IMG/VR virus record: IMGVR_UViG_3300046534_001341
Location: 12,846-76,845 of that record
From: a virus
Length of the DNA stretch: 64,000 bases
Direction: 5' to 3' (one strand)
Shown: positions 1 through 64,000 of the stretch, one piece after another
How positions within the stretch are numbered: position 1 is the first letter of the stretch
Layout: each line of letters opens with the position of its first letter
Position numbers and translations under genes: made by a program
Notes under the pieces: generated by a model
The model's database searches: none
Seen by the model: only the letters and a program-made list of their open reading frames with translations
Told to the model about the DNA's origin: nothing

Positions 1-100
1 CCAACCCACGAGACATCTGATCTGAGCTATTGGTCAGTAAGCTATTGGCAGCCGAGTTACTCGGTGCGTTCACGTTACGCCATGTGATAGGTGCTGCCAT
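1..100 (-). CDS. N4 gp51-like internal virion/ejection protein, 5' part only (runs off the window)
   Basis: ATG at 100 reads MAAPITWRNVNAP; PITWRNV start and position downstream of gp52-like gene match N4-like gp51. Confidence 0.65.
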   Translation of the reverse strand, partial: MAAPITWRNVNAPSNSAANSLLTNSSDQMSRGL

Positions 101-101
101 A

Positions 102-563
102 TTATGCCCCCACTACTCGTCCATTAGCACCACGAACACCCCGATCTTCTAGGTATTCCTCTTCGGTACCAAAATTCATATTACCGTTGCTCTTGGCAGA
201 ATCCGCAAGAACAGCGTATTTATCTGATAACTGGTTATTCACGAGACCTGCTTGAGTGTTGAAGTTTAGGCTAAACTGCTTCTTGTTCTCAGCAAGCTGA
301 TCCTTAGCCAAACCGTAATTCTTGTAACCCATATAAGCATTAGCCAAACCATTGAATGCTTGGACACCCCCCATGAAATTCTGGCCCATAGTGGAGCCCT
401 GACCAAAAGCTGGAGGCTGGTTGTTGTTGCCAAAATTCATTTCAGTGCCGGGGGCACCAAATGAGTTAGGGTCGATGTCCATAGGGTTCTGTGGTGTATC
501 CAGCCCCTGCACACCAAACATAGACTGTTGTGGTTGGTAGGTACTTCCGAAATTAAATTCCAT
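102..563 (-). CDS. N4 gp52-like small virion/ejection protein
   Basis: 153 aa, G/N/Q-rich, LAKDQLAENKKQFSLNF segment; synteny. Confidence 0.65.
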   Translation of the reverse strand: MEFNFGSTYQPQQSMFGVQGLDTPQNPMDIDPNSFGAPGTEMNFGNNNQPPAFGQGSTMGQNFMGGVQAFNGLANAYMGYKNYGLAKDQLAENKKQFSLNFNTQAGLVNNQLSDKYAVLADSAKSNGNMNFGTEEEYLEDRGVRGANGRVVGA

Positions 564-574
564 ATTTCATGTCC

Positions 575-2599
575 TCAAACATATTTATTAGATAAGTCAG
601 TGCCTTTTGGCAACTGAAGCGCACTGTCATGCCACCCACGAAGAGCATCAAAGCCGATCAATCCAGGGTTATTATGTAACGTCCTGAAGTAAAAAGCTTC
701 TGGTCCTTCCTCAGGCAACCACTTGTATTGGTGCTCCAACACATACAGCGGGTCAATATTACCGTTTGAGTCCAGTAGGTCTTGTGAGGCTACCAGTTGT
801 TCAGTCAGGCGTTCCTGCTCTTCTATTACCGTTTCTGATTCTGAGATGAGATCTTCCATCTTATCTTCATAGTAACCAGAAACACTTACTGTAACTGCCA
901 ACACAACCTGAAGTAATGTGATCGCTGTAGGCATGGTCGTAAGTACCATATCTAAGTTACCTGTAGATATGGCTACAATGGTAGCTATAGCGGCAAGTAT
1001 CAAAGCTAAATCACCACCGATCGTATTAACCAAAAAGTCTACAGCAATCTTGATTGCTATCTGGGTACCTACGTATACAAGTAACTCCCCTAAGGTAGCT
1101 ATCTCCGGTTGGAAAAAAACAATAGCTACAATGATCAGCACTATTTGTATTAGTTTAAAGAAAAGGGGGTCCTCATACCACTCCCAACTGGTTTTTACTA
1201 CAGCATGCACAACCATAACCATACAGTCATAATATAAATCAGCCCGCTCAAGGGTCTCTTCAGTAAAGCTATCAACCAATGACATAGCTAAAGGGATTAT
1301 AAACATAGCATCGTCTTTAAGACTACCATCAAGACCAGTAACTACAACCTTGTTGCTGTGAGGCCTACCCGTATGAACTAAACCATGTACTAATACTTGT
1401 TGATATTGGGTCGTATTTATCTGCTGCCTAAGTATGTACTCGCTAGTAGGGGAACTATTTTTAGGGAGTGTTGCAACATTTGTTCTTGTAGTGGTGCCAA
1501 TTGGTCCTAGGTTACCCTCCACAATCTGCACATCAATGTAGTTGTACTCAAATTGCATACGGGCATCACGATCTGCGATGGATATTTTGGTAGTGGGGCG
1601 ATGCACCAGAACCGTCCTCCTAGTGGTTTTAGCACCAACCTGCTTGGTAGAAAGCGATTCATCCCACAATTGCTTCGTGGATTTTGTTCTTACGGATAAA
1701 GTCAGGAAGTAATCGAATAAATACCTGAGAGTCGTTGGGGAATCTGATTGTATGTCAGCAGCAAACATAACCATTACATCATAAATATCATTTATGTCTG
1801 GGTTTTCCATTACGCTGTCTGTGATGCCCTGTAAATCCATACCCAAAGTACCCATCATTTTCTTAGAGGTGTTTAATAAGTCACCATCAAGGGTATCTAC
1901 CAAGTTTTCCTTATCGGATCTTAGAATAACAATAGGTAGGTACGTGCTGTCGCTGTACACACCAGTCGATACCCCCAACTCTGCATGAATCGCAAGCTTA
2001 GGGTTATACGACCAGTACAGAGGTGTCTGGCTAGCGTCGTTTGGCATGTAGTAGTGTACGTTGTAATGCTCATCATACAGCTCAGCACCGGGCACCGTGT
2101 AATTTCTACTTACGGGGGCTACCCCATCCAAGAAATTGATCGATATAGTACCAGCACCTCCTCTGAATTCAGCATCCACGTATTTAAGCACACCTGTAGG
2201 AACAAAATCAGGAGCCGCTACGATGAGTGTAGCTGGGTCCATACCTAAGTTATCCCTAAGATACTGGTGAGCTATGTGGTCCACCTCAGGGGTGTCTAAA
2301 GCAGCCTCAACTATATGGACAGGACTGCCTTCCTTGAGGTTTAGGATATCGAATATAGGTATCAATGGTACGAAGCCAACGGTCATATCTCCCTGAGGTA
2401 AACCAGGGGAATATTTATCTTTACCGTATTTGACGTATCGATCTACTGCATGGCTGAAGTTGGTACGTAAGGCTTGAATAACTGAGGTACCGGCGTCCTG
2501 TCCTTTCAGGATACCTTCGATGATATTTTCCTTCATTACATCAGGACTATCCTCGACCATACGTAAAGTCATTACTGCTACATCTGTTCGACTAGGCAT
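575..2599 (-). CDS. N4 gp53-like virion protein
   Basis: 674 aa with C-terminal hydrophobic helices and PEEGPEAFYFRTL end; synteny. Confidence 0.65.
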   Translation of the reverse strand: MPSRTDVAVMTLRMVEDSPDVMKENIIEGILKGQDAGTSVIQALRTNFSHAVDRYVKYGKDKYSPGLPQGDMTVGFVPLIPIFDILNLKEGSPVHIVEAALDTPEVDHIAHQYLRDNLGMDPATLIVAAPDFVPTGVLKYVDAEFRGGAGTISINFLDGVAPVSRNYTVPGAELYDEHYNVHYYMPNDASQTPLYWSYNPKLAIHAELGVSTGVYSDSTYLPIVILRSDKENLVDTLDGDLLNTSKKMMGTLGMDLQGITDSVMENPDINDIYDVMVMFAADIQSDSPTTLRYLFDYFLTLSVRTKSTKQLWDESLSTKQVGAKTTRRTVLVHRPTTKISIADRDARMQFEYNYIDVQIVEGNLGPIGTTTRTNVATLPKNSSPTSEYILRQQINTTQYQQVLVHGLVHTGRPHSNKVVVTGLDGSLKDDAMFIIPLAMSLVDSFTEETLERADLYYDCMVMVVHAVVKTSWEWYEDPLFFKLIQIVLIIVAIVFFQPEIATLGELLVYVGTQIAIKIAVDFLVNTIGGDLALILAAIATIVAISTGNLDMVLTTMPTAITLLQVVLAVTVSVSGYYEDKMEDLISESETVIEEQERLTEQLVASQDLLDSNGNIDPLYVLEHQYKWLPEEGPEAFYFRTLHNNPGLIGFDALRGWHDSALQLPKGTDLSNKYV

Positions 2600-2613
2600 G
2601 GACGAGATTCCTG

Positions 2614-3528
2614 TTATTCAGTGAAGGTATTATTTGTGGCGTTATTAATTGCAGTATCTATTATAGCCTTAATGCTAGGACCGTCCACACCATTGTCCCC
2701 TGGTAGGGATGCCGCAGAAGAATCTGAGAATCGAACTATCCAAGCATCGACCATCATCTTCATGACCTTCTGTTCAGAGTCACGTTGAAATCCTTTTGTT
2801 TGTTGTTCACGTAAACGATTCTCTTGGAAGATTACCCCACCACTAACATTAGATCGTGTACCACCATTCTCAACAGCACCTGTAGAGTCATACGTGTGTA
2901 CTGTGCTTGAAGTCTGAGCTTGTTCAGTAGCTCGCTTCTGTTGAAGCAATAACTTCTCAGAGGTAACCTTATTAAGTTGCTCATCGATAACCAGTTTAGT
3001 GGATGCAGAATTAATAGTCTTCTGTAATGTATCTGCTTTGCTGGCACCGATAACACCATCAACGATGTTATCCACGGATAAGAACTCACCCGTATCTAAA
3101 TCATAAGTAGGTACTGAGTCACTGGTCTGAGCTAATTCAGTAACAAATTTTTGCTTAATCAATCGCCCTTCAAGTTCGGCGTTGATGTTCTGCTGTGCAA
3201 ACAGCTCTTGCTGCAACGAAGCATTAATTATTTCCTGCTCGACCTTAATACGCTGCACATCAAGTAAGGCAGCTTGGTTAGCGGAGGATTGTTTGTTCAA
3301 TGCAAATTGAGTTGCCTGAGACATAACGGCTGTAGTCAACTCAATAAACACCTTGGCGTAATCAGGCCCACTTATCCGCTTACTCTGGTATGCCTTATCC
3401 ATACGGACTTGGACGGCATCCATCAGACCCTCAAACATACCGGCGTTAACGTCGGTCACATCAGTGATCTCAATAGGTTTGATCGAGACAGGTAGCTGGT
3501 CTACTGGTAAGGGGATAGGTAGTGGCAT
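2614..3528 (-). CDS. N4 gp54-like structural (tail) protein
   Basis: GMFEGLM...RISGPDYAKVF, coiled-coil, GFQRDSEQK; synteny. Confidence 0.7.
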   Translation of the reverse strand: MPLPIPLPVDQLPVSIKPIEITDVTDVNAGMFEGLMDAVQVRMDKAYQSKRISGPDYAKVFIELTTAVMSQATQFALNKQSSANQAALLDVQRIKVEQEIINASLQQELFAQQNINAELEGRLIKQKFVTELAQTSDSVPTYDLDTGEFLSVDNIVDGVIGASKADTLQKTINSASTKLVIDEQLNKVTSEKLLLQQKRATEQAQTSSTVHTYDSTGAVENGGTRSNVSGGVIFQENRLREQQTKGFQRDSEQKVMKMMVDAWIVRFSDSSAASLPGDNGVDGPSIKAIIDTAINNATNNTFTE

Positions 3529-3540
3529 AGGTTACTCCAA

Positions 3541-4143
3541 TTAGTCTTCTAGGTTGTTACGTTGCTTTTGGTCACGAGCCAAGGTGTCTAACTCTTTAGT
3601 GGTTAGTGGTTTAAGGACTCGAACTGAGAATTCCTTAACTAATTTACCTTTACGAACCTTGTTACCACGAGGGCCTTTAACTGTATGGAAAACCTGGCAC
3701 TGTGCCTCTTCGATATTGTCCAAGATGATCTTAGGTATGTGGAAACCTTCTTCTACATCAAAAGGAACAACCTTGGTGATGGTACCGATAACAGAGTTAC
3801 TTACAGAGAACATCTGAAATTCTTGTTCCTGCTTGCGGGGGTTCATACAGCTCACCACACAACGAACCAAACGAGTAGCTTCTTTGTGTAGGCGTGCACG
3901 ACGCTGTGGGGTGGTTTCTGCTTTAGGTGCTGGCTTTGTTGTTTGTACCGGAATTTCAACTATAGGAGCTTCTTCAGAGGGTTTAGGCTCCATAGCTTCT
4001 TTCACTAATAACTTCAACTTATCCAGCCCCATGGATGGGTGGTGGGATAGGCCTAGTGTTTTAGCACGGGCACGCAGCATTTCAATTTCAGTGGGTGCTT
4101 GTGCATCCAACTTATCTTGTTGTTCTTCAGTAACATCTACCAT
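3541..4143 (-). CDS. N4 gp55-like conserved protein
   Basis: LRARAKTLGLSHHP and RLVRCVVSCMNPRK motifs; directly downstream of capsid gene. Confidence 0.75.
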   Translation of the reverse strand: MVDVTEEQQDKLDAQAPTEIEMLRARAKTLGLSHHPSMGLDKLKLLVKEAMEPKPSEEAPIVEIPVQTTKPAPKAETTPQRRARLHKEATRLVRCVVSCMNPRKQEQEFQMFSVSNSVIGTITKVVPFDVEEGFHIPKIILDNIEEAQCQVFHTVKGPRGNKVRKGKLVKEFSVRVLKPLTTKELDTLARDQKQRNNLED

Positions 4144-4203
4144 GTTCTTTCCTCAATCCGATTTTTTAGTTAATTGATGTAGGAGGGGGAAACCTCCTAT
4201 ACC

Positions 4204-4226
4204 AAAAAAGCCACCCGAAGGTGGCT
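4204..4226 (-). terminator. Rho-independent terminator after major capsid gene
   Basis: minus strand AGCCACC-TTCG-GGTGGCT followed by T run. Confidence 0.85.
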
Positions 4227-4245
4227 GATTTAAACTACTTGATTA

Positions 4246-5682
4246 TTACCAAGTTGCAACGGTTTTAACCAGTGCGATACGTTCAGGACGTAAGGCCATG
4301 AAGCCGTAGTACCACTTGATTGACATAAAGCCTAGCTCGCCGTACGGATCATCACGAGAGTAAGCTTGTTCAGTTTCAGGCTTAACGTGCTTGATCTTGA
4401 ACTTAACAGTCTTACCATCAGTCTGGAAACCGATAGTAGTGAAAGATGCATCACCAACAACCAACATTGGGAATACATCGTATTTACCACCAGTTTCACG
4501 GTAACCGTCGTTACTAGAAACAGTTGCGCCAGCAGCAGACCAATGCATCATTTCAGGAACAACCACGATACGGAACTGATCGATTGAACCAATCTCACCT
4601 TCAAGAAGGGTAGTCGCGTTACCGTACTGACGAACTGGAATGAACGCCTGGTTACCGAAAGTATCAAGCATGGCTTTAACCATAGGCTCTAACTCGTTAC
4701 CGATGTACATGATACGAGCAGAGTCGATAGTCTTAGTATCAACCATTCGAGTACCAGTGATGATCTTGGTGTTCTTAGGGCAGCGGTTGTTATCCAAGTC
4801 GATTGATAGACGCATCAGATCGCCGTAAGTAGGAAGGGAAGCAACGCTACCATTCTCACCAGTAAGAGTAGAGGTAGTAGTGGCTTCACCACCGAAACGA
4901 ATAACACCAGCAGCATTCAATAAATCGATCTGCAAAGCATCTTCAGTCATTTCACTAGCGCCAAGAACCATCTCACGAGTTACGTGCATGTCCAATTCAG
5001 CGTCAGTATCAAAGTCCAAAGACTCTTTGGTGTATTCATCGAAGAAACCGAACTTCTCAAGGTTGCCCTCGATTTGCTTACGTGTGAAACCAACGCGGTT
5101 AACACGACCACCAGTTTCAGACAGGGCAGGCATCTTGGCAGCGATTGTGCCAACATCCTTACTTGAGCCGTATAAGTTACCTGATTCAGGGACTACGGTT
5201 GCAGTCTGCGCTTCAGTCGTATCGATAACCCAAGCTGGGTCACGAGCTTCAAGGATCGCTTTGACTTTAGTGATGCTGTCATTAGCAGATACGGTGATGT
5301 CCAAACCAGACATCTGACCAACCACAATCAAGGCAGCGGCATTCGTAGCTGCGATAGCTGCGGCAGCGTTGGCACCTTCACGCATAACGTATTCAGTGGT
5401 GTACTGATTGTCTTCGGCTTCATCAGGACGACTGATGCCAATGGTTGCTGACATCACAGTAGAGGCGCCGTTGGCATCAATACCCTGATCGTTAATGTTG
5501 GCATCATCCAGCAAAGGTAGGTAGATATATTGAACGATCTTCTTACCCATGTTTTTAGGCATGGAGATTGTGTCGGCTAACTGACCGAAGAACTGCTTCT
5601 TCTTCGCTTCAATGAGAGCCTTTTTGTTATAAAAGTCAACGCGAAACTGCGCGCCGATCGGGTCGCTATACTGCATAGTCAT
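4246..5682 (-). CDS. Major capsid protein (N4 gp56 family) with ~90-aa insertion
   Basis: MPKNMGKKI, QGIDANG, GNLYGSSKD, ETGGRVNRVGF, DPYGELGFMSIKWYYG motifs. Confidence 0.95.
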   Translation of the reverse strand: MTMQYSDPIGAQFRVDFYNKKALIEAKKKQFFGQLADTISMPKNMGKKIVQYIYLPLLDDANINDQGIDANGASTVMSATIGISRPDEAEDNQYTTEYVMREGANAAAAIAATNAAALIVVGQMSGLDITVSANDSITKVKAILEARDPAWVIDTTEAQTATVVPESGNLYGSSKDVGTIAAKMPALSETGGRVNRVGFTRKQIEGNLEKFGFFDEYTKESLDFDTDAELDMHVTREMVLGASEMTEDALQIDLLNAAGVIRFGGEATTTSTLTGENGSVASLPTYGDLMRLSIDLDNNRCPKNTKIITGTRMVDTKTIDSARIMYIGNELEPMVKAMLDTFGNQAFIPVRQYGNATTLLEGEIGSIDQFRIVVVPEMMHWSAAGATVSSNDGYRETGGKYDVFPMLVVGDASFTTIGFQTDGKTVKFKIKHVKPETEQAYSRDDPYGELGFMSIKWYYGFMALRPERIALVKTVATW

Positions 5683-5715
5683 GATTTTGTGCTCCTAATG
5701 GATTACAGGGTTGGG

Positions 5716-6852
5716 TTAAAACTTGTTGCCCATAGCCAGAATCTCCTCATCTGTCGCATTAAGCGGATCAAACGGAGCAGACTTCTTGCTACCAGGCGAA
5801 CTCTTTGTCGAGCCAGCGGCTCGCTTCTTGTCTTTAAGTACTTTTGGGTCTACAGCTTTCTTAGCGGCTGGCTTCTTAGCAGGGGCTGTTTGTTGCCCTG
5901 TGAACATATTGTTCTTCTGCATGTGATTACCAACCTGCTGATAAGCTTCAATATCAGAAACACCTTTCAACCGCCCCAACATCCTTTCTTTATCAATCAC
6001 TGTTTGAACCTGTGCATACGTACCGTTCTCGATATGTGCATTGATGGTTCCAATGATTGAAGGATCTGCAACGATGGCTTCTTTACTGGACTTGTCCCAC
6101 TTAGTGCTTACGACTTTGAGAGTTTCTTGGTAGCTGCTTGTTCCTTCGATTGCGTCAAAGGCAGCGTCAAGTTCTACTTCTTGGTCACCAACATTGTAAG
6201 TTTTAGGCTTATAAGAATCCCCCGCACCTTCGTTACTAGATTCAAGTGGGTCGTAACCGCTTTCCTTGATCAGTGCTGCGATGGCTGCAGGGTCTTTCTT
6301 ATCCAGATCAATCAACCGGTTTATTTTGTCTTCACTCAACAAACCGTTGTTGTCTAACATCTTCATCATACGAAGGTGCGGGGCCAGGCCCGTCATCTTC
6401 TTACCGTAGTTTGCTCCCATTTGCATAAGTTGTAGGGCTTCATCCACATTCTCTATGCTGATGTCCTTCCCATTTGCTTTGAAAGTACGGAGTCTTTCAG
6501 GCAATAGTTCTACTTCTTTTTCAGGAGTATCTACTACTTCTCCCTCTGCGTCTACCTCAGCGTCTTTATCTTCATCTGAAGTATCTACACCACCTTCATC
6601 CGTAACGTCGTCAGAGGCATCCTTATCAACCTCTGTGCCGTCATCTGAAGAGGCATCATCATTATTATCAGGGCTGGTTGAAAGGTCGTCATCAAGATCA
6701 CCGGCAGGAGTATCATCTTCCCCTTCCCCTTCCGGGGCCGGGGCCGGGGCCGGGTCTTCTATACCCGGTAGTTCCATTTCCATGAAGTCTTCATCCGACA
6801 TGTCTAGGGATTCAAGGCTAGCACCTTCAGCGGCTACAGTATTTACAGACAT
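5716..6852 (-). CDS. N4 gp57-like protein (acidic N-terminus, probable scaffold)
   Basis: FKANGKDI...LMQMGANYGKKM motif; D/E-rich N-terminus. Confidence 0.8.
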   Translation of the reverse strand: MSVNTVAAEGASLESLDMSDEDFMEMELPGIEDPAPAPAPEGEGEDDTPAGDLDDDLSTSPDNNDDASSDDGTEVDKDASDDVTDEGGVDTSDEDKDAEVDAEGEVVDTPEKEVELLPERLRTFKANGKDISIENVDEALQLMQMGANYGKKMTGLAPHLRMMKMLDNNGLLSEDKINRLIDLDKKDPAAIAALIKESGYDPLESSNEGAGDSYKPKTYNVGDQEVELDAAFDAIEGTSSYQETLKVVSTKWDKSSKEAIVADPSIIGTINAHIENGTYAQVQTVIDKERMLGRLKGVSDIEAYQQVGNHMQKNNMFTGQQTAPAKKPAAKKAVDPKVLKDKKRAAGSTKSSPGSKKSAPFDPLNATDEEILAMGNKF

Positions 6853-6853
6853 A

Positions 6854-7192
6854 TTACTGACCCTCTTCTTCAGCTATTTCATCACGGGTAATTTCATCCG
6901 CTTTCAATGAACGCTCTAACTGCTGGCCCTGTATGGAGATTGTAGAGAAGTACTGGCGTAGGTATGCAATAGCATCAATCTCACGCATAAGGCCTGACTG
7001 GTGCTCAGGGGTCTGCATCTGGGGTGCGCCACGTAGTAATACTAATCGGGATGCCTCATCAGAAAAGTAACCAGTATCGATTACCGTCTGGAAGTCTTTG
7101 TTCTTACTTAAACGAGAAAGGGCAGCGTTTTTAGCGATGCCCTTTTTTGCGGATTCAATTGAGATTTCGATTGCTTGTGATTCTTGTGACAT
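6854..7192 (-). CDS. N4 gp58-like protein
   Basis: 112 aa, NKDFQTVIDTGYF; between portal and gp57-like gene. Confidence 0.75.
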   Translation of the reverse strand: MSQESQAIEISIESAKKGIAKNAALSRLSKNKDFQTVIDTGYFSDEASRLVLLRGAPQMQTPEHQSGLMREIDAIAYLRQYFSTISIQGQQLERSLKADEITRDEIAEEEGQ

Positions 7193-7262
7193 GGTATAGC
7201 CTCGTGTCCTGACCTTTCGGTTCAGATAGTGGTGGGGGCAAAATGCCCCCTAGTTTTGCTGA

Positions 7263-9422
7263 TTACTCAGCGGATTTCTTTACAGCTTTCTTGTCTTCAA
7301 GGCGTTCTTTCATTGCCCCTTGTACAAGATCACGTTCAATATTTGATGCAGCTTGTTCTCCTGCCAGCTCTAAGCTTCTAGCCTGCTTCACACCCGATTC
7401 AGTTTCAACATAATCCAAATCTTTCAGATCTGCTGTACTTCCAATCTCACGGGCCTTAGCTTGGTCTAACATAGCGTTGGCTTGATTCTCTGGACCCTTA
7501 GACATCTCTGTCTGGATCTGAGCTTTCAATAACTGGATCTCTAACATGGCTTTCTCTTGAGCCACTGGATCTGGTTTAGGCTCAAACTTAGCGAGTTTAC
7601 GTGCTAGGTGCGGCATCTTACGCAATGTAGCTATCTCTGCCAAGATTAATTTTCGTAGGCCTGGATCTTCAGATGGCCCAAGTGTCTGCAACATGAAGGC
7701 CAACTCTTGTGCTTTCTGCTCATCAGCTTCTGGAGTAGAGATCGTCAAACGAAGGTCAAAGTTCTCAGTCAACTGGTCGCGACGTATGACCACAAACTCT
7801 TCAGCCGTAATACGAACAGTCTCTTCCTCTGACAAGAATTCCCCATTCATTGAGGCGATCATCAAACCTGTTTGGCGGATACCTTCACCTAGTCTAAGTA
7901 GGATGTCGAACTCTCGCTTGGCAGCAGCATCAAGGGCAGACTTACCTAAACCAGTACTCTCACCTAACGAAGCGCCTGTGATACCAGAGCTGAATGCCTT
8001 GATACCTGTAAGGCTGTCAGCGTCTGCAAACTGCATATTAAGCATGAGGCTGGCTGATTGTGGGAACTCAGGATAAGTGTGCTGGAAGAAGGCCATACGA
8101 GGGTCTATGGCACCATTGTACTCATAATCCTCACCAGCGTCGAACTTACGTTTGTTGGTGATATCTAATGCATCCTTACGAGTACCCATCTGGCCATTGG
8201 CACTTTTACCAAGTAGATCCACCATACCACGAGTAACAGCACCTACGATCGCCTGATTTTCAACAAGCAGGGCGCCGTCAGGCTCACCGTATATTGAGCG
8301 TCGAATAGGTAAGTAAGGTACCGATACGAATGGTAGCTTCTTATTCGGGAAAGGATTCTCCTCCATTCGGATAAGGGTGTCACCTACCCATGTAGCAACA
8401 ATCGGTTTAGTAATACCTGAACCATCGATATCGTAGTAACCCCAATACTCGTAAGCCACAAACTTCTTACGGGCGTCATCATCGAAACCAAAGGTCTCAT
8501 CGTCGTCACTCTCATGGTCTGGAGTCGATAGAACTGAGTTAGCCTCGATACTTATCTTATCCAGGTTCTTGTAGATACCTGCCTTCTTGAGGTTAGATTT
8601 GGATGTCTCAAAGCTGTAGATAATAAACTCAGCCTTATCCAAATCACCCTTACAAGTAGGGTCTATAATTACGTTACGGTTGTCACACACCTCAACGGTA
8701 GGTTTGTTTACTGTAGTACGGAACTCAGATTGCTCCTCCTCACCAACCTCCACAGCAGTGTGTAATTGTCCGGTACGCATAGTGAACTCAAAAGCCTCAC
8801 GTATCTCCTCAGGTAATTGCTCATAAGCTAGTGGGTCATTTTGTGATAAAGCACCCGTGATTTGATGTTGGCGTGCATGCTTAGGCTCATTAGATTGATG
8901 TATCTCAAAGATCGGGACCATGAATTTATCTTCTATTTCTTGGAAGTCCCAGCCGGTACGCACAATAACCGTACCTTCATCAACTAGAGTGCGTACATAG
9001 TCATTGATAAACTTGATTTTCTGCAACTGGTTATTGAACTGGTGGTTTAGCAACAAACCATTTTGAACAGATGAGTCTTTATCCTCCGAGGTCATAGGCT
9101 CAGCATTGTACAAATCATCAGTGCTTAGGAATGGTTGACTTAAGGCAGAGTAACGCCACTCAGCATGTTTACGTATTAGTTTGGGCTGCACAGAGGATTG
9201 TTTTTTGCTGGTCTTTATCTTAGCTGATCCAGTGACATTCAGGTTATCAAGCCATGTACGTATCTTAGACATCTGGGTGTCGTGACCTGATTTGGCCTCT
9301 GACAGGTCAGCCTTCAAATCTTTTAAGGTAGGTTCTTTTTCCCAGTCGGTAAGTTCATTGGGGTTATCAATATCATCCACCTCAATACGATCATCGGTCT
9401 CTGTAGTCTCATTCTCTGACAT
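7263..9422 (-). CDS. Portal protein (N4 gp59 family)
   Basis: LTDWEKEPTL, VQPKLIRKHAEWRY, KAQELAFMLQTLG motifs. Confidence 0.95.
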   Translation of the reverse strand: MSENETTETDDRIEVDDIDNPNELTDWEKEPTLKDLKADLSEAKSGHDTQMSKIRTWLDNLNVTGSAKIKTSKKQSSVQPKLIRKHAEWRYSALSQPFLSTDDLYNAEPMTSEDKDSSVQNGLLLNHQFNNQLQKIKFINDYVRTLVDEGTVIVRTGWDFQEIEDKFMVPIFEIHQSNEPKHARQHQITGALSQNDPLAYEQLPEEIREAFEFTMRTGQLHTAVEVGEEEQSEFRTTVNKPTVEVCDNRNVIIDPTCKGDLDKAEFIIYSFETSKSNLKKAGIYKNLDKISIEANSVLSTPDHESDDDETFGFDDDARKKFVAYEYWGYYDIDGSGITKPIVATWVGDTLIRMEENPFPNKKLPFVSVPYLPIRRSIYGEPDGALLVENQAIVGAVTRGMVDLLGKSANGQMGTRKDALDITNKRKFDAGEDYEYNGAIDPRMAFFQHTYPEFPQSASLMLNMQFADADSLTGIKAFSSGITGASLGESTGLGKSALDAAAKREFDILLRLGEGIRQTGLMIASMNGEFLSEEETVRITAEEFVVIRRDQLTENFDLRLTISTPEADEQKAQELAFMLQTLGPSEDPGLRKLILAEIATLRKMPHLARKLAKFEPKPDPVAQEKAMLEIQLLKAQIQTEMSKGPENQANAMLDQAKAREIGSTADLKDLDYVETESGVKQARSLELAGEQAASNIERDLVQGAMKERLEDKKAVKKSAE

Positions 9423-9540
9423 GGGGGGTATCCGTATTATGTTAATAAGTAAAGGTAGGTGGGGATGGTATTATAAATTGTGAACTGTGGCAAAGGTATA
9501 TACTATATGCGCTTTTCCACACTTCGATACAGGAACCTAT

Positions 9541-10101
9541 ATGGCAATCCCTATTCTGTTAGGCATCACTGGTAAAAAGAGATCAGGCAAAGGCACCATA
9601 ACCGCCTACTTACAAAAAACCTATGGCTTCAAAGAATACCACTTCTCCAAACCAATCAAAGAAGGCCTCATGGCCATGTTCGGCCTAACTCGCGACCAAG
9701 TATACAAAGGTGATCGTAACGAAATCATACCTGGTTTAGGTATGTCCATACGTGACCTGATGACATCCTTGGCTAATGACTGGGGGCACGACATGGTTAC
9801 CCCTGACATCTGGTTGTTGCCTGCTAAAGTTCAGATAATGACCCATAAAGAATTAGGTACCTTATTGCTTATATCTGATGTGCGTCGTGACAATGAAGCC
9901 GAGTTAATCCATGATGCTGATGGCCTTATCTTAGAAGTAACCTCCCGACACACTAATAAGATTAGGCCTGATCATAAAATTGAAAGTGGTATAAGCTCTC
10001 ATCTTATTGACGAGACTGTTCATTGGTCTGGTACGTATGCTTACCGTGAGGAGTTGTATATTAAACTAGATAAGTTCATGGCCACCATCAGGAGAGACTA
10101 A
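9541..10101 (+). CDS. Deoxynucleoside monophosphate kinase
   Basis: GITGKKRSGK P-loop, FSKPIKE, ISDVRRDNEA, HKIESG. Confidence 0.85.
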   Translation: MAIPILLGITGKKRSGKGTITAYLQKTYGFKEYHFSKPIKEGLMAMFGLTRDQVYKGDRNEIIPGLGMSIRDLMTSLANDWGHDMVTPDIWLLPAKVQIMTHKELGTLLLISDVRRDNEAELIHDADGLILEVTSRHTNKIRPDHKIESGISSHLIDETVHWSGTYAYREELYIKLDKFMATIRRD

Positions 10102-10544
10102 TGAGTCGTAACTATAAATTCAGTAACAGAAGTCAAAGCATCATAAATAGCACCCATACAGTTATGCAGCGTTTGTGCCAAGAGGCTTTGTTCATAGCCA
10201 ACGCACGCAAACTACATTGTCCAGATTTCGGCATTAGTCGTGGGCGATCTACCACTGAAGAGCAGGCAGCTTTATATACTAAAGGTCGTACCAACCCTGG
10301 AGCCATAGTCACTAACTGTGATGGTATCAAGAATCGGTCAGTTCATCAGGACGCACTGGCTATCGATTTTTATGGTTACGTGGATGGTAAGACTGATTAT
10401 TCGGATGGAGTGATTGCGCTCATTGCCACCTGCTTCATGGAGGCAGCTAGCAACTTACGCATTAACATTGACTGGGGTGGTAGTTTTAAATCAATCAGTG
10501 ACGGGGCACATATTGAAGTGATCTTATGGGATGAACCTAACTAG
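10101..10544 (+). CDS. Endolysin, M15 family L-Ala-D-Glu peptidase
   Basis: QAALYTKGRT, SVHQDALAIDF (SxHxxxxAxD), WGGSF..DGAHIE. Confidence 0.85.
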   Translation: MSRNYKFSNRSQSIINSTHTVMQRLCQEALFIANARKLHCPDFGISRGRSTTEEQAALYTKGRTNPGAIVTNCDGIKNRSVHQDALAIDFYGYVDGKTDYSDGVIALIATCFMEAASNLRINIDWGGSFKSISDGAHIEVILWDEPN

Positions 10545-10830
10545 GTCCTAGACCACTCAAATATTTCTTATCAATGTTGCATATCTCGATCTCTTGTACC
10601 GAGGACTTGTAAGCGTTGATAAGAGATTCATTTACGTACACCCCCCCTATTTTTTCTAAAATTGGCACCTTGTGTTGAACCAATCTATTTATGGGTAGCG
10701 ACATCGTACGATACTCAGTCTTCATCACTGGCTTGCAAGATGAGAATAAGCCCGTCGGGAATCTCGGCCCGAAGATAACTAGCAACAACAGTATCGCTAT
10801 TGCGTAATTTTTCCATTTCGATTGCTTTAG
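10537..10830 (-). CDS. Probable o-spanin lipoprotein (start uncertain; overlaps i-spanin)
   Basis: hydrophobic stretch plus LFSSC lipobox-like site; C-terminal CNIDK; overlapped Rz/Rz1 layout. Confidence 0.6.
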   Translation of the reverse strand, partial: LKQSKWKNYAIAILLLLVIFGPRFPTGLFSSCKPVMKTEYRTMSLPINRLVQHKVPILEKIGGVYVNESLINAYKSSVQEIEICNIDKKYLSGLGPS

Positions 10831-11041
10831 CTTGGTTATCTGAGTAGAGGTGTTTAATCTCTTTTTCAGTGACGAGAGCTGCAGCCGCATAGTCTCCAAT
10901 TTTTCCATAGTACTTATCCACCAATTCAGATTGCTCAACCACCGTTTGGCTAAGCTGTTTGTTGTTTTGTGACAGTTCCCCATTTCCATGGGCCTGCCAC
11001 CCGTTGATCCCGAGGGATATGAGTAAAATTATTTCAAGCAT
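10715..11041 (-). CDS. Probable i-spanin
   Basis: N-terminal TM helix, coiled-coil, YLRAEIPDGL near C-terminus; follows holin. Confidence 0.65.
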   Translation of the reverse strand: MLEIILLISLGINGWQAHGNGELSQNNKQLSQTVVEQSELVDKYYGKIGDYAAAALVTEKEIKHLYSDNQAKAIEMEKLRNSDTVVASYLRAEIPDGLILILQASDED

Positions 11042-11246
11042 TCGGATGTACCCTCTTGTCTTTATCATCCACCATGGCAGTCCATTTATACAAACCTACC
11101 GTGGTACCTACGAACAAATATATAGGGGAAGATAGGGCTAATAACCCTGGGTCGTACAAACACATGCCAGGGTAACCAATCAACCCCATAAGCAACGACA
11201 GCCAAGCCATGTACCTACGATTCTTCCAGTAGTCTAGTGTGTTCAT
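11034..11246 (-). CDS. Probable holin
   Basis: 70 aa, WKNRRYMAW then two TM helices and a charged tail. Confidence 0.65.
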   Translation of the reverse strand: MNTLDYWKNRRYMAWLSLLMGLIGYPGMCLYDPGLLALSSPIYLFVGTTVGLYKWTAMVDDKDKRVHPNA

Positions 11247-11285
11247 ATTTAAATCCTTATGTTGCGGGGCCGAAGCCCCTATTAG

Positions 11286-14200
11286 TTAAACCTTCAGAAG
11301 GCGTATGCCGTTTAGGTTAGAGTTATTTTTAGGATCTATTGTGACTGAAAGTAACCCATCACCGCCAATTACCGTAATCTCATCGAAGATAACAAGATCC
11401 ACGTAAGGCTGAGATCTACCACCAGTATCATGAAGTGTGCCATTCAAGGTTACATCAATTGCCCCATCATCATTGGTATTCTCACGGTAGTGTATGGTTA
11501 CCACCTGTACTCTCCATGTCTCACCAACAACAAAATCTGTACCTGAGTACACAAACCTAGCTGTGTCATTAGCAGCCATGTAAACGTACCTACCCCATAG
11601 GTTTACATGTATGTCTAAACCCTTTTCAGCCAACCTAGCCAATACATTGGTATCAGAAGCAGCCGTGCTATCTAAATTACTCCAACTATCAATACTACCA
11701 CCACCCGCAGGGTTGTCATACGTGATTGACATATCAGTCACTACATCCGCATCATTCCTCCACATACCACCTAAAGTTATAGGTGTAGTATTTAAGCTAC
11801 GTATCCAGTTTATAGCCTCACCACCTGCACCATTACCAGCACCATTACCAGATGAGTCACTATAGCCCGCATCTAGGTTCTGTGTTGCACCACCTGAGTT
11901 ACCGAAAGAAAACCAGTACTGCACATTTTTAACTGTAACGGTAATAGTATAACCAGTCGTGGTAGTTGAACCGTAAGCGTTAGTGAAGATACAGGTATAA
12001 ACTGAACCTGAATCCGACAGCAAAGCATTTGATGAGTAAGATGTGTTAGTTGCCCCAGCAATGTCGACACCATCTTTCTGCCATTTCTGGGTAGTCGCAC
12101 CTACAGCCGCAGCCGAAACAGTGAATGGCTCGCCTTCAATACGGGTATCACCAGAAGTAGGTTCCTGAGAGATCGTGGGTGGGGTAGATAAAATAGACAT
12201 AGTAGCTAACCTAGATGTGGTCATACCGCCTGCATTGGTGGCAGTGCGTTTGTACACCCTGTTGTTATGTCCTGCGGTGGTAGTAACTGAAAGATCAAAG
12301 GCAGTCTCACCATTCATCAGTACATCATCTTCGTACCACTGACCTGATGATTCACTACTCACCAAAGTTCTGAATATTACAGTCTCACCGGCGATGGTGT
12401 CTATATCCAAAGGTTCAAGGGTATAGGTAACAGCTTGGGGTGTAGCCGCAGGAGTACCATCAGTAATCTTATTGAAGGTTACATAAGATAAAGCGAATGC
12501 CTGTCCTGAACGGGCAGCAAAGGAAACCGTAATGGCACCAGCAGAACTAGCCTTAACCACTTTATCGTAAACGACGTGGGCATCCTTGTTGGCGTTCATC
12601 TCCCCTAGAACATCATTTACATTAGCATCAATTAAGTTATCTCCTGCACCCCAATGTACTCCGATCACTACACGGTAGTTCACACCAGAATCAAAACCAG
12701 CAGCGGTAAAAGCAATAGTCTCCCCGTTAAGGACAGCAGAACCATTTTCGTCTAACTCTACATAGGGTGCAAATACATCCGTAACAGGGTTAGAGTTACC
12801 TCCGTAACCACCACCACTCAATCCACCAGATGATAATGAGGTGATTGTACCTATACCTGTACCGTCAGTGTCCTGTAACGAACCTTGTGTACTTAGTGTA
12901 TTGAACTGGCGTATGCCATTGATGACCTTACCCCCGGCAGTGATGGTGTGGTTGTATAGATTACCTGGGGTACTAAATGAGGTCGCATTACCAGAACCAA
13001 AATCTATAATCACTTCTTGTGGGGGTATTACAGCAACAGCCTCCACATTCAAAGTAAGGGTTATATCCACTTCTTGCGCTGTAGTATCCTCGTAAGTAAA
13101 TACAACAACCGTATCCCCTAATAGATCCCCACGAGGTGTGAATGTGAACACCCCATCAGTTAAATCAGTAGAGGTGAAATCAGCACCTGTAATAGTTTTA
13201 ACTGTCATACGGGAAGCAACGATTGGAGTGTCATCCCTCAAGTTTGAGGCTGAAGGTATATTGATTTTACCCTCAACAGCCTGGGTACCTGTACGTGAAA
13301 AAGAATTTCCGATGGGAACAGCCCCATCAGCTAAACCATTAACAATAGACTCGTTTTGAATCACATCAACAGCCGTGATTATGTCGGCAATGAACTGAGA
13401 AGACATACCATATTTGGTTCCTACGTTACCGCCGCTCGGTATTTCAAATAGGTTATCTGCGGCTGAGATACCAGTCAGACATTTGAAAGTAGCTAAGGCA
13501 TTCACATACGCCTGCCCATAACTTGGGTGGAATGTGTCGTTACCGCCTGAGTATAGGTGAGTAACAGGAGGGAGGAAATTCACACTACCTACACTTTGGG
13601 TGTTGGTGATGTAGGCTGCATCCATATTACCCAGTTCTTCCATGATCTCAGCAGTACGTATAATCAACATACCGTGCTTAGCTTGTAATTGATCTGAGTT
13701 AATCAAAGCATTTGGTAAGGTACCAACATCAGTGGACCCAGCCCAAGACTGGTACATGATAGGGATCGCTCCCTTGGCTTCCGCATCTGAAGCCATATCG
13801 ACCATACGATCAATCCAACCAATAGAGCCCGCCCCTGGGGCAGAGTTTGCCACAACCGGATCAGCCGTAATACCAGAATCACTACCATAGGCAGAGTAGA
13901 TGATAACCGACGAGCTGGTGGCTTGTGTGTGGGTTTTGGCGGCAGAGCTGTTTATATTGTCCGAGCCTTGATCTATGAAGTTGAAATCATCAACGTAACC
14001 GGCAATATTATTTGCTAGGTACATTTGGCCAACCATTTTATAAACTGATGGGTTGTGTACATCAGGAGGTGTCGTAGAACCTGCAGTGTTATAACCAGTC
14101 ATAACATAATTCATAGTCGACCAACCTGAATAGGCGATCAATGTAGGTATTTCGACAGAGGCTGCGGCCACAGTAATAGTGATGGTAGCTACAACATCCA

Positions 14201-15425
14201 CACCTATCCCATCACTAGCTGTGACAGTCAATGATTCCGTCTGCTCAAGTGGACCATTATATATGATCTCGTTGGTGGCAGTACCCGGTAGGAAGTTAGA
14301 TGAGCCTGTTACCGCAAATGTAACATTATCCCCGTCAGCATCTGTAGCAGGCCCTAGGATTATAGTTAAGTCATTACCCACAGAAGTATTTAGGTTTTGG
14401 TCTATCACCGCCGGAAGGCTGTTAGCGTCAGCAGCAGTAACATCTATTCTTACGGTGCCGTCATCGGTACCACCACGACTATCATTACCGGTAACAACCA
14501 TAGTCACTGAACCAACAGTGGCTGAGTTGAATGTCATGATACGCCCGTTGATAGTAAAATCAGAGCTACCAACAGCGGTGTAGATAATTGCATCCCCATC
14601 CGCATCATTTAACGGCCCTAAGGTAATTGATAGGTCTTCATTCTCAATTACAGTCAGAAGTAACTGATCAGGCACTACTGGATTATTAGGGTTCAAAAAC
14701 ACAACCCCAATTGTCAACGTACCTGTATCAGAGACCGTACCATCAGAACCACTAATGACTATGGTTCTAGTCCCTTCTGTGGCAACATTGAGGGTTAATT
14801 TGTTTGTGGTGATTGAGTACTCAGCACTATTGGTGGCAGAGTAAGTAATCGTATCCCCATCGACATCAGTTAATGGGCCAAGGGTTACCTCATAATTTAT
14901 ACCTGTAGTGGTACTTAGATTTTGATCGTTAACCACAGGAGCGTTGTTACCGTCAGCGGCTTCAGTCACTGTGATGGTGGATTGGGCTGTGCCTGTATTT
15001 CCGGCGGCATCAATAGCACTGTAGGTAACCGTGTACACATTCTCGGTAAGGGGGTCAGGATGCGAAGCCAAGTTATTGGTTACGACAAGTGACCCATCGA
15101 TATCATCCAAGGCACTACTTGAAGAAATATAAAGAGCTAATGAGGCGTGGGTAATGCCAGCAGCACCGTAGGCATAGATTCTTGTGGTGGGACCGGGGGT
15201 AGTAACCACAGGATTATTGGTATCTGGGGTAGGTGTTTCACCACCACCACCTCCACCTAACCATCCTGCGCCACCCTGTTCGGTCGTTATAATTTCACTG
15301 ATTGAACCATAAGTAGCTTCAAGCTCTCGGTACACAGCAGCCCCGTTACCAACACCAGCTAAACCTCGGGCACCCATCAGCACCTGTACGGTCTTCACCT
15401 CACGGATTTTTACTTTATCAACCAT
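11286..15425 (-). CDS. Large multi-domain adhesin/fibre (Ig- and cadherin-like repeats, SGNH-like esterase domain, putative carbohydrate-binding domains)
   Basis: 1379 aa; repeated NxxPVVxDQ...DxDGD.ITY units; GWS...DTFHPS; I-set-like QWxKDGxxIxGA. Confidence 0.7.
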   Translation of the reverse strand: MVDKVKIREVKTVQVLMGARGLAGVGNGAAVYRELEATYGSISEIITTEQGGAGWLGGGGGGETPTPDTNNPVVTTPGPTTRIYAYGAAGITHASLALYISSSSALDDIDGSLVVTNNLASHPDPLTENVYTVTYSAIDAAGNTGTAQSTITVTEAADGNNAPVVNDQNLSTTTGINYEVTLGPLTDVDGDTITYSATNSAEYSITTNKLTLNVATEGTRTIVISGSDGTVSDTGTLTIGVVFLNPNNPVVPDQLLLTVIENEDLSITLGPLNDADGDAIIYTAVGSSDFTINGRIMTFNSATVGSVTMVVTGNDSRGGTDDGTVRIDVTAADANSLPAVIDQNLNTSVGNDLTIILGPATDADGDNVTFAVTGSSNFLPGTATNEIIYNGPLEQTESLTVTASDGIGVDVVATITITVAAASVEIPTLIAYSGWSTMNYVMTGYNTAGSTTPPDVHNPSVYKMVGQMYLANNIAGYVDDFNFIDQGSDNINSSAAKTHTQATSSSVIIYSAYGSDSGITADPVVANSAPGAGSIGWIDRMVDMASDAEAKGAIPIMYQSWAGSTDVGTLPNALINSDQLQAKHGMLIIRTAEIMEELGNMDAAYITNTQSVGSVNFLPPVTHLYSGGNDTFHPSYGQAYVNALATFKCLTGISAADNLFEIPSGGNVGTKYGMSSQFIADIITAVDVIQNESIVNGLADGAVPIGNSFSRTGTQAVEGKINIPSASNLRDDTPIVASRMTVKTITGADFTSTDLTDGVFTFTPRGDLLGDTVVVFTYEDTTAQEVDITLTLNVEAVAVIPPQEVIIDFGSGNATSFSTPGNLYNHTITAGGKVINGIRQFNTLSTQGSLQDTDGTGIGTITSLSSGGLSGGGYGGNSNPVTDVFAPYVELDENGSAVLNGETIAFTAAGFDSGVNYRVVIGVHWGAGDNLIDANVNDVLGEMNANKDAHVVYDKVVKASSAGAITVSFAARSGQAFALSYVTFNKITDGTPAATPQAVTYTLEPLDIDTIAGETVIFRTLVSSESSGQWYEDDVLMNGETAFDLSVTTTAGHNNRVYKRTATNAGGMTTSRLATMSILSTPPTISQEPTSGDTRIEGEPFTVSAAAVGATTQKWQKDGVDIAGATNTSYSSNALLSDSGSVYTCIFTNAYGSTTTTGYTITVTVKNVQYWFSFGNSGGATQNLDAGYSDSSGNGAGNGAGGEAINWIRSLNTTPITLGGMWRNDADVVTDMSITYDNPAGGGSIDSWSNLDSTAASDTNVLARLAEKGLDIHVNLWGRYVYMAANDTARFVYSGTDFVVGETWRVQVVTIHYRENTNDDGAIDVTLNGTLHDTGGRSQPYVDLVIFDEITVIGGDGLLSVTIDPKNNSNLNGIRLLKV

Positions 15426-15811
15426 TACCGCACCACTCCTTTAATAAATTGAATTCTACCAGTTAATACTGTTGTTACGAAACCATCTGAGTATGTAAGA
15501 CGACAACCGTACACAAAAGTTTTCTTGGTTTCGTTGCCTGTTAGAAACAAGGCCGTCTTGGATTGATCAATAGAGAACTGAAGTAAACTAGGGGTAGGGT
15601 CAAGCACATCCCCATCAGTTGGTATCACCACACCCTCAGAAGCATCAGAGGTAAATAACGTATCCACAGACAATACAGAATTACGTATTTGTAGCTCCAC
15701 GGTGGCGCCTACGAGATCTGTGACTGGCTCACCCTTATCATCCAACAAGGATAAATCAATAGAAAGCGTGTTCCCGACTATATGGTCGAAGTGATATTGT
15801 TGTATAACCAT
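15425..15811 (-). CDS. BppU-like fibre anchor/adaptor protein
   Basis: GNTLSIDLSLLDDKGEPVTDLVGATVELQIR...VLTGRIQFIKGVVR pattern; stop/start coupled to adhesin gene. Confidence 0.6.
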   Translation of the reverse strand: MVIQQYHFDHIVGNTLSIDLSLLDDKGEPVTDLVGATVELQIRNSVLSVDTLFTSDASEGVVIPTDGDVLDPTPSLLQFSIDQSKTALFLTGNETKKTFVYGCRLTYSDGFVTTVLTGRIQFIKGVVR

Positions 15812-15815
15812 GAGT

Positions 15816-16415
15816 TTACCTTTTAGTTGTTTTGGTTTCTTGGAAGCCGCGCACCTTACGGTATATATCACCAGAGCGATACACATCCCCTATTATTGCT
15901 GCATCTTCACACCCGAACATAAGCATATTAATGTAGTTATCAGAGGTTATCCCACCAATGGCAACAACCGGTTTATCTGTAGCAGCAGTAATACGTTTGA
16001 GGGATTCTACCCCTATGGGGCGGTTGGCGACAGTCTTTGTGGTTGTAGAAAAAATTGGACCCACACCGTAATAGTCAGCCAAGTCATTCATTTGATCTGG
16101 TTTAGTTATGGTGAGTCCAATTTTTATGCAGGGTGAGAGGTATCGCCGTGCTACATCAATAGGTAAATCCAGTTGCCCAATATGCAGGTAATCTGCCTCA
16201 ACAGCGTTGGCAATATCCATACGATTATTGATACATAACTTATTACCATACTTAGAGGTGATCTCTTTGACCCTTAATGCTGTGTCAAGTATGTGGCCAT
16301 CGAACCCCAGGGGGTATGAGAATTGGATCACATCAGCACCAGCTCTGGCCACCTCCTCGACTACCTGGAGAAGATTATCTACATGGCCATCAACGTAACT
16401 AGTAATGAAGTGCAT
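15816..16415 (-). CDS. thiE: Thiamine-phosphate synthase (ThiE/TenI) fold protein with divergent active site
   Basis: HIGQLDL, DYYGVGPIFSTTTK, PVVAIGGI motifs. Confidence 0.8.
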   Translation of the reverse strand: MHFITSYVDGHVDNLLQVVEEVARAGADVIQFSYPLGFDGHILDTALRVKEITSKYGNKLCINNRMDIANAVEADYLHIGQLDLPIDVARRYLSPCIKIGLTITKPDQMNDLADYYGVGPIFSTTTKTVANRPIGVESLKRITAATDKPVVAIGGITSDNYINMLMFGCEDAAIIGDVYRSGDIYRKVRGFQETKTTKR

Positions 16416-17683
16416 TAAAACAACCTATGTGAGAATTCCACAACACGCCCATAAGGCTTATCTGCCCAATAGAATACGTTTCCTACATACGGGAACCGAC
16501 TGGCTGAGAGACTCTCACGGAGGGCTAACGGCATATCGGTAGTAGATTTCACCTTATGGTTCGCTTGCACCACCACGCCTTCAGGAGAGGTCTTGTCACT
16601 ACCAGTATCCTCATAGATAAATAGAACCTCTAGGGTGGTCATATCTATTTCAGCAGATCGGGCATCAGGGTAGATTTCGTATAAATCTGAGATGGTGCCT
16701 TCTTGATACTTGGCAGAGTATTTTTTGCTACCGAAAGTCCACGTCACACCGTAGGCCAGAATATCGACATCCCCTTCACGGTAAATACAGTAGTCATTCA
16801 GAAACACTGAACCATCATCGATAAGGTTATGGAACTGCCCACGGATGATCTTATTAACCCCAACAAATTTTTCCTGTATTACATTAAGGGAGAAACCAAC
16901 CGGCACCTCGACATCACCATTAATATCCGCAATAGCATTTACAATCTCTTTGATTGGTCCACCTTGTGAATACGTGGCCACAAATTTGCTATACATGTGT
17001 AGGGTACGTGGGGTAGTCCAAGTACGGGATTTGTAATCAGCGTAAGTAGGGCACTCAAGTTCCCACGTATAGAAGTTTTTAATACCTGCAGTCAGGATGA
17101 AATAATCACAAATATCATCGATAACCACATCGCCATGGTTGTAGTGATCAAACAAGGCCACATCGTATGTACCCTCGTGTGTGTAAATATCACCCTGTAT
17201 AATAGTGATATTGGTTAAGTCGAAGCCCTGGGCCATGAATACATCTATGACTCTCGGATCCGATTCAATAACCGTCACAGAATTCACGGAGGCTTTGTTG
17301 GCCACAAGCAGAGAAGTAATCCCCATACCCAAACCACCTATGACCACATCCCCAACAGCATCGTAATACTGAGAGTAGAGTTGGTTCATGGACGAGTGGG
17401 AGTTCGTCATCCAAACCACATTCCCAAGCATCAACAAACTGGAGTCGCCTAAATTAATTATGGATACCCCGTCAGAGTCAACCGTCTTGAAAGTAATCTG
17501 GTTGGTCTCCCCCTCATTGCTCTTCAGCTCACCACCGGAAATATAGTAATCCGACGTGTTCATGGAGGTACGTACAATAGGGTCGATGATGGCAGCCTGC
17601 TCAGAAGTGAGAGGGATACCATCAACAATATCTATTGAAATGAACTGCCCAGAGTTTGGGATGTACTCGGTTAAGTGGTTCAT
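16415..17683 (-). CDS. Class I SAM-dependent methyltransferase (spermidine-synthase-like) with extra domains
   Basis: DVVIGGLGMG, VTVIESDPRVI, IIQGDI, YDVALFDHY motifs. Confidence 0.7.
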   Translation of the reverse strand: MNHLTEYIPNSGQFISIDIVDGIPLTSEQAAIIDPIVRTSMNTSDYYISGGELKSNEGETNQITFKTVDSDGVSIINLGDSSLLMLGNVVWMTNSHSSMNQLYSQYYDAVGDVVIGGLGMGITSLLVANKASVNSVTVIESDPRVIDVFMAQGFDLTNITIIQGDIYTHEGTYDVALFDHYNHGDVVIDDICDYFILTAGIKNFYTWELECPTYADYKSRTWTTPRTLHMYSKFVATYSQGGPIKEIVNAIADINGDVEVPVGFSLNVIQEKFVGVNKIIRGQFHNLIDDGSVFLNDYCIYREGDVDILAYGVTWTFGSKKYSAKYQEGTISDLYEIYPDARSAEIDMTTLEVLFIYEDTGSDKTSPEGVVVQANHKVKSTTDMPLALRESLSASRFPYVGNVFYWADKPYGRVVEFSHRLF

Positions 17684-18834
17684 ACTAGGGGGTACATCCT
17701 TAGGGTAGCGGTGTAATTCATTGCGGGGCCGTTATTTATGCTGTGGTTAGATAGGAATAACATACCCTGCACCATTCGTAGAATAAAGGCGTTCATCTGT
17801 TGTGGGTAGTAAACACCGTTATATACTGTACCAGATGAGGATTGACGCAGAGCACCAACAATACCGTTATACTGGACTTTGAATGTGATGAGGACATTCT
17901 CATCTATTATTACAGCTATCATCTTACCGAAGTGTTGGATGAGGGGACCTAGATTCACTAGGTTGTGTATACCAGAAGCTGTTACGGCATTAGCATTAAG
18001 AACTGCCACATATGGAGAATCTAGGCTCAACTCAGGTGGTGGAGCGTTTGTGTCGAATATTGTGTTATTACCTTGACGGACTAGTGTACGACCGTTGGTG
18101 ACATTTAAACGCATACCAGAACCATTTACGGTAGGGTTCACCATATATAGGGGAGTCTCGACACCCCCCGCCTCTACGGCTGAGTTCAGGTACAAAGGTA
18201 TTGCACTAGGTAAAGCAGCAGACTGCAAGAATTTAATACCCCCCATATTAACCCCCTCCACTGAAAACTCAGAAGAGTTGATCACAGTCCCTGAAGACCC
18301 GTCGAAAGGGAAGGGGTCGATGGTACCATTGAGTCTAAAGTTATATATTATTATATAAGCCGGTAGCTCATCAGAGTGCCCCCCCAACATTAAAGCAACC
18401 CCATTTGTGTGGTCCCCATAAGTGAAGACTGTCGTGCCTTGTGGGCCAGGTCCTTGAGATACGATGTAACCATAACTAGGTATCGAGTATACTGCACCTG
18501 GTTGTGCCGCCGTACCTGTGGTCAACCTAGCAGTGATGATTTTGTAGGTAGCACTCACAAGGGAGAAGGCGTAGCCCGCACGTATTTTCGCAAGTTGTGC
18601 AGGTGTCATATTCGACAACGAGGTGCGAGTGTAGTTAACCCCTACATTAGTCCTCCCAGATAAAGTGCTATACGAAGTGTGTATTCCTGGGGCAGTAGCA
18701 ATATCATATTGTAAGTAAGTCAAGTCAGTGTGGAATATTGAATCCGCAACAGGAGCCCCCCGCATTGCTGCGAGAGTATGTACATTACGGGTGATATGAC
18801 ATTTGGTAGAGCCCTTACCAATAAATAAACTCAT
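17680..18834 (-). CDS. Putative receptor-binding protein with T5 pb5-like N-terminus
   Basis: MSLFIGK...DSIFHTDL resembles pb5 MSFFAGK...TIFHSDM; follows the fibre gene with overlap. Confidence 0.5.
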   Translation of the reverse strand: MSLFIGKGSTKCHITRNVHTLAAMRGAPVADSIFHTDLTYLQYDIATAPGIHTSYSTLSGRTNVGVNYTRTSLSNMTPAQLAKIRAGYAFSLVSATYKIITARLTTGTAAQPGAVYSIPSYGYIVSQGPGPQGTTVFTYGDHTNGVALMLGGHSDELPAYIIIYNFRLNGTIDPFPFDGSSGTVINSSEFSVEGVNMGGIKFLQSAALPSAIPLYLNSAVEAGGVETPLYMVNPTVNGSGMRLNVTNGRTLVRQGNNTIFDTNAPPPELSLDSPYVAVLNANAVTASGIHNLVNLGPLIQHFGKMIAVIIDENVLITFKVQYNGIVGALRQSSSGTVYNGVYYPQQMNAFILRMVQGMLFLSNHSINNGPAMNYTATLRMYPLV

Positions 18835-21008
18835 TTAATATGAATCTCCGAAGTGTCTAAATTAATCATCATGGTGTAGTTGGCTGCTGAACCGCCGGAG
18901 TTATATATCACACCTGTGTCGATCTTGTTAGCACTTAAGGTACCAGTAATCGCAGAACCTTCTACAGTCAATCCTTGGGTGTTTATGTGTTGGGCTAGTA
19001 CAGAACCATCCACAAGCAAATTACCATCGATAACCTCTTGAAGAAGTACCCAGCCAGAGACGTAATCCCAATACCTAGATTCTGTGTACTTAGGTATGGC
19101 GGCTGGGTTATGTAAAGTAACTACATCGAAAGGGATTTTACCTATCCCAGCAGAAGTAATAGCTGCCTCGGCTTCAGTGTTAGACCAAGCACTTCCAGAG
19201 ATGGTTCGGTAGAACCTAGACGAACCCCTCTCACCATCTTCACCTGCAGTCCCTTCACCACTAACTGTAATGGTTAAATTATCTACACTATCTCCGTCAC
19301 CAGAAAGGAATGCCCCAAGGGATTGGGCAACAGTAACTTCAACAATAGAGGTGTAGAATATAGTGCCATTCTTGCGGTAGTACACGACACCTCCTACATT
19401 AGATATAGACAACACATCTGTGTTATTAACAGCACCGAAACTACCCCTGTCAGAGCCTCCCTCAATAACCGATATTACGTTAGTTGAGCCATTACGTATG
19501 ATTCCATAGGATAGGTCGCCAATCGCTCCTAAGGCGGCCCCAACACCAGTATCTGGACGAATACCCACCAGCATATTAGCTGAAGCGTTAGTGGTGAATG
19601 AGAATAACCAACTACCTGTGAAATATTCGACGCTGATGGCTTTAGCCGCGTACAGGCCATCCACCGTGGACAGGATGGAATTAGGGGTAACACCTGAATT
19701 GACTATAGCTAGTAGGGTGAAATTACCGGCACCGGCTATACCATCCTTACCACTGAATTCCGCAGGTATAGACCACCCGTTTTGGCTCCATGAATTATCA
19801 GAGGGATTGTGTTGATATATGGATTTAGATACCCACGTAATCTCATCAGGTGCAGAGGCACTTGGATCATCATCCCAACCGGTCGGAGTAGTCTCTTGTT
19901 GGAGGGTACCATTGAATGCGCCCCCAGTTGGTGTAGGAGGGATACTCACTTGGTTAATAAAGATGTAAGAAGTGAATCGACCATTAGCAGCATCCAGGTA
20001 GTCGACACCTTTTTGTGGTGTGTACCCGTCTTCCCCGGAGAATTTTACCGGGAAATCCCAATCAGTACCTACCCAGTTCTCCCCAATTTTTTCGTACTTG
20101 CGGGTGGAGAACCAAATAAATACACCAGTCGTCGGCGATGCTGGGTCATCTGACCAACCTGTCGGGAGTAGTTCACTTTGCGGCGTACCATCGAATGAGC
20201 CTCCTACAGGTAGAATTGGTTGTAGTGCGGATAATTTATAGATGAATGAGATGAATACACCATTATCACCATCGAAAAAGTCGACGCCTTTAAGTGGGGT
20301 AATACCATCTTCACCTGAGAACTTGGCTGGAGAACTCCAACCGTTCAACTTATTCCAAGATGAGGTACCATTATCTACATAACGAGTACTGCACACCCAA
20401 GTGTATTCACCCTGAGCAGGGGAGCTGGGGTTATCGGTCCAACTAGTGGGAACGGTTTCTGACTCCCCATCGAATGAGCCATTGATTGGGTCACTAGGTT
20501 GGAGGGTGGAGTTTTGGAATATGTACGATGTGAATGCGCCACCATCACCATCAAAAAAATCAACACCCTTAGTTGGTGTGACGCCATCAGTACCGGTCAG
20601 CCTAGAAGGTATAGACCAACCGTTGTTGTTCCAAGTACCTTGGTCATCCTCAGCAATGTATGTGGTCGCACTTATCCAAGTGTATTCATCTACATTAGGT
20701 GAACTAGGGTCATTGGTCCAGTTAGTAGGTGGGACGCTAGTTACCCCATCAAAGCTACCCCCACCGGCCACATCTGGTGCCACGAGGGCATTACGGAAAG
20801 CAAAGATAATCGTGTTACCTTTACGCCCATCGAAGTAATGCAGCCCCTTCTGTGGAGTATCCCCATCGTCTCCTTTGACACCTTGGTTTAATTGTAGGTG
20901 CTCGGCCACCAATAGAATCTTATCTAGGTTCTCCGCGACCTGACGAACCTTGTCGTATTTAGAATTGAGGTACTGGTCCACAACCCCATTCAAATTATTG
21001 TTGGACAT
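18831..21008 (-). CDS. Tail fibre with four ~90-aa tandem repeats and a pb4-like C-terminal spike
   Basis: N4-type N-terminus (VDQYLNSKYDKVRQVAENL); 4x G.DG.TP.KG.D(F/Y).D...GSFDG...W.D.P; IDGNLLVDGSV. Confidence 0.75.
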   Translation of the reverse strand: MSNNNLNGVVDQYLNSKYDKVRQVAENLDKILLVAEHLQLNQGVKGDDGDTPQKGLHYFDGRKGNTIIFAFRNALVAPDVAGGGSFDGVTSVPPTNWTNDPSSPNVDEYTWISATTYIAEDDQGTWNNNGWSIPSRLTGTDGVTPTKGVDFFDGDGGAFTSYIFQNSTLQPSDPINGSFDGESETVPTSWTDNPSSPAQGEYTWVCSTRYVDNGTSSWNKLNGWSSPAKFSGEDGITPLKGVDFFDGDNGVFISFIYKLSALQPILPVGGSFDGTPQSELLPTGWSDDPASPTTGVFIWFSTRKYEKIGENWVGTDWDFPVKFSGEDGYTPQKGVDYLDAANGRFTSYIFINQVSIPPTPTGGAFNGTLQQETTPTGWDDDPSASAPDEITWVSKSIYQHNPSDNSWSQNGWSIPAEFSGKDGIAGAGNFTLLAIVNSGVTPNSILSTVDGLYAAKAISVEYFTGSWLFSFTTNASANMLVGIRPDTGVGAALGAIGDLSYGIIRNGSTNVISVIEGGSDRGSFGAVNNTDVLSISNVGGVVYYRKNGTIFYTSIVEVTVAQSLGAFLSGDGDSVDNLTITVSGEGTAGEDGERGSSRFYRTISGSAWSNTEAEAAITSAGIGKIPFDVVTLHNPAAIPKYTESRYWDYVSGWVLLQEVIDGNLLVDGSVLAQHINTQGLTVEGSAITGTLSANKIDTGVIYNSGGSAANYTMMINLDTSEIHIK

Positions 21009-21733
21009 TAAACAAACCCTCTACTTGAGAACTTAGTTTCAGGGGCCTCCTCCTTCTGGACGATGCCTTTATTCTCAATCTCCATACATGCGCGCTCGTA
21101 CTTAGCTTCATACATAGCACCATTATTTGTACCCTCAAGGCTTGGGACAGAGGCATGTACTCGGGCAGCCACAAACAATAACAAGCATTGCATGTACGTG
21201 TACGGTAGAACCACTTCATTGGTGGAAGCATCAAGATTATCATTGACAATTTTTGGGTGGTTCTTTCTGTAATGTACAACCATAGCTTTATCATCGCTTG
21301 GGAAAGGTACAGTCAGAGTATTGAACTGAGGGAGCCATAATGAGTAAGGGTCGCCGGATTTATTTAGAGTAAGTGGTTCACCCAACTCATCAACAACACG
21401 TTCTATTTTTAGGATGCCACCGACAAAGGGGTCAGCCAATGAGTCAACTATGTAATGGTTGGCGTCTACTTGGTATGCACCCTCATAATTAGCCGCAGTA
21501 CCATTGGCGGGTATGAGTGTGTAATCAGATACCGACTCAAACTGCTGGACAAATAATTTACCAGACATAAGTGGGAATCGTGAGTGCAACGCAGTGAGGG
21601 CCATATTGATGTGAGGTATTACAGTATCATAGCTACCGTAATCCATAGCACCGCTTTCGTGCTCATCATATTCATTGGCTAGGGTAGATAACTCCCCTCG
21701 TGCAAGCTGGTCTAAGATCTCAGAAAGAAGCAT
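21008..21733 (-). CDS. N4 gp67-like head-tail adaptor
   Basis: LARGELS, INMALTALHSRF, KFSSRGFV end; next to terminase. Confidence 0.8.
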   Translation of the reverse strand: MLLSEILDQLARGELSTLANEYDEHESGAMDYGSYDTVIPHINMALTALHSRFPLMSGKLFVQQFESVSDYTLIPANGTAANYEGAYQVDANHYIVDSLADPFVGGILKIERVVDELGEPLTLNKSGDPYSLWLPQFNTLTVPFPSDDKAMVVHYRKNHPKIVNDNLDASTNEVVLPYTYMQCLLLFVAARVHASVPSLEGTNNGAMYEAKYERACMEIENKGIVQKEEAPETKFSSRGFV

Positions 21734-21764
21734 ATCATTTACCTAGTTAGAAAATTTTAACCAA

Positions 21765-23360
21765 TCATATTATATATGATGATAAATTGCTGGGTGTATA
21801 GTCATCTTCAACCTCATAAATGTCAGTATCACCACCAATTAATCGAGCCAAGGCTACTTCTTGGGATGGTTTCCAGGGTGTAAGGGAGGACAGCATCGCA
21901 ATAGTATCAAGGAAGTCATCATTCTTAGATTTGAACCCACCAACAGATATGAGCGATAGTTCATTTATACACTCCATCATTTCAGGGGAGGTTTTGCGTT
22001 CCTCAGGGAAGTACATCTTGTTGGCCTTAAACATCGGTAAGATGATATTGAAACGAGTCATCTTATCCGTGTTAGGGCGAATCCCCGGCTTACCTTTGTT
22101 GTCCTCAGAGGCAAGGGTGAACATAATATTACGATCCAGCATCTCACGTTGAATCCACGGTATAAAACCACCCTGTTGACCAGAGACTTCTATACCTACT
22201 TGTTGTGGTGTGTACATCTGAGCTAACCGGAACAGGTCATCCACATTCTTATCCATGAGTTGCTTCTTGCATATACCATCAACCCAGTACCAATTACCAT
22301 GGTAATCATAAGCCCATACTGATATGACACTGAAATCGGCGGCACTACTTTCACTGGTCGCGAAATCGGTAGTAATATAGAAGTTAAAACGATTCCGGTT
22401 ATCGAGGATACTGGCCCGTCGATACCATGAGATGTCGGAGTCCTGAACCATTCTATCTTCTTCGGACATGATACGTAGCATCAATTCTTGGTTGAATGTA
22501 TCGACCCGACCTGACTTCACGGCCTTGGTATACTGGTTCAATACGTAGTCGTAATCGAATCGATCTTCCCATGAGCCTTTGAACTCCTCACGAGAGCAGG
22601 GAAAAGTTTCACATACAGGATACACACTAACTGCCCACACACCAGATTCGACTGCTTTGTATAAGGGGTCACGAGCGTTAAAGGGGGTACCTGACCAAAT
22701 GATCTTACGCTTCTTAGGGTGAAGTGCGTAATCTATGGCCTTGTATATAGTGTCCTCTACGTCGGCTATAACCGTAGCTGATCTTGCATCCGAGTCACTA
22801 ATCAAATCATCGAGTAATGCCAGTACAGGACGGCTACCATTCTCCCTGGTTCCACGCACACCTGTCTTGGCGCCATAGCCTGAGACCACAAACGAGTTAC
22901 CCTGGCTGTTGATAAACTCCCAACGTATGTCGGTGAACTTAATCTCAGGTATGTAGGTCTGTAGAAATTCAGAGTTGTTCCAACGATACTCAAGGGACTT
23001 ACGCATCTTCTTGATGCCGTTGTCTATACTATCCGAGACATAAAGGGCATAAGGCACCTTACCGAAAGTAGGTATCATACCGAATACACCGATATACAGG
23101 ATCAAATATTCTTTGAGGGTAGACTTAGCAATACCACGATGGCACATGTTCAAGGTGTCTTTATCACCTCGGGCAATAAAGTTATCAATCATTTTGTAGT
23201 GGACCACAGGTGTCTTGTTCTCAGACTCACCACCATCAACTAGCTTAATGAAGTTGACGAATTCTAAGGCAAATTCACTAGGCACATAGTGGGCATCTGT
23301 AACGTAGGATACTTCGTTCAGCCAATCTTCGACTGATTTTTCAGGAATGTCATTAGCCAT
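21765..23360 (-). CDS. terL: Terminase large subunit (N4 gp68 family)
   Basis: CHRGIAKST Walker A, LALLDDL Walker B, ITTDFAT and NDDFLD nuclease motifs. Confidence 0.95.
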   Translation of the reverse strand: MANDIPEKSVEDWLNEVSYVTDAHYVPSEFALEFVNFIKLVDGGESENKTPVVHYKMIDNFIARGDKDTLNMCHRGIAKSTLKEYLILYIGVFGMIPTFGKVPYALYVSDSIDNGIKKMRKSLEYRWNNSEFLQTYIPEIKFTDIRWEFINSQGNSFVVSGYGAKTGVRGTRENGSRPVLALLDDLISDSDARSATVIADVEDTIYKAIDYALHPKKRKIIWSGTPFNARDPLYKAVESGVWAVSVYPVCETFPCSREEFKGSWEDRFDYDYVLNQYTKAVKSGRVDTFNQELMLRIMSEEDRMVQDSDISWYRRASILDNRNRFNFYITTDFATSESSAADFSVISVWAYDYHGNWYWVDGICKKQLMDKNVDDLFRLAQMYTPQQVGIEVSGQQGGFIPWIQREMLDRNIMFTLASEDNKGKPGIRPNTDKMTRFNIILPMFKANKMYFPEERKTSPEMMECINELSLISVGGFKSKNDDFLDTIAMLSSLTPWKPSQEVALARLIGGDTDIYEVEDDYTPSNLSSYII

Positions 23361-23431
23361 GGGAGGCCCTTAAATAAAAAGTAATCCTACGACAGTAACA
23401 CATTACCGGTCGTGATTCATTTTACTATGGT

Positions 23432-23863
23432 CTAGTTTGGGTGGGGTGTATCTTTCTGGGTAGACGTAACTGATACCATGTTATTCCTAATCTGCATTAT
23501 TGTCCTCAATTCTATGACTGAGTTATTGAGGCTAGCCACAGATTTTACGAGGCTGGTTTGAATAGTGGCGATTGATTTCAGACCCACGTAACCAACTATT
23601 GATTCTTCACGTAATTTGTTGTGGGCAATTGCGGCTAGACGGGTGTCTTTGGTATTCTGGAGTACGTTTTTATTGGTGTGGGCAATTTCTATTACCAAGG
23701 TACTTACTGCGGCGTACAAGTCTTTGGTTTCACGACTTTGATTTTCTACATTTTTCAGACGGTTATCCATCACTTGGGTGGATACGTACCATGATGCTAC
23801 CCCAATGATTGTTGTAACTATTAGTGCGGTCACTATCTTTGGTGTGTCGATTAAATTAGTCAT
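23432..23863 (-). CDS. Hypothetical membrane-anchored coiled-coil protein
   Basis: N-terminal TM helix; lies between terS and terL, downstream of a promoter. Confidence 0.6.
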   Translation of the reverse strand: MTNLIDTPKIVTALIVTTIIGVASWYVSTQVMDNRLKNVENQSRETKDLYAAVSTLVIEIAHTNKNVLQNTKDTRLAAIAHNKLREESIVGYVGLKSIATIQTSLVKSVASLNNSVIELRTIMQIRNNMVSVTSTQKDTPHPN

Positions 23864-23940
23864 GGTACTGCCTTAATGAGTAGACTGCCTTAACAAGCCC
23901 TATGGGCGAGACAAACCAACCTTGTTAAATGGATGGTTGC

Positions 23941-23970
23941 AGTATACTTATTATAGGTCGGCAAGGTCAA
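23941..23970 (-). promoter_or_regulatory. Sigma70-type late promoter
   Basis: TTGACC-N18-TATACT on minus strand, same hexamers as 24708-24737. Confidence 0.65.
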
Positions 23971-23978
23971 TTAATAAC

Positions 23979-24677
23979 CTAGGGTATTTGGTTGATTTCC
24001 TTCGGTTGATCTATGATCACGGAATGAGCCACATCTTTGGCATTGGATCGGCCAGCAATTATGTCCTGCTTCTGTTGAGCCACTAACAAATTAACAGCAC
24101 CACGAAGATCCTGAATCGTCTTATCTTCTTTGATGCCAATATCGAGCTCAATCTTCTTGGTCTCAGGCATCTTCAGGTGGGTAAGTATGCTGTTGGCTGC
24201 ATCACTACGGACTTTCTCGCTGGTGGCTGTTTTGGCCAAAGACAGTTGTATGTTGAGAGCACTCTGGTACATATCTGCATTCAGGATGTGGCTGGGTACT
24301 ATGGTCTGCTCCAAAACCAAGTTCACAAGCTTATTTTTGTTATACGAAGACACGTATGAGGCAATATCCTTCTCACTAGTGTTGTTGTTCACATAATTTT
24401 GGAAGCGGACGGGGAATGCCCTAGTGAAAGCCACTATATTACTATCACCCATTACTTTGAAGCCAACATACCTCACCGCATCAAGATATTGACCTACCTT
24501 GAACTTGCCGTCAGCTAAAACAGAGGTGTAACTCAAAAGATTGTCTCGGTATATCTCACGCAAGTCAGGGTCTTTGAAGGTGGTGTTAATATGATCAACC
24601 ATAGCTATAGTTACATTTTTTTGAAACTGTTTAGGCATGACTCGGTGTAACTGGTCTATGGAAATATCTGAACTCAC
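23979..24677 (-). CDS. Terminase small subunit (N4 gp69 family)
   Basis: YRDNLLSYTSVL, YNKNKLVN, SEKVRSDAANSILTHLK motifs. Confidence 0.85.
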   Translation of the reverse strand: MSSDISIDQLHRVMPKQFQKNVTIAMVDHINTTFKDPDLREIYRDNLLSYTSVLADGKFKVGQYLDAVRYVGFKVMGDSNIVAFTRAFPVRFQNYVNNNTSEKDIASYVSSYNKNKLVNLVLEQTIVPSHILNADMYQSALNIQLSLAKTATSEKVRSDAANSILTHLKMPETKKIELDIGIKEDKTIQDLRGAVNLLVAQQKQDIIAGRSNAKDVAHSVIIDQPKEINQIP

Positions 24678-24707
24678 AGGGAGATCCTTATAATGGGTTT
24701 ATAGGGG

Positions 24708-24737
24708 AGTATATCGGGTGGGTATAGTAGAGGTCAA
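24708..24737 (-). promoter_or_regulatory. Sigma70-type late promoter
   Basis: TTGACC-N18-TATACT on minus strand upstream of terS. Confidence 0.65.
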
Positions 24738-24821
24738 ATAGTTGGTGCGCTATGCACCTATCGTCACTACGTTCCTCTGGTACCCGCACCCTGCACTTAG
24801 CAGGGATTAGGGGATTAAGGG

Positions 24822-25004
24822 TTAATTTTCCCTTTGTACCAGTGGAACAGGTTCGTTGGTAAATTTATGAAGATTCTCTTGCTCAAGTTTATCAACCAAA
24901 GCAAGAAAACACACAAAAAGTACAAGAAAACACAGAGCAATACCGGAAGAAGTTGCTTTAGGCTCATCTTGATCTTCATACGGGTCCTTCTTATTTTTGT
25001 TCAT
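24822..25004 (-). CDS. Small membrane protein
   Basis: 60 aa, one TM helix, GAGG RBS. Confidence 0.55.
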   Translation of the reverse strand: MNKNKKDPYEDQDEPKATSSGIALCFLVLFVCFLALVDKLEQENLHKFTNEPVPLVQREN

Positions 25005-25074
25005 GCGATTACTACCTCATTTCTAGGGTGTGCTTAGTTATAAAGTACCGTTAAGTATATAGCAATAAGTTTGG

Positions 25075-25103
25075 TTGACGAAGTTATGGGGTTACTGGAT
25101 ACT
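25075..25103 (+). promoter_or_regulatory. Sigma70-type promoter
   Basis: TTGACG-N17-GATACT. Confidence 0.6.
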
Positions 25104-25109
25104 ATGCCT

Positions 25110-25218
25110 GTTAGCTCTTGGCGGGACCGACATACCAGACCACTTAAATGTTAGCTTCCTCGTATTGCCCGCCAAGGTATTACGAATATGGGGGAGTTAA
25201 CATTTAAGTGGTTTTTTT
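25110..25218 (+). ncRNA. Structured leader/small RNA: 28-bp hairpin with U-tract and potential pseudoknot
   Basis: 25139-25166 pairs fully with 25185-25212 (4 G-U); loop CCCGCCAAG is complementary to upstream CTTGGCGGG (25117-25125). Confidence 0.6.
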
Positions 25219-25244
25219 ATATCTTAAACAAAGAGGAACGACCC

Positions 25245-25751
25245 ATGACCCCATACATTGGAACCAAACTACTAAACGCCGAACCTATGGCCTTAGGTGA
25301 GTACAATACCCTACAAGGTTGGTCACTCCCTGAAGGACAAGACCCCGACACTGAGGGGTACTTAGTTGAGTACGTGGGAGGTGGTAAACCGAACCATAAA
25401 GACTTCAATGGTTTCATCTCGTGGAGCCCTAAGGATGTATTTGAGGCCTCTTATCAAAAATCCGGCTCTATGTCTTTTGGTCACGCAATCGAAATGATGA
25501 AGCTAGGTTGTAAGGTGTCTCGGAAGGGTTGGAACGGTAAAGGTATGTGGGTTATCTACAACCCTGGCAGCCAAGGCCAGACCCATGCAATGTTTGACGG
25601 CTCTGTTTACAAAAGGCATGGCCTAGATAATTGTGAAATCTTACCTCACTTCGACATGTACACAGTTAACGCTGAAGGCCGTCGTGCGATGTTACCTGGT
25701 TGGTTAGCTTCCCAATCAGACATGGATGCCAGTGACTGGGGGATAGTTTAG
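25245..25751 (+). CDS. DUF2829/Tad2-like anti-defence sponge domain fused to a conserved N-terminal domain
   Basis: MSFGHAIEMMKLG.KVSRKGWNGKGMW...WLASQSDMDASDW matches Tad2/DUF2829 pattern; N-terminal YIGTK...SWSPKDVFE. Confidence 0.75.
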   Translation: MTPYIGTKLLNAEPMALGEYNTLQGWSLPEGQDPDTEGYLVEYVGGGKPNHKDFNGFISWSPKDVFEASYQKSGSMSFGHAIEMMKLGCKVSRKGWNGKGMWVIYNPGSQGQTHAMFDGSVYKRHGLDNCEILPHFDMYTVNAEGRRAMLPGWLASQSDMDASDWGIV

Positions 25752-25926
25752 TGTCTTACGACGCACTACCTATACCTGATCGGTACCAACCAGAGCCTAA
25801 GGCCCCAACACCTACTCTTCAAACAATTGGGGGGCAGACGCCCCTATACTGGGCAATCAAGTCGGCCAACCTAGATATGGAGGCAGAAGTGTTAGATTTC
25901 GATGAATCATTGCTGCAGTTTGAAGA

Positions 25927-26175
25927 ATGACACACGAAGGGTTAAAGCGGGCTCAGTGGCTCGTCAAACAAATCAAGAACACTGAACAGAACCTCAACCA
26001 AGATCAGCACGTAGAAGTTAATGGTTACGGTGGGTGGTCTATGTGCAACATACCTGAGGTACATGACGCACTGGATGAGTTAAAGAGAATGGGGGATCAA
26101 ATTATGAAAGCACAAGGCCGTGCCACCCTATCATCAATGAAAGCAGAACTTCTATCCTTAGGAGTGGAGGACTAG
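25927..26175 (+). CDS. Hypothetical protein
   Basis: 82-aa ORF ending at convergent terminator. Confidence 0.6.
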   Translation: MTHEGLKRAQWLVKQIKNTEQNLNQDQHVEVNGYGGWSMCNIPEVHDALDELKRMGDQIMKAQGRATLSSMKAELLSLGVED

Positions 26176-26179
26176 ACAT

Positions 26180-26203
26180 AAAAAAGCCCCTGTGAAGGGG
26201 CTT
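26180..26203 (-). terminator. Terminator between convergent genes
   Basis: AAGCCCCT-N4-AGGGGCTT with flanking A run. Confidence 0.7.
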
Positions 26204-26241
26204 AGTAGATATGTATCACCTGTCTTGTCGGGTAAGTGAGG

Positions 26242-26511
26242 TTACACAGTACACCTCATCAACAATGCTTTCAACCTCAAATCTTTGCCATCCACGAACT
26301 TAACCTTCTGCGGGTTATCCCCCAAAAATTTGTATATTAGATCACTCACGAAAGTACACCCCACCTTTTCATGACCCAACTCAGCACGAATAAGGTAGTG
26401 GGGTAACTCAACTTGTTCCTGACTACGCATCATCTGCTTCATAAGCTCAACCGTGTAATACCTGTCAGGCTTACTCCCCTCATAAACGAATCTTACATAA
26501 TCATCACTCAT
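26242..26511 (-). CDS. Small protein with LKxLL motif
   Basis: ends KDLRLKALLMRCTV. Confidence 0.6.
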   Translation of the reverse strand: MSDDYVRFVYEGSKPDRYYTVELMKQMMRSQEQVELPHYLIRAELGHEKVGCTFVSDLIYKFLGDNPQKVKFVDGKDLRLKALLMRCTV

Positions 26512-26918
26512 GCCACCACCGCCTTCATAACCGCGGTACCGTAATCCGCTGCCCAATCAATATTCGTAATAGGCTCAGGCTTCGGCCCAACAAGCAAAGC
26601 TCTCAACTTAATAACCTTATCTTCCTCATACCTAACCGCAGTCACAACGTCACTATCAACAAGGTTATTGGCCCAAGTCCTACCACGTTGACTCTCAGGC
26701 AAAACAACAATCATAGGTACCGACTCACCATGTGCCGCCCAAATAGCATTAGCAACACCTGAACCATTAAGCTTAACAACGACATATCTCTCCACACCAT
26801 CTGGGTGTAAGAACATAATAGTGCCACGAGGTTGAATCATAATAATCATCCGCCAAGGAGAAGGGACGACCATCATACACCTACAACTAAGATTCGCCAT
26901 AGACAGTATTCGCTCCAC
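26508..26918 (-). CDS. Small protein with LRxLL motif (start uncertain)
   Basis: KVIKLRALL; ATGA overlap with next gene. Confidence 0.55.
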   Translation of the reverse strand: MERILSMANLSCRCMMVVPSPWRMIIMIQPRGTIMFLHPDGVERYVVVKLNGSGVANAIWAAHGESVPMIVVLPESQRGRTWANNLVDSDVVTAVRYEEDKVIKLRALLVGPKPEPITNIDWAADYGTAVMKAVVA

Positions 26919-27052
26919 ATAATTTTTTAGAAAAACTATTTTGAGATTTGTGATAATTGGGTATGAGTTCAGTACTGATGGAACGGGAACCGTAAATCGG
27001 AAGTACCCCCCCTACTTCAATCCTAATACCTATCGCCTACCCACCCTCGTCA

Positions 27053-27074
27053 TCCACCTAACGGTGGAGTAAGG
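27053..27074 (+). promoter_or_regulatory. Hairpin promoter 1 (putative virion RNAP early promoter)
   Basis: TCCACC-TAAC-GGTGGA then GTAAGG. Confidence 0.75.
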
Positions 27075-27154
27075 ATGATACGTAGCACTAGCTCATCCAG
27101 CGTAGCTGGCACGTGGAGACCAGCAACTTAATTCAATCATTGGAGCATCACATC

Positions 27155-27367
27155 ATGTGGGCAGCAATAGCACAAGTATGGGCATTCATCGGATCACTAG
27201 CATCAGCAGCTAACAACGCAGCTACAGCTATCGAGAAATGCACCTTGGTCGCAGACCAAGCAGCAGACAACTTCCTAGCCGAAGAGTCAGCTAAACAAGC
27301 AGAACGCAAGATCATCCTTGCATCACGCTTAGCAGCCATTCAAGCAGAGCACGAAGCAGTAGCCTAG
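27155..27367 (+). CDS. First early gene (Ala-rich helical protein)
   Basis: GGAG RBS; first ORF after hairpin promoter 1. Confidence 0.7.
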   Translation: MWAAIAQVWAFIGSLASAANNAATAIEKCTLVADQAADNFLAEESAKQAERKIILASRLAAIQAEHEAVA

Positions 27368-27537
27368 TAGCAGCCTCCTCAGGGAGGCCTTACTACTTAT
27401 ACACACCAACACACTACACACCCTCAAAGATAGCTCCTATGAAAGGAGAGAGGCTCAGGATTGGTTATATCACGGTATATCTACCGAATAGGCCTTCCTG
27501 ACAAGTCAGGCTAAACCGATACATACCCGATATGCTC

Positions 27538-27557
27538 CCACTAACGTGGTAGAAGGG
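27538..27557 (+). promoter_or_regulatory. Hairpin promoter 2
   Basis: CCAC-TAAC-GTGG-TAGAAGGG. Confidence 0.75.
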
Positions 27558-27590
27558 TAATCTCATACATCTAACTCAAGGTAAATACTT

Positions 27591-27905
27591 ATGCTAAGTA
27601 GCACACATGTAATCCCTTACATAGACACACTTTTAGGTATGTACTGTGAGTACAAACAGAACAAGTACATAGTAGTAAACGATTCTATTAGTGGTCTTGT
27701 TAAGATCACGAGTGGAACAGTACAACTACATGTAAAAGTATCTAACGTGGTCTTCCTCAAACTTCCTCAAGCACCAATTGTCAGCCATAAAGGACTGTCA
27801 TACATAAGGACTGTCAAAGGACACATCTTCAGTTTAGCAACAGGCAGACTTATGAAGTGGGGGGTTAACAACGGAGACCGCAAAAACATACTGTCTGCGG
27901 AGTAA
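27591..27905 (+). CDS. Hypothetical early protein
   Basis: 104-aa ORF between hairpin promoters 2 and 3. Confidence 0.6.
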   Translation: MLSSTHVIPYIDTLLGMYCEYKQNKYIVVNDSISGLVKITSGTVQLHVKVSNVVFLKLPQAPIVSHKGLSYIRTVKGHIFSLATGRLMKWGVNNGDRKNILSAE

Positions 27906-27919
27906 ACACATACCTCATA

Positions 27920-27940
27920 ACCACTAACGTGGTAGTGAGG
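27920..27940 (+). promoter_or_regulatory. Hairpin promoter 3
   Basis: ACCAC-TAAC-GTGGT-AGTGAGG. Confidence 0.75.
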
Positions 27941-27967
27941 TAATCACACAAGTCTAGGAGAAGTCTC

Positions 27968-28405
27968 ATGAAGTATTGGGCAGGCACTACAATCACATCA
28001 ATGACAGGCAGCAACATCTTCGTCTTCGGGTCTAATCCTGAAGGCAGACATGGAATGGGTGCAGCTAAAGCAGCAATGGCCTTTGGTGCTAAGTATGGTA
28101 AGGGTCGTGGTCGTCAAGGCAACACCTACGCACTACCAACAAAGAACCTGAAGGCTGGGTTCTATGAACGGGCATCAGGCATCACCTATGAGAATGCTGG
28201 TAAGCGCAGCATTACTCTTGAGCAGATCAAAGACAACATCATTGAGTTGTACAAAGATGCTCATATGAACCCCACACTTACTTACTTCGTTGTCTACCAA
28301 ACCAACAGTAATAACCTCAATGGGTATTCACCTAATGAGATCATCGAGCAGTTCACCTCATTGGATATGCCGGACAATATACGCATACACAACAGCTTTC
28401 GATAG
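27968..28405 (+). CDS. A1S_2505-family / macrodomain-like phage protein
   Basis: IFVFGSNPEGRHGMGAAKAA...GNTYALPTK. Confidence 0.65.
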   Translation: MKYWAGTTITSMTGSNIFVFGSNPEGRHGMGAAKAAMAFGAKYGKGRGRQGNTYALPTKNLKAGFYERASGITYENAGKRSITLEQIKDNIIELYKDAHMNPTLTYFVVYQTNSNNLNGYSPNEIIEQFTSLDMPDNIRIHNSFR

Positions 28406-28423
28406 GCTAACGCCTTAGTTAGG
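28404..28423 (+). promoter_or_regulatory. Hairpin promoter 4
   Basis: AGGC-TAAC-GCCT-TAGTTAGG. Confidence 0.75.
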
Positions 28424-28781
28424 TATCAATAGAACTATTGGAGAAGTCTATGCCAGCTCAAGAACTACTAGCACAAGCCTCATTAGGTGAGTCGTACCCA
28501 AGCCATGAATACTCATGTGCTATGTACATTGCACCAATCAACCTCGATGGGCTCAACAACATCGAGATACATGCACCAACCCAAGAAGAAGCAGAAGCTA
28601 TTCGCTCTCTTGTGTTTGAGGCAATCCAACACATTCACTCTTTAGGAGAGTCGCATGGTAACTAAACCTATGATCCAAGGCTTTCTCATAGCCCTCACAG
28701 TCGTTGTACTTAGCACAGTAGCCATTAGGCTACTTTGTATGTACGCAGTCTCAATCGCCGCTTAAATCCAAGGAGAACGCT

Positions 28782-28955
28782 ATGGATGTCATGCCTAAAC
28801 CCGCAGGACACGGTGAGTGTAATAACTCGACCAAATATTGCACTACATGTGGTGCCTGTAACCCACCTAGAACACCTTGTCGTAGTTGTGGTGGACGCAC
28901 ACAAGTAAGTAACCCAACTCAAGTAGGTTATCCAGATAACTACAAGACCTTTTAA
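28782..28955 (+). CDS. Small Cys-rich (zinc ribbon) protein, not in ORF track
   Basis: AAGGAG RBS; 57 aa with CTTC...CRSCGG. Confidence 0.6.
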   Translation: MDVMPKPAGHGECNNSTKYCTTCGACNPPRTPCRSCGGRTQVSNPTQVGYPDNYKTF

Positions 28956-29483
28956 TCCAAGGAGAACACCGTGACTAAAATTAGAACTTATGGGTATCAA
29001 TGCCCATTCGATGGTAAGAACTTACAAGCTGATCTCGTTATTGGTCTTAAAACATTGATTGGTCGTCGTGTCACTCGTAGCGCCAATGCGTCTATGGGCA
29101 CGATCATCGACACTGAAATGTCTGATCATGGTTGTGTGATTATTCATGTCACTTGGGATACGGGCCACAAAGGTAATACCTATGGGCCAGCCTCACTAAT
29201 CATAATACCTGACTAGGAGAATACCGTGCCTACATTGGTTGAGTTCAAAGAACAGATACTGGGTACGCTACATGACGAGGAAGCCATTCAAAAAGTTGAA
29301 AGGTATTTCGAGTTATTAGCGGACCATGAAAACCATACCGCAGAAGAGATCACCTCACATACCCGTGAGATGCTAGACCTGCATACATTGAAGCCAAAGC
29401 ATGTAAGTATGTTGTACAGCTACTACATGAACTCTAAATACTATCAATCAATCAAAGATCTAGGCTTTAGATAAACACCTCAT

Positions 29484-29507
29484 AACCCCACGGTTGTGGG
29501 GTTTTTT
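29484..29507 (+). terminator. Rho-independent terminator
   Basis: AACCCCAC-GGTT-GTGGGGTT then T run. Confidence 0.8.
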
Positions 29508-29570
29508 CGTTTACACACCTTTACACACCTCGCGTGTTTACTGCACATGCGTAGCCAGTCCGAAAAAAAG

Positions 29571-29590
29571 GGGCTAACGCCCTAGTAAGG
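29571..29590 (+). promoter_or_regulatory. Hairpin promoter 5
   Basis: GGGC-TAAC-GCCC-TAGTAAGG. Confidence 0.75.
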
Positions 29591-29632
29591 GGAATCACCC
29601 CAACCTTTTAATCACTCCGGAATACAAAAATC

Positions 29633-29905
29633 ATGGCATATCCTAGCACTGCTCCATCTCAAGCAAACCGCAACAGCATTAAAGTGGCGGCTGCATTCTT
29701 GAACATCACCATCAAAGACTCTGCCGGTAACCCTCGACGCATCGGTGGACTGCCTTTGTACGCAGAAAACAAAACTCACGTTGGTATCCTAGCTAAGTTA
29801 CAAGCTACGGAAGAAGCTAAGGCTGGTAGTAAAGAGTCTAAGTTCAAGTTTGTTGTTGACTACGAATTACGTTTAAACGACGCAGATGAAGTCGTTACAT
29901 TCTAA
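29633..29905 (+). CDS. N4 gp2/Drc-like ssDNA-binding RNAP II activator
   Basis: AAAFLNITI...RRIGGLPL pattern; early position behind hairpin promoter. Confidence 0.6.
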   Translation: MAYPSTAPSQANRNSIKVAAAFLNITIKDSAGNPRRIGGLPLYAENKTHVGILAKLQATEEAKAGSKESKFKFVVDYELRLNDADEVVTF

Positions 29906-31217
29906 GTAGTTCCCAAAGGGCATCCATATTGGGTGCCCTTTACTTTGTTTGGGGATAGAACCATGGAACCATCAATAATATTAGCCTCTATAGGCGGTGC
30001 AGTCATTTGGGGTCTTATCAAGGTGGTGCTCCAAGCCATCTTTGGTAACCGTAAGAGGCTCAAACCTGTACCTTATGTAGGTCACATGCAGTATTGCCGT
30101 GATCACATGCAAGAACCAAATCAATCACATTATGCAGACCACAACTGTGATCACTGTAAAGCCTTAGCCAAATTTGAATCGGAGCGCGGATAGTATGAAA
30201 AAAGTATTAGATACAACTACACCACATGTGTTTGTTAACCCACTATCCGTTCAACGTAGTTTTGTGCCTCTTGGACGCTTCGTTGATACACCGATGGATG
30301 GTGGTGTGTTACCTCGTGAATACGACCTGTATGCCATTATACATCCAACAGCCAACGAGCTGAGTGATGTGAAGATAGGTGTACGCTTTGGTGCCAGTCT
30401 CAACGACAAGATGAGTGATGACCTGTCTCGCATCAACAACAGTGGTGTCCATACTCCAATGGATGAAGTAGCAAAACGTGCAATCAAGCACCTATTTTTT
30501 ACAAGGAAGAAGTAGTATGAACCGATCACCTATGTATAAAAACATGTGTGGGCGTCAAGTTGACCCTGACTTCACTGAGAAGCAGCTAGTGCCTGAGATA
30601 CAGAAAGCTGCTTTATCACTGATCAAGTGTGAGGCTGCTGTACATGCTGGTAACCCTGAGGCTGAAGCTGCTTTCGATGATCTTAGTGCAAACCTTAAGT
30701 TTGAAATCAGCAACAACATGTTCCTTGTTAAAGGGACGATCATACTGCGTGAGTGTGCTAAACAGTTCGACTTAGCCATCCTTGCAGCACATGAGTCCAC
30801 CCAACAGCGTTACTGCTACTGATGGATACTCAAATCGATCTAGTCTTTAACCCAACTCGTAAACGGAGAGTCACCGTGACTTCAAACATCAAGAAGATTC
30901 CGCATACACCTACAGAATTTGTAGCTAAAAACCGTGATAACAAGGCTGTTGTAGCCCAGTTGTCTATCTTTCCTGCTGGTCGCTTACAAGAACTAGCCCA
31001 AGCATTGGGTTTAGTTGCTGTCCGTGAGGGTATGTCTCGTCCTACACATCTAGCTGTTCGTGAAGGATATATGGCGTACACCAGCTCTGAAGATGGTAAG
31101 TCCAGTAAAATGTCTTACACCAATAAGGGTATTCGTTACATAAAAGAATACTTACACCACATCCCTAAGTAACTTCAACGCCCTCACAAGAGGGCAACAA
31201 CCACTACAGAAGAGAGA

Positions 31218-32012
31218 ATGAAAATGTCCCAAGCAAAGAATGTACAAGTATCTGGTACCGTCCCACATAACGTAGTTGAGCGTGATCAACAGCTAAGCAC
31301 TCAGATTGATGAAACCGTCAAGATGAGTAAGTACAAGATCAAGCGCACGTTGGAAGCTGCACGAGTTATTGCACAGGATAACTACGAAGCCAAACAGGAA
31401 GCGTGGGTTCTTGCTTGTAAACCAAGAAAGGTAATAACCGATCGTGTTATGGCAGCAGCCAAAGAATATGCGCTTACTGCCTTGATGCCTATGCTTAACC
31501 TATTGGTTGACTACTGCGAATCCGGTGAATCAGGTACATTCTTTGATGATAACCGTGACGAAGAAGTACCTCTGGAAACCATTGCCAACAAGATGGTATA
31601 CATAGAGCACTCATACGGCATGCCTTCAGCAAATGAATCACAAAGCATCTGGGTGTGGTACTACGTGAACGTATTCGCACATGTCTCAAGCAATGCAGGC
31701 AACCTTGGTGATTACGAGGATATCCTCATGACACCTAAACATAAATACGTGACCATACCTCTGACTCCCGAAGAAACTGCGATCATCGCGCTAGGTGACA
31801 ACTTGTCTAGTGAGAAGCACCTATTCAACCTTGAGATCAACGAGATCGACACCAAGCTGAAGAACCTTGACAACATCACTGAAGACATTGAATTCGCATT
31901 GCTACAAAGCAAGGCTAAGTCTGAAGGTAATACTCAGGTGACCGACGTGTCAGATCAAATCACTAAAGCCATACTGGCCGGTGAAAACCCTAGTGTAATG
32001 CTACTTAAATAA
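31218..32012 (+). CDS. Hypothetical protein
   Basis: 264-aa ORF, coiled-coil C-terminus. Confidence 0.7.
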   Translation: MKMSQAKNVQVSGTVPHNVVERDQQLSTQIDETVKMSKYKIKRTLEAARVIAQDNYEAKQEAWVLACKPRKVITDRVMAAAKEYALTALMPMLNLLVDYCESGESGTFFDDNRDEEVPLETIANKMVYIEHSYGMPSANESQSIWVWYYVNVFAHVSSNAGNLGDYEDILMTPKHKYVTIPLTPEETAIIALGDNLSSEKHLFNLEINEIDTKLKNLDNITEDIEFALLQSKAKSEGNTQVTDVSDQITKAILAGENPSVMLLK

Positions 32013-32408
32013 ACCACCAGCCCAGCTAACACAGTGGGCATCATTGTCACCTCCGGTGACCTACCTGACCAATATTTGGAGAAAAACATGAAGTCGTTAC
32101 TAATTATTAACATAGTGATAGTTGCATCAGTGGCCTTAACAATCCAAGTTTTAAACATGCATAAACCAAAGCCTTCATTTGGAGGGTTAGTCTTTGAAGT
32201 GATCACTACGCCTGTAGATACTATATCTAAAGGGGATGAGTGCAAGATGCTTGGTATGAACGTGACTGTATTTCAGGTACGTAAGGCCACTGTAGGCTTT
32301 GCAGATGTGGTGACTAACGATTTAACACTACTTAATGTACCTCGACGAATCCTCAAGAACTGCACACCTCAGCCCTAATGGCTGAGGCCATTTCAGGGAG
32401 AAGATAGA

Positions 32409-33164
32409 ATGCCTGATTCAAAGATAGCTCATAACTTCGTTCGTGGTATTACATACAATTGTGTTAAGTACGATGCCACGTATGCCCAGTACCTAAACCG
32501 CATTGGTGAGTTGTACTCAGGTCTAGCCATAAATGAAACCACCTACAAAGAACTAAAACTAAAGAGATTTCTTGGAGTTATGCCATGTCGAGGTCAGTAG
32601 CTGAAAGCGCCCATAGGCGTTGTGTCTCCTATCAAGGGTACGAACAAGCAGTCGATCGTAAGAACTCCCGATGGGATAGAGACACCATCGACGACACCCT
32701 ATCAATGGAAGAGTTCATTCAGGTGGGTAAAGAAATCCGCTTAAAACAACTACTTACGAGGCACCAAAATGGTATCTAAGCTTGTATTCCATGGGTAATG
32801 GTTGTCACACAGCTAAGAAGATAGAGCTGCAAGGTAGGACTGATTACATCCGTGCTGGGTATAAATACTCCACTTACCTACGCATGATCACCTTACGTAA
32901 TATCGGGCGCCATCCTCCTCAAATAATCACACCTATAACTGAAGAGGACTACAACCAGCAGCTCAAAGAGCACGCACTCAAGGAACTGATCTCATGCAAC
33001 GTGACCCAGTAAATGTAAGCCTGTGGCGGTCGTACGCTGATTTCAGGCACTCGTACTACACGTACACCAAAGCCCTCAGTTCTCATTGCACACCAGTTTC
33101 TGAAGAAGTGTACAATCAACGACTCAAAGAAAACAAACTCAAATCACTTTTAATAGGTAAATAA
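32409..33164 (+). repeat. Tandem array of four small genes (32409-32600, 32585-32779, 32782-33012, 32994-33164) ending in LKxLL-type motif
   Basis: Y..Y...E..Y/F...E..LK.LL pattern; overlapping stop/start codons. Confidence 0.7.
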
Positions 33165-33165
33165 C

Positions 33166-35474
33166 TTGAAACAAATATGGATATCACAAGATATTGTTAA
33201 TAGTACTATCACAGCAGGTATCGAAAGCCGTAAGGGTAAGATCGTCAGGGAGAAGGTGTTCCCTGACACCACCCCAAAACAGATAGTCGATGAATGGGCC
33301 AACAAGGAAATCGACATGATGGAGTTACTAATGCTGGAAAACCAAAGTGACACCTGACCCAACTGAGTTCTGGAGGGATATTACATTGAAATCAGCAGAA
33401 GGATACACCTGGGGATGGGAGAAGCAGCGTAGAAACTACGAGGCCACCATCCACTTCGATGGCTTTCAAGTCATAACCAAGAACTTCCCTATAGGTACTG
33501 AGCCAGATGTAATGGCTGCATGGGCCAAAGGGGAGATCCAAGTACGTAAACTCAAAGACCTTATCGCGCCTCCGGCACGTTCCAACCCGTAATTTAACCT
33601 AAATAACTGAGTAACAAATGATCCAAATTAATGAAGTATTCTCATGTGAACGCGACAAATACCAATGGTTGCTTCACCAAAAGAAACCTAAGGGTAAACA
33701 CCCAATCACAGGTGAGTTATCCACAAAAGAAAGCACCTCTGTCACATACCACTCAAACCCTGAGCAGATCATGAATGTGGTGATAAATCGCAGCTTAGGT
33801 AAATGTGAGTCACTTGTAGAGATGCGTGACATGCTCGTAGAGAGCCGTGAGATGGTCTCTAAGGCATGTGCGGCTATAAGTAAAGCCAATACATAGGTGA
33901 GGTATAAATATGGCCAGATACTGGGTTAAATTCAAACGTATCAAGAAGACTAATCGAGTGATGGCAAGCTTGGTTATGCCCACTAATGCAGGGCCAAAAG
34001 TCATGGCCCAGAAAAGCTTCCATGCTTACCAAACCTCTTATGGGACTATTGACCCTAACGTCCAGAAATGGGCAAGTCCCTTAGTGAACATGTATCGGCT
34101 GCTATCTCCACATGGGTGAGCTAAGTGAGATCTACCCTAGGGTACACAGAGCAATTGCAGCACCTTGGGAACCGAAGTACACGAGAGGGTTCGCTTGGGT
34201 AATACCTCCTCACACCAATCTTAGTGAGGTGAAAGTAATCATCCGAGTCAACTCAAAACAACAACGAGAAGAGACATTCAACGCTACAGACATAAAAGCT
34301 ATAGCGAAGTGGATTAACTCACAGACCAAAATCTTAAGGTTAGTCATGCCGGGGGTGTCTAGTGACAGGAGATAACACACAACCTGATAAGATAGTTGGG
34401 CGGATAAGATTACATACCCAACCAATTAATGGATTCTACTGGTCTATGTTCCACGAGCACCCAGATGGTGTGTACGTAATGGCTTCTTACTCAGACCCAA
34501 TTGTAGTTGTAATACAGCTTTACGACAATACTAAGACATTCCCTGCCTCTACACCATGTAGTGACATTGAGGGTTGGGTACTAAAAGAAACCAAGAAGAT
34601 AAACCTGAAGAATTTACTTTTTACTTGTACCAAAACCAATTAATTATAAACCCAAAGGTGGCTACGGCAACCGAAACATAAAGGTATAAACCATGAATAA
34701 ATTAGCATTAGTAATAACCATTGCGGCTATGGTTGGATGCGCATCTGCACCACGTCAATTGCCTGTATTGGTAGATGGTAACAACTATCTAGCTATGGGC
34801 ACCGACTGCTCGTATGGCATGATGAGCCAAAATGTACCTAATCAGCTTGACTGCTACAACGAAGACAAAAAGTACACAGGCAATCGTAAGCCTATGACAG
34901 CCAAAGAGCTTAAGGACTTCTGGGCAATACGAGACCAGAACATCACAGACCGTCAGGTTGATCGATTGAAAACACAGCTACGTAATGGCCGAGGACGTTA
35001 ATGCTAGAGATTACGCAGGAAATTAATTACTACTGTAAAGATGTTAATGGGTACTCATGGGGGGTGACTCAGGAACACAACCGAGCCAGCCCCATCAAGG
35101 TTGAGATTCATACCAAGCCCAGTATAAAAAAGACATTCATCTCCAGCACCCCTAGAAATAGGATCGTAGATTGGATCACCCAAGAGACCGCTAAGCTCAA
35201 GCTAAAAGCCTTGATAGGCCCTAAGGCCAAAGTAGAGTTGGGAAACCCTTGGGAGGGTTTAGTGAAACTTTCAGGGCAGATGAATCAGGTTAAGACTTGC
35301 GGGAGAAGAGTAGGAGTCATCATCTTTGATAGTATAGATAACTACTACGAATCCAACGCCACCCAGTACGTATCCAGCACCAACATACCTGAGTCCAACC
35401 AAGCCGCCGCCTTTGATAAACAAACCGGTAAAAACAAATCCAAAACTAAATACAACAGCCCATACGGGCCATAG
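33166..35474 (+). repeat. Dispersed paralog family (33166, 33347, 34112, 34362, 35001) with F...T...W...E...LK.L(L/I) pattern
   Basis: e.g. VFPDTTPKQIVDEWANKE, NFPIGTEPDVMAAWAKGE, TFPASTPCSDIEGWVLKE, TFISSTPRNRIVDWITQE. Confidence 0.7.
34693..35001 (+). CDS. Lipoprotein
   Basis: MNKLALVITIAAMVGC signal peptide/lipobox. Confidence 0.7.
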   Translation: MNKLALVITIAAMVGCASAPRQLPVLVDGNNYLAMGTDCSYGMMSQNVPNQLDCYNEDKKYTGNRKPMTAKELKDFWAIRDQNITDRQVDRLKTQLRNGRGR

Positions 35475-36097
35475 GAACCACCATGGAACAGTTTATTGTA
35501 GTCATAGTTATAGGGATCTTCTTCTACTACCTAGGATCTAGGGATGGTAAGAAGGATCAGTACAAAAAGGACAAGGCCATGATGGGGGTTATGGAATATG
35601 CCACCATCAAAGCATTTAGGCAAACTAGAGAAAAATGTTTATTGAACGAAATTTTGATTGCAAAGATAGCCTTACTAGAGAAAAACAAAAAAGAAATAGA
35701 TGAAGTCAGTGGTAAATCATCAATTAATACAGGCAAGACCAATGCTGAATAAAAACATACACATAAAAACTGGGATGCTACTCGTAGTAAAGAAAACCTT
35801 CTGGACTACTGCTGCCCACAAGGTTGATACTTTCCACGTGAAGTATCAAATACCTAAAGGTACCATCCTTGAAATACGTTACCCGTATGAGTGGCACTTC
35901 CGCTTTGGAGACAATTGCTGGGCACAAGTACCAGCAGAAACACTGGTTAAGTGTTGTGAGTTCTTTGGTGTGATCCATGAAGATGTAAGGTTCAATAACA
36001 ATAATAGCCTACCTGAAATCATGGAAGAAAATCTGTACTACCCTGCATCTGAATATAAATTGGTTCGTTCCGAATCTGCAAAATAGTTGTTCTCTTC

Positions 36098-36116
36098 CGG
36101 CTAACGCCGTAGGGGG
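36098..36116 (+). promoter_or_regulatory. Hairpin promoter 6, upstream of RNAP II
   Basis: CGGC-TAAC-GCCG-TAGGGGG. Confidence 0.75.
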
Positions 36117-36146
36117 CAACGTCCCCCACACTTTAAGGAAATATCC

Positions 36147-37127
36147 ATGGAAATCAAGAACCTAGAACAAATGTGCATTGAAGACCGCTATTCTCGTAGC
36201 AACATCCGTGCTCGTGTCCTTCTGGACATCATGGATAGTGTTGAAACCGATCTTGCTATAGCCTTCGACAAGGCAGCACAGGCCATTCACAACTATGCCT
36301 ACGGAAAAGTATCACAGACTTATTGGTCATCCAAACTGGTGCGTGTACAGCACCTACGTAACCTATTAGATAAAAAAATGACCATCAATGATCTTGTACT
36401 TGAGATCTTAATTATCGTTATGCCTATGAAGACCGCTCAGCCTATACAGGGGCCGTGTGGTCGCTTAGGTGGTATGTTAGGTTACGGGGATATATTCGAT
36501 GGCGTAAAGACGGCTGCGGAGCTACTAGCAGTAGTGTGCTTCTCAGACCTTTACGACATCATTCCAGCTAGGGAAAGCGAGGGCGACAGTATGTCTATAA
36601 TGCCACGTTACTCCCTAGAAAATGAAACCAATCAGTTCATTTCAGACACCAAGTACCTACCTCCTATGATCTGTAAGCCTGAAGTATTGACTCGCAACTT
36701 TCAGAGTGGGTACCTAACCATAGAAGACTCAGTGATCCTGAAGGGTGTGAACCACCATGAAGAGTATGTATCTCTGGATGTGCTCAACATGGCTAATGGT
36801 ACCGCGCTAGCCTTGGACACTAACATCTTACGTATGAAGGAAAAGCCTAATAAGCCGTTCGATTCACTACATAAAGATGGGTCTGTACCAACAGTTAAAG
36901 TGATCTTGGAACGTGAGAAGAACTTTTTGGAACTGAAGGCAGCATCAAAAATTGTGTACAAAGAGTTACTAGATAACGGCAATGAGTTCTTCAACTGCCA
37001 TAAATTCGACTCTCGTTCACGCAAGTACTCTCAGGGGTACCACGTCCACATTCAGGGAAGTGAGTATAAGAAAGCCATTATTAACCTGGCTACGGAGGAA
37101 GTGATCACAGATGGTATTATCTTATGA
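36147..37127 (+). CDS. RNA polymerase II subunit 1 (N4 gp15 family)
   Basis: YLPPMICKP, SGYLT, HKFDSRSRKYSQGYHVHIQG. Confidence 0.9.
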   Translation: MEIKNLEQMCIEDRYSRSNIRARVLLDIMDSVETDLAIAFDKAAQAIHNYAYGKVSQTYWSSKLVRVQHLRNLLDKKMTINDLVLEILIIVMPMKTAQPIQGPCGRLGGMLGYGDIFDGVKTAAELLAVVCFSDLYDIIPARESEGDSMSIMPRYSLENETNQFISDTKYLPPMICKPEVLTRNFQSGYLTIEDSVILKGVNHHEEYVSLDVLNMANGTALALDTNILRMKEKPNKPFDSLHKDGSVPTVKVILEREKNFLELKAASKIVYKELLDNGNEFFNCHKFDSRSRKYSQGYHVHIQGSEYKKAIINLATEEVITDGIIL

Positions 37128-37559
37128 AAATGCCTGACAGACCTTTCGGTACATTCCCCTACGACATCTTCAATGTGATTACAGATCATGAAGGGGAGTT
37201 CGTACAGCACGCCGTGGCCAGACACTTCACCATGTCCCTGAGTAATGCCCAGCAATGGGTTGATTACCATGAATATTCAATTAAGCGACTAAAGCTTAGA
37301 AAACTCTTGGAAAGTAAAAATGGAAGAACCAAGGCTACCTAAAGGCATGATCCCACCTGATATCTACAGGATTATTATAGGCCGTATTGACGGTGTTCAT
37401 GCAGTAACGGCTTTGTGTCATTACACAGATCTAAACGAAGAAGAGGCATCAGATTGGTTTGCCTTCTATAAGTGGGCAGCAGCAAATCGTGAAGCCCGAC
37501 TAGAACAAGCACACAAAGAAAACCAACTCAAAATATTACTAAGACTCAAAAGGAAATAG
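37124..37559 (+). repeat. Two paralogous small genes (37124-37342, 37320-37559) between the RNAP II subunits
   Basis: P.DI...I......HAV...H.T..L....A..W pattern; ends LKLRKLL / QLKILL. Confidence 0.7.
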
Positions 37560-37561
37560 CA

Positions 37562-38557
37562 ATGCAAACATTCTCAGGTTTAGATTATACAAAGATCGCC
37601 GTAGCAAATGCCTTCGGCAATGATAAAGATGTCTGGGATGATCGCATTGATTGGGCTGAAAAGTTCCTTGAGAAGCAGTCGGCTCATACGATGCGTAAAG
37701 CAGATGAGCCATTCTTAATGAGGAAGGCTGTGAACGCTTACAACGATGCAGTGGCTGGTAAGGCTACTGGTTACATAATGGGCCTAGATGCCACGTCCTC
37801 AGGGCTTCAGATAATGGCTGCCTTGAGTGGTTGCCTGACTACTGCCCGTAACGTGAATCTTATCAATACCGGTTCAAGAGAAGATATATACCTGAAAGTA
37901 ACCAAGCGCATGCAGGAACTGTGCCCTCACCTAAACATCACACGTAACCTTCTAAAGCACCCAATCATGACGTTCTTCTACAACTCTAAGGCGCAGCCTG
38001 AAGGTGTATTTGGAAAGGACACCCCTGAGCTAGATGCTTTCTACGAAGTACTGCATGAACTCCTACCGGGAGCCATGGAAGTAATGCGCATGATTCAGGC
38101 ATGTTGGAATCCTGAAGCCACTGAACATAAGTGGACCGCACCTGATGGACACGTATCTATACCTTTGGTTATGGACTACGTAGACACCAAGATCGAAGTA
38201 GAAGAGTTAGGTAAGGCTACATTCACCCACCGCGCCAAGATCGTTATGTCTGATGAGCGTGGCTTATCATTACCGGCAAATGTGAACCAATCGATTGATG
38301 CTTACATCGTTCGTATGATGTATCGCATGGCTCATAGTCAGGGTTGGGAAATCCTAACAGTACATGACGCATTCTTCTGCACACCGAATAATGTGAATCG
38401 TATGCGTATGAACTACAACAAGATCTTATCTAAGATCGCCTCATCCAACATGCTTTGTGACATCTTGAAAGAGATCACAGGCAATAAGGGAACTATCAAG
38501 AAGATGTCTACTACACTTCCTGGCTTGATCCTTAAAGCAAACTATTCACTTAGCTAG
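37562..38557 (+). CDS. RNA polymerase II subunit 2 (N4 gp16 family)
   Basis: GLDATSSGLQI (motif A), RNLLKHPIMTFFY (motif B), TVHDAF (motif C). Confidence 0.92.
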   Translation: MQTFSGLDYTKIAVANAFGNDKDVWDDRIDWAEKFLEKQSAHTMRKADEPFLMRKAVNAYNDAVAGKATGYIMGLDATSSGLQIMAALSGCLTTARNVNLINTGSREDIYLKVTKRMQELCPHLNITRNLLKHPIMTFFYNSKAQPEGVFGKDTPELDAFYEVLHELLPGAMEVMRMIQACWNPEATEHKWTAPDGHVSIPLVMDYVDTKIEVEELGKATFTHRAKIVMSDERGLSLPANVNQSIDAYIVRMMYRMAHSQGWEILTVHDAFFCTPNNVNRMRMNYNKILSKIASSNMLCDILKEITGNKGTIKKMSTTLPGLILKANYSLS

Positions 38558-38596
38558 GAGCTAACCACGGAAAAAGAACGACATATTAGAATCTGT

Positions 38597-38844
38597 TAAG
38601 TACGTTAACAATAAACTTTATGGGGAATGAAAATGGATGATTACACAGTAAAACGGATGGGTCTTATATTAGCTGTTCAAGCAGAAGTCGAGGGCATGAA
38701 AGCTGCTAACCTAGTGAGTGATTTACAAGAGTATGGCGGAGGGCATTTCGATGAAAAAGCCGAAGAAATACGTAATATAGTTAACGCTAATGACCACCAG
38801 TTAGATTTAATGGGCTAAGAACGTAAACAATAAACTTTATGGGG
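38597..38844 (+). repeat. 29-bp direct repeat (38597-38625, 38816-38844) flanking a 63-aa ORF
   Basis: TAAGwACGTwAACAATAAACTTTATGGGG, two mismatches. Confidence 0.85.
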
Positions 38845-39513
38845 TACAAAATGAGTGATACAACACAATTAAACAAACCTCTTTGGCATCAGAACCTGAC
38901 ATATGGGCAGGTGGAGGCCGAAGCAGAAAAGGACTATCCTAAGGTTATATACAATCTGCATGAGGATTGTTTATGCCTACGCGAAGAGCTGGCGGCTTTG
39001 AAAGCTGATCGCGGGCTGCTCGTCACTGCGCTTTTATCAATTGTAGATTCTAATAGCTTCGATCCAGATGATGGGCGCTATATGTCAAATATTGCAGAAC
39101 TAGCATTAAAAAAGGCGGCGACAAATGGAGTCTAGACAGGTGATTACAGCGGTAGTGCTGAATGCTCAAAAGCTCACAAACCAGATAGAGGAAAAATCAT
39201 GAAAGCAAAAGAACTACGTGATGAATTCTGGGATGATCATGCTTGCCCCTCTTGGGGACGGTTAGGTACAACAGCCACGCAGAACGATTACCCTGAAGAA
39301 GTCCGAATGGCTTGGACAGACTTCTTATACTTCTCACACGATGCAGGAAACATCTCTGCAGAAGTCATGGACAACACCTTACTGGCTCCTGAATAGGGCC
39401 GCCTCCGTCGGCTGTTTGCCCTGTTCGTAATAGAAGTCTCGCTAGCGAGGAAAAAGTTATGAAACCGATAGGCTAAAAACCTAAAACACCCAAAAGCCTA
39501 CCATAGGCAAACG

Positions 39514-39549
39514 AGCCCCTAACCTTAACCGGTTGGGGGCTTATTTTTT
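39514..39549 (+). terminator. Rho-independent terminator
   Basis: AGCCCCTAACC...GGTTGGGGGCT then TATTTTTT. Confidence 0.8.
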
Positions 39550-39793
39550 GCCAAAGGAGGCAATATGAACGAATTAGATCTTATGAATTTACTGTGGGTA
39601 GTGTGGTTTATTTTATGCACCATCCTATCCTTGGGCTTAGCTATTTATACTAAGTGCGGGGGTGACGCACTGTTATTGATTTTAATGGCTGGTTTCTTTG
39701 GGCCGTTTATATGGGTGCTAATAGGTTTGGCCACTCTCATATTATTGATGGCGTTTTTAGGGGAGCAACTCCTTAAATTCCTAAGGAGGGGGC

Positions 39794-42032
39794 ATGACCA
39801 ATAAGGCAGTATTAGACGAAGATGAGTGCATCGTGTGCACGCACAATAAACATGCAAAAGGCATAATATGGAGGTTGAGGGTGAACAACATTATGACAGA
39901 TAAGCCTGTTGAAGGTGTAAGAAGAGAATTCGTATATTGCAGTTATTGTGATGCGGGCAAAGAACTAGCCAAACAGGAGCTACTACGTGAGCTACTTATC
40001 AAAAAATAACCCTAGAAAGATCTGCCCAGTATGCAAGGATACAGGTAAGACCTGGAAAAACCTACCTAGCGGTGTGCTAGATAAAAGTCCTAGAGGGGTT
40101 ACATACTGCTGGTGCCCTGTAGGTGAGAAAATGGAAAAAAAGAAAGAACTCCGTGACCTGCTTATGGGAGTTAAATCATGACAGAAGGGTGTAAGGCGTG
40201 TGGTTTTGGGTTGCTACCGAAAGAGTATAAAAAATTTGAAGAGCTTCAGCACGAGCAGGGGTCGACCATCCCAATGCAGTATTGTTTTTGTGCTAATGGA
40301 CAGAGACTAGCCAAAGAGGGTCGGCTACGTAATCTACTAACAGGAGAAAAATCGAATCAATATACGGTACCTGACGACGTAGATTACAAAGATGCCGAGG
40401 ATAAGGTAAGGGATTGGTTGGACTTAGGGGTTATATAGTGGGTTACTTAGGTAGGAAATATAACTATAAAGAGCAGTGCAGGACATGCGGGGGCAAGGGT
40501 AGATACCGTGAACGTAGAGCCCCTGATCCTAATGACCCCCATAGGGGTCGTAACCCAACTCAACTATGCCATTGCCCTGCAGGTGAACAAAAGGCTCGTG
40601 ATGAGGCTTGGGATCGGATACAGAATGATAGTTAGACATGTTGAATGCAGGGCCTGTACTAAAGATGCTTGGGACTTACCCAGATGTGTCATAAACCGTA
40701 CAGCACCTGACGGGTCGTTTAGACGAGCCAGTTCTTTTTGCCTGTGTGCGGTAGGTAGGCACCTACTTCAGGTTTACTCACTCAAACAATTATTGAAAGG
40801 AAAGAGGATATGAATGACCTAATACTGTGGGCAGTAGTGACGGCAGTGATGTCAGCGCCTGTAATACTACTCATGAAAATATATGAGTGGAAAGCTTGCG
40901 TGCTCTTTGGGCACCACCCCAGTGAGTGGACGTGGGCGCAGGATGGGTATAACTCCCCTGTGCCTAATGAAGAACGGATCTTGTTCAGCCAGATGCACGG
41001 GCATTGTCGCCACTGCAAAGTGGAGGTACGTACGTTTAGTGAGCAGCATAGACTTACAGCCTATTACACCAAAGAGCAGTGTGCCCAGTACGGGTATGAA
41101 TTCGTTGATAAGAAAGAATACGAACTCAAGAAACTGCTTCTAGGTAAACGTAACGACGATGACCTATTCACTAGAAGTAACCAGATAAATTCAGGCATGC
41201 CTATGTTGGGCACAACAGGAAGGGTGATCAAAGTCGGCTTCCCTAGGAAGCTTATATGAAACAAACAACCAAAAAGTGTCCCAAGTGCGGCAACACTCAT
41301 CTGATCTTACTACAATCCCAGAACCTCAAGGTCTGTATGAACCATAAACCTAAAGCAGTCCTAATTCCTTGGTTCTTGGATAAAGGACAAAGGCCTTTAC
41401 TATGAGAAAAGCTGTCACGTTTAACCCACACTGGGTGGGTGAGGAGCCTGCTTGGGACATCCGTTTATTAAATGGGGATCACCACCGCAGCGTTACTAAA
41501 ACTACTATTTTAGCTGTAAGCACTAGAAGACATGGCACCAGTGTATTGGAGTGCGATGTTCAAGATTACGGCACACACCACTTAAAAATAGCAGCGCAGA
41601 AATGAGCAAGTGCGGTATGTGCTCTCATGATGCTGTACATACCGCGACAGGTATATTACCTCCCCTGCATGATTGGGGTACATTTACCTTTTGTCGTTGG
41701 TGTGTGAAGGGCGCCCAACTCAAAAAAGAACAGGCACTTAGGCAACTACTTAGAGGAGACCCTCCATGTGCAAAACCAGAGATATAAGTAAACCTGAAGA
41801 ATGCGTAATGTGCTCAGAGGGTTGTGACCCAGCCGCCACAGGCAGAAGACCCCACAAAAAGTTCAGTACTGAATTCTGCGTTTGGTGTGATCTAGGTATA
41901 CAGTTGGAAAAGGAACATAACCTCAAGAAATTACTTCTCAATGATAAGAAACCCCGAACAATTGCCGATCTTATACGCAAACAAATGAATGCAAAAGGGG
42001 CGGCCTCCGGCCGCTTTGTTCCCAAAAATTAA
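39794..42032 (+). repeat. Array of small zinc-finger genes (CxxC...Cx(x)CxxG) mostly ending in L[KR]xLL
   Basis: ORFs at 39794, 39987, 40178, ~40438, 40625, 41602, 41766 share the Cys pattern; 40810 and 41256-41405 are also Cys-rich. Confidence 0.8.
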
Positions 42033-42053
42033 TACACCCAAAAAGGAAATACC

Positions 42054-43103
42054 ATGCAGCAGATTACAGCAGTACAAGCACCAGAGTTATTGATGGATGT
42101 AATGAAGGCCGGATTGGTTCCGATGATAGTATCATCCCCCGGCATTGGTAAGTCGTCAATCGCCAAGCAAATTGCAGAAGACCGTAACCTGAAGGTTATT
42201 GATTTACGTTTATCTCAGTGTGATCCAAGTGATCTACTTGGTTTTCCCTCAATCAATAAAGACAAAACCAAAGCTGGTTATGTACCAATGGATACTTTCC
42301 CTATTAAGGGTGATCCAATACCATCACGTACGGTTAATGGTGTAGTCAAACCTTACGCAGGCTGGTTACTTTTCTTAGATGAAATGAACTCAGCAGCAAA
42401 GTCAGTACAAGCAGCGGCTTACAAAATAGTCTTGGATCGACAAGTTGGCCTACATGATCTGCATAAAAGCGTAGCTGTAATGGCAGCCGGTAACCTATCT
42501 ACGGATAAGGCGATCGTGACTAAACTTGGTACGGCCATGCAATCACGTATGGTTCACTTTCACCTACGTGAAGACTTCAAGTCTTGGATGGCATGGGCGG
42601 CGACTTCAGGTATTGATTACCGCATCACTTCTTTCTTGAACTTCAAGCCAGAAGCGTTATTCAATTTCTCACCTGACCACAATGACTGCACTTTCGCATG
42701 TCCTCGTACATGGGAATTTGTGTCTAAGATCGTGATTAATTGGAAAGAGATTGGTTCTGATAAATCACCTTTAATCGGGGGCACAATCGGTGAAGGTATG
42801 GGTCGTGAATTCCTAGCCTTCTGTCAGGTGTTTGGGGAACTCCCAACAATCAGTGAGATAGTTAACAACCCTATGGGTACTAAGCTGTCTGACGAGCCTA
42901 CAGTACGTTATGCCTTAACAGGTATGATTGGGTCACACATCACCCCAAATAACTCAGATGCGTTAATGAAATTTGTTGATCGTATGCCTGTGGAATTTCA
43001 AATCATCACGCTTCAATCAGCACTATTACGTGACCCTAGCCTATTGTCTCAAGGCTCTGCATTCGATGCTTGGGTTACCAAACACGCTTCACGTTTAATG
43101 TAA
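42054..43103 (+). CDS. AAA+ ATPase (N4 gp24 family, MoxR-like)
   Basis: SSPGIGKS Walker A, LLFLDEMN Walker B, AAGN, CPRTWE. Confidence 0.9.
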   Translation: MQQITAVQAPELLMDVMKAGLVPMIVSSPGIGKSSIAKQIAEDRNLKVIDLRLSQCDPSDLLGFPSINKDKTKAGYVPMDTFPIKGDPIPSRTVNGVVKPYAGWLLFLDEMNSAAKSVQAAAYKIVLDRQVGLHDLHKSVAVMAAGNLSTDKAIVTKLGTAMQSRMVHFHLREDFKSWMAWAATSGIDYRITSFLNFKPEALFNFSPDHNDCTFACPRTWEFVSKIVINWKEIGSDKSPLIGGTIGEGMGREFLAFCQVFGELPTISEIVNNPMGTKLSDEPTVRYALTGMIGSHITPNNSDALMKFVDRMPVEFQIITLQSALLRDPSLLSQGSAFDAWVTKHASRLM

Positions 43104-43107
43104 GGTA

Positions 43108-43764
43108 ATGAATATGACGACTCTCGCTGGATTCTTAAAAGAAGTAGAGAACCATAAATTAACAGTGGTTCGGGATGACGGTTTGAATCGTCATATTCGT
43201 TTAGCAGAACCAGGCACAGGTAACTGTCAATTTGATTTAATTACTTGGCCTGGTCATCTGTGTGTCACTGGGGATTGTGGAACTTATGTATTCCAAAGGA
43301 CCAATGACATGTTTGAGTTCTTCCGCCAGAACCAGAAAGGCGAGAAGGAACTGCGCATCAATAGTGGATACTGGTCTGAGAAACTACTCAGCACATGTAA
43401 TCACGGTGGTGTTAAAAAATTCTGTACAGATTTATTCAAGAAACAGTTGGATGACTACATAGAAAACCACTGGGAATTTGAAGATGACGACGACGAAGAG
43501 CTTAAGGCTGTCGAAGTTAAAGCAAAAGTTTTAGCAGAAGTAAATGAAGAAATTGTCACCATACTTGATATGGGTAAAGACATGGCCTTGAACGCAGCCA
43601 TGACTTTCAAGTCCGAATATGGGCACACTTTTGAAGATTTCTGGGATTACGAATTCGACAAGTATACCCACCACTTTTTGTGGAACCTATACTCCATTGC
43701 ATGGGGTATTCAACAATATGACCTCAGCAAGGAATCAGAATGTCCTACTCCAAGCAAGACTTAG
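43108..43764 (+). CDS. Conserved phage hypothetical protein
   Basis: 218 aa, FDLITWPGHLCVTGDCGTYVF, YWSEKL. Confidence 0.75.
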   Translation: MNMTTLAGFLKEVENHKLTVVRDDGLNRHIRLAEPGTGNCQFDLITWPGHLCVTGDCGTYVFQRTNDMFEFFRQNQKGEKELRINSGYWSEKLLSTCNHGGVKKFCTDLFKKQLDDYIENHWEFEDDDDEELKAVEVKAKVLAEVNEEIVTILDMGKDMALNAAMTFKSEYGHTFEDFWDYEFDKYTHHFLWNLYSIAWGIQQYDLSKESECPTPSKT

Positions 43765-44909
43765 AAACAGCTTTTGATAAAGCAAAAATTGGTTTGATGA
43801 CTAAGCACAACAGCATATTCATCACGACCATCCTATTCTCCCTGAAGCATACGTGGGACGAATCCTGCAAGACTGCTGGGACGAATGGGGTCGATTTGGT
43901 AATAGCGCCCACATGGTTCATGAGTATGACTGCAGGAGCCCGTATGGGCCTACTAGCGCATGAAGCATGGCACGTTGCTTTCAACCACATGACCCGTGGT
44001 GACAGCTACGAGCATAAGGAATACAACATTGCTGCTGATCATGTAATTAATGTGATGCTGAAGGATGCTAGTTACGAGCTCCCTGAGGGGGGTTACGGAG
44101 ACTTTAAATACCGTGGTTGGAGTACCGATGAAGTGTATAAAGATCTGCAATCTAACCCAAAGCCGCCGCCACCTAAAGGTGGTGAAGGTTCAGGGGGCTG
44201 CGGTCAGGACATTAAGTACCCAAGTGATGAAAAAGACAAAGATGGTAAGGGTAATACCCAAAAACAAAAAGACAACCTTCAGCGCAAGATAGAAGACACC
44301 CTGATCAAAGCCACCACCCAGTCGAAAATCATGGGTGACGCTGCTGGTACGATCCCAGGAGACATCTCCCGAATGCTGGATGAACTTCTTAATCCAAAAT
44401 TGGATTGGAAGACTTTGTTGAGCAATTATATGAATGCCTTCGCTAAAGAAGACTATTCGTATCAGCGCCCCAACAAACGATTTATGCCTGATTTCTTTTT
44501 ACCTGGTATGCACAGTGAAAGTCTCGGTGAGATTTGTTTTGCATGTGACGCCAGTGGTTCTGTATCGCAGGCAGATTTTACTGCGTACTTGAATGAAATT
44601 AATTACGTGAAGGAAGAGTTGAATCCCGTCCTCACTACCATTATCGATTTCGATACTCGCATTAATAATGTTCACTCTCTCGGACAAGATGATTCGATTG
44701 AAGGTATTAAATTTACAGGTGGTGGCGGTACAAACCTCACTCCAGTATTTGATTACTACAGTGACCGCAAGCCTGTTGTGCTAGTGGTCTTTTCGGATTT
44801 GTACTGTTCAATGATTAAGAATGATCCAGGCTACCCAGTTTTATGGGTGTGCGTGAACAACCCACGGGGCCAAGTAAATTTCGGCACCATAATTCATATT
44901 GACCTTTAG
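43740..44909 (+). CDS. Metallopeptidase-like + vWA domain protein (N4 gp25 family)
   Basis: HEAWH (HExxH), DASGSVS MIDAS, GGGGTN, FSDLY. Confidence 0.88.
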   Translation: MSYSKQDLETAFDKAKIGLMTKHNSIFITTILFSLKHTWDESCKTAGTNGVDLVIAPTWFMSMTAGARMGLLAHEAWHVAFNHMTRGDSYEHKEYNIAADHVINVMLKDASYELPEGGYGDFKYRGWSTDEVYKDLQSNPKPPPPKGGEGSGGCGQDIKYPSDEKDKDGKGNTQKQKDNLQRKIEDTLIKATTQSKIMGDAAGTIPGDISRMLDELLNPKLDWKTLLSNYMNAFAKEDYSYQRPNKRFMPDFFLPGMHSESLGEICFACDASGSVSQADFTAYLNEINYVKEELNPVLTTIIDFDTRINNVHSLGQDDSIEGIKFTGGGGTNLTPVFDYYSDRKPVVLVVFSDLYCSMIKNDPGYPVLWVCVNNPRGQVNFGTIIHIDL

Positions 44910-44920
44910 AAAGGAAAACC

Positions 44921-45904
44921 ATGTCTACAGTATTCGTAGAATCCGTACAGGCAAGTATCTGTGCAGTGACAGGTAAGCGTATCGACACATTAGTTTGTGA
45001 GTATCCGCGTGCCATTCACGCCCAGTTACTTACTCACGGTGTGTTTAGTAAAAACAGTTCATCATCTCGTGCTGTACCAATTGCTTCGGCAATTGCTCAG
45101 ATACGAAAAAGCCCAGCTAAGCCGATATTTACGGCTAAGCAAACAGGTATGCAAGGCGAGCGCATTACAGATACTGGGCGTTTAACTAGTATCAATATAG
45201 CGCACAATTTATGTATGGAATTCGCAATAACCACAGCAAATTGGATGGATGCCAATGGCGTCCATAAACAAAATGCTGCCCGTTACCTTGAAACATTCCA
45301 AAATATTCGCATCGTGTTGACTTCAACAGAATGGGAAAACTGGGATTGGTTACGTATCGATGCCGCTGCTCAACCTGAAATTCAGGAATTGGCTATTGCC
45401 ATGAAAGCTGCACGCGATGCTGCTGAACCAATGAAGTTGGATGCTGGTGAATACCACGTTCCTTTCGTTGAGCGTAATCGTAATGTTGCTGGCAAGCTGG
45501 AGTACTTCACCAAAGAAGAAGTAAAAGTAGGGGGTGCTGTATTAGCGGATATCTTCAACCAAGTCGATCTGAAGACTGCCATTGATATTTCGATGTCATG
45601 CTGTGCACAGGTTTCTTACCGTAAGCTTGATAACTCAGCAGAAAAAGCTGAGGACATTATCCCCAAATTATTTGGTGGTAAGAAAATTCATGCAAGCCCT
45701 GCGGAACACCAAGCAACCCCAATCGATGCCAAGTTCCACGGTAAAGCACCAAAATTACCCTTACAGGTAATCATGGCCAGCCTTCCGGCTGGTGTAAATG
45801 CAATAGGTATTGATCTGCAATTCCGTTCGGGTAACTTCACGAACTGGATACAGCAGCGTCAAATTATCGAAGGTCATGACGCGGCGTTAATGCCGAAGGT
45901 TTAA
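44921..45904 (+). CDS. thyX: FAD-dependent thymidylate synthase
   Basis: YPRAIHAQLLTHGVFSKNSSSSRAVP, HKQNAARYLE, AQPEI, HASPAEHQA. Confidence 0.85.
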   Translation: MSTVFVESVQASICAVTGKRIDTLVCEYPRAIHAQLLTHGVFSKNSSSSRAVPIASAIAQIRKSPAKPIFTAKQTGMQGERITDTGRLTSINIAHNLCMEFAITTANWMDANGVHKQNAARYLETFQNIRIVLTSTEWENWDWLRIDAAAQPEIQELAIAMKAARDAAEPMKLDAGEYHVPFVERNRNVAGKLEYFTKEEVKVGGAVLADIFNQVDLKTAIDISMSCCAQVSYRKLDNSAEKAEDIIPKLFGGKKIHASPAEHQATPIDAKFHGKAPKLPLQVIMASLPAGVNAIGIDLQFRSGNFTNWIQQRQIIEGHDAALMPKV

Positions 45905-46124
45905 ACCATGTTGAATGGCATCGTTGTAATGCACGGCGGCGTCATTGAACGCTGTGGTGTAAGTAGAGGTTACGGACCGGTGGAAGTATGGAAGGATTCA
46001 ATACATCAACTCACTGTAGAGGATGTACCTGACGACCCAACGGAACGTACCATTTGGTTAACAGAGTTTGCTCAAAAAATGTTTGAACTTGGGCAGGCAC
46101 ACAAAGGTCGTGAGACCAAAGTGA

Positions 46125-46715
46125 GTGAATATGATTGAAGGTTACAAACAAATGGTAACTGATTTGGCTAAACCAGGTCAGGCCATTGTTGATTCAATGT
46201 CAGCAGAACGAGCACATTGCTTACACATGGCCGTAGGTCTTGTAGGTGAAGTAGCAGGTGAGCTACCAGTAAGTACTTCTATGGAAAACCTGATTGAAGA
46301 ATTAGGTGATGTGGAGTTTTACTTTGAAGGTTTGATGCAGGCATATACTATCCCTGCTTTGTTAGATGTGCCTGAAGGCATTAACCCAGATCTTAGTAAA
46401 TTACCCTCTATACTAGCCTTAGTTGTTATTGCTGGTGATATCATGGATGTGGTTAAAAAGCACGTCATCTATGGTAAGGAAGTGGACATGTTGAAGTTGG
46501 TAAATAACATGTCAGCTTTCCGTCAAATCCTCAACGCTATTGAGGGCGGTATGGGTGAGGACATCTCTCAGGGGATTATACTTGAAGCCAACATGCAGAA
46601 GTTACTGAAAGGTGAAACTGCACGCTACAAATCTGGTTCGTACTCCGATGATCAGGCAACTGATCGCGCGGACAAAGCCAGTAATGTAGTAAACATAAAC
46701 AAAAACAAAGACTAA
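46125..46715 (+). CDS. MazG-like NTP pyrophosphohydrolase
   Basis: LHMAVGLVGEVAGE, EELGDVEFY, ANMQKL...RY..GSYSD. Confidence 0.8.
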   Translation: MNMIEGYKQMVTDLAKPGQAIVDSMSAERAHCLHMAVGLVGEVAGELPVSTSMENLIEELGDVEFYFEGLMQAYTIPALLDVPEGINPDLSKLPSILALVVIAGDIMDVVKKHVIYGKEVDMLKLVNNMSAFRQILNAIEGGMGEDISQGIILEANMQKLLKGETARYKSGSYSDDQATDRADKASNVVNINKNKD

Positions 46716-46876
46716 ATGTTTTTGTTTTTACTGACGCTGGTGTTCATGAGATTAGTCCCCTCAGAACACCAGCAAGAGCTAGAACCTAAAGGTTCCAATT
46801 GGCAGTTAACTCTGCACAGACAAAAGTCACCGCACGTTTTTAGAACGTGTATTGGGACTATAGCCTGAAATATACT

Positions 46877-46918
46877 AAAAAAGCCGTACTCCTTCTCTCG
46901 TTGGATGCGGCTTTTTTT
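46877..46918 (+). terminator. Rho-independent terminator
   Basis: AAAAGCCGTA...TGCGGC then T run. Confidence 0.7.
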
Positions 46919-47151
46919 ATTTGATTAATTCTGAGGTCAATTTATGCAAAACAAATTTACATCACAATTGATTAAGTTCACAGAAGAAGCAATACCTAAA
47001 TTGGAAATACGTGCGCTAATACTTACAGGCGATGCTGGTAAGGTGGAGCAGAAAAAATTAACCCGAGCAAGAGTACAGTTGCATAACCTACAGTGGTATG
47101 GCACCTGCCACGCCCCGCAAACACCCTCACAAAAATTAAGGAAGAATTTCA

Positions 47152-47814
47152 GTGGCTGAACCATTATTTTATTTACGTAGTCGTCACGGCGACACAGGCA
47201 ACAACGTCATGTTCCATGCAAAGATGGGGAGTGGTTACACCACTAATTTGGATGACCTACACCTGTTCACAATTGCTGAGGCACAAAAACAATTAGGTTA
47301 TAGCATCCGTTCTCTACCCTTACTAGCAGACGAAGTAGATAAGTTATCTATTAAAGCTGTGGACATGCAGAACCTAGACCATGAAAAGAATAACGAACAC
47401 AAAAAGAATTCACCTGATGTATTTAATATACAGTTAGGTGGGCATTACAATGGTAACGACATCGCATTCATAACCGGCAGTGGTGTGACTTATGACTACA
47501 GTAAGGCAGAGACCTTTACAGTAGATGCAGCTCAGAAATATTTACTGGCTCACCAAGGGGATAGCCTTTTCATCTGGAACCAAGCCTATTTAGATAGCAT
47601 CGCCCGTCGTACTTTTCAATCCCACAACATAAACACCCGCAGCATGACCACCAAACCAGGTATCGTGTATAAAAAACCACGCAAAAAACGCCCCACCACT
47701 GGCAAGACAAGAATTAACTGTCCTGACTGTGGACGCATTCATTGGCAGTACAACCCTTACGATTTTGAGGGCTGTGCCCATATAAGTTGTAAGGGTTGGC
47801 GTTCAAGCTATTAA
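47152..47814 (+). CDS. Hypothetical protein with internal duplication and C-terminal zinc finger
   Basis: GNN...GYTTNL and GND...TYDYSKA units; CPDCG...C. Confidence 0.7.
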   Translation: MAEPLFYLRSRHGDTGNNVMFHAKMGSGYTTNLDDLHLFTIAEAQKQLGYSIRSLPLLADEVDKLSIKAVDMQNLDHEKNNEHKKNSPDVFNIQLGGHYNGNDIAFITGSGVTYDYSKAETFTVDAAQKYLLAHQGDSLFIWNQAYLDSIARRTFQSHNINTRSMTTKPGIVYKKPRKKRPTTGKTRINCPDCGRIHWQYNPYDFEGCAHISCKGWRSSY

Positions 47815-47826
47815 TAAGGAAAAAAC

Positions 47827-49086
47827 GTGACACAAATAACACTATCATCAGAGCAACAAGTAGCCTTGAACATGGCTATGGAGTTCCTCCTAGACTCAGA
47901 ATCTACTGAGATGGTTATTGATGGCTTCCCCGGAGTTGGTAAAACAACTTTGGTCGAGCACATCCTAATGGCAGCGAGAGCACGAGCAAAAATGCTCAAG
48001 CTTTTAACTAACCGTGGTCACCAATTAAACGTGTACCTTACTGCCACTACCAATAAGGCAGCTAACGTACTTGGTGCTATGACTAAAGAAGATGGTATGA
48101 GTATTCATTCTCTTCTTGGTTTACGTCCGGTACCTGATCACCGCACAGGCAAAATGAACCTAAAGCAATCACCCAACCCAAGAGCTATTGACGATGCTCT
48201 CATCATTATTGATGAGGCCTCCATGGAAAACATGGAGCTATTAGAAGTTGTTCGTGGTCGTACGCAACGCTGTAAAGTAATTCATGTAATGGATTCGTAC
48301 CAGTTGGCTCCGATCGGGGAAAGTCATTGCCCAGTTTCAACCGAAGTAAAAAAACAAGCCAAGCTTAAAATCCCTCAGCGTTACGGCGGTGAGATTGCTA
48401 AGTTAGGCACTCAGTTCCGCCATGCAATTGATACGGGTGAATTTACTCCGATCATCCCAAATGGTGCTGAAATTATCAAAGCTGATGGACCTACATTTCA
48501 GAGTATGGTGGATACTGCATTTAATGGTAAGCAGGGTGTGGACCATGCTCGTATCATTTGCTGGACTAACGACAAGGTTAGGCAGTACAACGATTACACT
48601 CGTAATCTAGTAACGCAGTCAGAATTCTTTGAACCAGGTGAGATGGTTATCACCAACAAACCTATAATGTCCAAGAAGCAAACAGCTTACTCTACTGACT
48701 CAATTGTTCAGGTTTCAGATGTGGATTCATACGTAGGTGAAGAGTATGGTGTGAAGGGTATCTGGTACACGTTGTCTGGAAATACTGAAGTATTCCAAGC
48801 TCTGAACCAATACGATGTTAAGCAGCGTTTAGATGCCACAGTCAAGTCGAAAGATTGGGCTACTCACTACATGCTCAAAGATTTCTTCGGTGACCTCCGG
48901 CCAGTAAATTCGTGTACATCCCACAAGAGCCAAGGCAGTACTTACGACATCGCGTTCGTAGATCTTGACGATATAGGGGGGTGCCGTAAACCAATTGATG
49001 TTGCTCGTATGCTAAATGTGGCATCGACTCGTGCATCTCAGCAAGTCGTCTATTATGGGAACTTACCAGCCAAATATGGAGGCTAG
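47827..49086 (+). CDS. SF1 (Dda/RecD-like) DNA helicase (N4 gp37 family)
   Basis: GFPGVGKT, IIDEAS, QLAPI, TSHKSQGST, VASTRA. Confidence 0.92.
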   Translation: MTQITLSSEQQVALNMAMEFLLDSESTEMVIDGFPGVGKTTLVEHILMAARARAKMLKLLTNRGHQLNVYLTATTNKAANVLGAMTKEDGMSIHSLLGLRPVPDHRTGKMNLKQSPNPRAIDDALIIIDEASMENMELLEVVRGRTQRCKVIHVMDSYQLAPIGESHCPVSTEVKKQAKLKIPQRYGGEIAKLGTQFRHAIDTGEFTPIIPNGAEIIKADGPTFQSMVDTAFNGKQGVDHARIICWTNDKVRQYNDYTRNLVTQSEFFEPGEMVITNKPIMSKKQTAYSTDSIVQVSDVDSYVGEEYGVKGIWYTLSGNTEVFQALNQYDVKQRLDATVKSKDWATHYMLKDFFGDLRPVNSCTSHKSQGSTYDIAFVDLDDIGGCRKPIDVARMLNVASTRASQQVVYYGNLPAKYGG

Positions 49087-49087
49087 T

Positions 49088-49603
49088 GTGACTGAATTTA
49101 AACCCCAGTTTAGGGCACAACTTCTTAGTATTCTCATGCAGGCTTTATTCGTAAAGCAGCATGAAGAAATTAAGAAGGAAATCAACGCAATTATTTTGGA
49201 TAATAGTTACAACTCTTCTCCAAGAGCCTTTGCTTTTCGTTATAAAAACAAAGCTTATATCGATGAGGGGCTGCCTAATTACACCCCAAAGATTGAACTG
49301 CACGTAGACCATCGAGCCACCATGGATAATATCCTAGTGCGGCAACAGCACATCGAGATGGAGTACATTCGTATAGATGCGTACATCACTCGTTGCATGA
49401 ATTTATGTAAAACAGTTTCAGATCTGTACGTAACGATACCTGAGCAGTTACATAAGTTTTTCCCATCTACTATCACCACCCACAAAAGTAGAGGTAACAG
49501 CCCACTGATTTTAAGTGAAGCTGAGGCCACTCGTTTTGCGCGGGAAAATGAAGTAGCTCATGCAAGTTTGATGCGACGCCTATTAACATTAATTATTATT
49601 TAG
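49088..49603 (+). CDS. N4 gp38-like protein
   Basis: GGAGG RBS plus GTG start; synteny between helicase and polymerase. Confidence 0.55.
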   Translation: MTEFKPQFRAQLLSILMQALFVKQHEEIKKEINAIILDNSYNSSPRAFAFRYKNKAYIDEGLPNYTPKIELHVDHRATMDNILVRQQHIEMEYIRIDAYITRCMNLCKTVSDLYVTIPEQLHKFFPSTITTHKSRGNSPLILSEAEATRFARENEVAHASLMRRLLTLIII

Positions 49604-49827
49604 TGGGGTAAGTATGTCAGAAGTAGAACTGTTAAAAGAAGTAGAAGATGCCCACTTACGCATCGAAGGCTTGAAAGAAAGAATTATGAACCTAGAGCAT
49701 TACATAGGTTTACGTTCTCATTCATTTGATGGCTACCGCCGTCAGTACGATTTCCATCAGATAAAGAAGGATATGGTATATCGTAACCGTCCCCAGTCTT
49801 TATTTGAAAAAAGAAAGGCTAAACAAG

Positions 49828-52461
49828 ATGAAGCACGTCCTTTTCAAAGAGGCGGATAGTTACCCAATAGCAATATTGGTTAAGGATTCCGCTCTACAAA
49901 AACCCAAGCTTGAGAATCATTACGTCAAGCCTTTGATGGCAATGGGTATTCCTGAACAGGACATGATTGCTTTCAGTCTGGATTATGCAGGCAAGAAAAA
50001 ACCTACCGTAGCTATCTGCAGAAAGTACTTACAGACGCTTATGCCTGCGCTAGAAAGCTTACAAACGAAGTTGCTATACGTTGCTGACGCTAATTACTTT
50101 AAATTGCTCACAGGGCTTAAGAAAGCGGATGCGTATTATGGCTACAAGAAGCCGTGTGTCATTGAAGGTTATGAACACATGGAAATAGTACTAGGTACCA
50201 ATTTTGGTATGTTGTTTTTCAAACCTGAAATGCAGCAGAAGCTGGATATGTCCCTGAATGTGGTGAGTACTGTCTATGACGGTACCTACCAAGAACTGGG
50301 GGTGGATATAATCCACTCTGAGTACTACCCAGACAATGTTTGGGACATCAAGGGGTCATTGGCCTTACTTCACCAGTTCCCTGAGCTGACGGTGGATATA
50401 GAGGCCTTCAGCCTTGAGTTCCACAAGGCAGGTATCGGCAGTATTTCATTCGCCCACGATGAACATAACGGGATTGCATTCTGCTGTGATTATGAAGGCG
50501 AGGGTTACGATGCCCAAGGTGAACCATACGTAAAAGGTGATGGTTCATACGGTAAGCAGATAGATAACATTGAGGTGAAGAAACTCCTGCGTGAATTCTT
50601 TGAAGAATACGAAGGCAAGTTGACTTACCAAAATGGTAACTACGACATCAAAGTTTTGATCTATGAATTGTTCATGGATAATTTATTGGATCAGGAAGGC
50701 CTACTTGAAGGCCTGGAAGTAATGACCAAGAGTATCGACGACACAAAGTTGATTACATACTTGGCCACAAACTCAACCTCTGGAAATAGTCTCGGCCTCA
50801 AGGGCAATGCTCACGAGTACGCAGGTAACTACGCCGAGGAAGAGATCAAGGATATTCGCCGAATACCTGAGAAGAACCTACTCCGGTATAACCTAGTGGA
50901 TTGCTTATCTACTTGGTTTGTGAAAAAGAAAAATTGGCCGATCATGGTAGCTGATAACCAGTTGGAAATTTACAACACTATCAAAATACCGAGCGTGAAA
51001 GTAATACTACAGGTTGAGTTGACTGGTATGTGCTTAAACATGGACAACGTGATTACAGCCAGTGCTGAATTAAACAAGATCAAAGACACACACTTGGATG
51101 CTATTACTAATTCTACTGTGGCTCAAAAATTCCTGAAGCTAATTCGACAGGAGGAGTTCATTAAACAGAACCTCCTGTGGAAAAAGAAGACGGCACCACT
51201 TGAGTATTTTGACTATGTTGAATTCAATCCAAACTCAGACCCACAAGTAAGGCATTTGCTTTATGACTGGTTAAAGTTTGAACCAATTGATTTCACTAAA
51301 GGTAAGCGGCCAGCTACTGGAGCCAAGACTCTTGAGAAATTGATACATACAGCTAAGTGCCCGGAAGATGTAGAACTATTAGAGGCCTTGATTGGGCTCG
51401 GTGAGGTCTCCATAATCTTAAACACTTTCATAGCTGCTATGCTCGATAAGAGTGTTATGAAAGACGATGGTCACTATTACCTCCACGGTAGTTTTAATAT
51501 CGGTGGAACAGTGAGTGGTCGGTTATCAAGCTCTAACCCTAACCTTCAAAATATTCCTAGTAGTTCAAAGTATGCGAAGCTAATCAAAGATTGCTTCTGT
51601 GCTCCACCAGGCTGGTTGATGGTAGGTGCGGATTTTAATTCTCTTGAGGATTATGTATCAGCCCTTACCACCAAAGATCCGAACAAGCTGAAAGTTTATA
51701 CTGACGGTTACGACGGTCACGCATTACGTGCTTACAAGTACTGGCCTGAAAAGTTCCCTGACATTGTTGATACCGTTGAAAGTATTAACTCGATTAAGAA
51801 ATTGTATGGCGCCATTCGCGGTGACAGCAAACCAATCACATTCATGCTCACGTATGGTGGTACCTACCACGGCTTAATTCAGAACCTTGGTTTTGAAAAG
51901 CAGTATGCGATTGATGTTGAAAGCGCCTATCACGTTATGTATGCAGTTTCTGACCAGTGGGTTGCTGATAAGTTGAAACAGGCCACGATAGACGGTTACG
52001 TCACTGCGGCCTTCGGCCTTCGTGTCCGTACGCCTATCTTAGCCCAGACGATTTTAGGTAATAAAGCCACACCGTATGAAGCAAGTGCGGAAGGTAGAAC
52101 TGCTGGTAATGCTTTGGGTCAGTCCTACTGCATGCTCAATAACCGTGCCGGTATCGAATTCCAGCAACGAAGCCTCGCTTCTGATTATGCAAAGGATATT
52201 AGACCCAGCGCCCACATCCATGATGCCCAGTATTTTCTCATAAGGGATAATCTAGGTTGCGTGAAGTGGGTAAACGACAATTTAGTTGAGTGTATGCAGT
52301 GGCAGGAACTCCCAGAGCTGAAGCATGACACCGTGAAATTAGGTGGGGAATTAGACGTGTTCTACCCCACTTGGCGCCATGACATAACCATCCCGAATAC
52401 CCAGTCAATTGCCCAGATAAAAACTATCTGCGACAAGGAGATGAAGAAGCGTAATGCGTAA
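49828..52461 (+). CDS. Family A DNA polymerase (N4 gp39 family)
   Basis: VDIEAF (ExoI), GRLSSSNPNLQN, GADFNSLE, KPITFMLTYG, HIHDAQY; no intein/intron seen. Confidence 0.95.
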   Translation: MKHVLFKEADSYPIAILVKDSALQKPKLENHYVKPLMAMGIPEQDMIAFSLDYAGKKKPTVAICRKYLQTLMPALESLQTKLLYVADANYFKLLTGLKKADAYYGYKKPCVIEGYEHMEIVLGTNFGMLFFKPEMQQKLDMSLNVVSTVYDGTYQELGVDIIHSEYYPDNVWDIKGSLALLHQFPELTVDIEAFSLEFHKAGIGSISFAHDEHNGIAFCCDYEGEGYDAQGEPYVKGDGSYGKQIDNIEVKKLLREFFEEYEGKLTYQNGNYDIKVLIYELFMDNLLDQEGLLEGLEVMTKSIDDTKLITYLATNSTSGNSLGLKGNAHEYAGNYAEEEIKDIRRIPEKNLLRYNLVDCLSTWFVKKKNWPIMVADNQLEIYNTIKIPSVKVILQVELTGMCLNMDNVITASAELNKIKDTHLDAITNSTVAQKFLKLIRQEEFIKQNLLWKKKTAPLEYFDYVEFNPNSDPQVRHLLYDWLKFEPIDFTKGKRPATGAKTLEKLIHTAKCPEDVELLEALIGLGEVSIILNTFIAAMLDKSVMKDDGHYYLHGSFNIGGTVSGRLSSSNPNLQNIPSSSKYAKLIKDCFCAPPGWLMVGADFNSLEDYVSALTTKDPNKLKVYTDGYDGHALRAYKYWPEKFPDIVDTVESINSIKKLYGAIRGDSKPITFMLTYGGTYHGLIQNLGFEKQYAIDVESAYHVMYAVSDQWVADKLKQATIDGYVTAAFGLRVRTPILAQTILGNKATPYEASAEGRTAGNALGQSYCMLNNRAGIEFQQRSLASDYAKDIRPSAHIHDAQYFLIRDNLGCVKWVNDNLVECMQWQELPELKHDTVKLGGELDVFYPTWRHDITIPNTQSIAQIKTICDKEMKKRNA

Positions 52462-52893
52462 AGTAACGGTGAGTTTCGTACGTAGTGATTCTGGTTTGTG
52501 TCGGGATTACTACAAAAATAAGTTGGGGCTCTACTGCCTACAAAAAGACGTGAGCCCCAGTGACCTTTGGTACCTCTGCAGTAAAGACGGGGAACCACAA
52601 ACCCCTCTGTACTACACTCAGTTTTTTACTGAGGACGGTACTCAGATCACGGAGAGGAAAGATGACACCACTTAGTTTTAAACCACCAACCCCCCTTGAA
52701 CCACCTTATCTGGTTTTGGAGGGGGGTAGGAAGCAGCCTCTATATGGGGATGTAACTTTCCGTGCGGCGGTGCTTAGAGAGGGGCTTACCTACTCTTCTC
52801 GTATGGAGGATGAGTTCGGCAGCCCTGACCCTATTATTCCGTACCTTGTTTTGAAGACAGGTACAACACTAAACTTATTGTGGGACCCATACC

Positions 52894-53172
52894 ATGGAAG
52901 CAGTTAAGTATTCTGAGTTGAACCAATTTGCTAAACGGGTAACTCGTGATTCGTATGTACGCCATCAAGAAGGTCGGTGCTGTCACTGCCAAGTGCTGCT
53001 GACATTACCACCACCCGCTAATATTTTAAAACTCAAGCTGAACATGCGTCTATTCCCTCCGGGGTTTCTTCGCTGGCCAGTCCACTTACATCATTGCCAT
53101 AAGACTGATCTAACGATCGGCGCAGTCCATGCTTATTGCAATGGAGTGCTGTGGCAGTATCACGGAGAATAG
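52894..53172 (+). CDS. Endonuclease VII/HNH-like protein (N4 gp22-like)
   Basis: QEGRCCHC...VHLHHCHKT...GAVHAYCN. Confidence 0.7.
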   Translation: MEAVKYSELNQFAKRVTRDSYVRHQEGRCCHCQVLLTLPPPANILKLKLNMRLFPPGFLRWPVHLHHCHKTDLTIGAVHAYCNGVLWQYHGE

Positions 53173-54462
53173 TATGAACCTAATACAAATAGTATCGTGG
53201 ACAATTGTGCGGGCCTGTAGAGGCAACCCAATCATTACTACCCTGCTCGTATTTTTTATCTTCATCATGATTAACATGCTGGAGGCCTTACTTGAGGTGC
53301 TGATCTTTGGTGGGCGTTTCGAGCACTGGGGTGATGTAGTTATTTGGGTAACTCAGTTTACCTACACAGGGTATCTCATAAACCTGTGCTCTACTTTTAA
53401 TAGGGATAACCCGTGACTGTGCTTTGTTCTATTTGTAGTAACCCAATCCTATTGGTTCCAAGTGCTGAAGAGCGTGCAGCGAAGTCTGGGAAACCTGCTT
53501 CGTATTATCTTAATCTTTTCACTGAACATGCTAGCTGTACTGTGACTAAACGTCATCAGGAAAGTGTAGCCCTGATGCGGAGGATTCGTAATGCCAACAA
53601 GTAACCCTGGATGTAGTAACGGCAATTGTGTCGTCAACGATCACCCGAAAGGAAAGGTCGTCACTCACGGTTGGTGTCAATGTCTTCGTTCATTACCTGA
53701 CGAAACTCGTTTACGTGTTGAGGCTAAGTTGCACCAACTACGTACTGCTGAGGCTCTTATTAAATCAATGGAAGACATGCCAGGTTTAGCTCTGATGCTG
53801 GAGACTTATTGGGAACACAGAAGCTCCAAGTTATGACTAAGCAGAACACCAAAGAAAAAGCACTAGTTAATCTAGTGAAACAGATTCCTAATTGTAAATG
53901 CGGGGAGTTGGGGGAGGAAACGCACCCTTGCCCTTTCGCAAAGGAAGTTCACAAAGACTGGGCTACACTTTGTAATTGCTGTGCTGTTTGTAGGCACAAT
54001 TGTTTTAGGGAGATTTAGGGTGGTTCTATGTAATTGGTAATAAAATAGATAATTGGAAATTAAAAAAATGAATCAAGTTGAATTATTAAGACACGTAGCA
54101 AATAATTTAGAAGCGGGTAGAGAGTCTGGTGATGGGCTTCTATATAATGGGGGGACATCAGGATCAATTGATGCGAAGGATATTCGGCTAGATACTCATA
54201 AGCTTTACACACTAACACCACGAACGCATGAAGTTAATAATTTTACTGTGCCAGCGCCGCTGACAGAGGCGCCAGCAAATGGAACTCACTATTACATAGC
54301 ATCGACAGAGCAAGATTACTTCTTTTTACGTTCATCTTGGGAAGGTCTTTCTTTAGATTATAAATACTTACATCGCGGCCTAATTCACTTAACAGAAGAA
54401 GCGGCACAACAAAACGCACTAGCATGGCTTGGTCGCGATCCAGAAAAAGGAATTGAGGGTGT

Positions 54463-54780
54463 ATGACTCAATCAACAGCATGGCAGCACATGGAGGCCCA
54501 TTATATTAATAAGGTCTCTCGTGCTGAATTCCAAGTAAGTGAAAGAGATAAGACCATTAAAGAGCTGAAGCTTAAACTACTTCTAGCAGGTGTTGTGGGG
54601 GACGGCCCTAAAATACCTACAGACAGTGCTGTTGCTCACGAGTTAGAGCGGACGGAAACTAGTAAGTTCGCAGGTCTTCAAATAAAATCCACAGCCATTA
54701 GCCAAGTGTGTGGTTTGTTGCTTCAAATGGGCTACAGCGACACTGTGATGGTTTTTCAGAAAATCAATCGTAATAATTAG
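54463..54780 (+). CDS. Hypothetical protein with LKxLL motif
   Basis: IKELKLKLLLAG. Confidence 0.6.
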   Translation: MTQSTAWQHMEAHYINKVSRAEFQVSERDKTIKELKLKLLLAGVVGDGPKIPTDSAVAHELERTETSKFAGLQIKSTAISQVCGLLLQMGYSDTVMVFQKINRNN

Positions 54781-54837
54781 ACCAACCTTCGGTTGGTTTA
54801 CCTGAACAAAATTAAATTTTAACATCAAGGGATTATT

Positions 54838-55572
54838 TTGAAAACAATTGAAATTAACGAATCGGCTCGCTCGATGAAACTGAACATGGACAACCGTGTG
54901 AAGTTTAAAAACATCATTCTGAATGATGTCTTGTTTGCTCGATCAAATGCAGTACGTGAAGGTATGGTTGTTATCCAAGGTAAGTTCATTGATCTTACTT
55001 ATGGCAGCACACCCCAAAAACGTGCCGCAGTAAAAAAGCGCATGATTAAAATGGAAGAAGACACTAAGGCAATTAATGCTTTGGGTGTGTCTTGTACATC
55101 AAGCACGGGTTCACACACCAGCTCATTCAATTTGAATTTAGCAGGTAGTGCGATCACCTTGTACTTCTGGGAAGAGCCCCTTATGACTCATACCGTTGGA
55201 TTCAATAATGAATTCTTGAAGTATTCTCGAAATGAAACATCTAATGGTCGTGCAGCATTACCTGTTGGATCTAGTAAACTTACTCTGGTTCATGGTGATC
55301 CATTGATCCAGAAGTTCTGGGATCTGAAGTATGAAGCTGAAGCAATTGAGCTAGCCTCTGAAGAGCTGTCTGCAGTTTTGTCTACCGTTTTTGGTAGAGC
55401 AAAAACTCTTGGTGCTGCTATTGATAAGTGGCCTGAGCTAAGTCAGTATGTGCCCGCAATTATGTCCTCTTGTAAAGAGATCGTAGTGCCAGTAGGTACA
55501 TTGAACAAACGCTTGGACGTATTACGTTCAGGTAAAGGTAAAGTAGCTGATGCCATGAAGGCTGAAGCTTAA
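54838..55572 (+). CDS. Nmad5-like protein
   Basis: helical protein with TLGAAIDKWPEL..YVP motif. Confidence 0.5.
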   Translation: MKTIEINESARSMKLNMDNRVKFKNIILNDVLFARSNAVREGMVVIQGKFIDLTYGSTPQKRAAVKKRMIKMEEDTKAINALGVSCTSSTGSHTSSFNLNLAGSAITLYFWEEPLMTHTVGFNNEFLKYSRNETSNGRAALPVGSSKLTLVHGDPLIQKFWDLKYEAEAIELASEELSAVLSTVFGRAKTLGAAIDKWPELSQYVPAIMSSCKEIVVPVGTLNKRLDVLRSGKGKVADAMKAEA

Positions 55573-55574
55573 CC

Positions 55575-56045
55575 GAGCACAAACTCTCCTGTAGCAATAC
55601 GGGAGTGCAGCGTGGGTCGTGGCAGACGTTAAAATGTCCGGTGTGTATCTGAGATTGATGCCGAAAACGCACACTTAAAACTCCACCTAGTGAGGTACGT
55701 GCATCCGTTGGTAGCGTACTACTAGGATTAATGTGCAGCGGTGTAACGGGGCGACGCTAACTTGCCCCCTGTGAGTTCGAGACTCGCTTAATCCGAGGGC
55801 CTACTCTGTGGCCTTAGCTTTACAGCTTAAAGACCCTTTGTGTCAGGTGTATGGTCATGGAGACGATAACATCCCGTCGTTAAGGTCGACGTAAAAAGCC
55901 TGCTCAGTAATGAGGATAACAACCGGACTCATGGAGGCCGTGACACTACGTGCAGTTTATGGATCACGTTAAAAGCCACACTCAGTACACGAGGGAACCA
56001 TTCCCAATGACATCGAGTATAACAACCGCTTGCATCGTACTGCTC
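55575..56045 (+). ncRNA. Large pseudoknot-rich structured RNA (~470 nt)
   Basis: no credible CDS; GCAA tetraloop hairpin; at least five stem/A-rich linker/loop-pairing units; GAGCA...TGCTC ends. Confidence 0.6.
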
Positions 56046-56078
56046 AGAATTCTCAACCGGCAACCTATAGGTGGGCTT

Positions 56079-56354
56079 ATGTACGTAACACCAGACAACA
56101 AGAAGCCAGTTATTATTACGGGTACCGGTAAGTACCAAACCCGTGCGGGTGATATAGTAACCATAGACACTGTGCACGATCACAGTGACGATTACTCAGT
56201 AACCCGCTACAACTGCAAAGGCACCATGGCCGTCAAGCGCAAGGGCAAAAAGGTTAAGCATGTCTGGAATATTTGGCACGAAAGTGGGGACTTCGGTGGT
56301 GACATCGGAGAACACCCAGAAGACATCGTTAAAAAATTAGATCAATCCACGTAA
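56079..56354 (+). CDS. Hypothetical protein inside ncRNA island
   Basis: GKYQTRAGDIVTI...WHESG...HPEDIV. Confidence 0.65.
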   Translation: MYVTPDNKKPVIITGTGKYQTRAGDIVTIDTVHDHSDDYSVTRYNCKGTMAVKRKGKKVKHVWNIWHESGDFGGDIGEHPEDIVKKLDQST

Positions 56355-56398
56355 CGATAACCCAAAGAAACAGGCTATAAATGAATAGTCGTAGGAGT

Positions 56399-56564
56399 AA
56401 GGCAGTCTAATCACCCAAGTAAGGGCGCGGCATAACCTCTAGGGAGGTGCAGGGTTGCCTTGGGCTAGTGGTATATTTAGAAAGAATTCAGACATCGAGG
56501 GGTTTTTCCCTTGCTCTGTCGAATAGGCTTGGTGGACCTTTTGCCACCCGTGACTTCGGTCACG
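56399..56564 (+). ncRNA. Series of stem-loops preceding the first tRNA-like RNA
   Basis: AAGGCAGTCT/GGGTTGCCTT stem, GGTGG/CCACC, CGTGAC-TTCG-GTCACG. Confidence 0.45.
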
Positions 56565-56569
56565 TTAAT

Positions 56570-56678
56570 GGGAGTGTAGCTCAGTTGGTAGAGCAACTTG
56601 CGATTCGTGAGGTTAGGACCCTAACCCATCATCGTAAAGCAAGAATGCCGGGCGGTTCAAGTCCCCCCACTTCCACCA
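56570..56678 (+). tRNA. tRNA-like RNA 1: Ala-type acceptor, anticodon loop replaced by ~37-nt insert
   Basis: GGGAGTG/CACTTCC-A-CCA; normal D arm (GCTC AGTTGGTA GAGC) and TTCAAGT T loop; CTTGC/GCAAG stem encloses an extra hairpin. Confidence 0.8.
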
Positions 56679-56682
56679 TTAT

Positions 56683-56848
56683 GAACTTAGTTATGTGAAA
56701 GCTGTTAGTGATCCCAAGGGCGGGCAAACCCTGGGAGAGTGAAAGCAATTAGCAGTAACGCCTATGCAGGACTTGAGATGATCCCTTTACCTTCGGGGAG
56801 GATAGCTCTCAAGTTACGGTCTTCGGTCACACGGAGTGAGTTCTTCCA
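56683..56848 (+). ncRNA. Multi-branched structured RNA ending in TCCA
   Basis: GAACTTA/TGAGTTC closing stem; GCTGTTAGT/ATTAGCAGT; GACTTGAGA/TCTCAAGTT; cUUCGg loop. Confidence 0.55.
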
Positions 56849-56849
56849 T

Positions 56850-57028
56850 TTTTGTAATGGTATTAGTAGCAAAGACATGAGTGCCTTGTGTTAACAATAG
56901 GAACGTGAGCAAACATAAACCACGCCCTTCTCTGTTGATGGCAAGTAACACCGAGCGGTCGGGGATGGGCTGCCAATAGAACTTAAAATTCTACAAGGCG
57001 CGCGGAATCCTGGAGTATCATTACAAAA
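56850..57028 (+). ncRNA. ~180-nt structured RNA with 15-bp closing stem, internal bubble and multi-way junction
   Basis: TTTTGTAATGGTATT/AGTATCATTACAAAA; GTGCCTTGT/ACAAGGCGC. Confidence 0.6.
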
Positions 57029-57035
57029 GTTTTAT

Positions 57036-57112
57036 GGGCCGGTCTGTTGACGGTAAAACTGCCTCCATTTTGGGAGGAGACGGGTAATTACGTAATCCCG
57101 TTCGGTCCACCA
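57036..57112 (+). tRNA. tRNA-like RNA 2: Ala-type acceptor, non-canonical T and anticodon arms
   Basis: GGGCCGG/TCGGTCC-A-CCA; CCTCC/GGAGG with 6-nt loop; ACGGG-TAATTACGTAAT-CCCGT. Confidence 0.75.
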
Positions 57113-57118
57113 CTTTAT

Positions 57119-57209
57119 GGGGTGTTAGCTTACGTCTAATGCGCTGAGTTGACTGGGTTTAGGCCTACTGCTCAGAACGGGTAACTACGCAGTCCCGTAC
57201 ACTCCACCA
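57119..57209 (+). tRNA. tRNA-like RNA 3: Ala-type acceptor, non-canonical T arm, extended anticodon arm
   Basis: GGGGTGT/ACACTCC-A-CCA; CTGAGT/GCTCAG; ACGGG-TAACTACGCAGT-CCCGT. Confidence 0.75.
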
Positions 57210-57213
57210 ATTA

Positions 57214-57326
57214 ATGTTTATTGGTTAGCTGCTCGCCTGATTTCAGCGGGCATACCTTGATCGGATATTGAAAGGAGGGTTCGACTCCCCCACAAGGTTC
57301 TGAAAGGGTAGCTATCCAATACACAT
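57214..57326 (+). ncRNA. Long-stem RNA containing a canonical T-arm module (Y-RNA/YrlA-like architecture?)
   Basis: ATGTTTATTGGTTAGCTGC/GTAGCTATCCAATACACAT stem; ACCTTG/CAAGGT; GGG-TTCGACT-CCC. Confidence 0.55.
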
Positions 57327-57420
57327 TTCGTACATTAAAATAACGGCAAATGAATGAGTAGAGTTAACTCTACTTTAGAAACTAAGGGTCTAATTTAACT
57401 GACTAAACCAAGGTGGAAAA

Positions 57421-58284
57421 ATGATAGATTTAAACTGGCCTGAAGGGGCCGAAGCTAAGATTGATGATACTTTCTCAAAATGGGTAGATGGTGCTCAATA
57501 CGATCTCATAGGTGGGAATTGGACTGAAAACCTAAATAACTGGTCACTTGATAAATTTAAATTAAATGGTTCTTTTACAATAATAGAGCGCCAAATTGAC
57601 ACAGTTGAAATAAATTGGCCTGAAGGGGCCGAGGCTAAGGTTAATGATATTTTCACAAAATGGATAGATGGGGTTGAATACTATCTAAAGGAGGGCGAGT
57701 GGGTTCAAAGTTGGAATAGCCGGTCACTTGATAAATACAAATCAAATAATGATTTTAAAGTAATAGAGCGACCAATTGAGACAGTTGAAATTAATTGGCC
57801 TGAAGGGTCCGAGGCTAAGATTGATGAGGATTTCGCAAAATGGGTTGATGGTGTTGAATACAACCTAGATCATGGTGAATGGGTTAAAAACCAAAACAGT
57901 TGGTCGCTTGTTAAATTCAAATCATCTGATGATTTTAAAGTCATAGAGCGCCCAATTGAAACAGTTGAAATAAAAGAGGTAAGTAAGCCAATTGACACTC
58001 CATATCTGCCAGAAGTGGGGGAGTGGTGTGATTATCGAACAGTGCAGAAAGGTGAATATAGAAAGGCATTCTTTATTGGTCATAACGAAGTTGGTGAGCA
58101 TGTATTAAAAGACGTTCACGGTGATTTTATTGAAGATAGTTGCAACTTCCGGCCAATCAAGACAGAGTGTGAGAAGTTTATTGAAAAAGGAATTGAGATA
58201 AACCGAAGTTTAACGATAGGGGCTACAGAAACAGAAATGTTTGTTGCGCTGTTTGAAGCCGGATTCAAAGCACCAGAATATTAA
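57421..58284 (+). CDS. Protein with three tandem 60-aa repeats (180-bp DNA period)
   Basis: NWPEG(A/S)EAK...KW.DG..Y...W...SL.K.K....F..IER.I.TVEI x3. Confidence 0.85.
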   Translation: MIDLNWPEGAEAKIDDTFSKWVDGAQYDLIGGNWTENLNNWSLDKFKLNGSFTIIERQIDTVEINWPEGAEAKVNDIFTKWIDGVEYYLKEGEWVQSWNSRSLDKYKSNNDFKVIERPIETVEINWPEGSEAKIDEDFAKWVDGVEYNLDHGEWVKNQNSWSLVKFKSSDDFKVIERPIETVEIKEVSKPIDTPYLPEVGEWCDYRTVQKGEYRKAFFIGHNEVGEHVLKDVHGDFIEDSCNFRPIKTECEKFIEKGIEINRSLTIGATETEMFVALFEAGFKAPEY

Positions 58285-58336
58285 AACCCACTGCATTTAC
58301 AGTTTCACAATGCTGCTATTAGCATATACCCATTTC

Positions 58337-58370
58337 AGCCCCTCAACCTAGTGTGTGAGGGGCTTTTTTT
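58337..58370 (+). terminator. Rho-independent terminator
   Basis: AGCCCCTCA...TGAGGGGCT then T run. Confidence 0.8.
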
Positions 58371-58378
58371 ATTTTTAT

Positions 58379-58607
58379 TTTAGTATATTTATCGAGTGGC
58401 ACAGGGCACTGATTGTAGGGATTTTTTGATGGGGTATGTGCCCTTAGGAGAATCCTGTTCAGTAAATTGTATGACGATCAGAACTAAGGCGGGGTTACCA
58501 TCCCGGTGTAGCGGTGGGGTAGAGTAGGGGACACCCAAAATACCACCTAGCTTCATTATCTGGCGGCAATTTGGCAACGCCCCGTGTCACGCGATAAATA
58601 TATTAAA
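58379..58607 (+). ncRNA. ~230-nt element closed by a ~24-bp inverted repeat
   Basis: TTTAGTATATTTATCG-A-GTGGCAC ... GTGTCAC-G-CGATAAATATATTAAA with G-U pairs on + strand; internal stems. Confidence 0.55.
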
Positions 58608-58625
58608 CTCACAGAGGAGCCAACT

Positions 58626-59630
58626 ATGGCAAATCCCCAATACAAAAATCTCAAGAATACATCCTTGAGTGTGGCTGTGTGGTTAGCCCACGACAGTTAC
58701 GACCACAACCCAGACCCAAACACCATATCTGTTACCACCCTGATTAAACCAATCAAACAGATTGTGTTAGGTATGCGGGCCAAGAAAGCTGGGGTAGTGG
58801 AATCACGAGAAATCAGTGAGAACACTGCCTCCAGTATGGGTACAGCATTCCATGACTCAATCGAAGATGCTTGGGTAAATAATTACAAGACGGCCTTGGC
58901 CAAGCTTGGTTATCCCCAGAAGATCATCGACCGTATTGTGGTTAACCCTACCGTGATCAAAGATGGAGACATCCCTGTTTATTTGGAGCGTCGCTCATCA
59001 ATGAAGATTGGTGGTTTAACTGTATCAGGTAAATTCGATTTCGTCGGTGAGGGTCGTGTAGAGGACTTTAAGTCCACAAGCACGTATTCATACACGTCAG
59101 GCACAAAAGACGGTGCATTCATCCTACAGGGCTCTCTGTATCGATTATTGAACCAAGACATCATCACTCGTGATGATATGGCTATCCAGTACATTTTTAC
59201 TGATTGGAAACCTACCTTGGCGCTTAGCGATAAAGGGTACCCACAAAGCCGTGTGCTTGAGCATAAGCTTAATCTCATGGATGTAGATGAAACACATCGT
59301 TGGGCAGAACAAAAAGTACACCAGATCATTACTCTTAAGGATGTGACGGAAGATAAAATGCCTGACTGTACTCAAGAAGACCTGTGGCAGTCAGTCCCTA
59401 AGTACAAGTACTACAAAAACCAAGCCAATGCTACAAAGCCAGGTGGGCGTAGTACTAAGAATTTCGATTCTATTATCGAAGCCAACATAAAATTGGCTGA
59501 TGATAATTACGTAGGTGTGGTTGTTACAGTACCGGGTGAAGTCCGTGCCTGTAAGTACTGCGATGCATTCAATGCTTGTAAGCAAAAAGATGGCTTGATT
59601 GCATCTGGTTCATTGAAGGTGGGTAAGTAA
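58626..59630 (+). CDS. PD-(D/E)XK nuclease (N4 gp42 family)
   Basis: AVWLAHDSYD, GTAFHDSIE, SGKFDF...VEDFKSTS, CKYC. Confidence 0.85.
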   Translation: MANPQYKNLKNTSLSVAVWLAHDSYDHNPDPNTISVTTLIKPIKQIVLGMRAKKAGVVESREISENTASSMGTAFHDSIEDAWVNNYKTALAKLGYPQKIIDRIVVNPTVIKDGDIPVYLERRSSMKIGGLTVSGKFDFVGEGRVEDFKSTSTYSYTSGTKDGAFILQGSLYRLLNQDIITRDDMAIQYIFTDWKPTLALSDKGYPQSRVLEHKLNLMDVDETHRWAEQKVHQIITLKDVTEDKMPDCTQEDLWQSVPKYKYYKNQANATKPGGRSTKNFDSIIEANIKLADDNYVGVVVTVPGEVRACKYCDAFNACKQKDGLIASGSLKVGK

Positions 59631-59960
59631 ATGTCACTATCATTTCTTATAACTGCCTTCAGAGTGTTAGGGACTATTCGTACTGTCACCACTGTTCTGG
59701 AAATGGTTAATGGACCCCTCACCGTATCTTCACCGAATGCAGGCACTCATTTACCAATTTTGGGGATGCACATCCAATACATCCAGAACCAGTATGAAGA
59801 TGCTGTGAACTGGAACAATGCCCACCCAGCTAATTTGAGTATTTCAAATAGCTCATTAGTGGCGGGTCTCAATCGAGAACTTGGTCTTAATCAATCACTG
59901 GCTGCCTACCAACAAGTTTGGGCTAGACCGAAGGGAGGGATCATAGATGAAAGATCTTAG
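59631..59960 (+). CDS. Hypothetical protein
   Basis: 109 aa, tightly packed between nuclease and primase. Confidence 0.6.
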   Translation: MSLSFLITAFRVLGTIRTVTTVLEMVNGPLTVSSPNAGTHLPILGMHIQYIQNQYEDAVNWNNAHPANLSISNSSLVAGLNRELGLNQSLAAYQQVWARPKGGIIDERS

Positions 59961-62130
59961 TACTGTTGCATACGATACAGCCTCAGAAAAGCTGGTCGAA
60001 ATTCTTTGTAAAAAAACCAACAACGATGATCCTCTGTTCTTCAGAATCATGGTTGCTTACTATTTTGCCAAGGTAGCTTCAATGATGCGCGTAAATGTGG
60101 CAACACATGACCGTGGTGTTATCCCTGTAAACCTCTACGCCATCAACCTAGCGACATCAGGTTTTGGTAAGGGTCGGTCCACTAACCTTGTGGAGGAGCA
60201 GGTTATCAACCAGTTCCGTGAGCGATTTATCAGTGAGACATTCTTATCCGTGGCTGAAAAGTCATGCCGTAAGTTGGCTTTAACCCGTGCTGCCATAAAA
60301 GGTTCTGACCCAGATGATGAAGTGGAAATTGTAGCCAAGGAATTCCGAGACCTTGGTTTTCTACTATTCTCATTCGATGGTGGTACCCCAGCAGCAGTGA
60401 AGCAATTGCGACACAAATTGCTGATGGCTAAAGCCGGATCCATGAATATGGAAATCGATGAGATAGGTACCAACCTATTAGGTAACCAAGACATTCTAGG
60501 CGTGTTCTTAGAGCTTTTCGACGTTGGTAAGGTGAAAGCCAAGCTGATCAAGAATACCGCTGAGAACGTACGTAACGAAGAGATTGATGGCCGTACACCA
60601 GCCAACATGATGATGTTTGGTACACCTTCAAAATTATTTGATGGTGGTAAGACGGAAGAAGCTCTTTGGGGCTTCATCGATACTGGTTACGGTCGTCGAT
60701 GCTTCTACGGTTACACCAAGGGCGGGCCACAAGCCAATGCTATGGATGCGACCACTCGTTACACCCAAGGTATCGATACTGGTTCTGAGAAGTTCATAAC
60801 CGATTTGTCGGACTCCATGGGTAAGCTTGCTGATGAAGTGAATTTTGGTAAAAAAATCACCATGTCTAAAGCTGTCAGCATATTAAGCATTGAATACCAA
60901 ATTCAGTGTGAAGCCGCTGCTCAGGATATGGGTGAGCACGAGGACATGCGTAAGGCTGAAATAATTCACCGTTATTTCAAAGCGTTAAAGCTAGCCGGTA
61001 CGTATGCCTTCATTGCAGGAAGCCATGAAATCACTGAAGACCATTTGATGGCCGCCATTAAATTGGCTGAAGATTCTGGTGAGGCATTCAAGCAATTACT
61101 TACTCGTGATCGTACCTACGTGAAACTGGCCAAGTACATTGCTGAGATTGGACGTGAAGTCACCCACGCCGACCTCACAGAGGACTTACCGTTCTACAAG
61201 GGCAGTGAATCAGTTAAGCGTGATTTACTCTCGTTGGCCATAGCATACGGCCACAAGAACAACATCATTATCAAGCGTGCGTTTGAGAGTGGTATTGAAT
61301 TTTTGAAAGGTGAATCCCTTAAGGAGACTGACCTGAATAAAATGGTAGTAGCTTACAGTGATCACTACGCTGAGCGTTACCAACCTGAGGAAGTTCCATT
61401 TGCCCAGTTAAGTAAATTAACTCAAGCGGCTGGAATGCACTGGGTTAATCATCACATGGTGGGGAACCATCGATTGGAATCTAATTCGATACCGGGCTTC
61501 AACATGGTAGTCATAGATGTTGATAAGAATGTATCGATCGATACGGCTAAATTGCTCTTGAAAGATTACACCTATCACATGTATACGACCAAGCGTCACC
61601 AGACCACTGAAGTGGAAGATGATGGCACCTTGGTTGAGCACGGGGATCGCTTCCGTATCATTATGCCATTGAGCCATAAATTGAAAATGGGTCCTGATGA
61701 ATTCACTGAGTTCATGAAGAACATTTTCGAGTGGTTGCCTTTCGATTCTGATGAGCAGACCTCACAGCGTGCACGTAAGTGGATGTCATGTAAGGGAACA
61801 GTTCACGATAACAAAGGTAAGCTTCTTGACGCTTTGGACTTCATACCGAAGACCACGAAAAGTGACGAGCGCCGTAAGGCAATAGATGGGCAACAATCTC
61901 TGTCAAATATGGAGCGATGGTTCTGCCAGAACACGGGTATAGGTAATCGAAGTAATCAATTAGTCAAGTACGCCTTGATGTTAGTGGACTCCGGACGTGA
62001 CATTATTGATGTACAGAGTGCGGTACTAGAACTGAATGCTAAGTTACAGGACAAAATGAAGGAAGCCGAAATACTGACTACCATCATGAAGACTGCAGCG
62101 AAAGCCTTCAACAAACGTGACACTGAATAG
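59947..62130 (+). CDS. DNA primase (N4 gp43 family)
   Basis: SGFGKGRST, IDEIG, VIDVD, YTTKRH, GNRSNQL. Confidence 0.9.
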   Translation: MKDLSTVAYDTASEKLVEILCKKTNNDDPLFFRIMVAYYFAKVASMMRVNVATHDRGVIPVNLYAINLATSGFGKGRSTNLVEEQVINQFRERFISETFLSVAEKSCRKLALTRAAIKGSDPDDEVEIVAKEFRDLGFLLFSFDGGTPAAVKQLRHKLLMAKAGSMNMEIDEIGTNLLGNQDILGVFLELFDVGKVKAKLIKNTAENVRNEEIDGRTPANMMMFGTPSKLFDGGKTEEALWGFIDTGYGRRCFYGYTKGGPQANAMDATTRYTQGIDTGSEKFITDLSDSMGKLADEVNFGKKITMSKAVSILSIEYQIQCEAAAQDMGEHEDMRKAEIIHRYFKALKLAGTYAFIAGSHEITEDHLMAAIKLAEDSGEAFKQLLTRDRTYVKLAKYIAEIGREVTHADLTEDLPFYKGSESVKRDLLSLAIAYGHKNNIIIKRAFESGIEFLKGESLKETDLNKMVVAYSDHYAERYQPEEVPFAQLSKLTQAAGMHWVNHHMVGNHRLESNSIPGFNMVVIDVDKNVSIDTAKLLLKDYTYHMYTTKRHQTTEVEDDGTLVEHGDRFRIIMPLSHKLKMGPDEFTEFMKNIFEWLPFDSDEQTSQRARKWMSCKGTVHDNKGKLLDALDFIPKTTKSDERRKAIDGQQSLSNMERWFCQNTGIGNRSNQLVKYALMLVDSGRDIIDVQSAVLELNAKLQDKMKEAEILTTIMKTAAKAFNKRDTE

Positions 62131-62153
62131 CGTGCCTCACGGCACGTTTTTTT
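62131..62153 (+). terminator. Rho-independent terminator
   Basis: CGTGCC-TCAC-GGCACG then T run. Confidence 0.7.
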
Positions 62154-62173
62154 GAAATTAACAGGAGAATACG

Positions 62174-62662
62174 ATGGGTTGTGATATTCACATGTACGCT
62201 GAGCAGCGTGACGAATCCGGTACGTGGAAGACACTACATAAGTGGGAGAATACTGCCGAAGAAGGTGGTGATTACGAGTATTGGGATGAGTCCCCCTCTC
62301 TGGATAGTGATCGAGCCTACATCTTCTTTGGGTACCTGGCGAGTGTACGTCGAGAAACCCCATTCAACCGTGAACCTTTAGGCCTGCCTGAAGATGTGTG
62401 TATGGAGACAAATCGGGTGATGGAAGATCCTGACTACCACACACGTAGTTTTATTTATGAAGACCAATTACGAAAAGATGCTCTGCTATTCCAAGGGGAT
62501 AAGGAGGCACTTCTGCGGCTGGTGTTGGAAAATAAATCTGATGATCTTGAGGTGCGTAAGTACCTAGACACAAGTGCAACCAATTTACTGGAATCGCTTG
62601 AGGAGATGCCTCTGTACACCAAAGGTCGTGAAACCCGTTTCGTATTCGCCTTCGACAATTAG
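62174..62662 (+). CDS. Conserved phage hypothetical protein
   Basis: MGCDIH...RAYIFFGYLASVR...GLPED...RFVFAFDN. Confidence 0.75.
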   Translation: MGCDIHMYAEQRDESGTWKTLHKWENTAEEGGDYEYWDESPSLDSDRAYIFFGYLASVRRETPFNREPLGLPEDVCMETNRVMEDPDYHTRSFIYEDQLRKDALLFQGDKEALLRLVLENKSDDLEVRKYLDTSATNLLESLEEMPLYTKGRETRFVFAFDN

Positions 62663-62671
62663 GAGACTATC

Positions 62672-63397
62672 TTGAACGATAATCTAGTTTTGATCTGTGG
62701 CAAATCAGCCACAGGTAAGTCGCTCAGTCTGCGCAATTTAAAAAACCCTGAAGGGGTGATGTATCTTAATTGTGAAAACAATAAGAAGCTCCCTTTCCCA
62801 AGTAAGTTCAAAGAGCTTACTGTAGTTGATCCAATGCAAGTCTATGAAGCATTTGATGTTGCTGAATCGATGCCGGACGTACACACCATAGTCGTCGATA
62901 CGTTGACTTTTATGATGGACATGTACGAAACCATTTATGTACTTCCACACGCTGGTGGCCCAAAAGGCATGACAGCTTGGGGTGACTACGCTCAGTTCAT
63001 GAAGAGGTTGATGTCACAGTATGTGGCCAACTCCACTAAGAATGTAATCTTCTTGGCTCACACCAGTGATGTCATGAATGATAAAGAGATGGCTCTTGAA
63101 ACACTGGTGGCCGTGAAAGGCTCACTAATGAAGAACGGCATCGAATCATTCTTCAGTACCATCGTGGCTACAAAGCGCGTTGAGTTAAGCGAACTGAAAA
63201 AGTGTGACTCCAAGTTGCTGAACATTTCAGCAGACGAAGAGGAAGACGGGTTCAAGTACGTATTCCAGACTTTACTTACCAAGAAAACCGTTAACGAACG
63301 TATGCGTTCAAGCTTCGGTTTCTGGGATCGTAAAGAAACATTCATTGATAATGACGCGCAACTCTTAATTGAGAAACTCGACAATTATTATAAGTAA
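62672..63397 (+). CDS. Sak4-like AAA ssDNA-annealing protein (N4 gp44 family)
   Basis: GKSATGKS, IVVDTLT, IFLAHT, FIDND. Confidence 0.85.
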   Translation: MNDNLVLICGKSATGKSLSLRNLKNPEGVMYLNCENNKKLPFPSKFKELTVVDPMQVYEAFDVAESMPDVHTIVVDTLTFMMDMYETIYVLPHAGGPKGMTAWGDYAQFMKRLMSQYVANSTKNVIFLAHTSDVMNDKEMALETLVAVKGSLMKNGIESFFSTIVATKRVELSELKKCDSKLLNISADEEEDGFKYVFQTLLTKKTVNERMRSSFGFWDRKETFIDNDAQLLIEKLDNYYK

Positions 63398-63438
63398 TTA
63401 ACCCCGTCCAATTACGGACCTTTTTAAAGAGAACAATT

Positions 63439-64000
63439 ATGTCAAATTCATTAGCATTACCTACTGGTGTTGTAGCTGACGTTGAAAAAGATAGTTTAGG
63501 TGGTGGAGTAATCCCTGCTAAGACTTACCCAGGAAAAATCAAACTTGTCTACATGGATAAGTCTGATAAAGGCGCTGTCAGTATCAACATCCATTTTGAA
63601 GAAGCTGCTGGCAGTCGTACCGTTAAGCAAACTACTTACATTTCAAACCAGGCAGGCGCATTCGTATACACGGATAAGAATGGTAAGGCTCAGCCTCTTC
63701 CTGGCTACAGCCAGATGAACGCGTTCTTTGAAGCAACTACCGGTAAAGGTATTGCGGAACAAGAAACGTCTGCTAAAACCATCAAGCTTTATATATTCAA
63801 AGATGGTAAAGGCTCTGAACAACTTGTTGAGCGTGATGTGTTCATGGCTCTTCAAGACCACGAATGTGTTGCTGGTATCCTGTTGGTTAGCGAAGAAAAA
63901 GCTACCAAAGAATCAAACTACAAAGATGGTACTGGTGAGTACCGCGAGTTCAATGAATTCGGTAAGTGGTTTGATTCAGAAGGCTTCACTGCCACTGAAC
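63439..64000 (+). CDS. ssb: Single-stranded DNA-binding protein (N4 gp45 family), truncated by window end
   Basis: EKDSLGGG, KGAVSI, YTDKNGKAQPLPGY, TGEYREFNE motifs; open to the end. Confidence 0.85.
   Translation, partial: MSNSLALPTGVVADVEKDSLGGGVIPAKTYPGKIKLVYMDKSDKGAVSINIHFEEAAGSRTVKQTTYISNQAGAFVYTDKNGKAQPLPGYSQMNAFFEATTGKGIAEQETSAKTIKLYIFKDGKGSEQLVERDVFMALQDHECVAGILLVSEEKATKESNYKDGTGEYREFNEFGKWFDSEGFTATE

What the first reader, a model, noticed from the sequence alone, without database searches (positions are those of the whole stretch)
26242..54780. About 20 small proteins from at least 5 unrelated families share one L-[K/R]-x-L-[L/I] helix: candidate modular adaptor system
Seen: 18 small ORFs match L[KR]xL[LI], usually near the C-terminus after a K/E-rich helical run: LKALL (26242-), LRALL (26508-), LKQLL (32585), LKELI (32782), LKSLL (32994), LKDLI (33347), LKNLL (34362), LKALI (35001), LRKLL (37124), LKILL (37320), LRELL (39794), LRDLL (39987), LRNLL (40178), LKQLL (40625), LKKLL (40810), LRQLL (41602), LKKLL (41766), LKLLL (54463). 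Weaker variants occur at 32409, 33166 and 34112. Their N-terminal parts fall into different families (Tyr-rich helical, F-T-W domain, HAV pair, zinc finger, minus-strand pair), and the genes sit on both strands in separate operons. Inference: variable target-binding modules carry a common docking tag for one hub. The best local candidate is the gp24 AAA+ ATPase/gp25 peptidase-vWA pair directly after the largest array; alternatives are RNAP II or a host protease/chaperone. This would be a plug-in repertoire for host takeover or anti-defence. I know of no description of it in N4-like phages.
Basis: partly seen in the sequence, partly recalled or inferred. Interest (0 to 1): 0.92.

Follow-up and report, generated by a model that had tools for sequence, protein, structure and literature searches.

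The report
Shared leucine helix on phage microproteins
Eighteen small early and middle proteins of an uncultured N4-like phage from ice metagenomes end a helix with the same K-E-x-x-L-K/R-x-L-L motif although their heads show no detectable relationship; the motif is far beyond chance, is kept in relatives and is absent from five other N4-like genomes or contigs, and I read it as a common docking patch whose partner is unknown.

Summary
Among 74 small proteins there are 19 hits against 0.86 expected from shuffles; reversed and permuted control motifs give 2-5. A blind pattern search returns LK.LL as the top pattern. Positions the regex did not select are also conserved (K at -4 in 15/18). All six Leu codons are used, so selection acts on the protein, not the DNA.

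The heads fall into about 4-6 classes with no profile similarity outside the motif. Nine orthologue pairs keep Leu at all 27 leucine positions, against 57% identity elsewhere. The early regions checked in N4, VBP47, pYD6-A and two IMG/VR relatives lack any such enrichment. AlphaFold puts the motif in the last two turns of a C-terminal helix in two families.

Best reading, confidence about 0.4: an LxxLL-type helical docking patch for one unidentified partner. Structural inheritance, self-association and degron readings remain open. The proposed gp24/gp25 hub has no support beyond adjacency, and that pair is universal in the family while the motif is not. No function is shown. The scan's other first-reader notes on this genome describe the same array.

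The parts
26242..26511 (-). 89-aa protein, LKALL at aa 80-84 (nt 26260-26274), 5 residues from the end
   Evidence: Leave-family-out HMM score 8.6 against a background maximum of 4.7.
26508..26840 (-). 110-aa protein (the database aa), LRALL at aa 79-83 (nt 26592-26606), followed by VGPKPEP as in 35001
   Evidence: The 76% orthologue P0019 keeps LRALL. Weak similarity to FTW member 34362 (29% over 72 aa, E 0.34).
32409..32600 (+). Tyr-rich family, 63 aa, degenerate variant KELKLKRFL
   Evidence: HMM score 4.0
32585..32779 (+). Tyr-rich family, 64 aa, KEIRLKQLL (motif nt 32741-32755)
32791..33012 (+). Tyr-rich family, 73 aa, KEHALKELI (nt 32977-32991)
   Evidence: (paralogue of 32994, E 2e-6)
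32994..33164 (+). Tyr-rich family, 56 aa, KENKLKSLLIGK (nt 33138-33152)
   Evidence: Weak resemblance to a HAT/TPR helical hairpin in the ESM Atlas.
33166..33357 (+). FTW family, 63 aa, degenerate variant (KEIDMMELLML)
33347..33592 (+). FTW family, 81 aa, VRKLKDLI (nt 33551-33565)
34112..34375 (+). FTW family, 87 aa, degenerate variant (TKILRLVMPG)
34362..34643 (+). FTW family, 93 aa, KKINLKNLL (nt 34605-34619). AlphaFold: four strands plus helix 66-90, motif at 82-86.
35001..35474 (+). FTW family, 157 aa, AKLKLKALIGPK (nt 35202-35216), followed by an 85-residue tail
   Evidence: Three orthologues at 51-57% identity keep LKLKALL or LKLTALL.
37124..37342 (+). HAV pair, 72 aa, KRLKLRKLL (nt 37295-37309). 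Lies between the two RNAP II subunit genes.
37347..37559 (+). HAV pair, 70 aa (79 aa if it starts at 37320), KENQLKILL (nt 37527-37541)
39794..40009 (+). Zinc-finger family, 71 aa, KQELLRELLIKK (nt 39983-39997)
   Evidence: orthologue P0014 keeps LRKLL
39987..40181 (+). Zinc-finger family, 64 aa, KKKELRDLLMG (nt 40149-40163). AlphaFold: helix 44-59, motif at 55-59.
   Evidence: P0009. A variant contig carries a synonymous Leu change at 40160.
40178..40438 (+). Zinc-finger family, 86 aa, KEGRLRNLLTG (nt 40325-40339), 32-residue tail
   Evidence: P0011 LRNLL, P0013 LTNLL
40414..40635 (+). Zinc-finger family member WITHOUT the motif (helix reads EAWDRIQNDS)
40625..40813 (+). Zinc-finger family, 62 aa, VYSLKQLLKGKRI (nt 40781-40795)
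40810..41259 (+). 149-aa protein: hydrophobic N-terminal segment, partial finger, KEYELKKLLLGK (nt 41125-41139), 39-residue tail
41602..41787 (+). Zinc-finger family, 61 aa, KEQALRQLLRG (nt 41737-41751)
41766..42032 (+). Zinc-finger family, 88 aa, KEHNLKKLLLND (nt 41922-41936), 31-residue tail
   Evidence: P0010 keeps LKKLL
54463..54780 (+). Singleton, 105 aa, in the replication-gene region. KELKLKLLLAG at aa 33-43 (nt 54571-54585).
   Evidence: Leave-out HMM score 9.1 against a background maximum of 4.4.
42054..43103 (+). Not shown to be part of the system.
   Evidence: phrog_1297 E 1e-124; AAA_3 weak; conserved in phages that lack the motif
43740..44909 (+). Context only: gp25-like putative metallopeptidase (DUF2201_N) plus VWA-like domain. 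Hub candidate, not shown to be part of the system.
   Evidence: PF13203 4e-39, PF09967 7e-25; homologue in VBP47

Best explanation
K-[E]-x-x-L-[K/R]-x-L-[L/I]-x-(G) is a selected, protein-level interaction patch. Three leucines lie on one face of the last two turns of a helix, framed by Lys and Glu, and the helix sits on several small head domains with no detectable relationship to each other (Tyr-rich helical, beta-sheet 'FTW', 'HAV', Cys4 zinc knuckle and others). I think it most likely works like an LxxLL-type helix-in-groove docking motif. It would give a third of this phage's early and middle microproteins access to one common binding site on a partner that is not yet identified, either a host protein present from the start of infection or a phage protein.

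Shown: the motif, its enrichment, its codon-independent conservation, its retention in orthologues, its restriction to this lineage, and its helical context.

Inferred: that the patch is solvent-exposed, that it docks, and that there is a single partner.
For: - Enrichment is about 20-fold over shuffles and well above reversed or permuted amphipathic controls. It is the top pattern in a blind search.
- Unselected flanks are conserved across families: K at -4 in 15/18. Leave-one-family-out profiles recover most left-out families above all 1189 six-frame ORFs.
- All six Leu codons are used at L0 and L3, and third-position identity is 0.28, so the constraint is on the peptide.
- Between family profiles only the 8-16 motif columns align. 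Heads alone give hhalign probability <=2%.
- In nine orthologue pairs the three Leu positions are Leu 27/27 (three are I-to-L changes toward the consensus), against 57% identity elsewhere. Two families co-occur on a 76,718-bp contig of a relative, judged by matching contig length.
- L0 and L3 are Leu in every canonical member and L4 is Leu or Ile, never Val, Phe or Met. That is unusual for an ordinary core position at about 25% paralogue identity (inference).
- AlphaFold places the motif in the last turns of the C-terminal helix in two different head types. By ideal helix geometry the FTW-specific hydrophobics (-13, -9, -6, -2) lie roughly 140 degrees from the L0/L3/L4 face (inference).
- Other Schitoviridae show nothing similar.
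Against: - No partner was found, and no binding was predicted or measured.
- Degenerate paralogues keep hydrophobic residues at positions 0, +3 and +4 (MMELL, LRLVM, LKRFL; W..I in 40414). That fits a structural packing role equally well.
- The family alignments are shallow (2-12 sequences), so undetected homology of the heads cannot be excluded.
- The models are only moderately confident (pLDDT 70 and 65), and I could not inspect their coordinates.
- Part of the G/K enrichment after the motif may be imposed by the Shine-Dalgarno sequence of the overlapping downstream gene.
- Orthologues could be retrieved for only three of the families.
Confidence: 0.4

Rival explanations
1. Inherited structural element. 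The families descend from one ancestral microprotein, or repeatedly recombined one helix module, and the motif is simply the best-conserved packing or stabilising part of a C-terminal helix (E(-3)-K(+1) salt bridge, Leu core, Gly cap). There is no common partner.
For: All members are tandem arrays of tiny genes, typical of duplication. Three families share a loose layout of S/T-P cap, aromatic residue and long helix. Degenerate paralogues keep hydrophobic residues at positions 0, +3 and +4. 26508 and 35001 share the 'GPK' continuation after the motif.
Against: There is no profile similarity outside the motif. The heads differ in predicted architecture: a Cys4 knuckle against a four-stranded sheet. 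Strict Leu at L0/L3 plus K at -4 across such divergence is not expected of a generic core. 40414 keeps the finger and the helix without the motif.
Confidence: 0.25
2. Self-association. The helices pair with each other as homo- or hetero-oligomers, for example the two adjacent 'pairs' at 26242/26508 and 37124/37347, so the common partner is another copy of the motif.
For: An exposed Leu patch on a single helix of a 56-90-aa protein commonly drives dimerisation (own knowledge). Members occur as adjacent pairs and arrays.
Against: Only one heptad's worth of hydrophobic residues is present, and K at -4 would fall in a core position of a canonical coiled coil (inference). Promiscuous pairing among 18 proteins seems functionally awkward.
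Confidence: 0.15
3. Common degron or membrane tag. Either the motif marks early and middle proteins for timed removal by an unfoldase/protease (host ClpXP or Lon, or the phage AAA+/metallopeptidase-VWA pair just downstream), or it is a MinD-like amphipathic membrane anchor.
For: 12 of 18 motifs lie within 11 residues of the C-terminus. An AAA+ gene and a putative metallopeptidase-VWA gene follow the largest array. The motif has a basic-plus-hydrophobic character.
Against: Six members carry 27-85-residue tails after the motif, so it is not a terminal tag. The tails that follow it vary. Only three hydrophobic residues with strict Leu identity is unlike lipid-binding helices, which tolerate any large hydrophobic residue (own knowledge). 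gp24/gp25 occur throughout the family without the motif.
Confidence: 0.15
4. Artefact: composition, chance, or a DNA/RNA signal that happens to be translated.
For: The proteins are K/E/L-rich. The residues after the motif overlap downstream ribosome-binding sites.
Against: Shuffles, reversed and permuted controls, off-frame ORFs and other phages all fail to reproduce it. Synonymous codons are randomised.
Confidence: 0.02

Closest known systems
LxxLL / LD-type helical docking motifs (nuclear-receptor boxes, the E6AP peptide bound by papillomavirus E6, paxillin LD motifs)
   Same: The L-x-x-L-L core lies in a short amphipathic helix with conserved charged residues beside it and often a Gly just after (E6AP: ELTLQELLGEE, abstract of PMC5760104). 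Many unrelated carriers present it to one receptor.
   Different: Those are eukaryotic. Here the carriers are phage microproteins, position +1 is always K/R, K at -4 is conserved, and no receptor is known. This is resemblance of form only, not homology.
Shared targeting tags on otherwise unrelated effectors (T4 capsid-targeting sequence of internal proteins; MIX or E-block type markers of secreted bacterial effectors). From my own knowledge.
   Same: One short conserved element sits on many unrelated cargo domains encoded by one genome and addresses them to one machine.
   Different: Those tags are N-terminal or secretion-related and their machines are known. Here the tag is the end of a C-terminal helix in early and middle cytoplasmic proteins, and no machine is known.
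C-terminal adaptor tails, degrons and membrane-targeting helices (SspB XB tail LRVVK for ClpX, ssrA LAA, MinD KGFLKRLFGG). From my own knowledge.
   Same: Short basic-plus-hydrophobic elements near a C-terminus that recruit a common cellular site.
   Different: The motif here is not at the extreme terminus, six members have long tails after it, it is predicted helical rather than extended, and it requires Leu specifically.
Early ORFan arrays of N4-like phages (N4 gp1-gp14 and gp17-gp23; the small-gene arrays of VBP47 and pYD6-A)
   Same: Same genomic position: tightly packed small genes before and after the two RNAP II subunit genes and before the gp24-like ATPase.
   Different: Those arrays have no over-represented motif and 0-2 regex hits each. 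None of the motif proteins has a PHROG or Pfam match. The two queried by tblastn (35001, 41766) have no match in 50,697 phage records.

Membership tests
LxxLL-type helical docking motif (functional class, not a homologous family) | L-x-x-L-L core | tested here: met
   15 of 18 are L[KR]xLL and 3 are L[KR]xLI.
LxxLL-type helical docking motif (functional class, not a homologous family) | The motif lies in an amphipathic helix | tested here: met
   AlphaFold gives helix 66-90 (motif 82-86) and helix 44-59 (motif 55-59), at pLDDT 70 and 65. Only two families were modelled.
LxxLL-type helical docking motif (functional class, not a homologous family) | Binds a hydrophobic groove of a defined receptor | not testable with these tools
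   No receptor is known. The one complex job gave no verdict (see Tried and rejected).
DnaJ-type CxxCxGxG zinc-finger domain | Repeated CxxCxGxG units, recognised by the Pfam DnaJ_CXXCXGXG model | tested here: not met
   There is one CxxC plus one Cx(1-2)CxxG per protein. The two members scanned (39987, 41766) have no Pfam hit at E <= 1 apart from zf-Di19 at E 0.056, below its cut-off.
AP2 / integrase arm-type DNA-binding domain (lead from note e1-6078972, for the FTW heads) | Three-stranded sheet packed on a C-terminal helix, with sequence or structure similarity to known members | tested here: inconclusive
   The model has four strands plus a helix. VIA-align gives Z 4.4 to AP2 (6sy0) and Z 4.2 to an integrase arm domain (3jtz), both below the noise level. 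The best row is the AcrIF24 N-terminal domain at Z 6.6. No AP2- or integrase-type Pfam family appears for any of the 9 family members; only three unrelated families, one member each, at E 0.077-0.16.
MinD/FtsA-type membrane-targeting helix | At the extreme C-terminus, with four or more large hydrophobic residues on one face and interchangeable hydrophobic residues | tested here: not met
   Six of 18 are internal, with 27-85 residues following. Only three hydrophobic positions are fixed, L0 and L3 always Leu and L4 Leu or Ile.
ssrA / MuA-type C-terminal degron | The recognised residues include the free C-terminus | tested here: not met
   Three to 85 variable residues follow the motif.
Beta-clamp-binding motif QL[SD]LF / QLxLxL | Gln at the first position, followed by L-x-L-[FL] | tested here: not met
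   The position before L0 is Q in 1 of 18, and the register L-[KR]-x-L-L does not fit.
   The gp24-like ATPase is found in 857 phage records. N4 and VBP47 have both genes and pYD6-A has at least the ATPase. The motif array is absent from all of them. A lineage-specific gain of clients is not excluded.

The most novel reading that the evidence does not exclude
A phage 'plug-in' effector repertoire. At least four small head domains with no detectable relationship were each fitted with the same helical docking tag, so that about a third of the early and middle microproteins of this polar-marine N4-like lineage converge on one hub, host or phage. That would be a short-helical-motif adaptor network of the kind known from eukaryotic viruses and secreted bacterial effectors, which to my knowledge has not been described for phage host takeover.
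Probability: 0.3. Interest if true: 0.85.

Novelty: new variant of a known kind. Interest (0 to 1): 0.6.

Why it matters
Early phage ORFans are the largest block of unexplained phage genes, and they normally offer no handle for study. Here one conserved 11-residue helix links 18 of them. A single pull-down or two-hybrid experiment, wild type against Leu-to-Ala, could identify a common partner and so assign a mode of action to a third of an early region at once. If the partner is a host hub, it would show that phages use reusable docking motifs as eukaryotic viruses do, and it would give a search rule for similar repertoires in other phages. If the motif proves to be only structural, it is still a clean example of a helix element that outlasts all other similarity in fast-evolving microproteins.

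Tried and rejected
- **DNA/RNA-level signal:** rejected. All six Leu codons are used, third-position identity is 0.28, and the hits occur only in the coding frames.
- **Composition or chance:** rejected.
- **General property of N4-like phages:** rejected for VBP47, pYD6-A, N4 and two IMG/VR relatives.
- **Known families:** no PHROG hit for 10 motif proteins and no Pfam hit above cut-off.
- **Phage records:** tblastn of 35001 and 41766 against 50,697 phage records found nothing. Megablast of the 10-kb array also found nothing.
- **Structure searches on the FTW model:** Foldseek against PDB and BFVD gave nothing at E <= 0.001. VIA-align wide gave a best Z of 6.6, within the noise range.
- **ESM Atlas:** only a weak HAT/TPR-like lead for 32994, and nothing useful for 41766.
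- **Complex prediction, FTW 34362 + ZnF 39987 + Zn:** 'no answer', score 0.01 against a mark of 0.32, controls not run. This is not evidence either way.
- **The search for related loci:** the search with P0003 in viral contigs found nothing. The search with the ATPase found only two distant loci.
- **Orthologues of the Tyr family:** the word-based search returned only the window's own proteins.
- **Sequencing runs:** no RNA holder is listed. The laid contigs are nearly identical to the window and too uniform for a selection test.
- **Literature:** searches for LxxLL plus bacteriophage, N4-like early genes, DUF2201 plus phage, and short linear motif plus bacteriophage found no description of such a motif.
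- **Resemblances to the DnaK model peptide NRLLLTG (40178 reads LRNLLTG) and to the SspB tail LRVVK:** considered from memory only. Both bind in an extended form and neither was tested, so they are not claimed.
Full report
**Setting.** The window is bases 12846-76845 of a 76,845-bp IMG/VR virus record. The record carries a 3262-aa virion RNA polymerase and a split T7-like RNAP II (phrog_2166 and phrog_2051), followed by a gp24-like ATPase and a gp25-like protein. It is therefore an N4-like phage (Schitoviridae). Its closest named relatives are distant: the ATPase is 46% identical to those of Vibrio phages VBP47 and VBP32 and 45% to that of Pseudoalteromonas phage pYD6-A. Near-identical DNA occurs in two ice-metagenome runs, with traces in seawater metagenomes. 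The host is unknown.

Every one of the 18 listed L[KR]xL[LI] sites is present in an ORF at the stated place. With a curated gene list of 110 proteins, the 74 proteins under 160 aa contain 19 matches against 0.86 expected from within-protein shuffles, and none of 200 shuffles reaches that number. The reversed motif has the same composition and helical periodicity and occurs twice. Other permutations occur 2-5 times. The 36 larger proteins have 3 matches against 1.6 expected.

A search that knew nothing of the motif, covering all four-residue patterns within six positions in a reduced alphabet, ranks LK.LL first (15 proteins; shuffle mean 7.0, maximum 11). KE..LK comes second. Aligning on the regex exposes conservation the regex did not ask for: Lys at -4 in 15/18, Glu at -3 in 9/18, Gly at +6 in 8/18. 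The fuller motif is therefore K-E-x-x-L-[KR]-x-L-[LI]-x-G.

A 17-column profile separates the 18 members (scores 7-19) from everything else (4.0 or below). When a whole family is left out of the profile, its members still outrank all 1189 six-frame ORFs for the minus-strand pair, the Tyr-rich family, 54463 and most zinc-finger members. The FTW and HAV families are recovered more weakly. One regex hit (28971, LKTLI) and one in an RNAP II subunit lack the flanks and look like chance.

**It is a peptide constraint, not a nucleic-acid one.** All six leucine codons occur at L0 and at L3. Lys/Arg is encoded by AAA, AAG, AGA, AGG and CGT. Third-position identity at the Leu codons between members is 0.28. 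No off-frame ORF scores. One caveat applies: in several overlapping genes the G/K-rich residues after the motif coincide with the Shine-Dalgarno sequence of the next gene. However, Gly at +6 is also seen where no start codon follows.

**The carriers.** BLAST and alignments give the following groups:
- A Tyr-rich family: 32585, 32791, 32994, plus the degenerate 32409.
- A beta-rich 'FTW' family: 33347, 34362, 35001, plus the degenerate 33166 and 34112.
- The HAV pair, 37124 and 37347, which lies between the two RNAP II subunit genes.
- A Cys4 zinc-knuckle family: 39794, 39987, 40178, 40625, 41602 and 41766. Its member 40414 lacks the motif.
- 40810, which has a hydrophobic N-terminus, a partial finger and the motif.
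- The minus-strand pair 26242 and 26508.
- The singleton 54463, in the replication-gene region.

Profile-profile comparison aligns only the 8-16 motif columns between families. With the motif cut away, no pair exceeds 2% probability. 26508 may be a displaced FTW member: it is 29% identical to 34362 over 72 aa and has the same 'GPK' continuation after the motif as 35001. I therefore count 4-6 head classes. None of the motif proteins has a PHROG or Pfam match.

**Conservation and range.**
- A profile of the zinc-finger family, run against 1.84 billion representative proteins, found only 10 proteins. These are this phage's own members and a handful of relatives.
- 35001 has three orthologues at 51-57% identity, and 26508 has one at 76%.
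- In nine orthologue pairs the three leucine positions are Leu in 27 of 27 cases, including three Ile-to-Leu changes toward the consensus. The basic position is kept in 7 of 9. The remaining aligned residues are 57% identical.
- An FTW orthologue and a zinc-finger orthologue are both recorded on a contig of 76,718 bp, and two adjacent zinc-finger orthologues on one of 2,224 bp, judged by matching contig length. The arrays therefore appear to exist in related phages.
- No such enrichment exists in the complete VBP47 genome, in the first 20 kb of N4 and pYD6-A, or in two IMG/VR relatives. Each has 0-2 regex hits and no pattern above shuffles. Pooled, they give 3/197 against 19/74 here, Fisher p = 2e-9.

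**Structure.** AlphaFold2 with the family alignments gives two models. 34362 has four strands followed by a 25-residue helix (66-90), with the motif at 82-86 (pLDDT 70). 39987 has a knuckle region followed by helix 44-59, with the motif at 55-59 (pLDDT 65). So in two different head types the motif occupies the last two turns of the terminal helix.

L0, L3, L4 and K(-4) fall on one helical face. In the FTW family the family-specific hydrophobic positions (-13, -9, -6, -2) fall roughly 140 degrees away. This is an inference from ideal helix geometry; I could not read the model coordinates. Structure searches gave nothing above noise. The AP2/integrase-arm idea from another first-reader note therefore stays untested in effect (Z 4.2-4.4).

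**What it most likely is.** Several features together fit best with a surface recognised by something specific:
- the same strictly leucine-based, charge-framed helix end on heads with no detectable similarity;
- its retention in orthologues;
- its loss in a few paralogues that keep their heads.

I read it as an LxxLL-type helix-in-groove docking patch shared by many small early and middle proteins (confidence 0.4).

I cannot name the partner. But that pair is universal in the family while the motif is confined to this lineage, so co-occurrence does not single it out.

The remaining readings are as follows:
- **Purely structural inheritance (0.25).** It is kept alive by the hydrophobic residues retained in degenerate paralogues.
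- **Self-association (0.15).**
- **Degron or membrane tag (0.15).** This is weakened by the six members that carry 27-85 residues after the motif and by the strict requirement for Leu.
- **Artefact (0.02).**

**Limits.** Orthologues were found for only three families. No expression data exist.

**Verdict.** This is a real, statistically robust, lineage-restricted shared helix motif on phage microproteins. I found no description of it in the libraries and papers searched. Its function is inferred, not shown. I rate it a new variant of a known kind (a shared helical docking or targeting tag), interest 0.6.

Noticed in passing
window 25245-25751 (+): This 168-aa protein has a Thoeris anti-defence 2-like domain (PF11195, E 7e-21; phrog_872). 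It lies in a small plus-strand island between the late genes and the minus-strand motif pair.
   Followed up: partly
window 36147-38557: The two RNAP II subunit genes (phrog_2166 and phrog_2051) are separated by two motif-bearing microgenes (37124-37559). In N4 the two subunit genes are adjacent.
   Followed up: partly
window 34693-35001 (+); 35483-35752 (+); 39565-39804 (+): Membrane-type small proteins are interspersed in the arrays. One has a signal peptide with a lipobox-like VGC. One 89-aa protein has a single hydrophobic segment. One 79-aa protein has two or three hydrophobic segments and ends in EQLLKFLRRG, a loose echo of the motif.
   Followed up: no
window 43114-43764 (+): A 216-aa protein of unknown function (phrog_4657) is inserted between the gp24-like ATPase and the gp25-like metallopeptidase-VWA gene. 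In N4 those two genes are neighbours.
   Followed up: no
window 54838-55572 (+), 44921-45904 (+), 46131-46715 (+): Three nucleotide-metabolism genes: an Nmad5 (nucleotide-modification-associated domain 5) protein, a thymidylate-synthase-like protein (phrog_85) and a MazG-like pyrophosphatase. Together they hint at modified DNA bases.
   Followed up: no
window 40067-40492: One ice-metagenome run holds a variant contig with 9 differences inside zinc-finger gene 39987-40181. The differences include a synonymous CTG-to-CTA change in the L3 codon (40160) and a K-to-E change six residues upstream of L0.
   Followed up: partly
window 40781-40813, 41737-41787, 40149-40181, 33138-33164: The residues after the motif (G, K, R, E) are encoded by the Shine-Dalgarno sequence of the overlapping downstream gene (for example TTGAAAGGAAAGAGGATATGA). 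Part of the '+6 Gly, +7 Lys' signal may therefore be imposed by translation signals.
   Followed up: partly
window 35001-35474 (+): The tail after the motif in 35001 has its own conserved blocks in all three orthologues (NIPEANQAAA and GKNKSKxKYxSPYG at the extreme C-terminus). This suggests a second functional element.
   Followed up: no
window 31218-32012 (+): The largest early protein (264 aa) lies directly upstream of the Tyr-rich array. It has no PHROG or Pfam match and no homologue in VBP47.
   Followed up: no

What the first reader, a model, noticed from the sequence alone, without database searches (positions are those of the whole stretch)
39794..42032. Expanded array of zinc-finger microproteins directly upstream of the AAA+/vWA pair
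Seen: seven ORFs with CxxC-x(~15-30)-Cx(1-2)CxxG followed by a helix, e.g. YCSYCDAGKELAKQELLRELL, YCWCPVGEKMEKKKELRDLL, YCFCANGQRLAKEGRLRNLL, FCRWCVKGAQLKKEQALRQLL, FCVWCDLGIQLEKEHNLKKLL. The loop between the Cys pairs is hypervariable. One member (~40438-40635) keeps the finger but lacks the LL tag, and another tagged ORF (40810) has a TM anchor. Inference: a fixed scaffold with a diversified loop, as in a binder library.
Basis: partly seen in the sequence, partly recalled or inferred. Interest (0 to 1): 0.75.

Follow-up and report, generated by a model that had tools for sequence, protein, structure and literature searches.

The report
Zinc-finger microprotein array in N4-like phage
A marine and sea-ice N4-like phage carries a tandem operon of seven small four-cysteine (probably zinc-binding) proteins from a family seen in almost no other sequence, and most end in a short helix that many unrelated small proteins of the same phage also carry; what they do is not known.

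Summary
Seven + strand ORFs of 61-88 aa between 39794 and 42032 share CxxC, a 21-33 residue loop, [YF]-C-x(1-2)-C-x-x-G, then a helix. Leave-one-out profiles recover six of them (E 4e-10 to 2e-6). The tail-less member is borderline (E 0.068). The membrane-anchored ORF at 40810 is not recovered.

The family has no match in Pfam, PHROGs, NCBIfam, PADLOC or PDB. A profile search of 1.84 billion proteins found only seven relatives, all unnamed metagenome proteins that correspond one-to-one to individual paralogues.

The array fills the variable island between the RNAP II genes and the AAA+/vWA pair of a complete 76.8-kb N4-like phage. N4 itself and relatives with 42-53% AAA+ identity have the pair but no array, so I see no conserved link to it.

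Loops differ between paralogues. Between orthologues they keep their length and are 60% identical, against 76% for the scaffold. The genome has no reverse transcriptase. This points to old, specialised paralogues rather than a diversifying library.

The tail K-E-x-x-L-[KR]-x-L-L is enriched genome-wide (18 genes against 1.4 expected) and appears to be selected at the protein level. Other small proteins with unalignable heads share it.

Earlier unchecked notes of this scan describe similar shared-tag arrays in other phages. The function is inferred: small binder modules with a common docking or oligomerisation helix.

The parts
39513..39552 (+). Intrinsic-terminator-like hairpin (12 bp stem, 7 G-C pairs, T-run) that closes the upstream unit; the array operon starts just after it
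   Evidence: sequence read
39565..39804 (+). First gene of the unit: 79-aa hydrophobic (membrane) protein with a strong AAAGGAGG ribosome-binding site; overlaps Z1 by 11 nt
   Evidence: no Pfam match
39794..40009 (+). Z1, 71 aa, Cys4 finger with a 33-residue loop and tail LRELL
   Evidence: leave-one-out E 3.7e-8; orthologue P0010
39987..40181 (+). Z2, 64 aa, GTG start inside Z1's tail codons (CAGGAG ribosome-binding site), 24-residue loop, tail LRDLL
   Evidence: (E 4.1e-10); orthologues P0006 and P0015 keep the same N-terminus; variant contig with 4 synonymous and 3 replacement changes here
40178..40438 (+). Z3, 86 aa, 27-residue loop, tail LRNLL, then a 32-residue extension that orthologues do not conserve
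   Evidence: (E 6.2e-7); orthologues P0007 and P0009
40438..40635 (+). Z4, 65 aa, GTG start, CxxCxGxG-like first knuckle, 26-residue basic loop, no L[KR]xLL tail; probable member
   Evidence: rank 1 but E 0.068; P0002 is the same sequence
40625..40813 (+). Z5, 62 aa, 27-residue loop, tail LKQLL followed by K-G-K-R, which is encoded by the ribosome-binding site of the next gene
   Evidence: (E 2e-6)
40810..41259 (+). Z6, 149 aa: N-terminal hydrophobic anchor, first CxxC, degenerate second knuckle, tail LKKLL; membership doubtful
   Evidence: not recovered, E 9
41256..41405 (+). Interloper: 49-aa CPKCG...C..H zinc-ribbon-like protein, not of the family
   Evidence: (phrog_25658 E 6.6e-4)
41402..41605 (+). 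Interloper: 67-aa protein with no Cys motif and no family match
41602..41787 (+). Z7, 61 aa, ATGA-coupled start, 23-residue loop, tail LRQLL
   Evidence: E 4.2e-10; orthologue P0012; AF2 model
41766..42032 (+). Z8, 88 aa, 21-residue loop, tail LKKLL, then a conserved 31-residue extension
   Evidence: E 3.7e-8; orthologue P0005
42054..43103 (+). Context: AAA+ ATPase (N4 gp24-like), 21 nt downstream of Z8
43740..44909 (+). Context: DUF2201_N zincin plus DUF2201 vWA-like protein (N4 gp25-like)
   Evidence: E 4e-39 and 7e-25

Best explanation
The stretch is a lineage-specific tandem expansion of one undescribed family of small cytoplasmic Cys4 (most probably zinc-binding) proteins. It sits in the hyperplastic island that N4-like phages keep between the RNAP II genes and the gp24/gp25-like AAA+/vWA pair. 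Each protein has four parts. First comes a CxxC knuckle. Then comes a 21-33 residue paralogue-specific loop, probably a beta-hairpin. Then comes a [YF]-C-x(1-2)-C-x-x-G knuckle that starts a helix of about 17 residues. The helix ends in K-E-x-x-L-[KR]-x-L-L. The genes overlap or abut and are probably made as one translationally coupled operon that begins after a strong terminator and runs into the AAA+ gene. I think they most likely act as small stoichiometric binders in host takeover or counter-defence. In that picture the metal site holds a minimal scaffold, each loop recognises that paralogue's own target, and the shared C-terminal helix gives all of them one common partner or a common oligomerisation interface. 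At least ten other small proteins of this phage, with heads that cannot be aligned to these, carry the same helix. Shown here: paralogy, rarity, conservation of the loops and the tail in orthologues, coding-type variation, genome-wide enrichment of the tail, and selection on the tail mostly at the protein level. Inferred: zinc binding, the fold, that they bind anything, and what reads the tail.
For: Paralogy and invariant Cys4+Gly. Novel, narrow family: no significant Pfam, PHROG, NCBIfam, PADLOC or PDB match. In 1.84e9 representatives only seven non-self relatives were found, each matching one paralogue; the only other hit is an EGF-repeat false positive. Real genes: orthologues conserve sequence; a natural variant contig shows 5 synonymous against 3 conservative replacement changes; most starts have a Shine-Dalgarno site; gene junctions overlap by 1 to 23 nt. 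Maintained loops: 60% orthologue identity with no indels, against 76% for the scaffold and 39% after the tail. Helix after the second knuckle in both AF2 models, and a hairpin between the knuckles in one. Tail: L[KR]xL[LI] occurs in 18 of 76 + strand genes against 1.45 in residue shuffles (maximum 7 in 2000). In the last 25 residues it occurs in 11 against 0.21, and with this array left out in 7 against 0.19. Synonymous codons in the tail vary about as genome usage predicts. Profile-profile comparison with two other tail-bearing families aligns only the 11-14 tail residues. The tail is kept in orthologues, including P0017 of a non-finger family. Island position: N4 gp17-gp23 is the same slot and holds accessory genes.
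Against: No experiment or homology ties any member to a function. The AF2 models are poor (mean pLDDT 58 and 57), so the fold is unproven, and fold searches found nothing. Seven of eight proteins are basic (pI 8.4-10), which fits nucleic-acid binding as well as protein binding. The Gly and basic residues after LL coincide in frame with the next gene's Shine-Dalgarno sequence, so part of the 'tail' is junction architecture. In this array the tail is the end of the helix that begins at the second knuckle, so it could simply be part of the fold's core rather than a free docking element. One member (Z4) does without it.
Confidence: 0.42

Rival explanations
1. They are small nucleic-acid-binding zinc-finger regulators, working like P2 Ogr/Delta or Mu Com, which tune phage middle or late transcription or translation. 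Each paralogue would read a different site, and the helix would contact a polymerase.
For: Seven of eight are basic (pI 8.4-10, net charge up to +7.6). They are 61-88 aa Cys4 proteins. They lie just downstream of the RNAP II genes, and two tail-bearing genes lie between the RNAP II subunit genes.
Against: No hit to Ogr_Delta, Mu Com, TraR/DksA or any other zinc-finger model, even at E <= 1. N4 and its studied relatives manage the same transcription programme without them. No repeated candidate operator sites were seen in the array.
Confidence: 0.2
2. The constant tail is mainly a by-product of gene-junction architecture. It would be a conserved end-of-gene cassette (helix end, Gly, Shine-Dalgarno, next start) that preserves translational coupling and marks where cassettes are duplicated or swapped, like T4 PeSL-mediated shuffling. 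It would not be a docking motif.
For: The residues after LL (x-G-K/E-K/R) are in-frame translations of GGAG/AGGA ribosome-binding sites for the next gene. Z3 keeps an AGGAG right after its tail with no start behind it. Similarity between Z3 and its two orthologues stops a few residues after the tail: 4-5 of 32 identical there, and post-tail against scaffold p 2e-10. The first Leu codon is CTC in 8 of 17 tails against 10% genome usage. A 29-nt direct-repeat family covers four tails at 66-76% identity. PeSL precedent: PMC2839356, PMC4122927.
Against: K-E-x-x-L-[KR]-x-L-L lies 5' of the Shine-Dalgarno site. Except for the first base of the first Leu codon (p 0.002) and the third base of the variable codon two places after it (p 0.009), conservation at each of the 36 tail bases is what the amino acids plus genome codon usage predict (overall p 0.0125). 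DNA identity between tails is too low for homologous exchange now. The motif is also kept where it is internal (Z3, Z6, Z8, and the gene at 35001) and in two ORFs on the minus strand.
Confidence: 0.15
3. The finger proteins are adaptors or substrates of the adjacent MoxR-type AAA+ / vWA-zincin pair, docked through the shared helix (the hub idea in the first-stage notes).
For: They are immediately adjacent and probably co-transcribed in this phage. The vWA partner has a metallopeptidase domain.
Against: The pair is conserved across Schitoviridae. The array and the tail are not: neither was found in N4, and no family member was found upstream of the AAA+ gene in Zuri, VBP47 or the metagenome relatives L003 and L005-L009. 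None of the three genes of the pair region carries the motif. Most tail-bearing genes lie 5-16 kb away.
Confidence: 0.1
4. They are decayed remnants of HNH or homing-endonuclease zinc fingers, or otherwise functionless ORFs that persist in a junk island.
For: Z3 weakly matches the C-terminal 57 positions of an HNH PHROG (phrog_9645, E 0.0067). N4-like phages are rich in HNH genes, and one sits in this slot in relative L003.
Against: No His or Asn column is conserved. No other member hits HNH models. The profile finds nothing else in this genome. Orthologues conserve the whole core and natural variation is mostly synonymous.
Confidence: 0.05

Closest known systems
DnaJ cysteine-rich (CxxCxGxG) zinc centres and the small DnaJ-like zinc protein Anti-TRAP (PF00684, PF15777)
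   Same: Both are small Cys4 metal sites. The first knuckle of Z4 and of orthologue P0015 reads exactly CxxCxGxG, and Z2 and Z3 are close to it. From my own knowledge, Anti-TRAP is a ~53-aa zinc protein that acts purely by binding another protein, which is the kind of mechanism I propose here.
   Different: There is no significant HMM match: Pfam gave none at E <= 1, NCBIfam DnaJ_bact gave E 0.072 for 1 of 14, and the Atlas lead scored only 0.83. The second knuckle is C-x(1-2)-C-x-x-G followed by a long helix, not a second CxxCxGxG. Four members have no Gly-rich first knuckle.
T4 internal proteins (IPI-III, Alt) with the capsid targeting sequence, in a polymorphic locus
   Same: Diverse small accessory proteins of one phage share a short portable peptide that addresses them to one common partner (CTS described in PMC3012670). 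They are encoded in a hyperplastic region.
   Different: The CTS is N-terminal, is cleaved by the prohead protease and targets the scaffold core. Here the motif is a C-terminal helix in early/middle-region genes. No protease site or virion link is known.
PeSL cassettes and hyperplastic regions of T4-type phages (PMC2839356, PMC4122927)
   Same: Small ORFan genes sit in a variable island between conserved modules. The gene ends double as expression signals for the next gene. Orthologue similarity breaks at the junction after Z3's tail.
   Different: PeSLs are non-coding promoter/stem-loop DNA repeats with high nucleotide identity. Here the repeated element is coding, conserved at the amino-acid level and only 66-76% identical as DNA.
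Phage zinc-finger regulators Ogr/Delta (P2/P4), Com (Mu) and TraR/DksA-like proteins
   Same: They are 60-90 aa phage proteins with one Cys4 finger and an adjoining helix. From my own knowledge they act by binding RNA polymerase or mRNA.
   Different: No profile match. Those are single-copy genes, not seven-fold arrays, and none has the L[KR]xLL end.

Membership tests
DnaJ-type CxxCxGxG zinc finger / Anti-TRAP | Significant match to PF00684, PF15777 or TIGR02349 | tested here: not met
   Pfam gave no hit at E <= 1. NCBIfam DnaJ_bact gave E 0.072 in 1 of 14 members.
DnaJ-type CxxCxGxG zinc finger / Anti-TRAP | Both metal-binding knuckles of the form CxxCxGxG | tested here: not met
   Only the first knuckle of Z4 and P0015 fits. 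The second knuckle is C-x(1-2)-C-x-x-G in all members.
HNH / His-Me finger endonuclease | Conserved catalytic His and Asn/His between the Cys pairs | tested here: not met
   The invariant columns are four Cys and one Gly only. There is a single weak PHROG hit, E 0.0067, for Z3.
Treble-clef / zinc-ribbon fold group | Knuckle, beta-hairpin, second knuckle at the N-terminus of a helix, with four ligands around one Zn | tested here: inconclusive
   The AF2 model of Z7 gives strands 14-18 and 27-31, then helix 35-50. The model of Z2 gives helix 44-60. Mean pLDDT is only 57-58. Foldseek against PDB and BFVD found no match at E <= 0.001. Metal binding cannot be tested here.
Diversity-generating retroelement target (hypervariable binder library) | Reverse transcriptase and a template repeat near a variable repeat | tested here: not met
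   No RVT_1 match in the 100%-complete genome. No long repeat pair in the array. Orthologue loops are conserved without indels.
RiPP-like precursor array with a dedicated maturase | Radical-SAM or other maturase encoded with the tagged small ORFs | tested here: not met
   No Radical_SAM match in the genome. The neighbours are AAA+, vWA-zincin and ThyX.
MoxR AAA+/vWA accessory or adaptor proteins | Conserved co-occurrence with the AAA+/vWA pair across relatives | tested here: not met
   The pair is present but no family member was found in N4, Zuri, VBP47, L003 or L005-L009.
T4-type CTS-tagged internal proteins | N-terminal tag cleaved by the prohead protease; proteins found in the virion | not testable with these tools
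   The tag here is C-terminal. No proteomic data exist. This is an analogy only.

The most novel reading that the evidence does not exclude
This phage clade runs a modular tag-and-reader system. At least 17 small proteins from four or more unalignable head families, seven of them zinc fingers, carry one portable C-terminal helix, K-E-x-x-L-[KR]-x-L-L. The helix docks them all onto a single receptor, either a host machine or a phage one such as the AAA+/vWA-zincin. The finger array would then be a set of target-specific adaptors that deliver different host proteins to a common fate.
Probability: 0.18. Interest if true: 0.8.

Novelty: new variant of a known kind. Interest (0 to 1): 0.5.

Why it matters
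Small ORFan genes in phage variable islands are where many anti-defence and host-takeover factors have been found, but most cannot be grouped or tested sensibly. This case offers a clean set to work with. It has seven paralogues on one minimal metal-stabilised scaffold, with loops that differ between paralogues but are maintained between phages. It also has a short helix shared with unrelated small proteins of the same phage. If the helix is a docking element, one receptor would explain about 17 genes at once. If it is not, the array still gives a natural series of loop variants on a 60-residue scaffold for interaction screens. The result also removes a tempting but unsupported link to the conserved and still unexplained gp24/gp25-like AAA+/vWA pair of N4-like phages.

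Tried and rejected
- Pfam, PHROGs, NCBIfam, PADLOC and a PDB sequence search with single proteins and with the profile: nothing significant.
- Two AlphaFold2 runs with a 14-sequence alignment: mean pLDDT 58 and 57. Foldseek against PDB and BFVD on these models: no match at E <= 0.001, as expected for poor models.
- ESM Atlas: only unnamed viral clusters at 0.91; family leads (Anti-TRAP, HVO_B0008_N, DpnI) scored 0.83-0.86, which the tool rates as leads only.
With P0005 and P0009 in IMG/VR it found none.
- tblastn of P0005 and P0009 against GenBank phages: none.
- Using the AAA+ protein as an anchor in IMG/VR and JGI metagenomes gave only relatives at 25-53% identity, none with the array.
I therefore could not fetch the DNA of the relatives (contigs of 76,718, 6,239, 3,478, 2,224 and 1,374 nt), and codon-level dN/dS for loop against scaffold was not possible.
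- Sequencing runs: no RNA holder was listed, so nothing can be said on expression. The DNA holders are ice and seawater metagenomes. The X3 and X4 contigs cover only parts of the stretch.
- Membrane-targeting amphipathic helix (MinD/FtsA-like) as a reading of the tail: hydrophobic moments are only 0.08-0.46 with three Leu, so it is weak.
- Beta-clamp motif (QL[SD]LF, from memory): the first position is Leu, not Gln, so I dropped it.
- DGR and RiPP readings: no reverse transcriptase and no radical SAM.
- Sigma-70 promoter scan of the region: fewer sites than in shuffles, so uninformative.
- Literature searches for N4-like zinc-finger paralogues or phage zinc-ribbon takeover proteins: nothing relevant.
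Full report
WHAT THE WINDOW IS

The window is most of a complete 76,845-nt virus record. The + strand block from about 25 kb onward has the N4 order:
- small early ORFs;
- a split single-subunit RNA polymerase, with 37562-38557 matching Pfam RNA_pol at E 3e-22;
- a run of small genes;
- an AAA+ ATPase (42054);
- a DUF2201_N zincin plus DUF2201 vWA protein (43740);
- ThyX and a MazG-like gene.

The only DNA-level matches in GenBank phages are to the ATPase genes of the Schitoviridae phages Zuri and VBP32/VBP47. In N4 itself the slot between gp16 (RNAP II) and gp24/gp25 (ATPase/vWA) holds gp17-gp23, a mix of accessory genes. The finding occupies exactly that slot. Near-identical DNA occurs in ice and seawater metagenomes.

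THE OBSERVATION

The quoted peptides are all there. Seven ORFs carry the full pattern of CxxC, a spacer, [YF]-C-x(1-2)-C-x-x-G and a helix.

| ORF | Coordinates | Note |
|---|---|---|
| Z1 | 39794-40009 | |
| Z2 | 39987-40181 | GTG start |
| Z3 | 40178-40438 | |
| Z4 | 40438-40635 | GTG start |
| Z5 | 40625-40813 | |
| Z7 | 41602-41787 | |
| Z8 | 41766-42032 | |

The spacers are 21-33 residues. Across the seven, and across 14 sequences once orthologues are added, the only invariant residues are the four Cys and one Gly.

Leave-one-out profiles, searched against all 1586 six-frame segments of the genome, recover Z1, Z2, Z3, Z5, Z7 and Z8 at rank 1 with E 4e-10 to 2e-6. The best non-member scores E >= 0.28. 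Z4, which lacks the tail, ranks first but only at E 0.068. Z6 (40810-41259) has a membrane anchor, the first CxxC and the tail but a decayed second knuckle, and it is not recovered (E 9). So I count six firm paralogues, one probable and one doubtful.

Two unrelated small genes interrupt the array: 41256-41405, a different CPKCG...C..H ribbon, and 41402-41605.

ARE THEY GENES?

- Every junction from 39565 to 42032 overlaps by 1-23 nt. Most starts have a Shine-Dalgarno site (AAAGGAGG, TAAGGAGG, CAGGAG, GGGAG, AAAGGAAAGAGGA, AGAGGAG), and three starts are ATGA couplings.
- A 12-bp, G+C-rich hairpin with a T-run at 39513-39552 closes the previous unit just before the first gene, a 79-aa membrane protein.
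- A profile search of 1.84 billion representative proteins found seven non-self relatives.
- Each relative matches one particular paralogue: P0010 with Z1; P0006 and P0015 with Z2; P0007 and P0009 with Z3; P0012 with Z7; P0005 with Z8.
- The paralogues are therefore older than the split between these phages.
- A variant contig in a second ice metagenome differs at eight listed positions in Z2/Z3. Five changes are synonymous and three are conservative replacements.
- No RNA run was available, so transcription and translation remain untested.

HOW NEW IS THE FAMILY?

Pfam, PHROGs, NCBIfam, PADLOC and the PDB sequence search gave nothing significant. The one long hit of the big profile search is an EGF-repeat protein, a cysteine-pattern artefact. 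The family was not found in GenBank phages or IMG/VR by the searches I could run.

Phages whose AAA+ ATPase is 42-53% identical, as well as N4, Zuri and VBP47, show no member upstream of the ATPase or anywhere in the fetched loci. The family therefore belongs to a very narrow clade. Its adjacency to the AAA+/vWA pair is not conserved.

STRUCTURE

AlphaFold2 with the 14-sequence alignment gave poor models, with mean pLDDT 58 for Z2 and 57 for Z7. Both place one continuous helix from just after the second knuckle to the LL of the tail (Z2 44-60, Z7 35-50). The Z7 model also places a hairpin (14-18, 27-31) between the knuckles.

A knuckle, a hairpin, and a second knuckle at a helix N-terminus make up the treble-clef arrangement, but confidence is too low to claim it. 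Fold searches were empty. Zinc binding is inferred from four invariant Cys in small cytoplasmic proteins.

LOOPS: LIBRARY OR SPECIALISED PARALOGUES?

Between paralogues the loops cannot be aligned. Between orthologues they keep their exact length. They are 60% identical (108/179), against 76% (125/164) for knuckles plus helix (Fisher p 0.002) and 39% after the tail. In the closest pairs the loop is 19/21 (Z8) and 18/23 (Z7) identical.

There is no reverse transcriptase and no radical-SAM gene in the genome, and no template-like repeat in the array. The loops evolve somewhat faster than the scaffold but are maintained. That fits old sub-functionalised paralogues, each with its own surface, and does not fit an actively diversifying library.

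THE TAIL

- L[KR]xL[LI] occurs in 18 of 76 + strand genes, against 1.45 in residue shuffles (maximum 7 in 2000 shuffles).
- It lies within the last 25 residues in 11 genes against 0.21 expected, and in 7 against 0.19 when this array is left out.
- Two more copies lie in minus-strand ORFs near 26.3 and 26.6 kb.
- The fuller motif is K-E-x-x-L-[KR]-x-L-L.
- Profile-profile comparison of the finger family with two other tail-bearing families (32409-33164 and 37124-37559) aligns only the 11-14 tail residues.
- Orthologues keep the tail, including P0017 of the 37320 family.
- N4 has no such enrichment: 1 gene against 1.1 expected, and none at a C-terminus.

PROTEIN OR DNA SIGNAL?

I resampled synonymous codons from genome usage. 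This reproduces the observed conservation at 34 of the 36 tail bases (overall p 0.0125). One exception is the first base of the first Leu codon (p 0.002): that codon is CTN in 16 of 17 tails and CTC in 8 of 17, against 10% genome-wide and 16% before Lys/Arg. The other is the third base of the variable codon two places after it (p 0.009). I cannot explain either.

The residues after LL (x-G, then K/E/R) are a different matter. They are in-frame translations of the next gene's Shine-Dalgarno sequence. Z3 keeps AGGAG after its tail with no start codon behind it, and similarity between Z3 and its two orthologues ends a few residues after the tail. So the gene end is a composite. It has a protein-selected helix end followed by a junction cassette, and the junction may be a place where neighbours are replaced.

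I tested the idea here only in this limited way.

MECHANISM

I think the most likely account, at about 40%, is as follows.
- These are minimal metal-stabilised binder modules used in host takeover or counter-defence.
- Each loop gives a paralogue its own target.
- The shared helix gives a common partner or a common oligomerisation interface.

The main rivals, with my odds:
- nucleic-acid-binding regulators (most members are basic), about 20%;
- the tail as mostly junction architecture, about 15%;
- adaptors of the neighbouring AAA+/vWA-zincin, about 10%, weakened by the lack of co-occurrence;
- decayed HNH fingers or junk, about 5%.

A membrane-targeting reading of the tail is weak because the hydrophobic moments are only 0.08-0.46.

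COMPARISON WITH KNOWN SYSTEMS

The first knuckle of some members resembles the DnaJ/Anti-TRAP CxxCxGxG motif, but membership fails the profile and motif tests. HNH membership fails for lack of catalytic residues.

The nearest analogues are functional, not family members. One is the T4 internal proteins with a shared capsid-targeting peptide in a polymorphic locus (PMC3012670). The other is PeSL-bounded cassettes in T4 hyperplastic regions (PMC2839356, PMC4122927).

Unchecked notes of this scan report shared C-terminal tags on small-protein arrays in several other uncultured phages. That suggests a recurring pattern, but it is not independent evidence.

VERDICT

This is a real, very rare family in a real paralogue array. 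The library and AAA+/vWA inferences are not supported. The function is unknown and only inferred. I rate it of moderate interest, mainly because of the shared helix, which reaches beyond this stretch.

Noticed in passing
window 32409-37559 (+), about 26242-26918 (-), 54463-54780 (+): At least ten further small ORFs, with heads that do not align to the finger family, carry K-E-x-x-L-[KR]-x-L-[LI], mostly within 10 residues of the C-terminus. Two of them sit between the two RNAP II subunit genes. The enrichment is significant even without the finger array (7 against 0.19 expected).
   Followed up: partly
window, first Leu codon of the tail in 17 ORFs (for example 40152, 40781, 41125, 41922): The first Leu of the tail is encoded by CTC in 8 of 17 cases, against 10% genome-wide usage (binomial p 1e-4; p 0.005 against the Leu-before-Lys/Arg context). 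The third base of the variable codon two places later is also more conserved than resampling predicts (p 0.009). The other synonymous positions of the tail behave as expected. Unexplained.
   Followed up: partly
window 40325-40438: Z3 continues for 32 residues past its tail. An AGGAG directly after the tail has no start codon behind it. The two orthologues (P0007, P0009) have unrelated extensions. This looks like a lost or replaced downstream cassette fused in frame.
   Followed up: partly
window 41256-41405: A 49-aa CPKCG...C..H zinc-ribbon-like ORF of a different family (phrog_25658, E 6.6e-4) is interleaved in the array and ends in P-L-L.
   Followed up: no
window 43108-43764: A 218-aa gene is wedged between the AAA+ and vWA genes. 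N4 has no gene there and Zuri only a 183-nt ORF. It has a weak Pox_D5-like match (E 0.0012, below the Pfam cut-off).
   Followed up: no
window 36147-37127: The gp15-like ORF in the small RNAP II subunit position (no Pfam match) carries an internal H-L-R-N-L-L at residue 70, the same core as the tail. N4's annotated proteins show no such motif.
   Followed up: no
window 39400-42200 in public runs: The phage is present, nearly identical, in two ice metagenomes, and in part in two seawater metagenomes from four studies. One ice sample holds a second allele of Z2.
   Followed up: partly

What the first reader, a model, noticed from the sequence alone, without database searches (positions are those of the whole stretch)
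55575..56045. About 470-nt non-coding region built from repeated H-type pseudoknot units
Seen: recurring stem + A-rich linker + loop-complement units: GTC-gtGGCA-GAC-gttaaaa-TGTC (55616), GTGTGT..GAG..GCACAC-ttaaaa-CTC (55641), GTGAGT-TCGag-ACTCGC-ttaatc-CGA (55771), GTC-atGGA-GAC-gataaca-TCC (55854), CGTCG-ttaAGGT-CGACG-taaaaa-GCCT (55875), CGTGA..TGGa-TCACG-ttaaaa-gCCA (55939). ATAACAACC occurs twice, and there is long-range TGCAGCGGT/ACCGCTTGCA pairing. Established: large tRNA-adjacent phage RNAs (GOLLD, ROOL), tmRNA pk1 and type III antitoxin RNAs (ToxI, mimicked by phage phiTE) use such pseudoknots. Inference: a new large ncRNA or an array of RNA decoys. Individual second stems are short (3-4 bp), so the support comes from their repetition.
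Basis: partly seen in the sequence, partly recalled or inferred. Interest (0 to 1): 0.8.

Follow-up and report, generated by a model that had tools for sequence, protein, structure and literature searches.

The report
Patchwork of tRNA-derived RNA modules
The 507-base gap in this sea-ice N4-like phage is not one large pseudoknot RNA but a patchwork of short, related stem-loop modules that descend from tRNA-like genes, including one complete tRNA-shaped cloverleaf; whether they still do anything is untested.

Summary
The non-coding stretch is real (55573-56078, + strand, GC 0.50 against 0.44 for the genome) and matches no Rfam family.

- **Second stems:** under a loose definition they occur at chance level. 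Under strict H-type geometry the region has 5 units against 0.9 in shuffles, but one coding window equals it.
- **Long-range pairings and whole-region fold:** both are at chance.
- **What is beyond chance:** a strand-specific motif, ACG-N-TAA-M flanked by GG...CC (4 strict copies, 0.09 expected), and internal paralogy. A~B, B~W and X~Y each gave 0 of 2000 shuffles.
- **Block B (55725-55795):** it folds as a cloverleaf with a perfect 7-bp acceptor stem and a canonical T arm, but has G33 and no CCA. A model built from B alone retrieves a genuine tRNA-Ser in another phage.
- **The "A-rich linkers":** these are mostly copies of B's anticodon-like loop and of its AU-rich 3' acceptor strand.

Four units can also form small pseudoknots, which is plausible but unproven. 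No relatives' DNA or RNA data could be reached, so function rests on inference. I read the region as the remodelled first part of a 1.85-kb island of tRNA-mimic genes. Another agent of this scan already described that island's alanine-type mimics.

The parts
55573..56078 (+). Non-coding gap between the Nmad5-like gene and the 91-aa ORF. It is the first part of a ~1.85-kb RNA island that continues at 56355-57420.
   Evidence: ORF map and family scans. GC 0.502 against 0.444 for the genome. No sigma-70 promoter or intrinsic terminator on the + strand inside it.
55586..55605 (+). U0: an 8-bp hairpin with a GCAA loop, just after the upstream stop codon.
   Evidence: MFE -11.1 kcal/mol; z -4.8 on + against -2.8 on -.
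55601..55687 (+). Module A, a diverged copy of B. It comprises hairpin GGCA-loop-TGTC (55621-55638, loop holds ACGTTAAAA), hairpin GTGTGT...GCACAC (55641-55674), tail TTAAAA, and a possible 5-bp closing helix GGAGT/ACTCC followed by A-CC.
   Evidence: Local alignment 55605-55654 against 55733-55782: score 16, 0 of 2000 shuffles.
55686..55726 (+). Long imperfect hairpin CCTAGT...ACTAGG. Its loop resembles a tRNA D loop (TCCGTTGGTAG).
   Evidence: MFE z -1.6 on + against -0.5 on -. Repeat D14 is at chance level on its own.
55725..55795 (+). Module B, a tRNA-shaped cloverleaf. Acceptor GGATTAA/TTAATCC, D arm TGCA-GCGG-TGTA, 7-bp stem with loop CGCTAAC (CUA in anticodon position, G at 33), T arm GTGAG-TTCGAGA-CTCGC, discriminator G, no CCA.
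   Evidence: The MFE is a cloverleaf, z -2.45 on + against -0.78 on -. ARAGORN finds it only at a relaxed threshold. Rfam gives only tRNA-Sec at 12.6 bits, E 4. Model R1 built from B retrieves a tRNA-Ser(GCT) gene in L045/L046 at 23 bits, E 0.003.
55796..55836 (+). Module C: two adjacent hairpins (AGGGCC...GGCCTT; AGCT-TTAC-AGCT) followed by TAAAGACCC.
   Evidence: Read from the sequence. No significant similarity to the other blocks.
55841..55928 (+). Module X. It comprises unit u3 (TGTC...GGA-GACG-ATAACA-TCC, 55841-55874), unit u5 (CGTCG-TTA-AGGT-CGACG-TAAAAA-GCCT, 55875-55901), hairpin CTCA-GTAA-TGAG (55903-55914), then ATAACAACC.
   Evidence: X against Y: score 18.5, 0 of 2000 shuffles. 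B against X: 57 of 2000. A against X: 48 of 2000. Strict pseudoknot scan.
55929..56034 (+). Module Y, a duplicate of X with insertions. It comprises unit u6 (CGTGA...TGG-A-TCACG-TTAAAAG-CCA, 55939-55978), hairpins at 55981-56005, and the second ATAACAACC at 56019.
56531..56569 (+). It is a partial copy of B's 3' half (GGTGG...CCACC; CGTGAC-TTCG-GTCACG; TTAAT) and abuts the 5' end of the tRNA mimic at 56570.
   Evidence: B 55762-55792 against 56541-56569: score 14, 0 of 2000 shuffles.
56079..56354 (+). 91-aa ORF (phrog_4781, function unknown) that splits the RNA island.

Best explanation
The gap is the remodelled upstream part of a former tRNA gene cluster. It is a set of short paralogous modules on the + strand, not a single large RNA.

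Shown:
- One module (B) is still a complete tRNA-shaped cloverleaf with a canonical T arm and acceptor stem. Its anticodon loop is unusable (G33, 7-bp stem).
- Modules A and W are partial copies of B.
- X and Y are duplicates of each other and are weakly linked to A and B.
- The recurring 'A-rich linker' comes from two homologous pieces: the loop of the anticodon-like hairpin (GG-stem / ACG-N-UAA-M / CC-stem) and the AU-rich 3' acceptor strand (UUAAUCC and its variants UUAAAAC, UAAAAAG, UUAAAAG).

Inferred:
- The stretch is transcribed with the flanking middle genes.
- It is cut into small stable RNAs by tRNA-processing enzymes that recognise the T arm and acceptor of B.
- The RNAs present parts of tRNA (elbow, anticodon-like loops, some stiffened by a small pseudoknot) to host tRNA-binding proteins. 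They would act with the alanine-type mimics downstream as competitors or decoys, for example against tRNA-directed defence nucleases.
For: - Paralogy: A~B, B~W and X~Y each gave 0 of 2000 shuffles (alignments).
- B folds as a cloverleaf, with a better z-score on + than on -. Its T arm carries G53, TTCGA and C61 (read). A model built from B alone finds a genuine tRNA-Ser elsewhere.
- The motif is enriched and strand-specific.
- GC is raised in the gap, as in RNA genes.
- The stems I picked on the + strand contain seven G-U pairs, which would be A-C mismatches on the - strand (read).
- All five T-arm-like stems are intact 5-6-bp helices although their sequences differ.
- In other phages the neighbouring mimic family sits inside clusters of ordinary tRNA genes, and a related N4-like phage has a YrlA-type tRNA-like module at the same locus. 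tRNA-derived RNAs are therefore usual at this position.
- Phage tRNAs that counter tRNA-targeting defences are documented (PMC10264068, PMC11464382).
Against: - There are no homologues of the gap, so there is no covariation test.
- No RNA data exist, and four DNA metagenomes show no variants here.
- A, X, Y and W do not fold as cloverleaves: R1 finds only B in the island.
- Their MFE z-scores are near 0.
- W is truncated by the next gene, which looks like decay.
- B fails Rfam's tRNA models.
- The decoy function is pure inference.
Confidence: 0.4

Rival explanations
1. Relic. The modules are decaying duplicates of tRNA-like genes with no present function, left over from gene turnover in a tRNA cluster.
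For: Only B keeps a full cloverleaf. W is cut off by the adjacent mimic. A, X and Y show no excess folding energy. Most related N4-like loci have no gap of 300 nt or more near the exonuclease gene, so the stretch is dispensable for this kind of phage.
Against: The T-arm-like stems are all intact despite different sequences. GC is raised. The motif is kept in at least 5 copies in one orientation. Lytic phages with packed genomes seldom keep 0.5 kb of junk. Near-identical copies occur in four metagenomes.
Confidence: 0.25
2. The region is an array of H-type pseudoknots with A-rich third loops that act as decoy substrates or inhibitors of an RNA-cutting toxin (type III ToxN-like or Abi), or as exonuclease blocks.
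For: Four units (55611, 55841, 55875, 55939) fit classical geometry with L2 of 0-1 nt and L3 of 6-7 nt, and 0 of 200 shuffles reach the count. Paralogue pairs differ in compensatory ways: AGG..CCT against TGG..CCA; CGTCG/CGACG against CGTGA/TCACG; a base pair added in GGCA/TGTC relative to GGA/TCC (read).
Against: Second stems are 3-4 bp. A coding window scores equally. The loose definition gives chance levels. There is no tandem repeat and no Rfam ToxI, tmRNA or preQ1 match. My rough stacking estimate puts the pseudoknots only marginally below the simple hairpins (inference, not computed with a pseudoknot program).
Confidence: 0.12
3. Cis-acting leader and punctuation. The hairpins stabilise the upstream mRNA 3' end, direct RNase P/Z/E cuts in the polycistronic middle transcript, or control translation of the 91-aa ORF.
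For: A strong hairpin lies right after the upstream stop codon. No promoter or terminator lies inside the gap. A tRNA-shaped element could serve as an RNase P site. CCACCTA (55683) complements the ribosome-binding site TAGGTGG (56068).
Against: 507 nt is long for a leader. The anti-ribosome-binding-site pairing is at chance level. Paralogous modules are not needed for this role.
Confidence: 0.12
4. DNA-level sites. The repeated ACGTTAAAA-like words bind a protein on DNA, as iterons of an origin or as promoters of the phage RNA polymerase II.
For: The words are direct repeats in one orientation. One copy lies 6 nt before the 5' end of the mimic at 56570, with a T7-like look (CACG-TTAAT-GGGAG).
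Against: The word is not enriched elsewhere in the genome: 17 matches against 17.7 expected with one mismatch allowed. Spacing is irregular. GC is raised rather than lowered. G-U pairs favour an RNA reading. Only about 9 nt are conserved.
Confidence: 0.06

Closest known systems
Phage tRNA gene clusters with non-canonical tRNA-like members (for example the clusters around the same mimic family in L045/L046; the T4 cluster with its stable species 1 and 2 RNAs, recalled from memory)
   Same: Tandem small RNA genes on one strand. Module B has a T arm and acceptor stem of tRNA class. The stretch lies next to CCA-ending tRNA mimics.
   Different: ARAGORN's default settings find no tRNA gene in the 64-kb window. 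Only one full cloverleaf is present and it cannot decode. The other modules lack acceptor and D stems.
YrlA / bacterial Y RNA tRNA-like module (Rfam RF02553; PMC4201824)
   Same: An RNA built from tRNA parts (T arm, D arm, capped acceptor-like stem) and used as a protein handle rather than in translation. A related N4-like phage has such a module at the equivalent locus.
   Different: The focal gap does not match YrlA at E <= 10. The best match in this genome is 12.1 bits at 56540-56596. There is no Ro60/TROVE gene.
Small H-type pseudoknots with an A-rich third loop (preQ1-I riboswitch aptamer, luteovirus frameshift knots, tmRNA pk1)
   Same: Units u5 and u6 have a 5-bp S1, a 3-4-bp S2 stacked directly on it, and a 6-7-nt UAAAAA-type L3, which is the same layout.
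   Different: There is no L2 pocket with the ligand-reading C. There is no Rfam match, no downstream ribosome-binding site in S2, no slippery site and no tag reading frame.
ToxI-type antitoxin RNA and the phage phiTE pseudo-ToxI
   Same: A non-coding array in a phage with A-rich single-stranded stretches and possible pseudoknots.
   Different: ToxI is a tandem array of near-identical 36-nt repeats. Here TRF finds no array, and the units differ in length, sequence and spacing (27-83 nt).

Membership tests
tRNA (Rfam RF00005, clan CL00001), for module B | 7-bp acceptor stem closing a four-way junction | tested here: met
   GGATTAA/TTAATCC, all Watson-Crick. The MFE is a cloverleaf.
tRNA (Rfam RF00005, clan CL00001), for module B | T arm with G53, T54-T55-C56-R57-A58 and C61 | tested here: met
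   GTGAG-TTCGAGA-CTCGC, read. R1 aligns it to the T arm of a tRNA-Ser gene.
tRNA (Rfam RF00005, clan CL00001), for module B | 7-nt anticodon loop with U33 on a 5-bp stem | tested here: not met
   The loop is CGCTAAC with G at position 33. The stem can extend to 7 bp.
tRNA (Rfam RF00005, clan CL00001), for module B | Score at or above the family's gathering threshold | tested here: not met
   No RF00005 match at E <= 10. tRNA-Sec scores 12.6 bits against a threshold of 47. ARAGORN's default settings find nothing.
tRNA (Rfam RF00005, clan CL00001), for module B | Processing by RNase P / CCA addition / aminoacylation | not testable with these tools
   No CCA is encoded: G73 is followed by AGG. 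No RNA data exist.
Type III antitoxin RNA (ToxI-like) | Tandem, near-identical repeats of about 34-36 nt | tested here: not met
   TRF finds no array in 55573-56078.
Type III antitoxin RNA (ToxI-like) | Partner ToxN/AbiQ-type endoribonuclease | tested here: inconclusive
   No PF13958 match in the phage, but the control genomes did not ring either. A phage mimic would not need its own toxin.
tmRNA (one-piece or permuted) | tRNA-like domain with CCA end, tag reading frame and pseudoknot ring, recognised by ARAGORN or Rfam | tested here: not met
   ARAGORN -m finds none even at a relaxed threshold. Rfam gives only a 16.7-bit permuted-tmRNA match, outside the gap at 56651-56744.
GOLLD / ROOL large phage ncRNAs | Match to the family model and a large conserved multi-domain fold | tested here: not met
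   No Rfam match. Global MFE z -0.5. Long-range helices are at chance.
preQ1-I riboswitch | H-type pseudoknot with a ligand-reading C in L2 and a match to the family model | tested here: not met
   L2 is 0-1 nt in the four units. No RF00522 match at E <= 10 in 507 nt.
YrlA (Y RNA-like) | T arm, capped acceptor-like stem and D arm inside a long terminal stem, next to a Ro60 gene | tested here: not met
   No match in the gap. The best in this genome is 12.1 bits at 56540-56596. No TROVE gene.

The most novel reading that the evidence does not exclude
The gap encodes a multi-unit RNA decoy. At least five copies of a loop ACG-N-UAA-M are held on a GG/CC stem; four could be locked by a mini-pseudoknot and one is displayed as the 'anticodon loop' of a tRNA-shaped scaffold. 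Together they would soak up a host enzyme that reads or cuts tRNA anticodon loops (the loops read CUA, UUA and AUA, one base away from tRNA-Tyr GUA), or an A-rich-site endoribonuclease toxin. This would be a new kind of phage counter-defence RNA.
Probability: 0.12. Interest if true: 0.8.

Novelty: new variant of a known kind. Interest (0 to 1): 0.4.

Why it matters
Together with the mimics downstream, this phage would carry about 1.85 kb of tRNA-derived RNA genes and no usable tRNA. That is a case of a tRNA cluster turned wholly to non-decoding uses. If the modules are made and bind host factors, they would widen the known ways in which phages use tRNA shape against tRNA-directed defences. If they are relics, they record how such clusters turn over. 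For the scan, the case shows that repeated 'pseudoknot units' found by eye can be a by-product of paralogy.

Tried and rejected
**Searches for relatives of the gap**
- blastn of the gap against 50,697 phage records found only chance hits.
- Protein-anchored scans with the Nmad5-like gene and the 91-aa ORF found none in viral contigs, metagenome contigs or genome contigs.
- The exonuclease scan gave 39 N4-like loci of at most 60% identity, without similarity to the gap.
- A two-motif DNA pattern had 0 hits in viral contigs.
- Loci that carry the neighbouring mimic family show no similarity to the gap.
- Proteins P0003 and P0004 (64% identical Nmad5; one on a 76.7-kb contig) exist.

**Sequencing runs**
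- No RNA holder was listed.
- Four DNA runs (ice and seawater) hold near-identical copies with no variant in the gap.

**Other tests**
- Earlier notes of this scan: a look-up by sequence found nothing for the gap.
- Stop-codon recoding that would give the CUA loop a job: rejected. TAG ends 20 of 85 long ORFs, and reading it through does not merge genes.
- A tag reading frame for a tmRNA-like role: the only GCA-started frame ends ...PKTHT, unlike known tags (read).
- CsrA-type GGA sponge: my hand count gives 8 GGA against about 6 expected.
- The motif cluster was not found in any other locus held.
- The MAFFT alignment of the five T-arm-like hairpins was not in structural register.
- The 91-aa ORF belongs to an uncharacterised phage family.

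Full report
**Context.** The window is bases 12846-76845 of a 76,845-base IMG/VR virus record rated complete. The gene content is that of an N4-like phage. It holds a family-A DNA polymerase (49804-52461), an Nmad5-domain protein (54838-55572), an exonuclease (58584-59630) and a primase (59947-62130). Near-identical DNA occurs in ice and seawater metagenomes of four studies. The finding lies in a 507-base gap (55573-56078). It is followed by a 91-aa ORF (56079-56354; ribosome-binding site AGGTGGG; phrog_4781) and a second gap (56355-57420). ARAGORN's default settings find no tRNA in the window. In the second gap Rfam finds one tRNA-like gene with a 38-nt insertion in its anticodon loop. Earlier notes of this scan describe that second gap as holding three CCA-ending alanine-type tRNA mimics. 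I confirmed their G3-U70 and A73 by reading.

**The observation.** All six units, both ATAACAACC copies and the two long-range complementary words are present. Their statistical weight is uneven.
- The whole region folds no better than shuffles (z -0.50 on +, -0.36 on -).
- Long-range helices are at or below chance.
- A loose definition of the unit (5-bp stem, A-rich linker, 3-bp loop complement) gives 4 units against 1.64 +/- 1.17 in shuffles, and about 14% of genome windows do as well.
- A strict H-type definition gives 5 units against 0.91 +/- 0.92, with 0 of 200 shuffles reaching it. This is the highest count in the genome, but coding window 33931-34450 ties it.

What sets the focal units apart is shared sequence. 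[ACG]CG[ACT]TAA[AC] occurs 4 times on the + strand and never on the - strand, with 0.09 expected. Five copies have the form GG...(G/C)ACG-NTAAMA...CC.

**Internal paralogy.** Local alignments with dinucleotide-shuffle controls show three significant pairs, each with 0 of 2000 shuffles reaching the score:
- A (55605-55654) with B (55733-55782)
- B (55762-55792) with W (56541-56569)
- X (55855-55915) with Y (55929-55994)

B-X and A-X are marginal (57 and 48 of 2000).

B (55725-55795) folds as a cloverleaf in the unconstrained MFE (z -2.45 on +, -0.78 on -). It has a perfect 7-bp acceptor stem, a 4-bp D stem with a GG-containing loop, a 7-bp stem capped by CGCTAAC, and a T arm with G53, TTCGA and C61. 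It lacks U33 and an encoded CCA. It scores only 12.6 bits on Rfam's tRNA-Sec model and does not match the general tRNA model at all. A covariance model built from B alone finds no second cloverleaf in the island. In 464 kb of other phage loci, however, it picks out a gene that ARAGORN calls tRNA-Ser(GCT). B is therefore tRNA-class in shape and T-arm sequence, but it is not a working decoder. The genome also shows no stop-codon recoding that would call for a CUA suppressor.

- Units 1 and 4 (55616, 55854) align with B's anticodon-like arm. Their 'second stem' (GGCA/TGTC, GGA/TCC) is the homologue of that arm's stem, and their 'linker' is the homologue of its loop.
- Unit 3 (55771) is B's T arm followed by its acceptor 3' strand, TTAATCC.
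- Units 2, 5 and 6 (55641, 55875, 55939) are T-arm-like hairpins followed by variants of that AU-rich strand (TTAAAAC, TAAAAAG, TTAAAAG). The same holds for W, which lies just before the mimic at 56570.
- The two ATAACAACC copies belong to the X/Y duplication.

The repetition that seemed to support pseudoknots is thus mostly common descent. Even so, u1, u3, u5 and u6 all place the GG strand 0-1 nt from the 3' arm of the first stem and the CC strand 6-7 A-rich bases after it. That is proper H-type geometry. The paralogue pairs also differ in compensatory ways: AGG..CCT against TGG..CCA; CGTCG/CGACG against CGTGA/TCACG; one base pair gained in u1 relative to u3. I rate the mini-pseudoknots as plausible but unproven.

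**Strand and kind of molecule.**
- GC is 0.50 in the gap against 0.44 for the genome and 0.40-0.45 in the flanking genes.
- The three best-folding elements fold better on + than on -.
- The stems I picked on the + strand hold seven G-U pairs.
- The motif is strictly one-stranded.
- There is no sigma-70 promoter or intrinsic terminator inside the gap.

All of this fits RNA made as part of the + strand middle transcript rather than DNA-level sites.

**Comparison with other phages.**
- No homologue of the gap was found anywhere.
- Most related N4-like loci have no gap of 300 nt or more near the exonuclease gene.
- L020, a complete 74.8-kb N4-like record, has a 515-nt gap there. It holds a YrlA-type tRNA-like module (35.6 bits, E 4e-6), although that phage has no Ro60 gene.
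- The mimic family next to my region lies inside clusters of ordinary tRNA genes in other phages, and directly after tRNA-Met in Alteromonas phage AD45-P1.

These facts fit an origin of the whole island from a tRNA cluster.

**Mechanism and verdict.**
- **Shown:** paralogous modules, one cloverleaf, motif enrichment, strand bias, and no known family.
- **Inferred:** co-transcription with the middle genes, processing at the tRNA-like elements, and action as tRNA-part mimics that engage host tRNA-binding proteins. Phage tRNAs that defeat tRNA-cutting defences give precedent for that arena (PMC10264068, PMC11464382). YrlA shows that tRNA parts can serve as protein handles (PMC4201824).
- **Main rival:** plain decay of duplicated genes.

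I score the finding as a moderately interesting new variant of phage tRNA-derived RNAs. Its evidential base is thin because neither relatives nor RNA data were available.

Noticed in passing
L020:606-670: A complete 74.8-kb N4-like record carries a YrlA-type tRNA-like module about 1.2 kb upstream of its exonuclease gene. The order is T arm ACATG-TTCGATT-CATGT, capped acceptor-like hairpin, then D arm GCTC-AATTGGTA-GAGC. It scores 35.6 bits (E 4e-6), below the gathering score of 69. That phage has no TROVE/Ro60 gene.
   Followed up: partly
window 57431-57974: Three tandem 180-nt repeats (78% matches) lie inside the 287-aa ORF 57421-58284. The stretch has low GC (0.36-0.38) and strong GC skew (+0.27 to +0.36). 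It may be a repeat protein, or possibly an origin-like region.
   Followed up: no
window 56570-56675: Rfam calls a tRNA (43.8 bits) with 38 nt in place of the anticodon loop. ARAGORN finds it only with the intron option, as tRNA-Tyr(GTA) with a 30-nt intron. This was already treated by another agent of this scan.
   Followed up: partly
window 56352-56365 and 56326-56334: Two further copies of the ACG-N-TAA motif lie at the end of the 91-aa ORF (TCGTTAAAA, and ACGATAACCC overlapping the stop codon). The motif therefore continues into the second RNA gap.
   Followed up: no
window 45246-45275, 40066-40092, 39761-39784, 30910-30936, 47336-47361: GC-rich hairpins with 3-nt loops are followed by T/A-AAA on the + strand. 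Examples are TGGATGCC-AAT-GGCGTCCA-TAAAC and CTAGCG-GTG-TGCTAG-ATAAAAG. They may be N4-type hairpin promoters or terminators.
   Followed up: no
L041:3170-4201 (Alteromonas phage AD45-P1): A ~1-kb non-coding stretch holds tRNA-Met, a homologue of the mimic at window 57120-57210 directly after it (with compensatory changes in two stems), and at least one further unannotated tRNA-like element at 3439-3508 (mascRNA/menRNA model, 24 bits, E 0.066).
   Followed up: partly
L046:666-3475 and L045: In these IMG/VR contigs the same mimic family sits inside a cluster of seven ordinary tRNA genes.
   Followed up: no
window 55683-55689 and 56068-56074: CCACCTA at the end of module A is a perfect complement of TAGGTGG, the ribosome-binding site of the 91-aa ORF 385 nt downstream. 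The count of such 7-bp helices is at chance level.
   Followed up: partly
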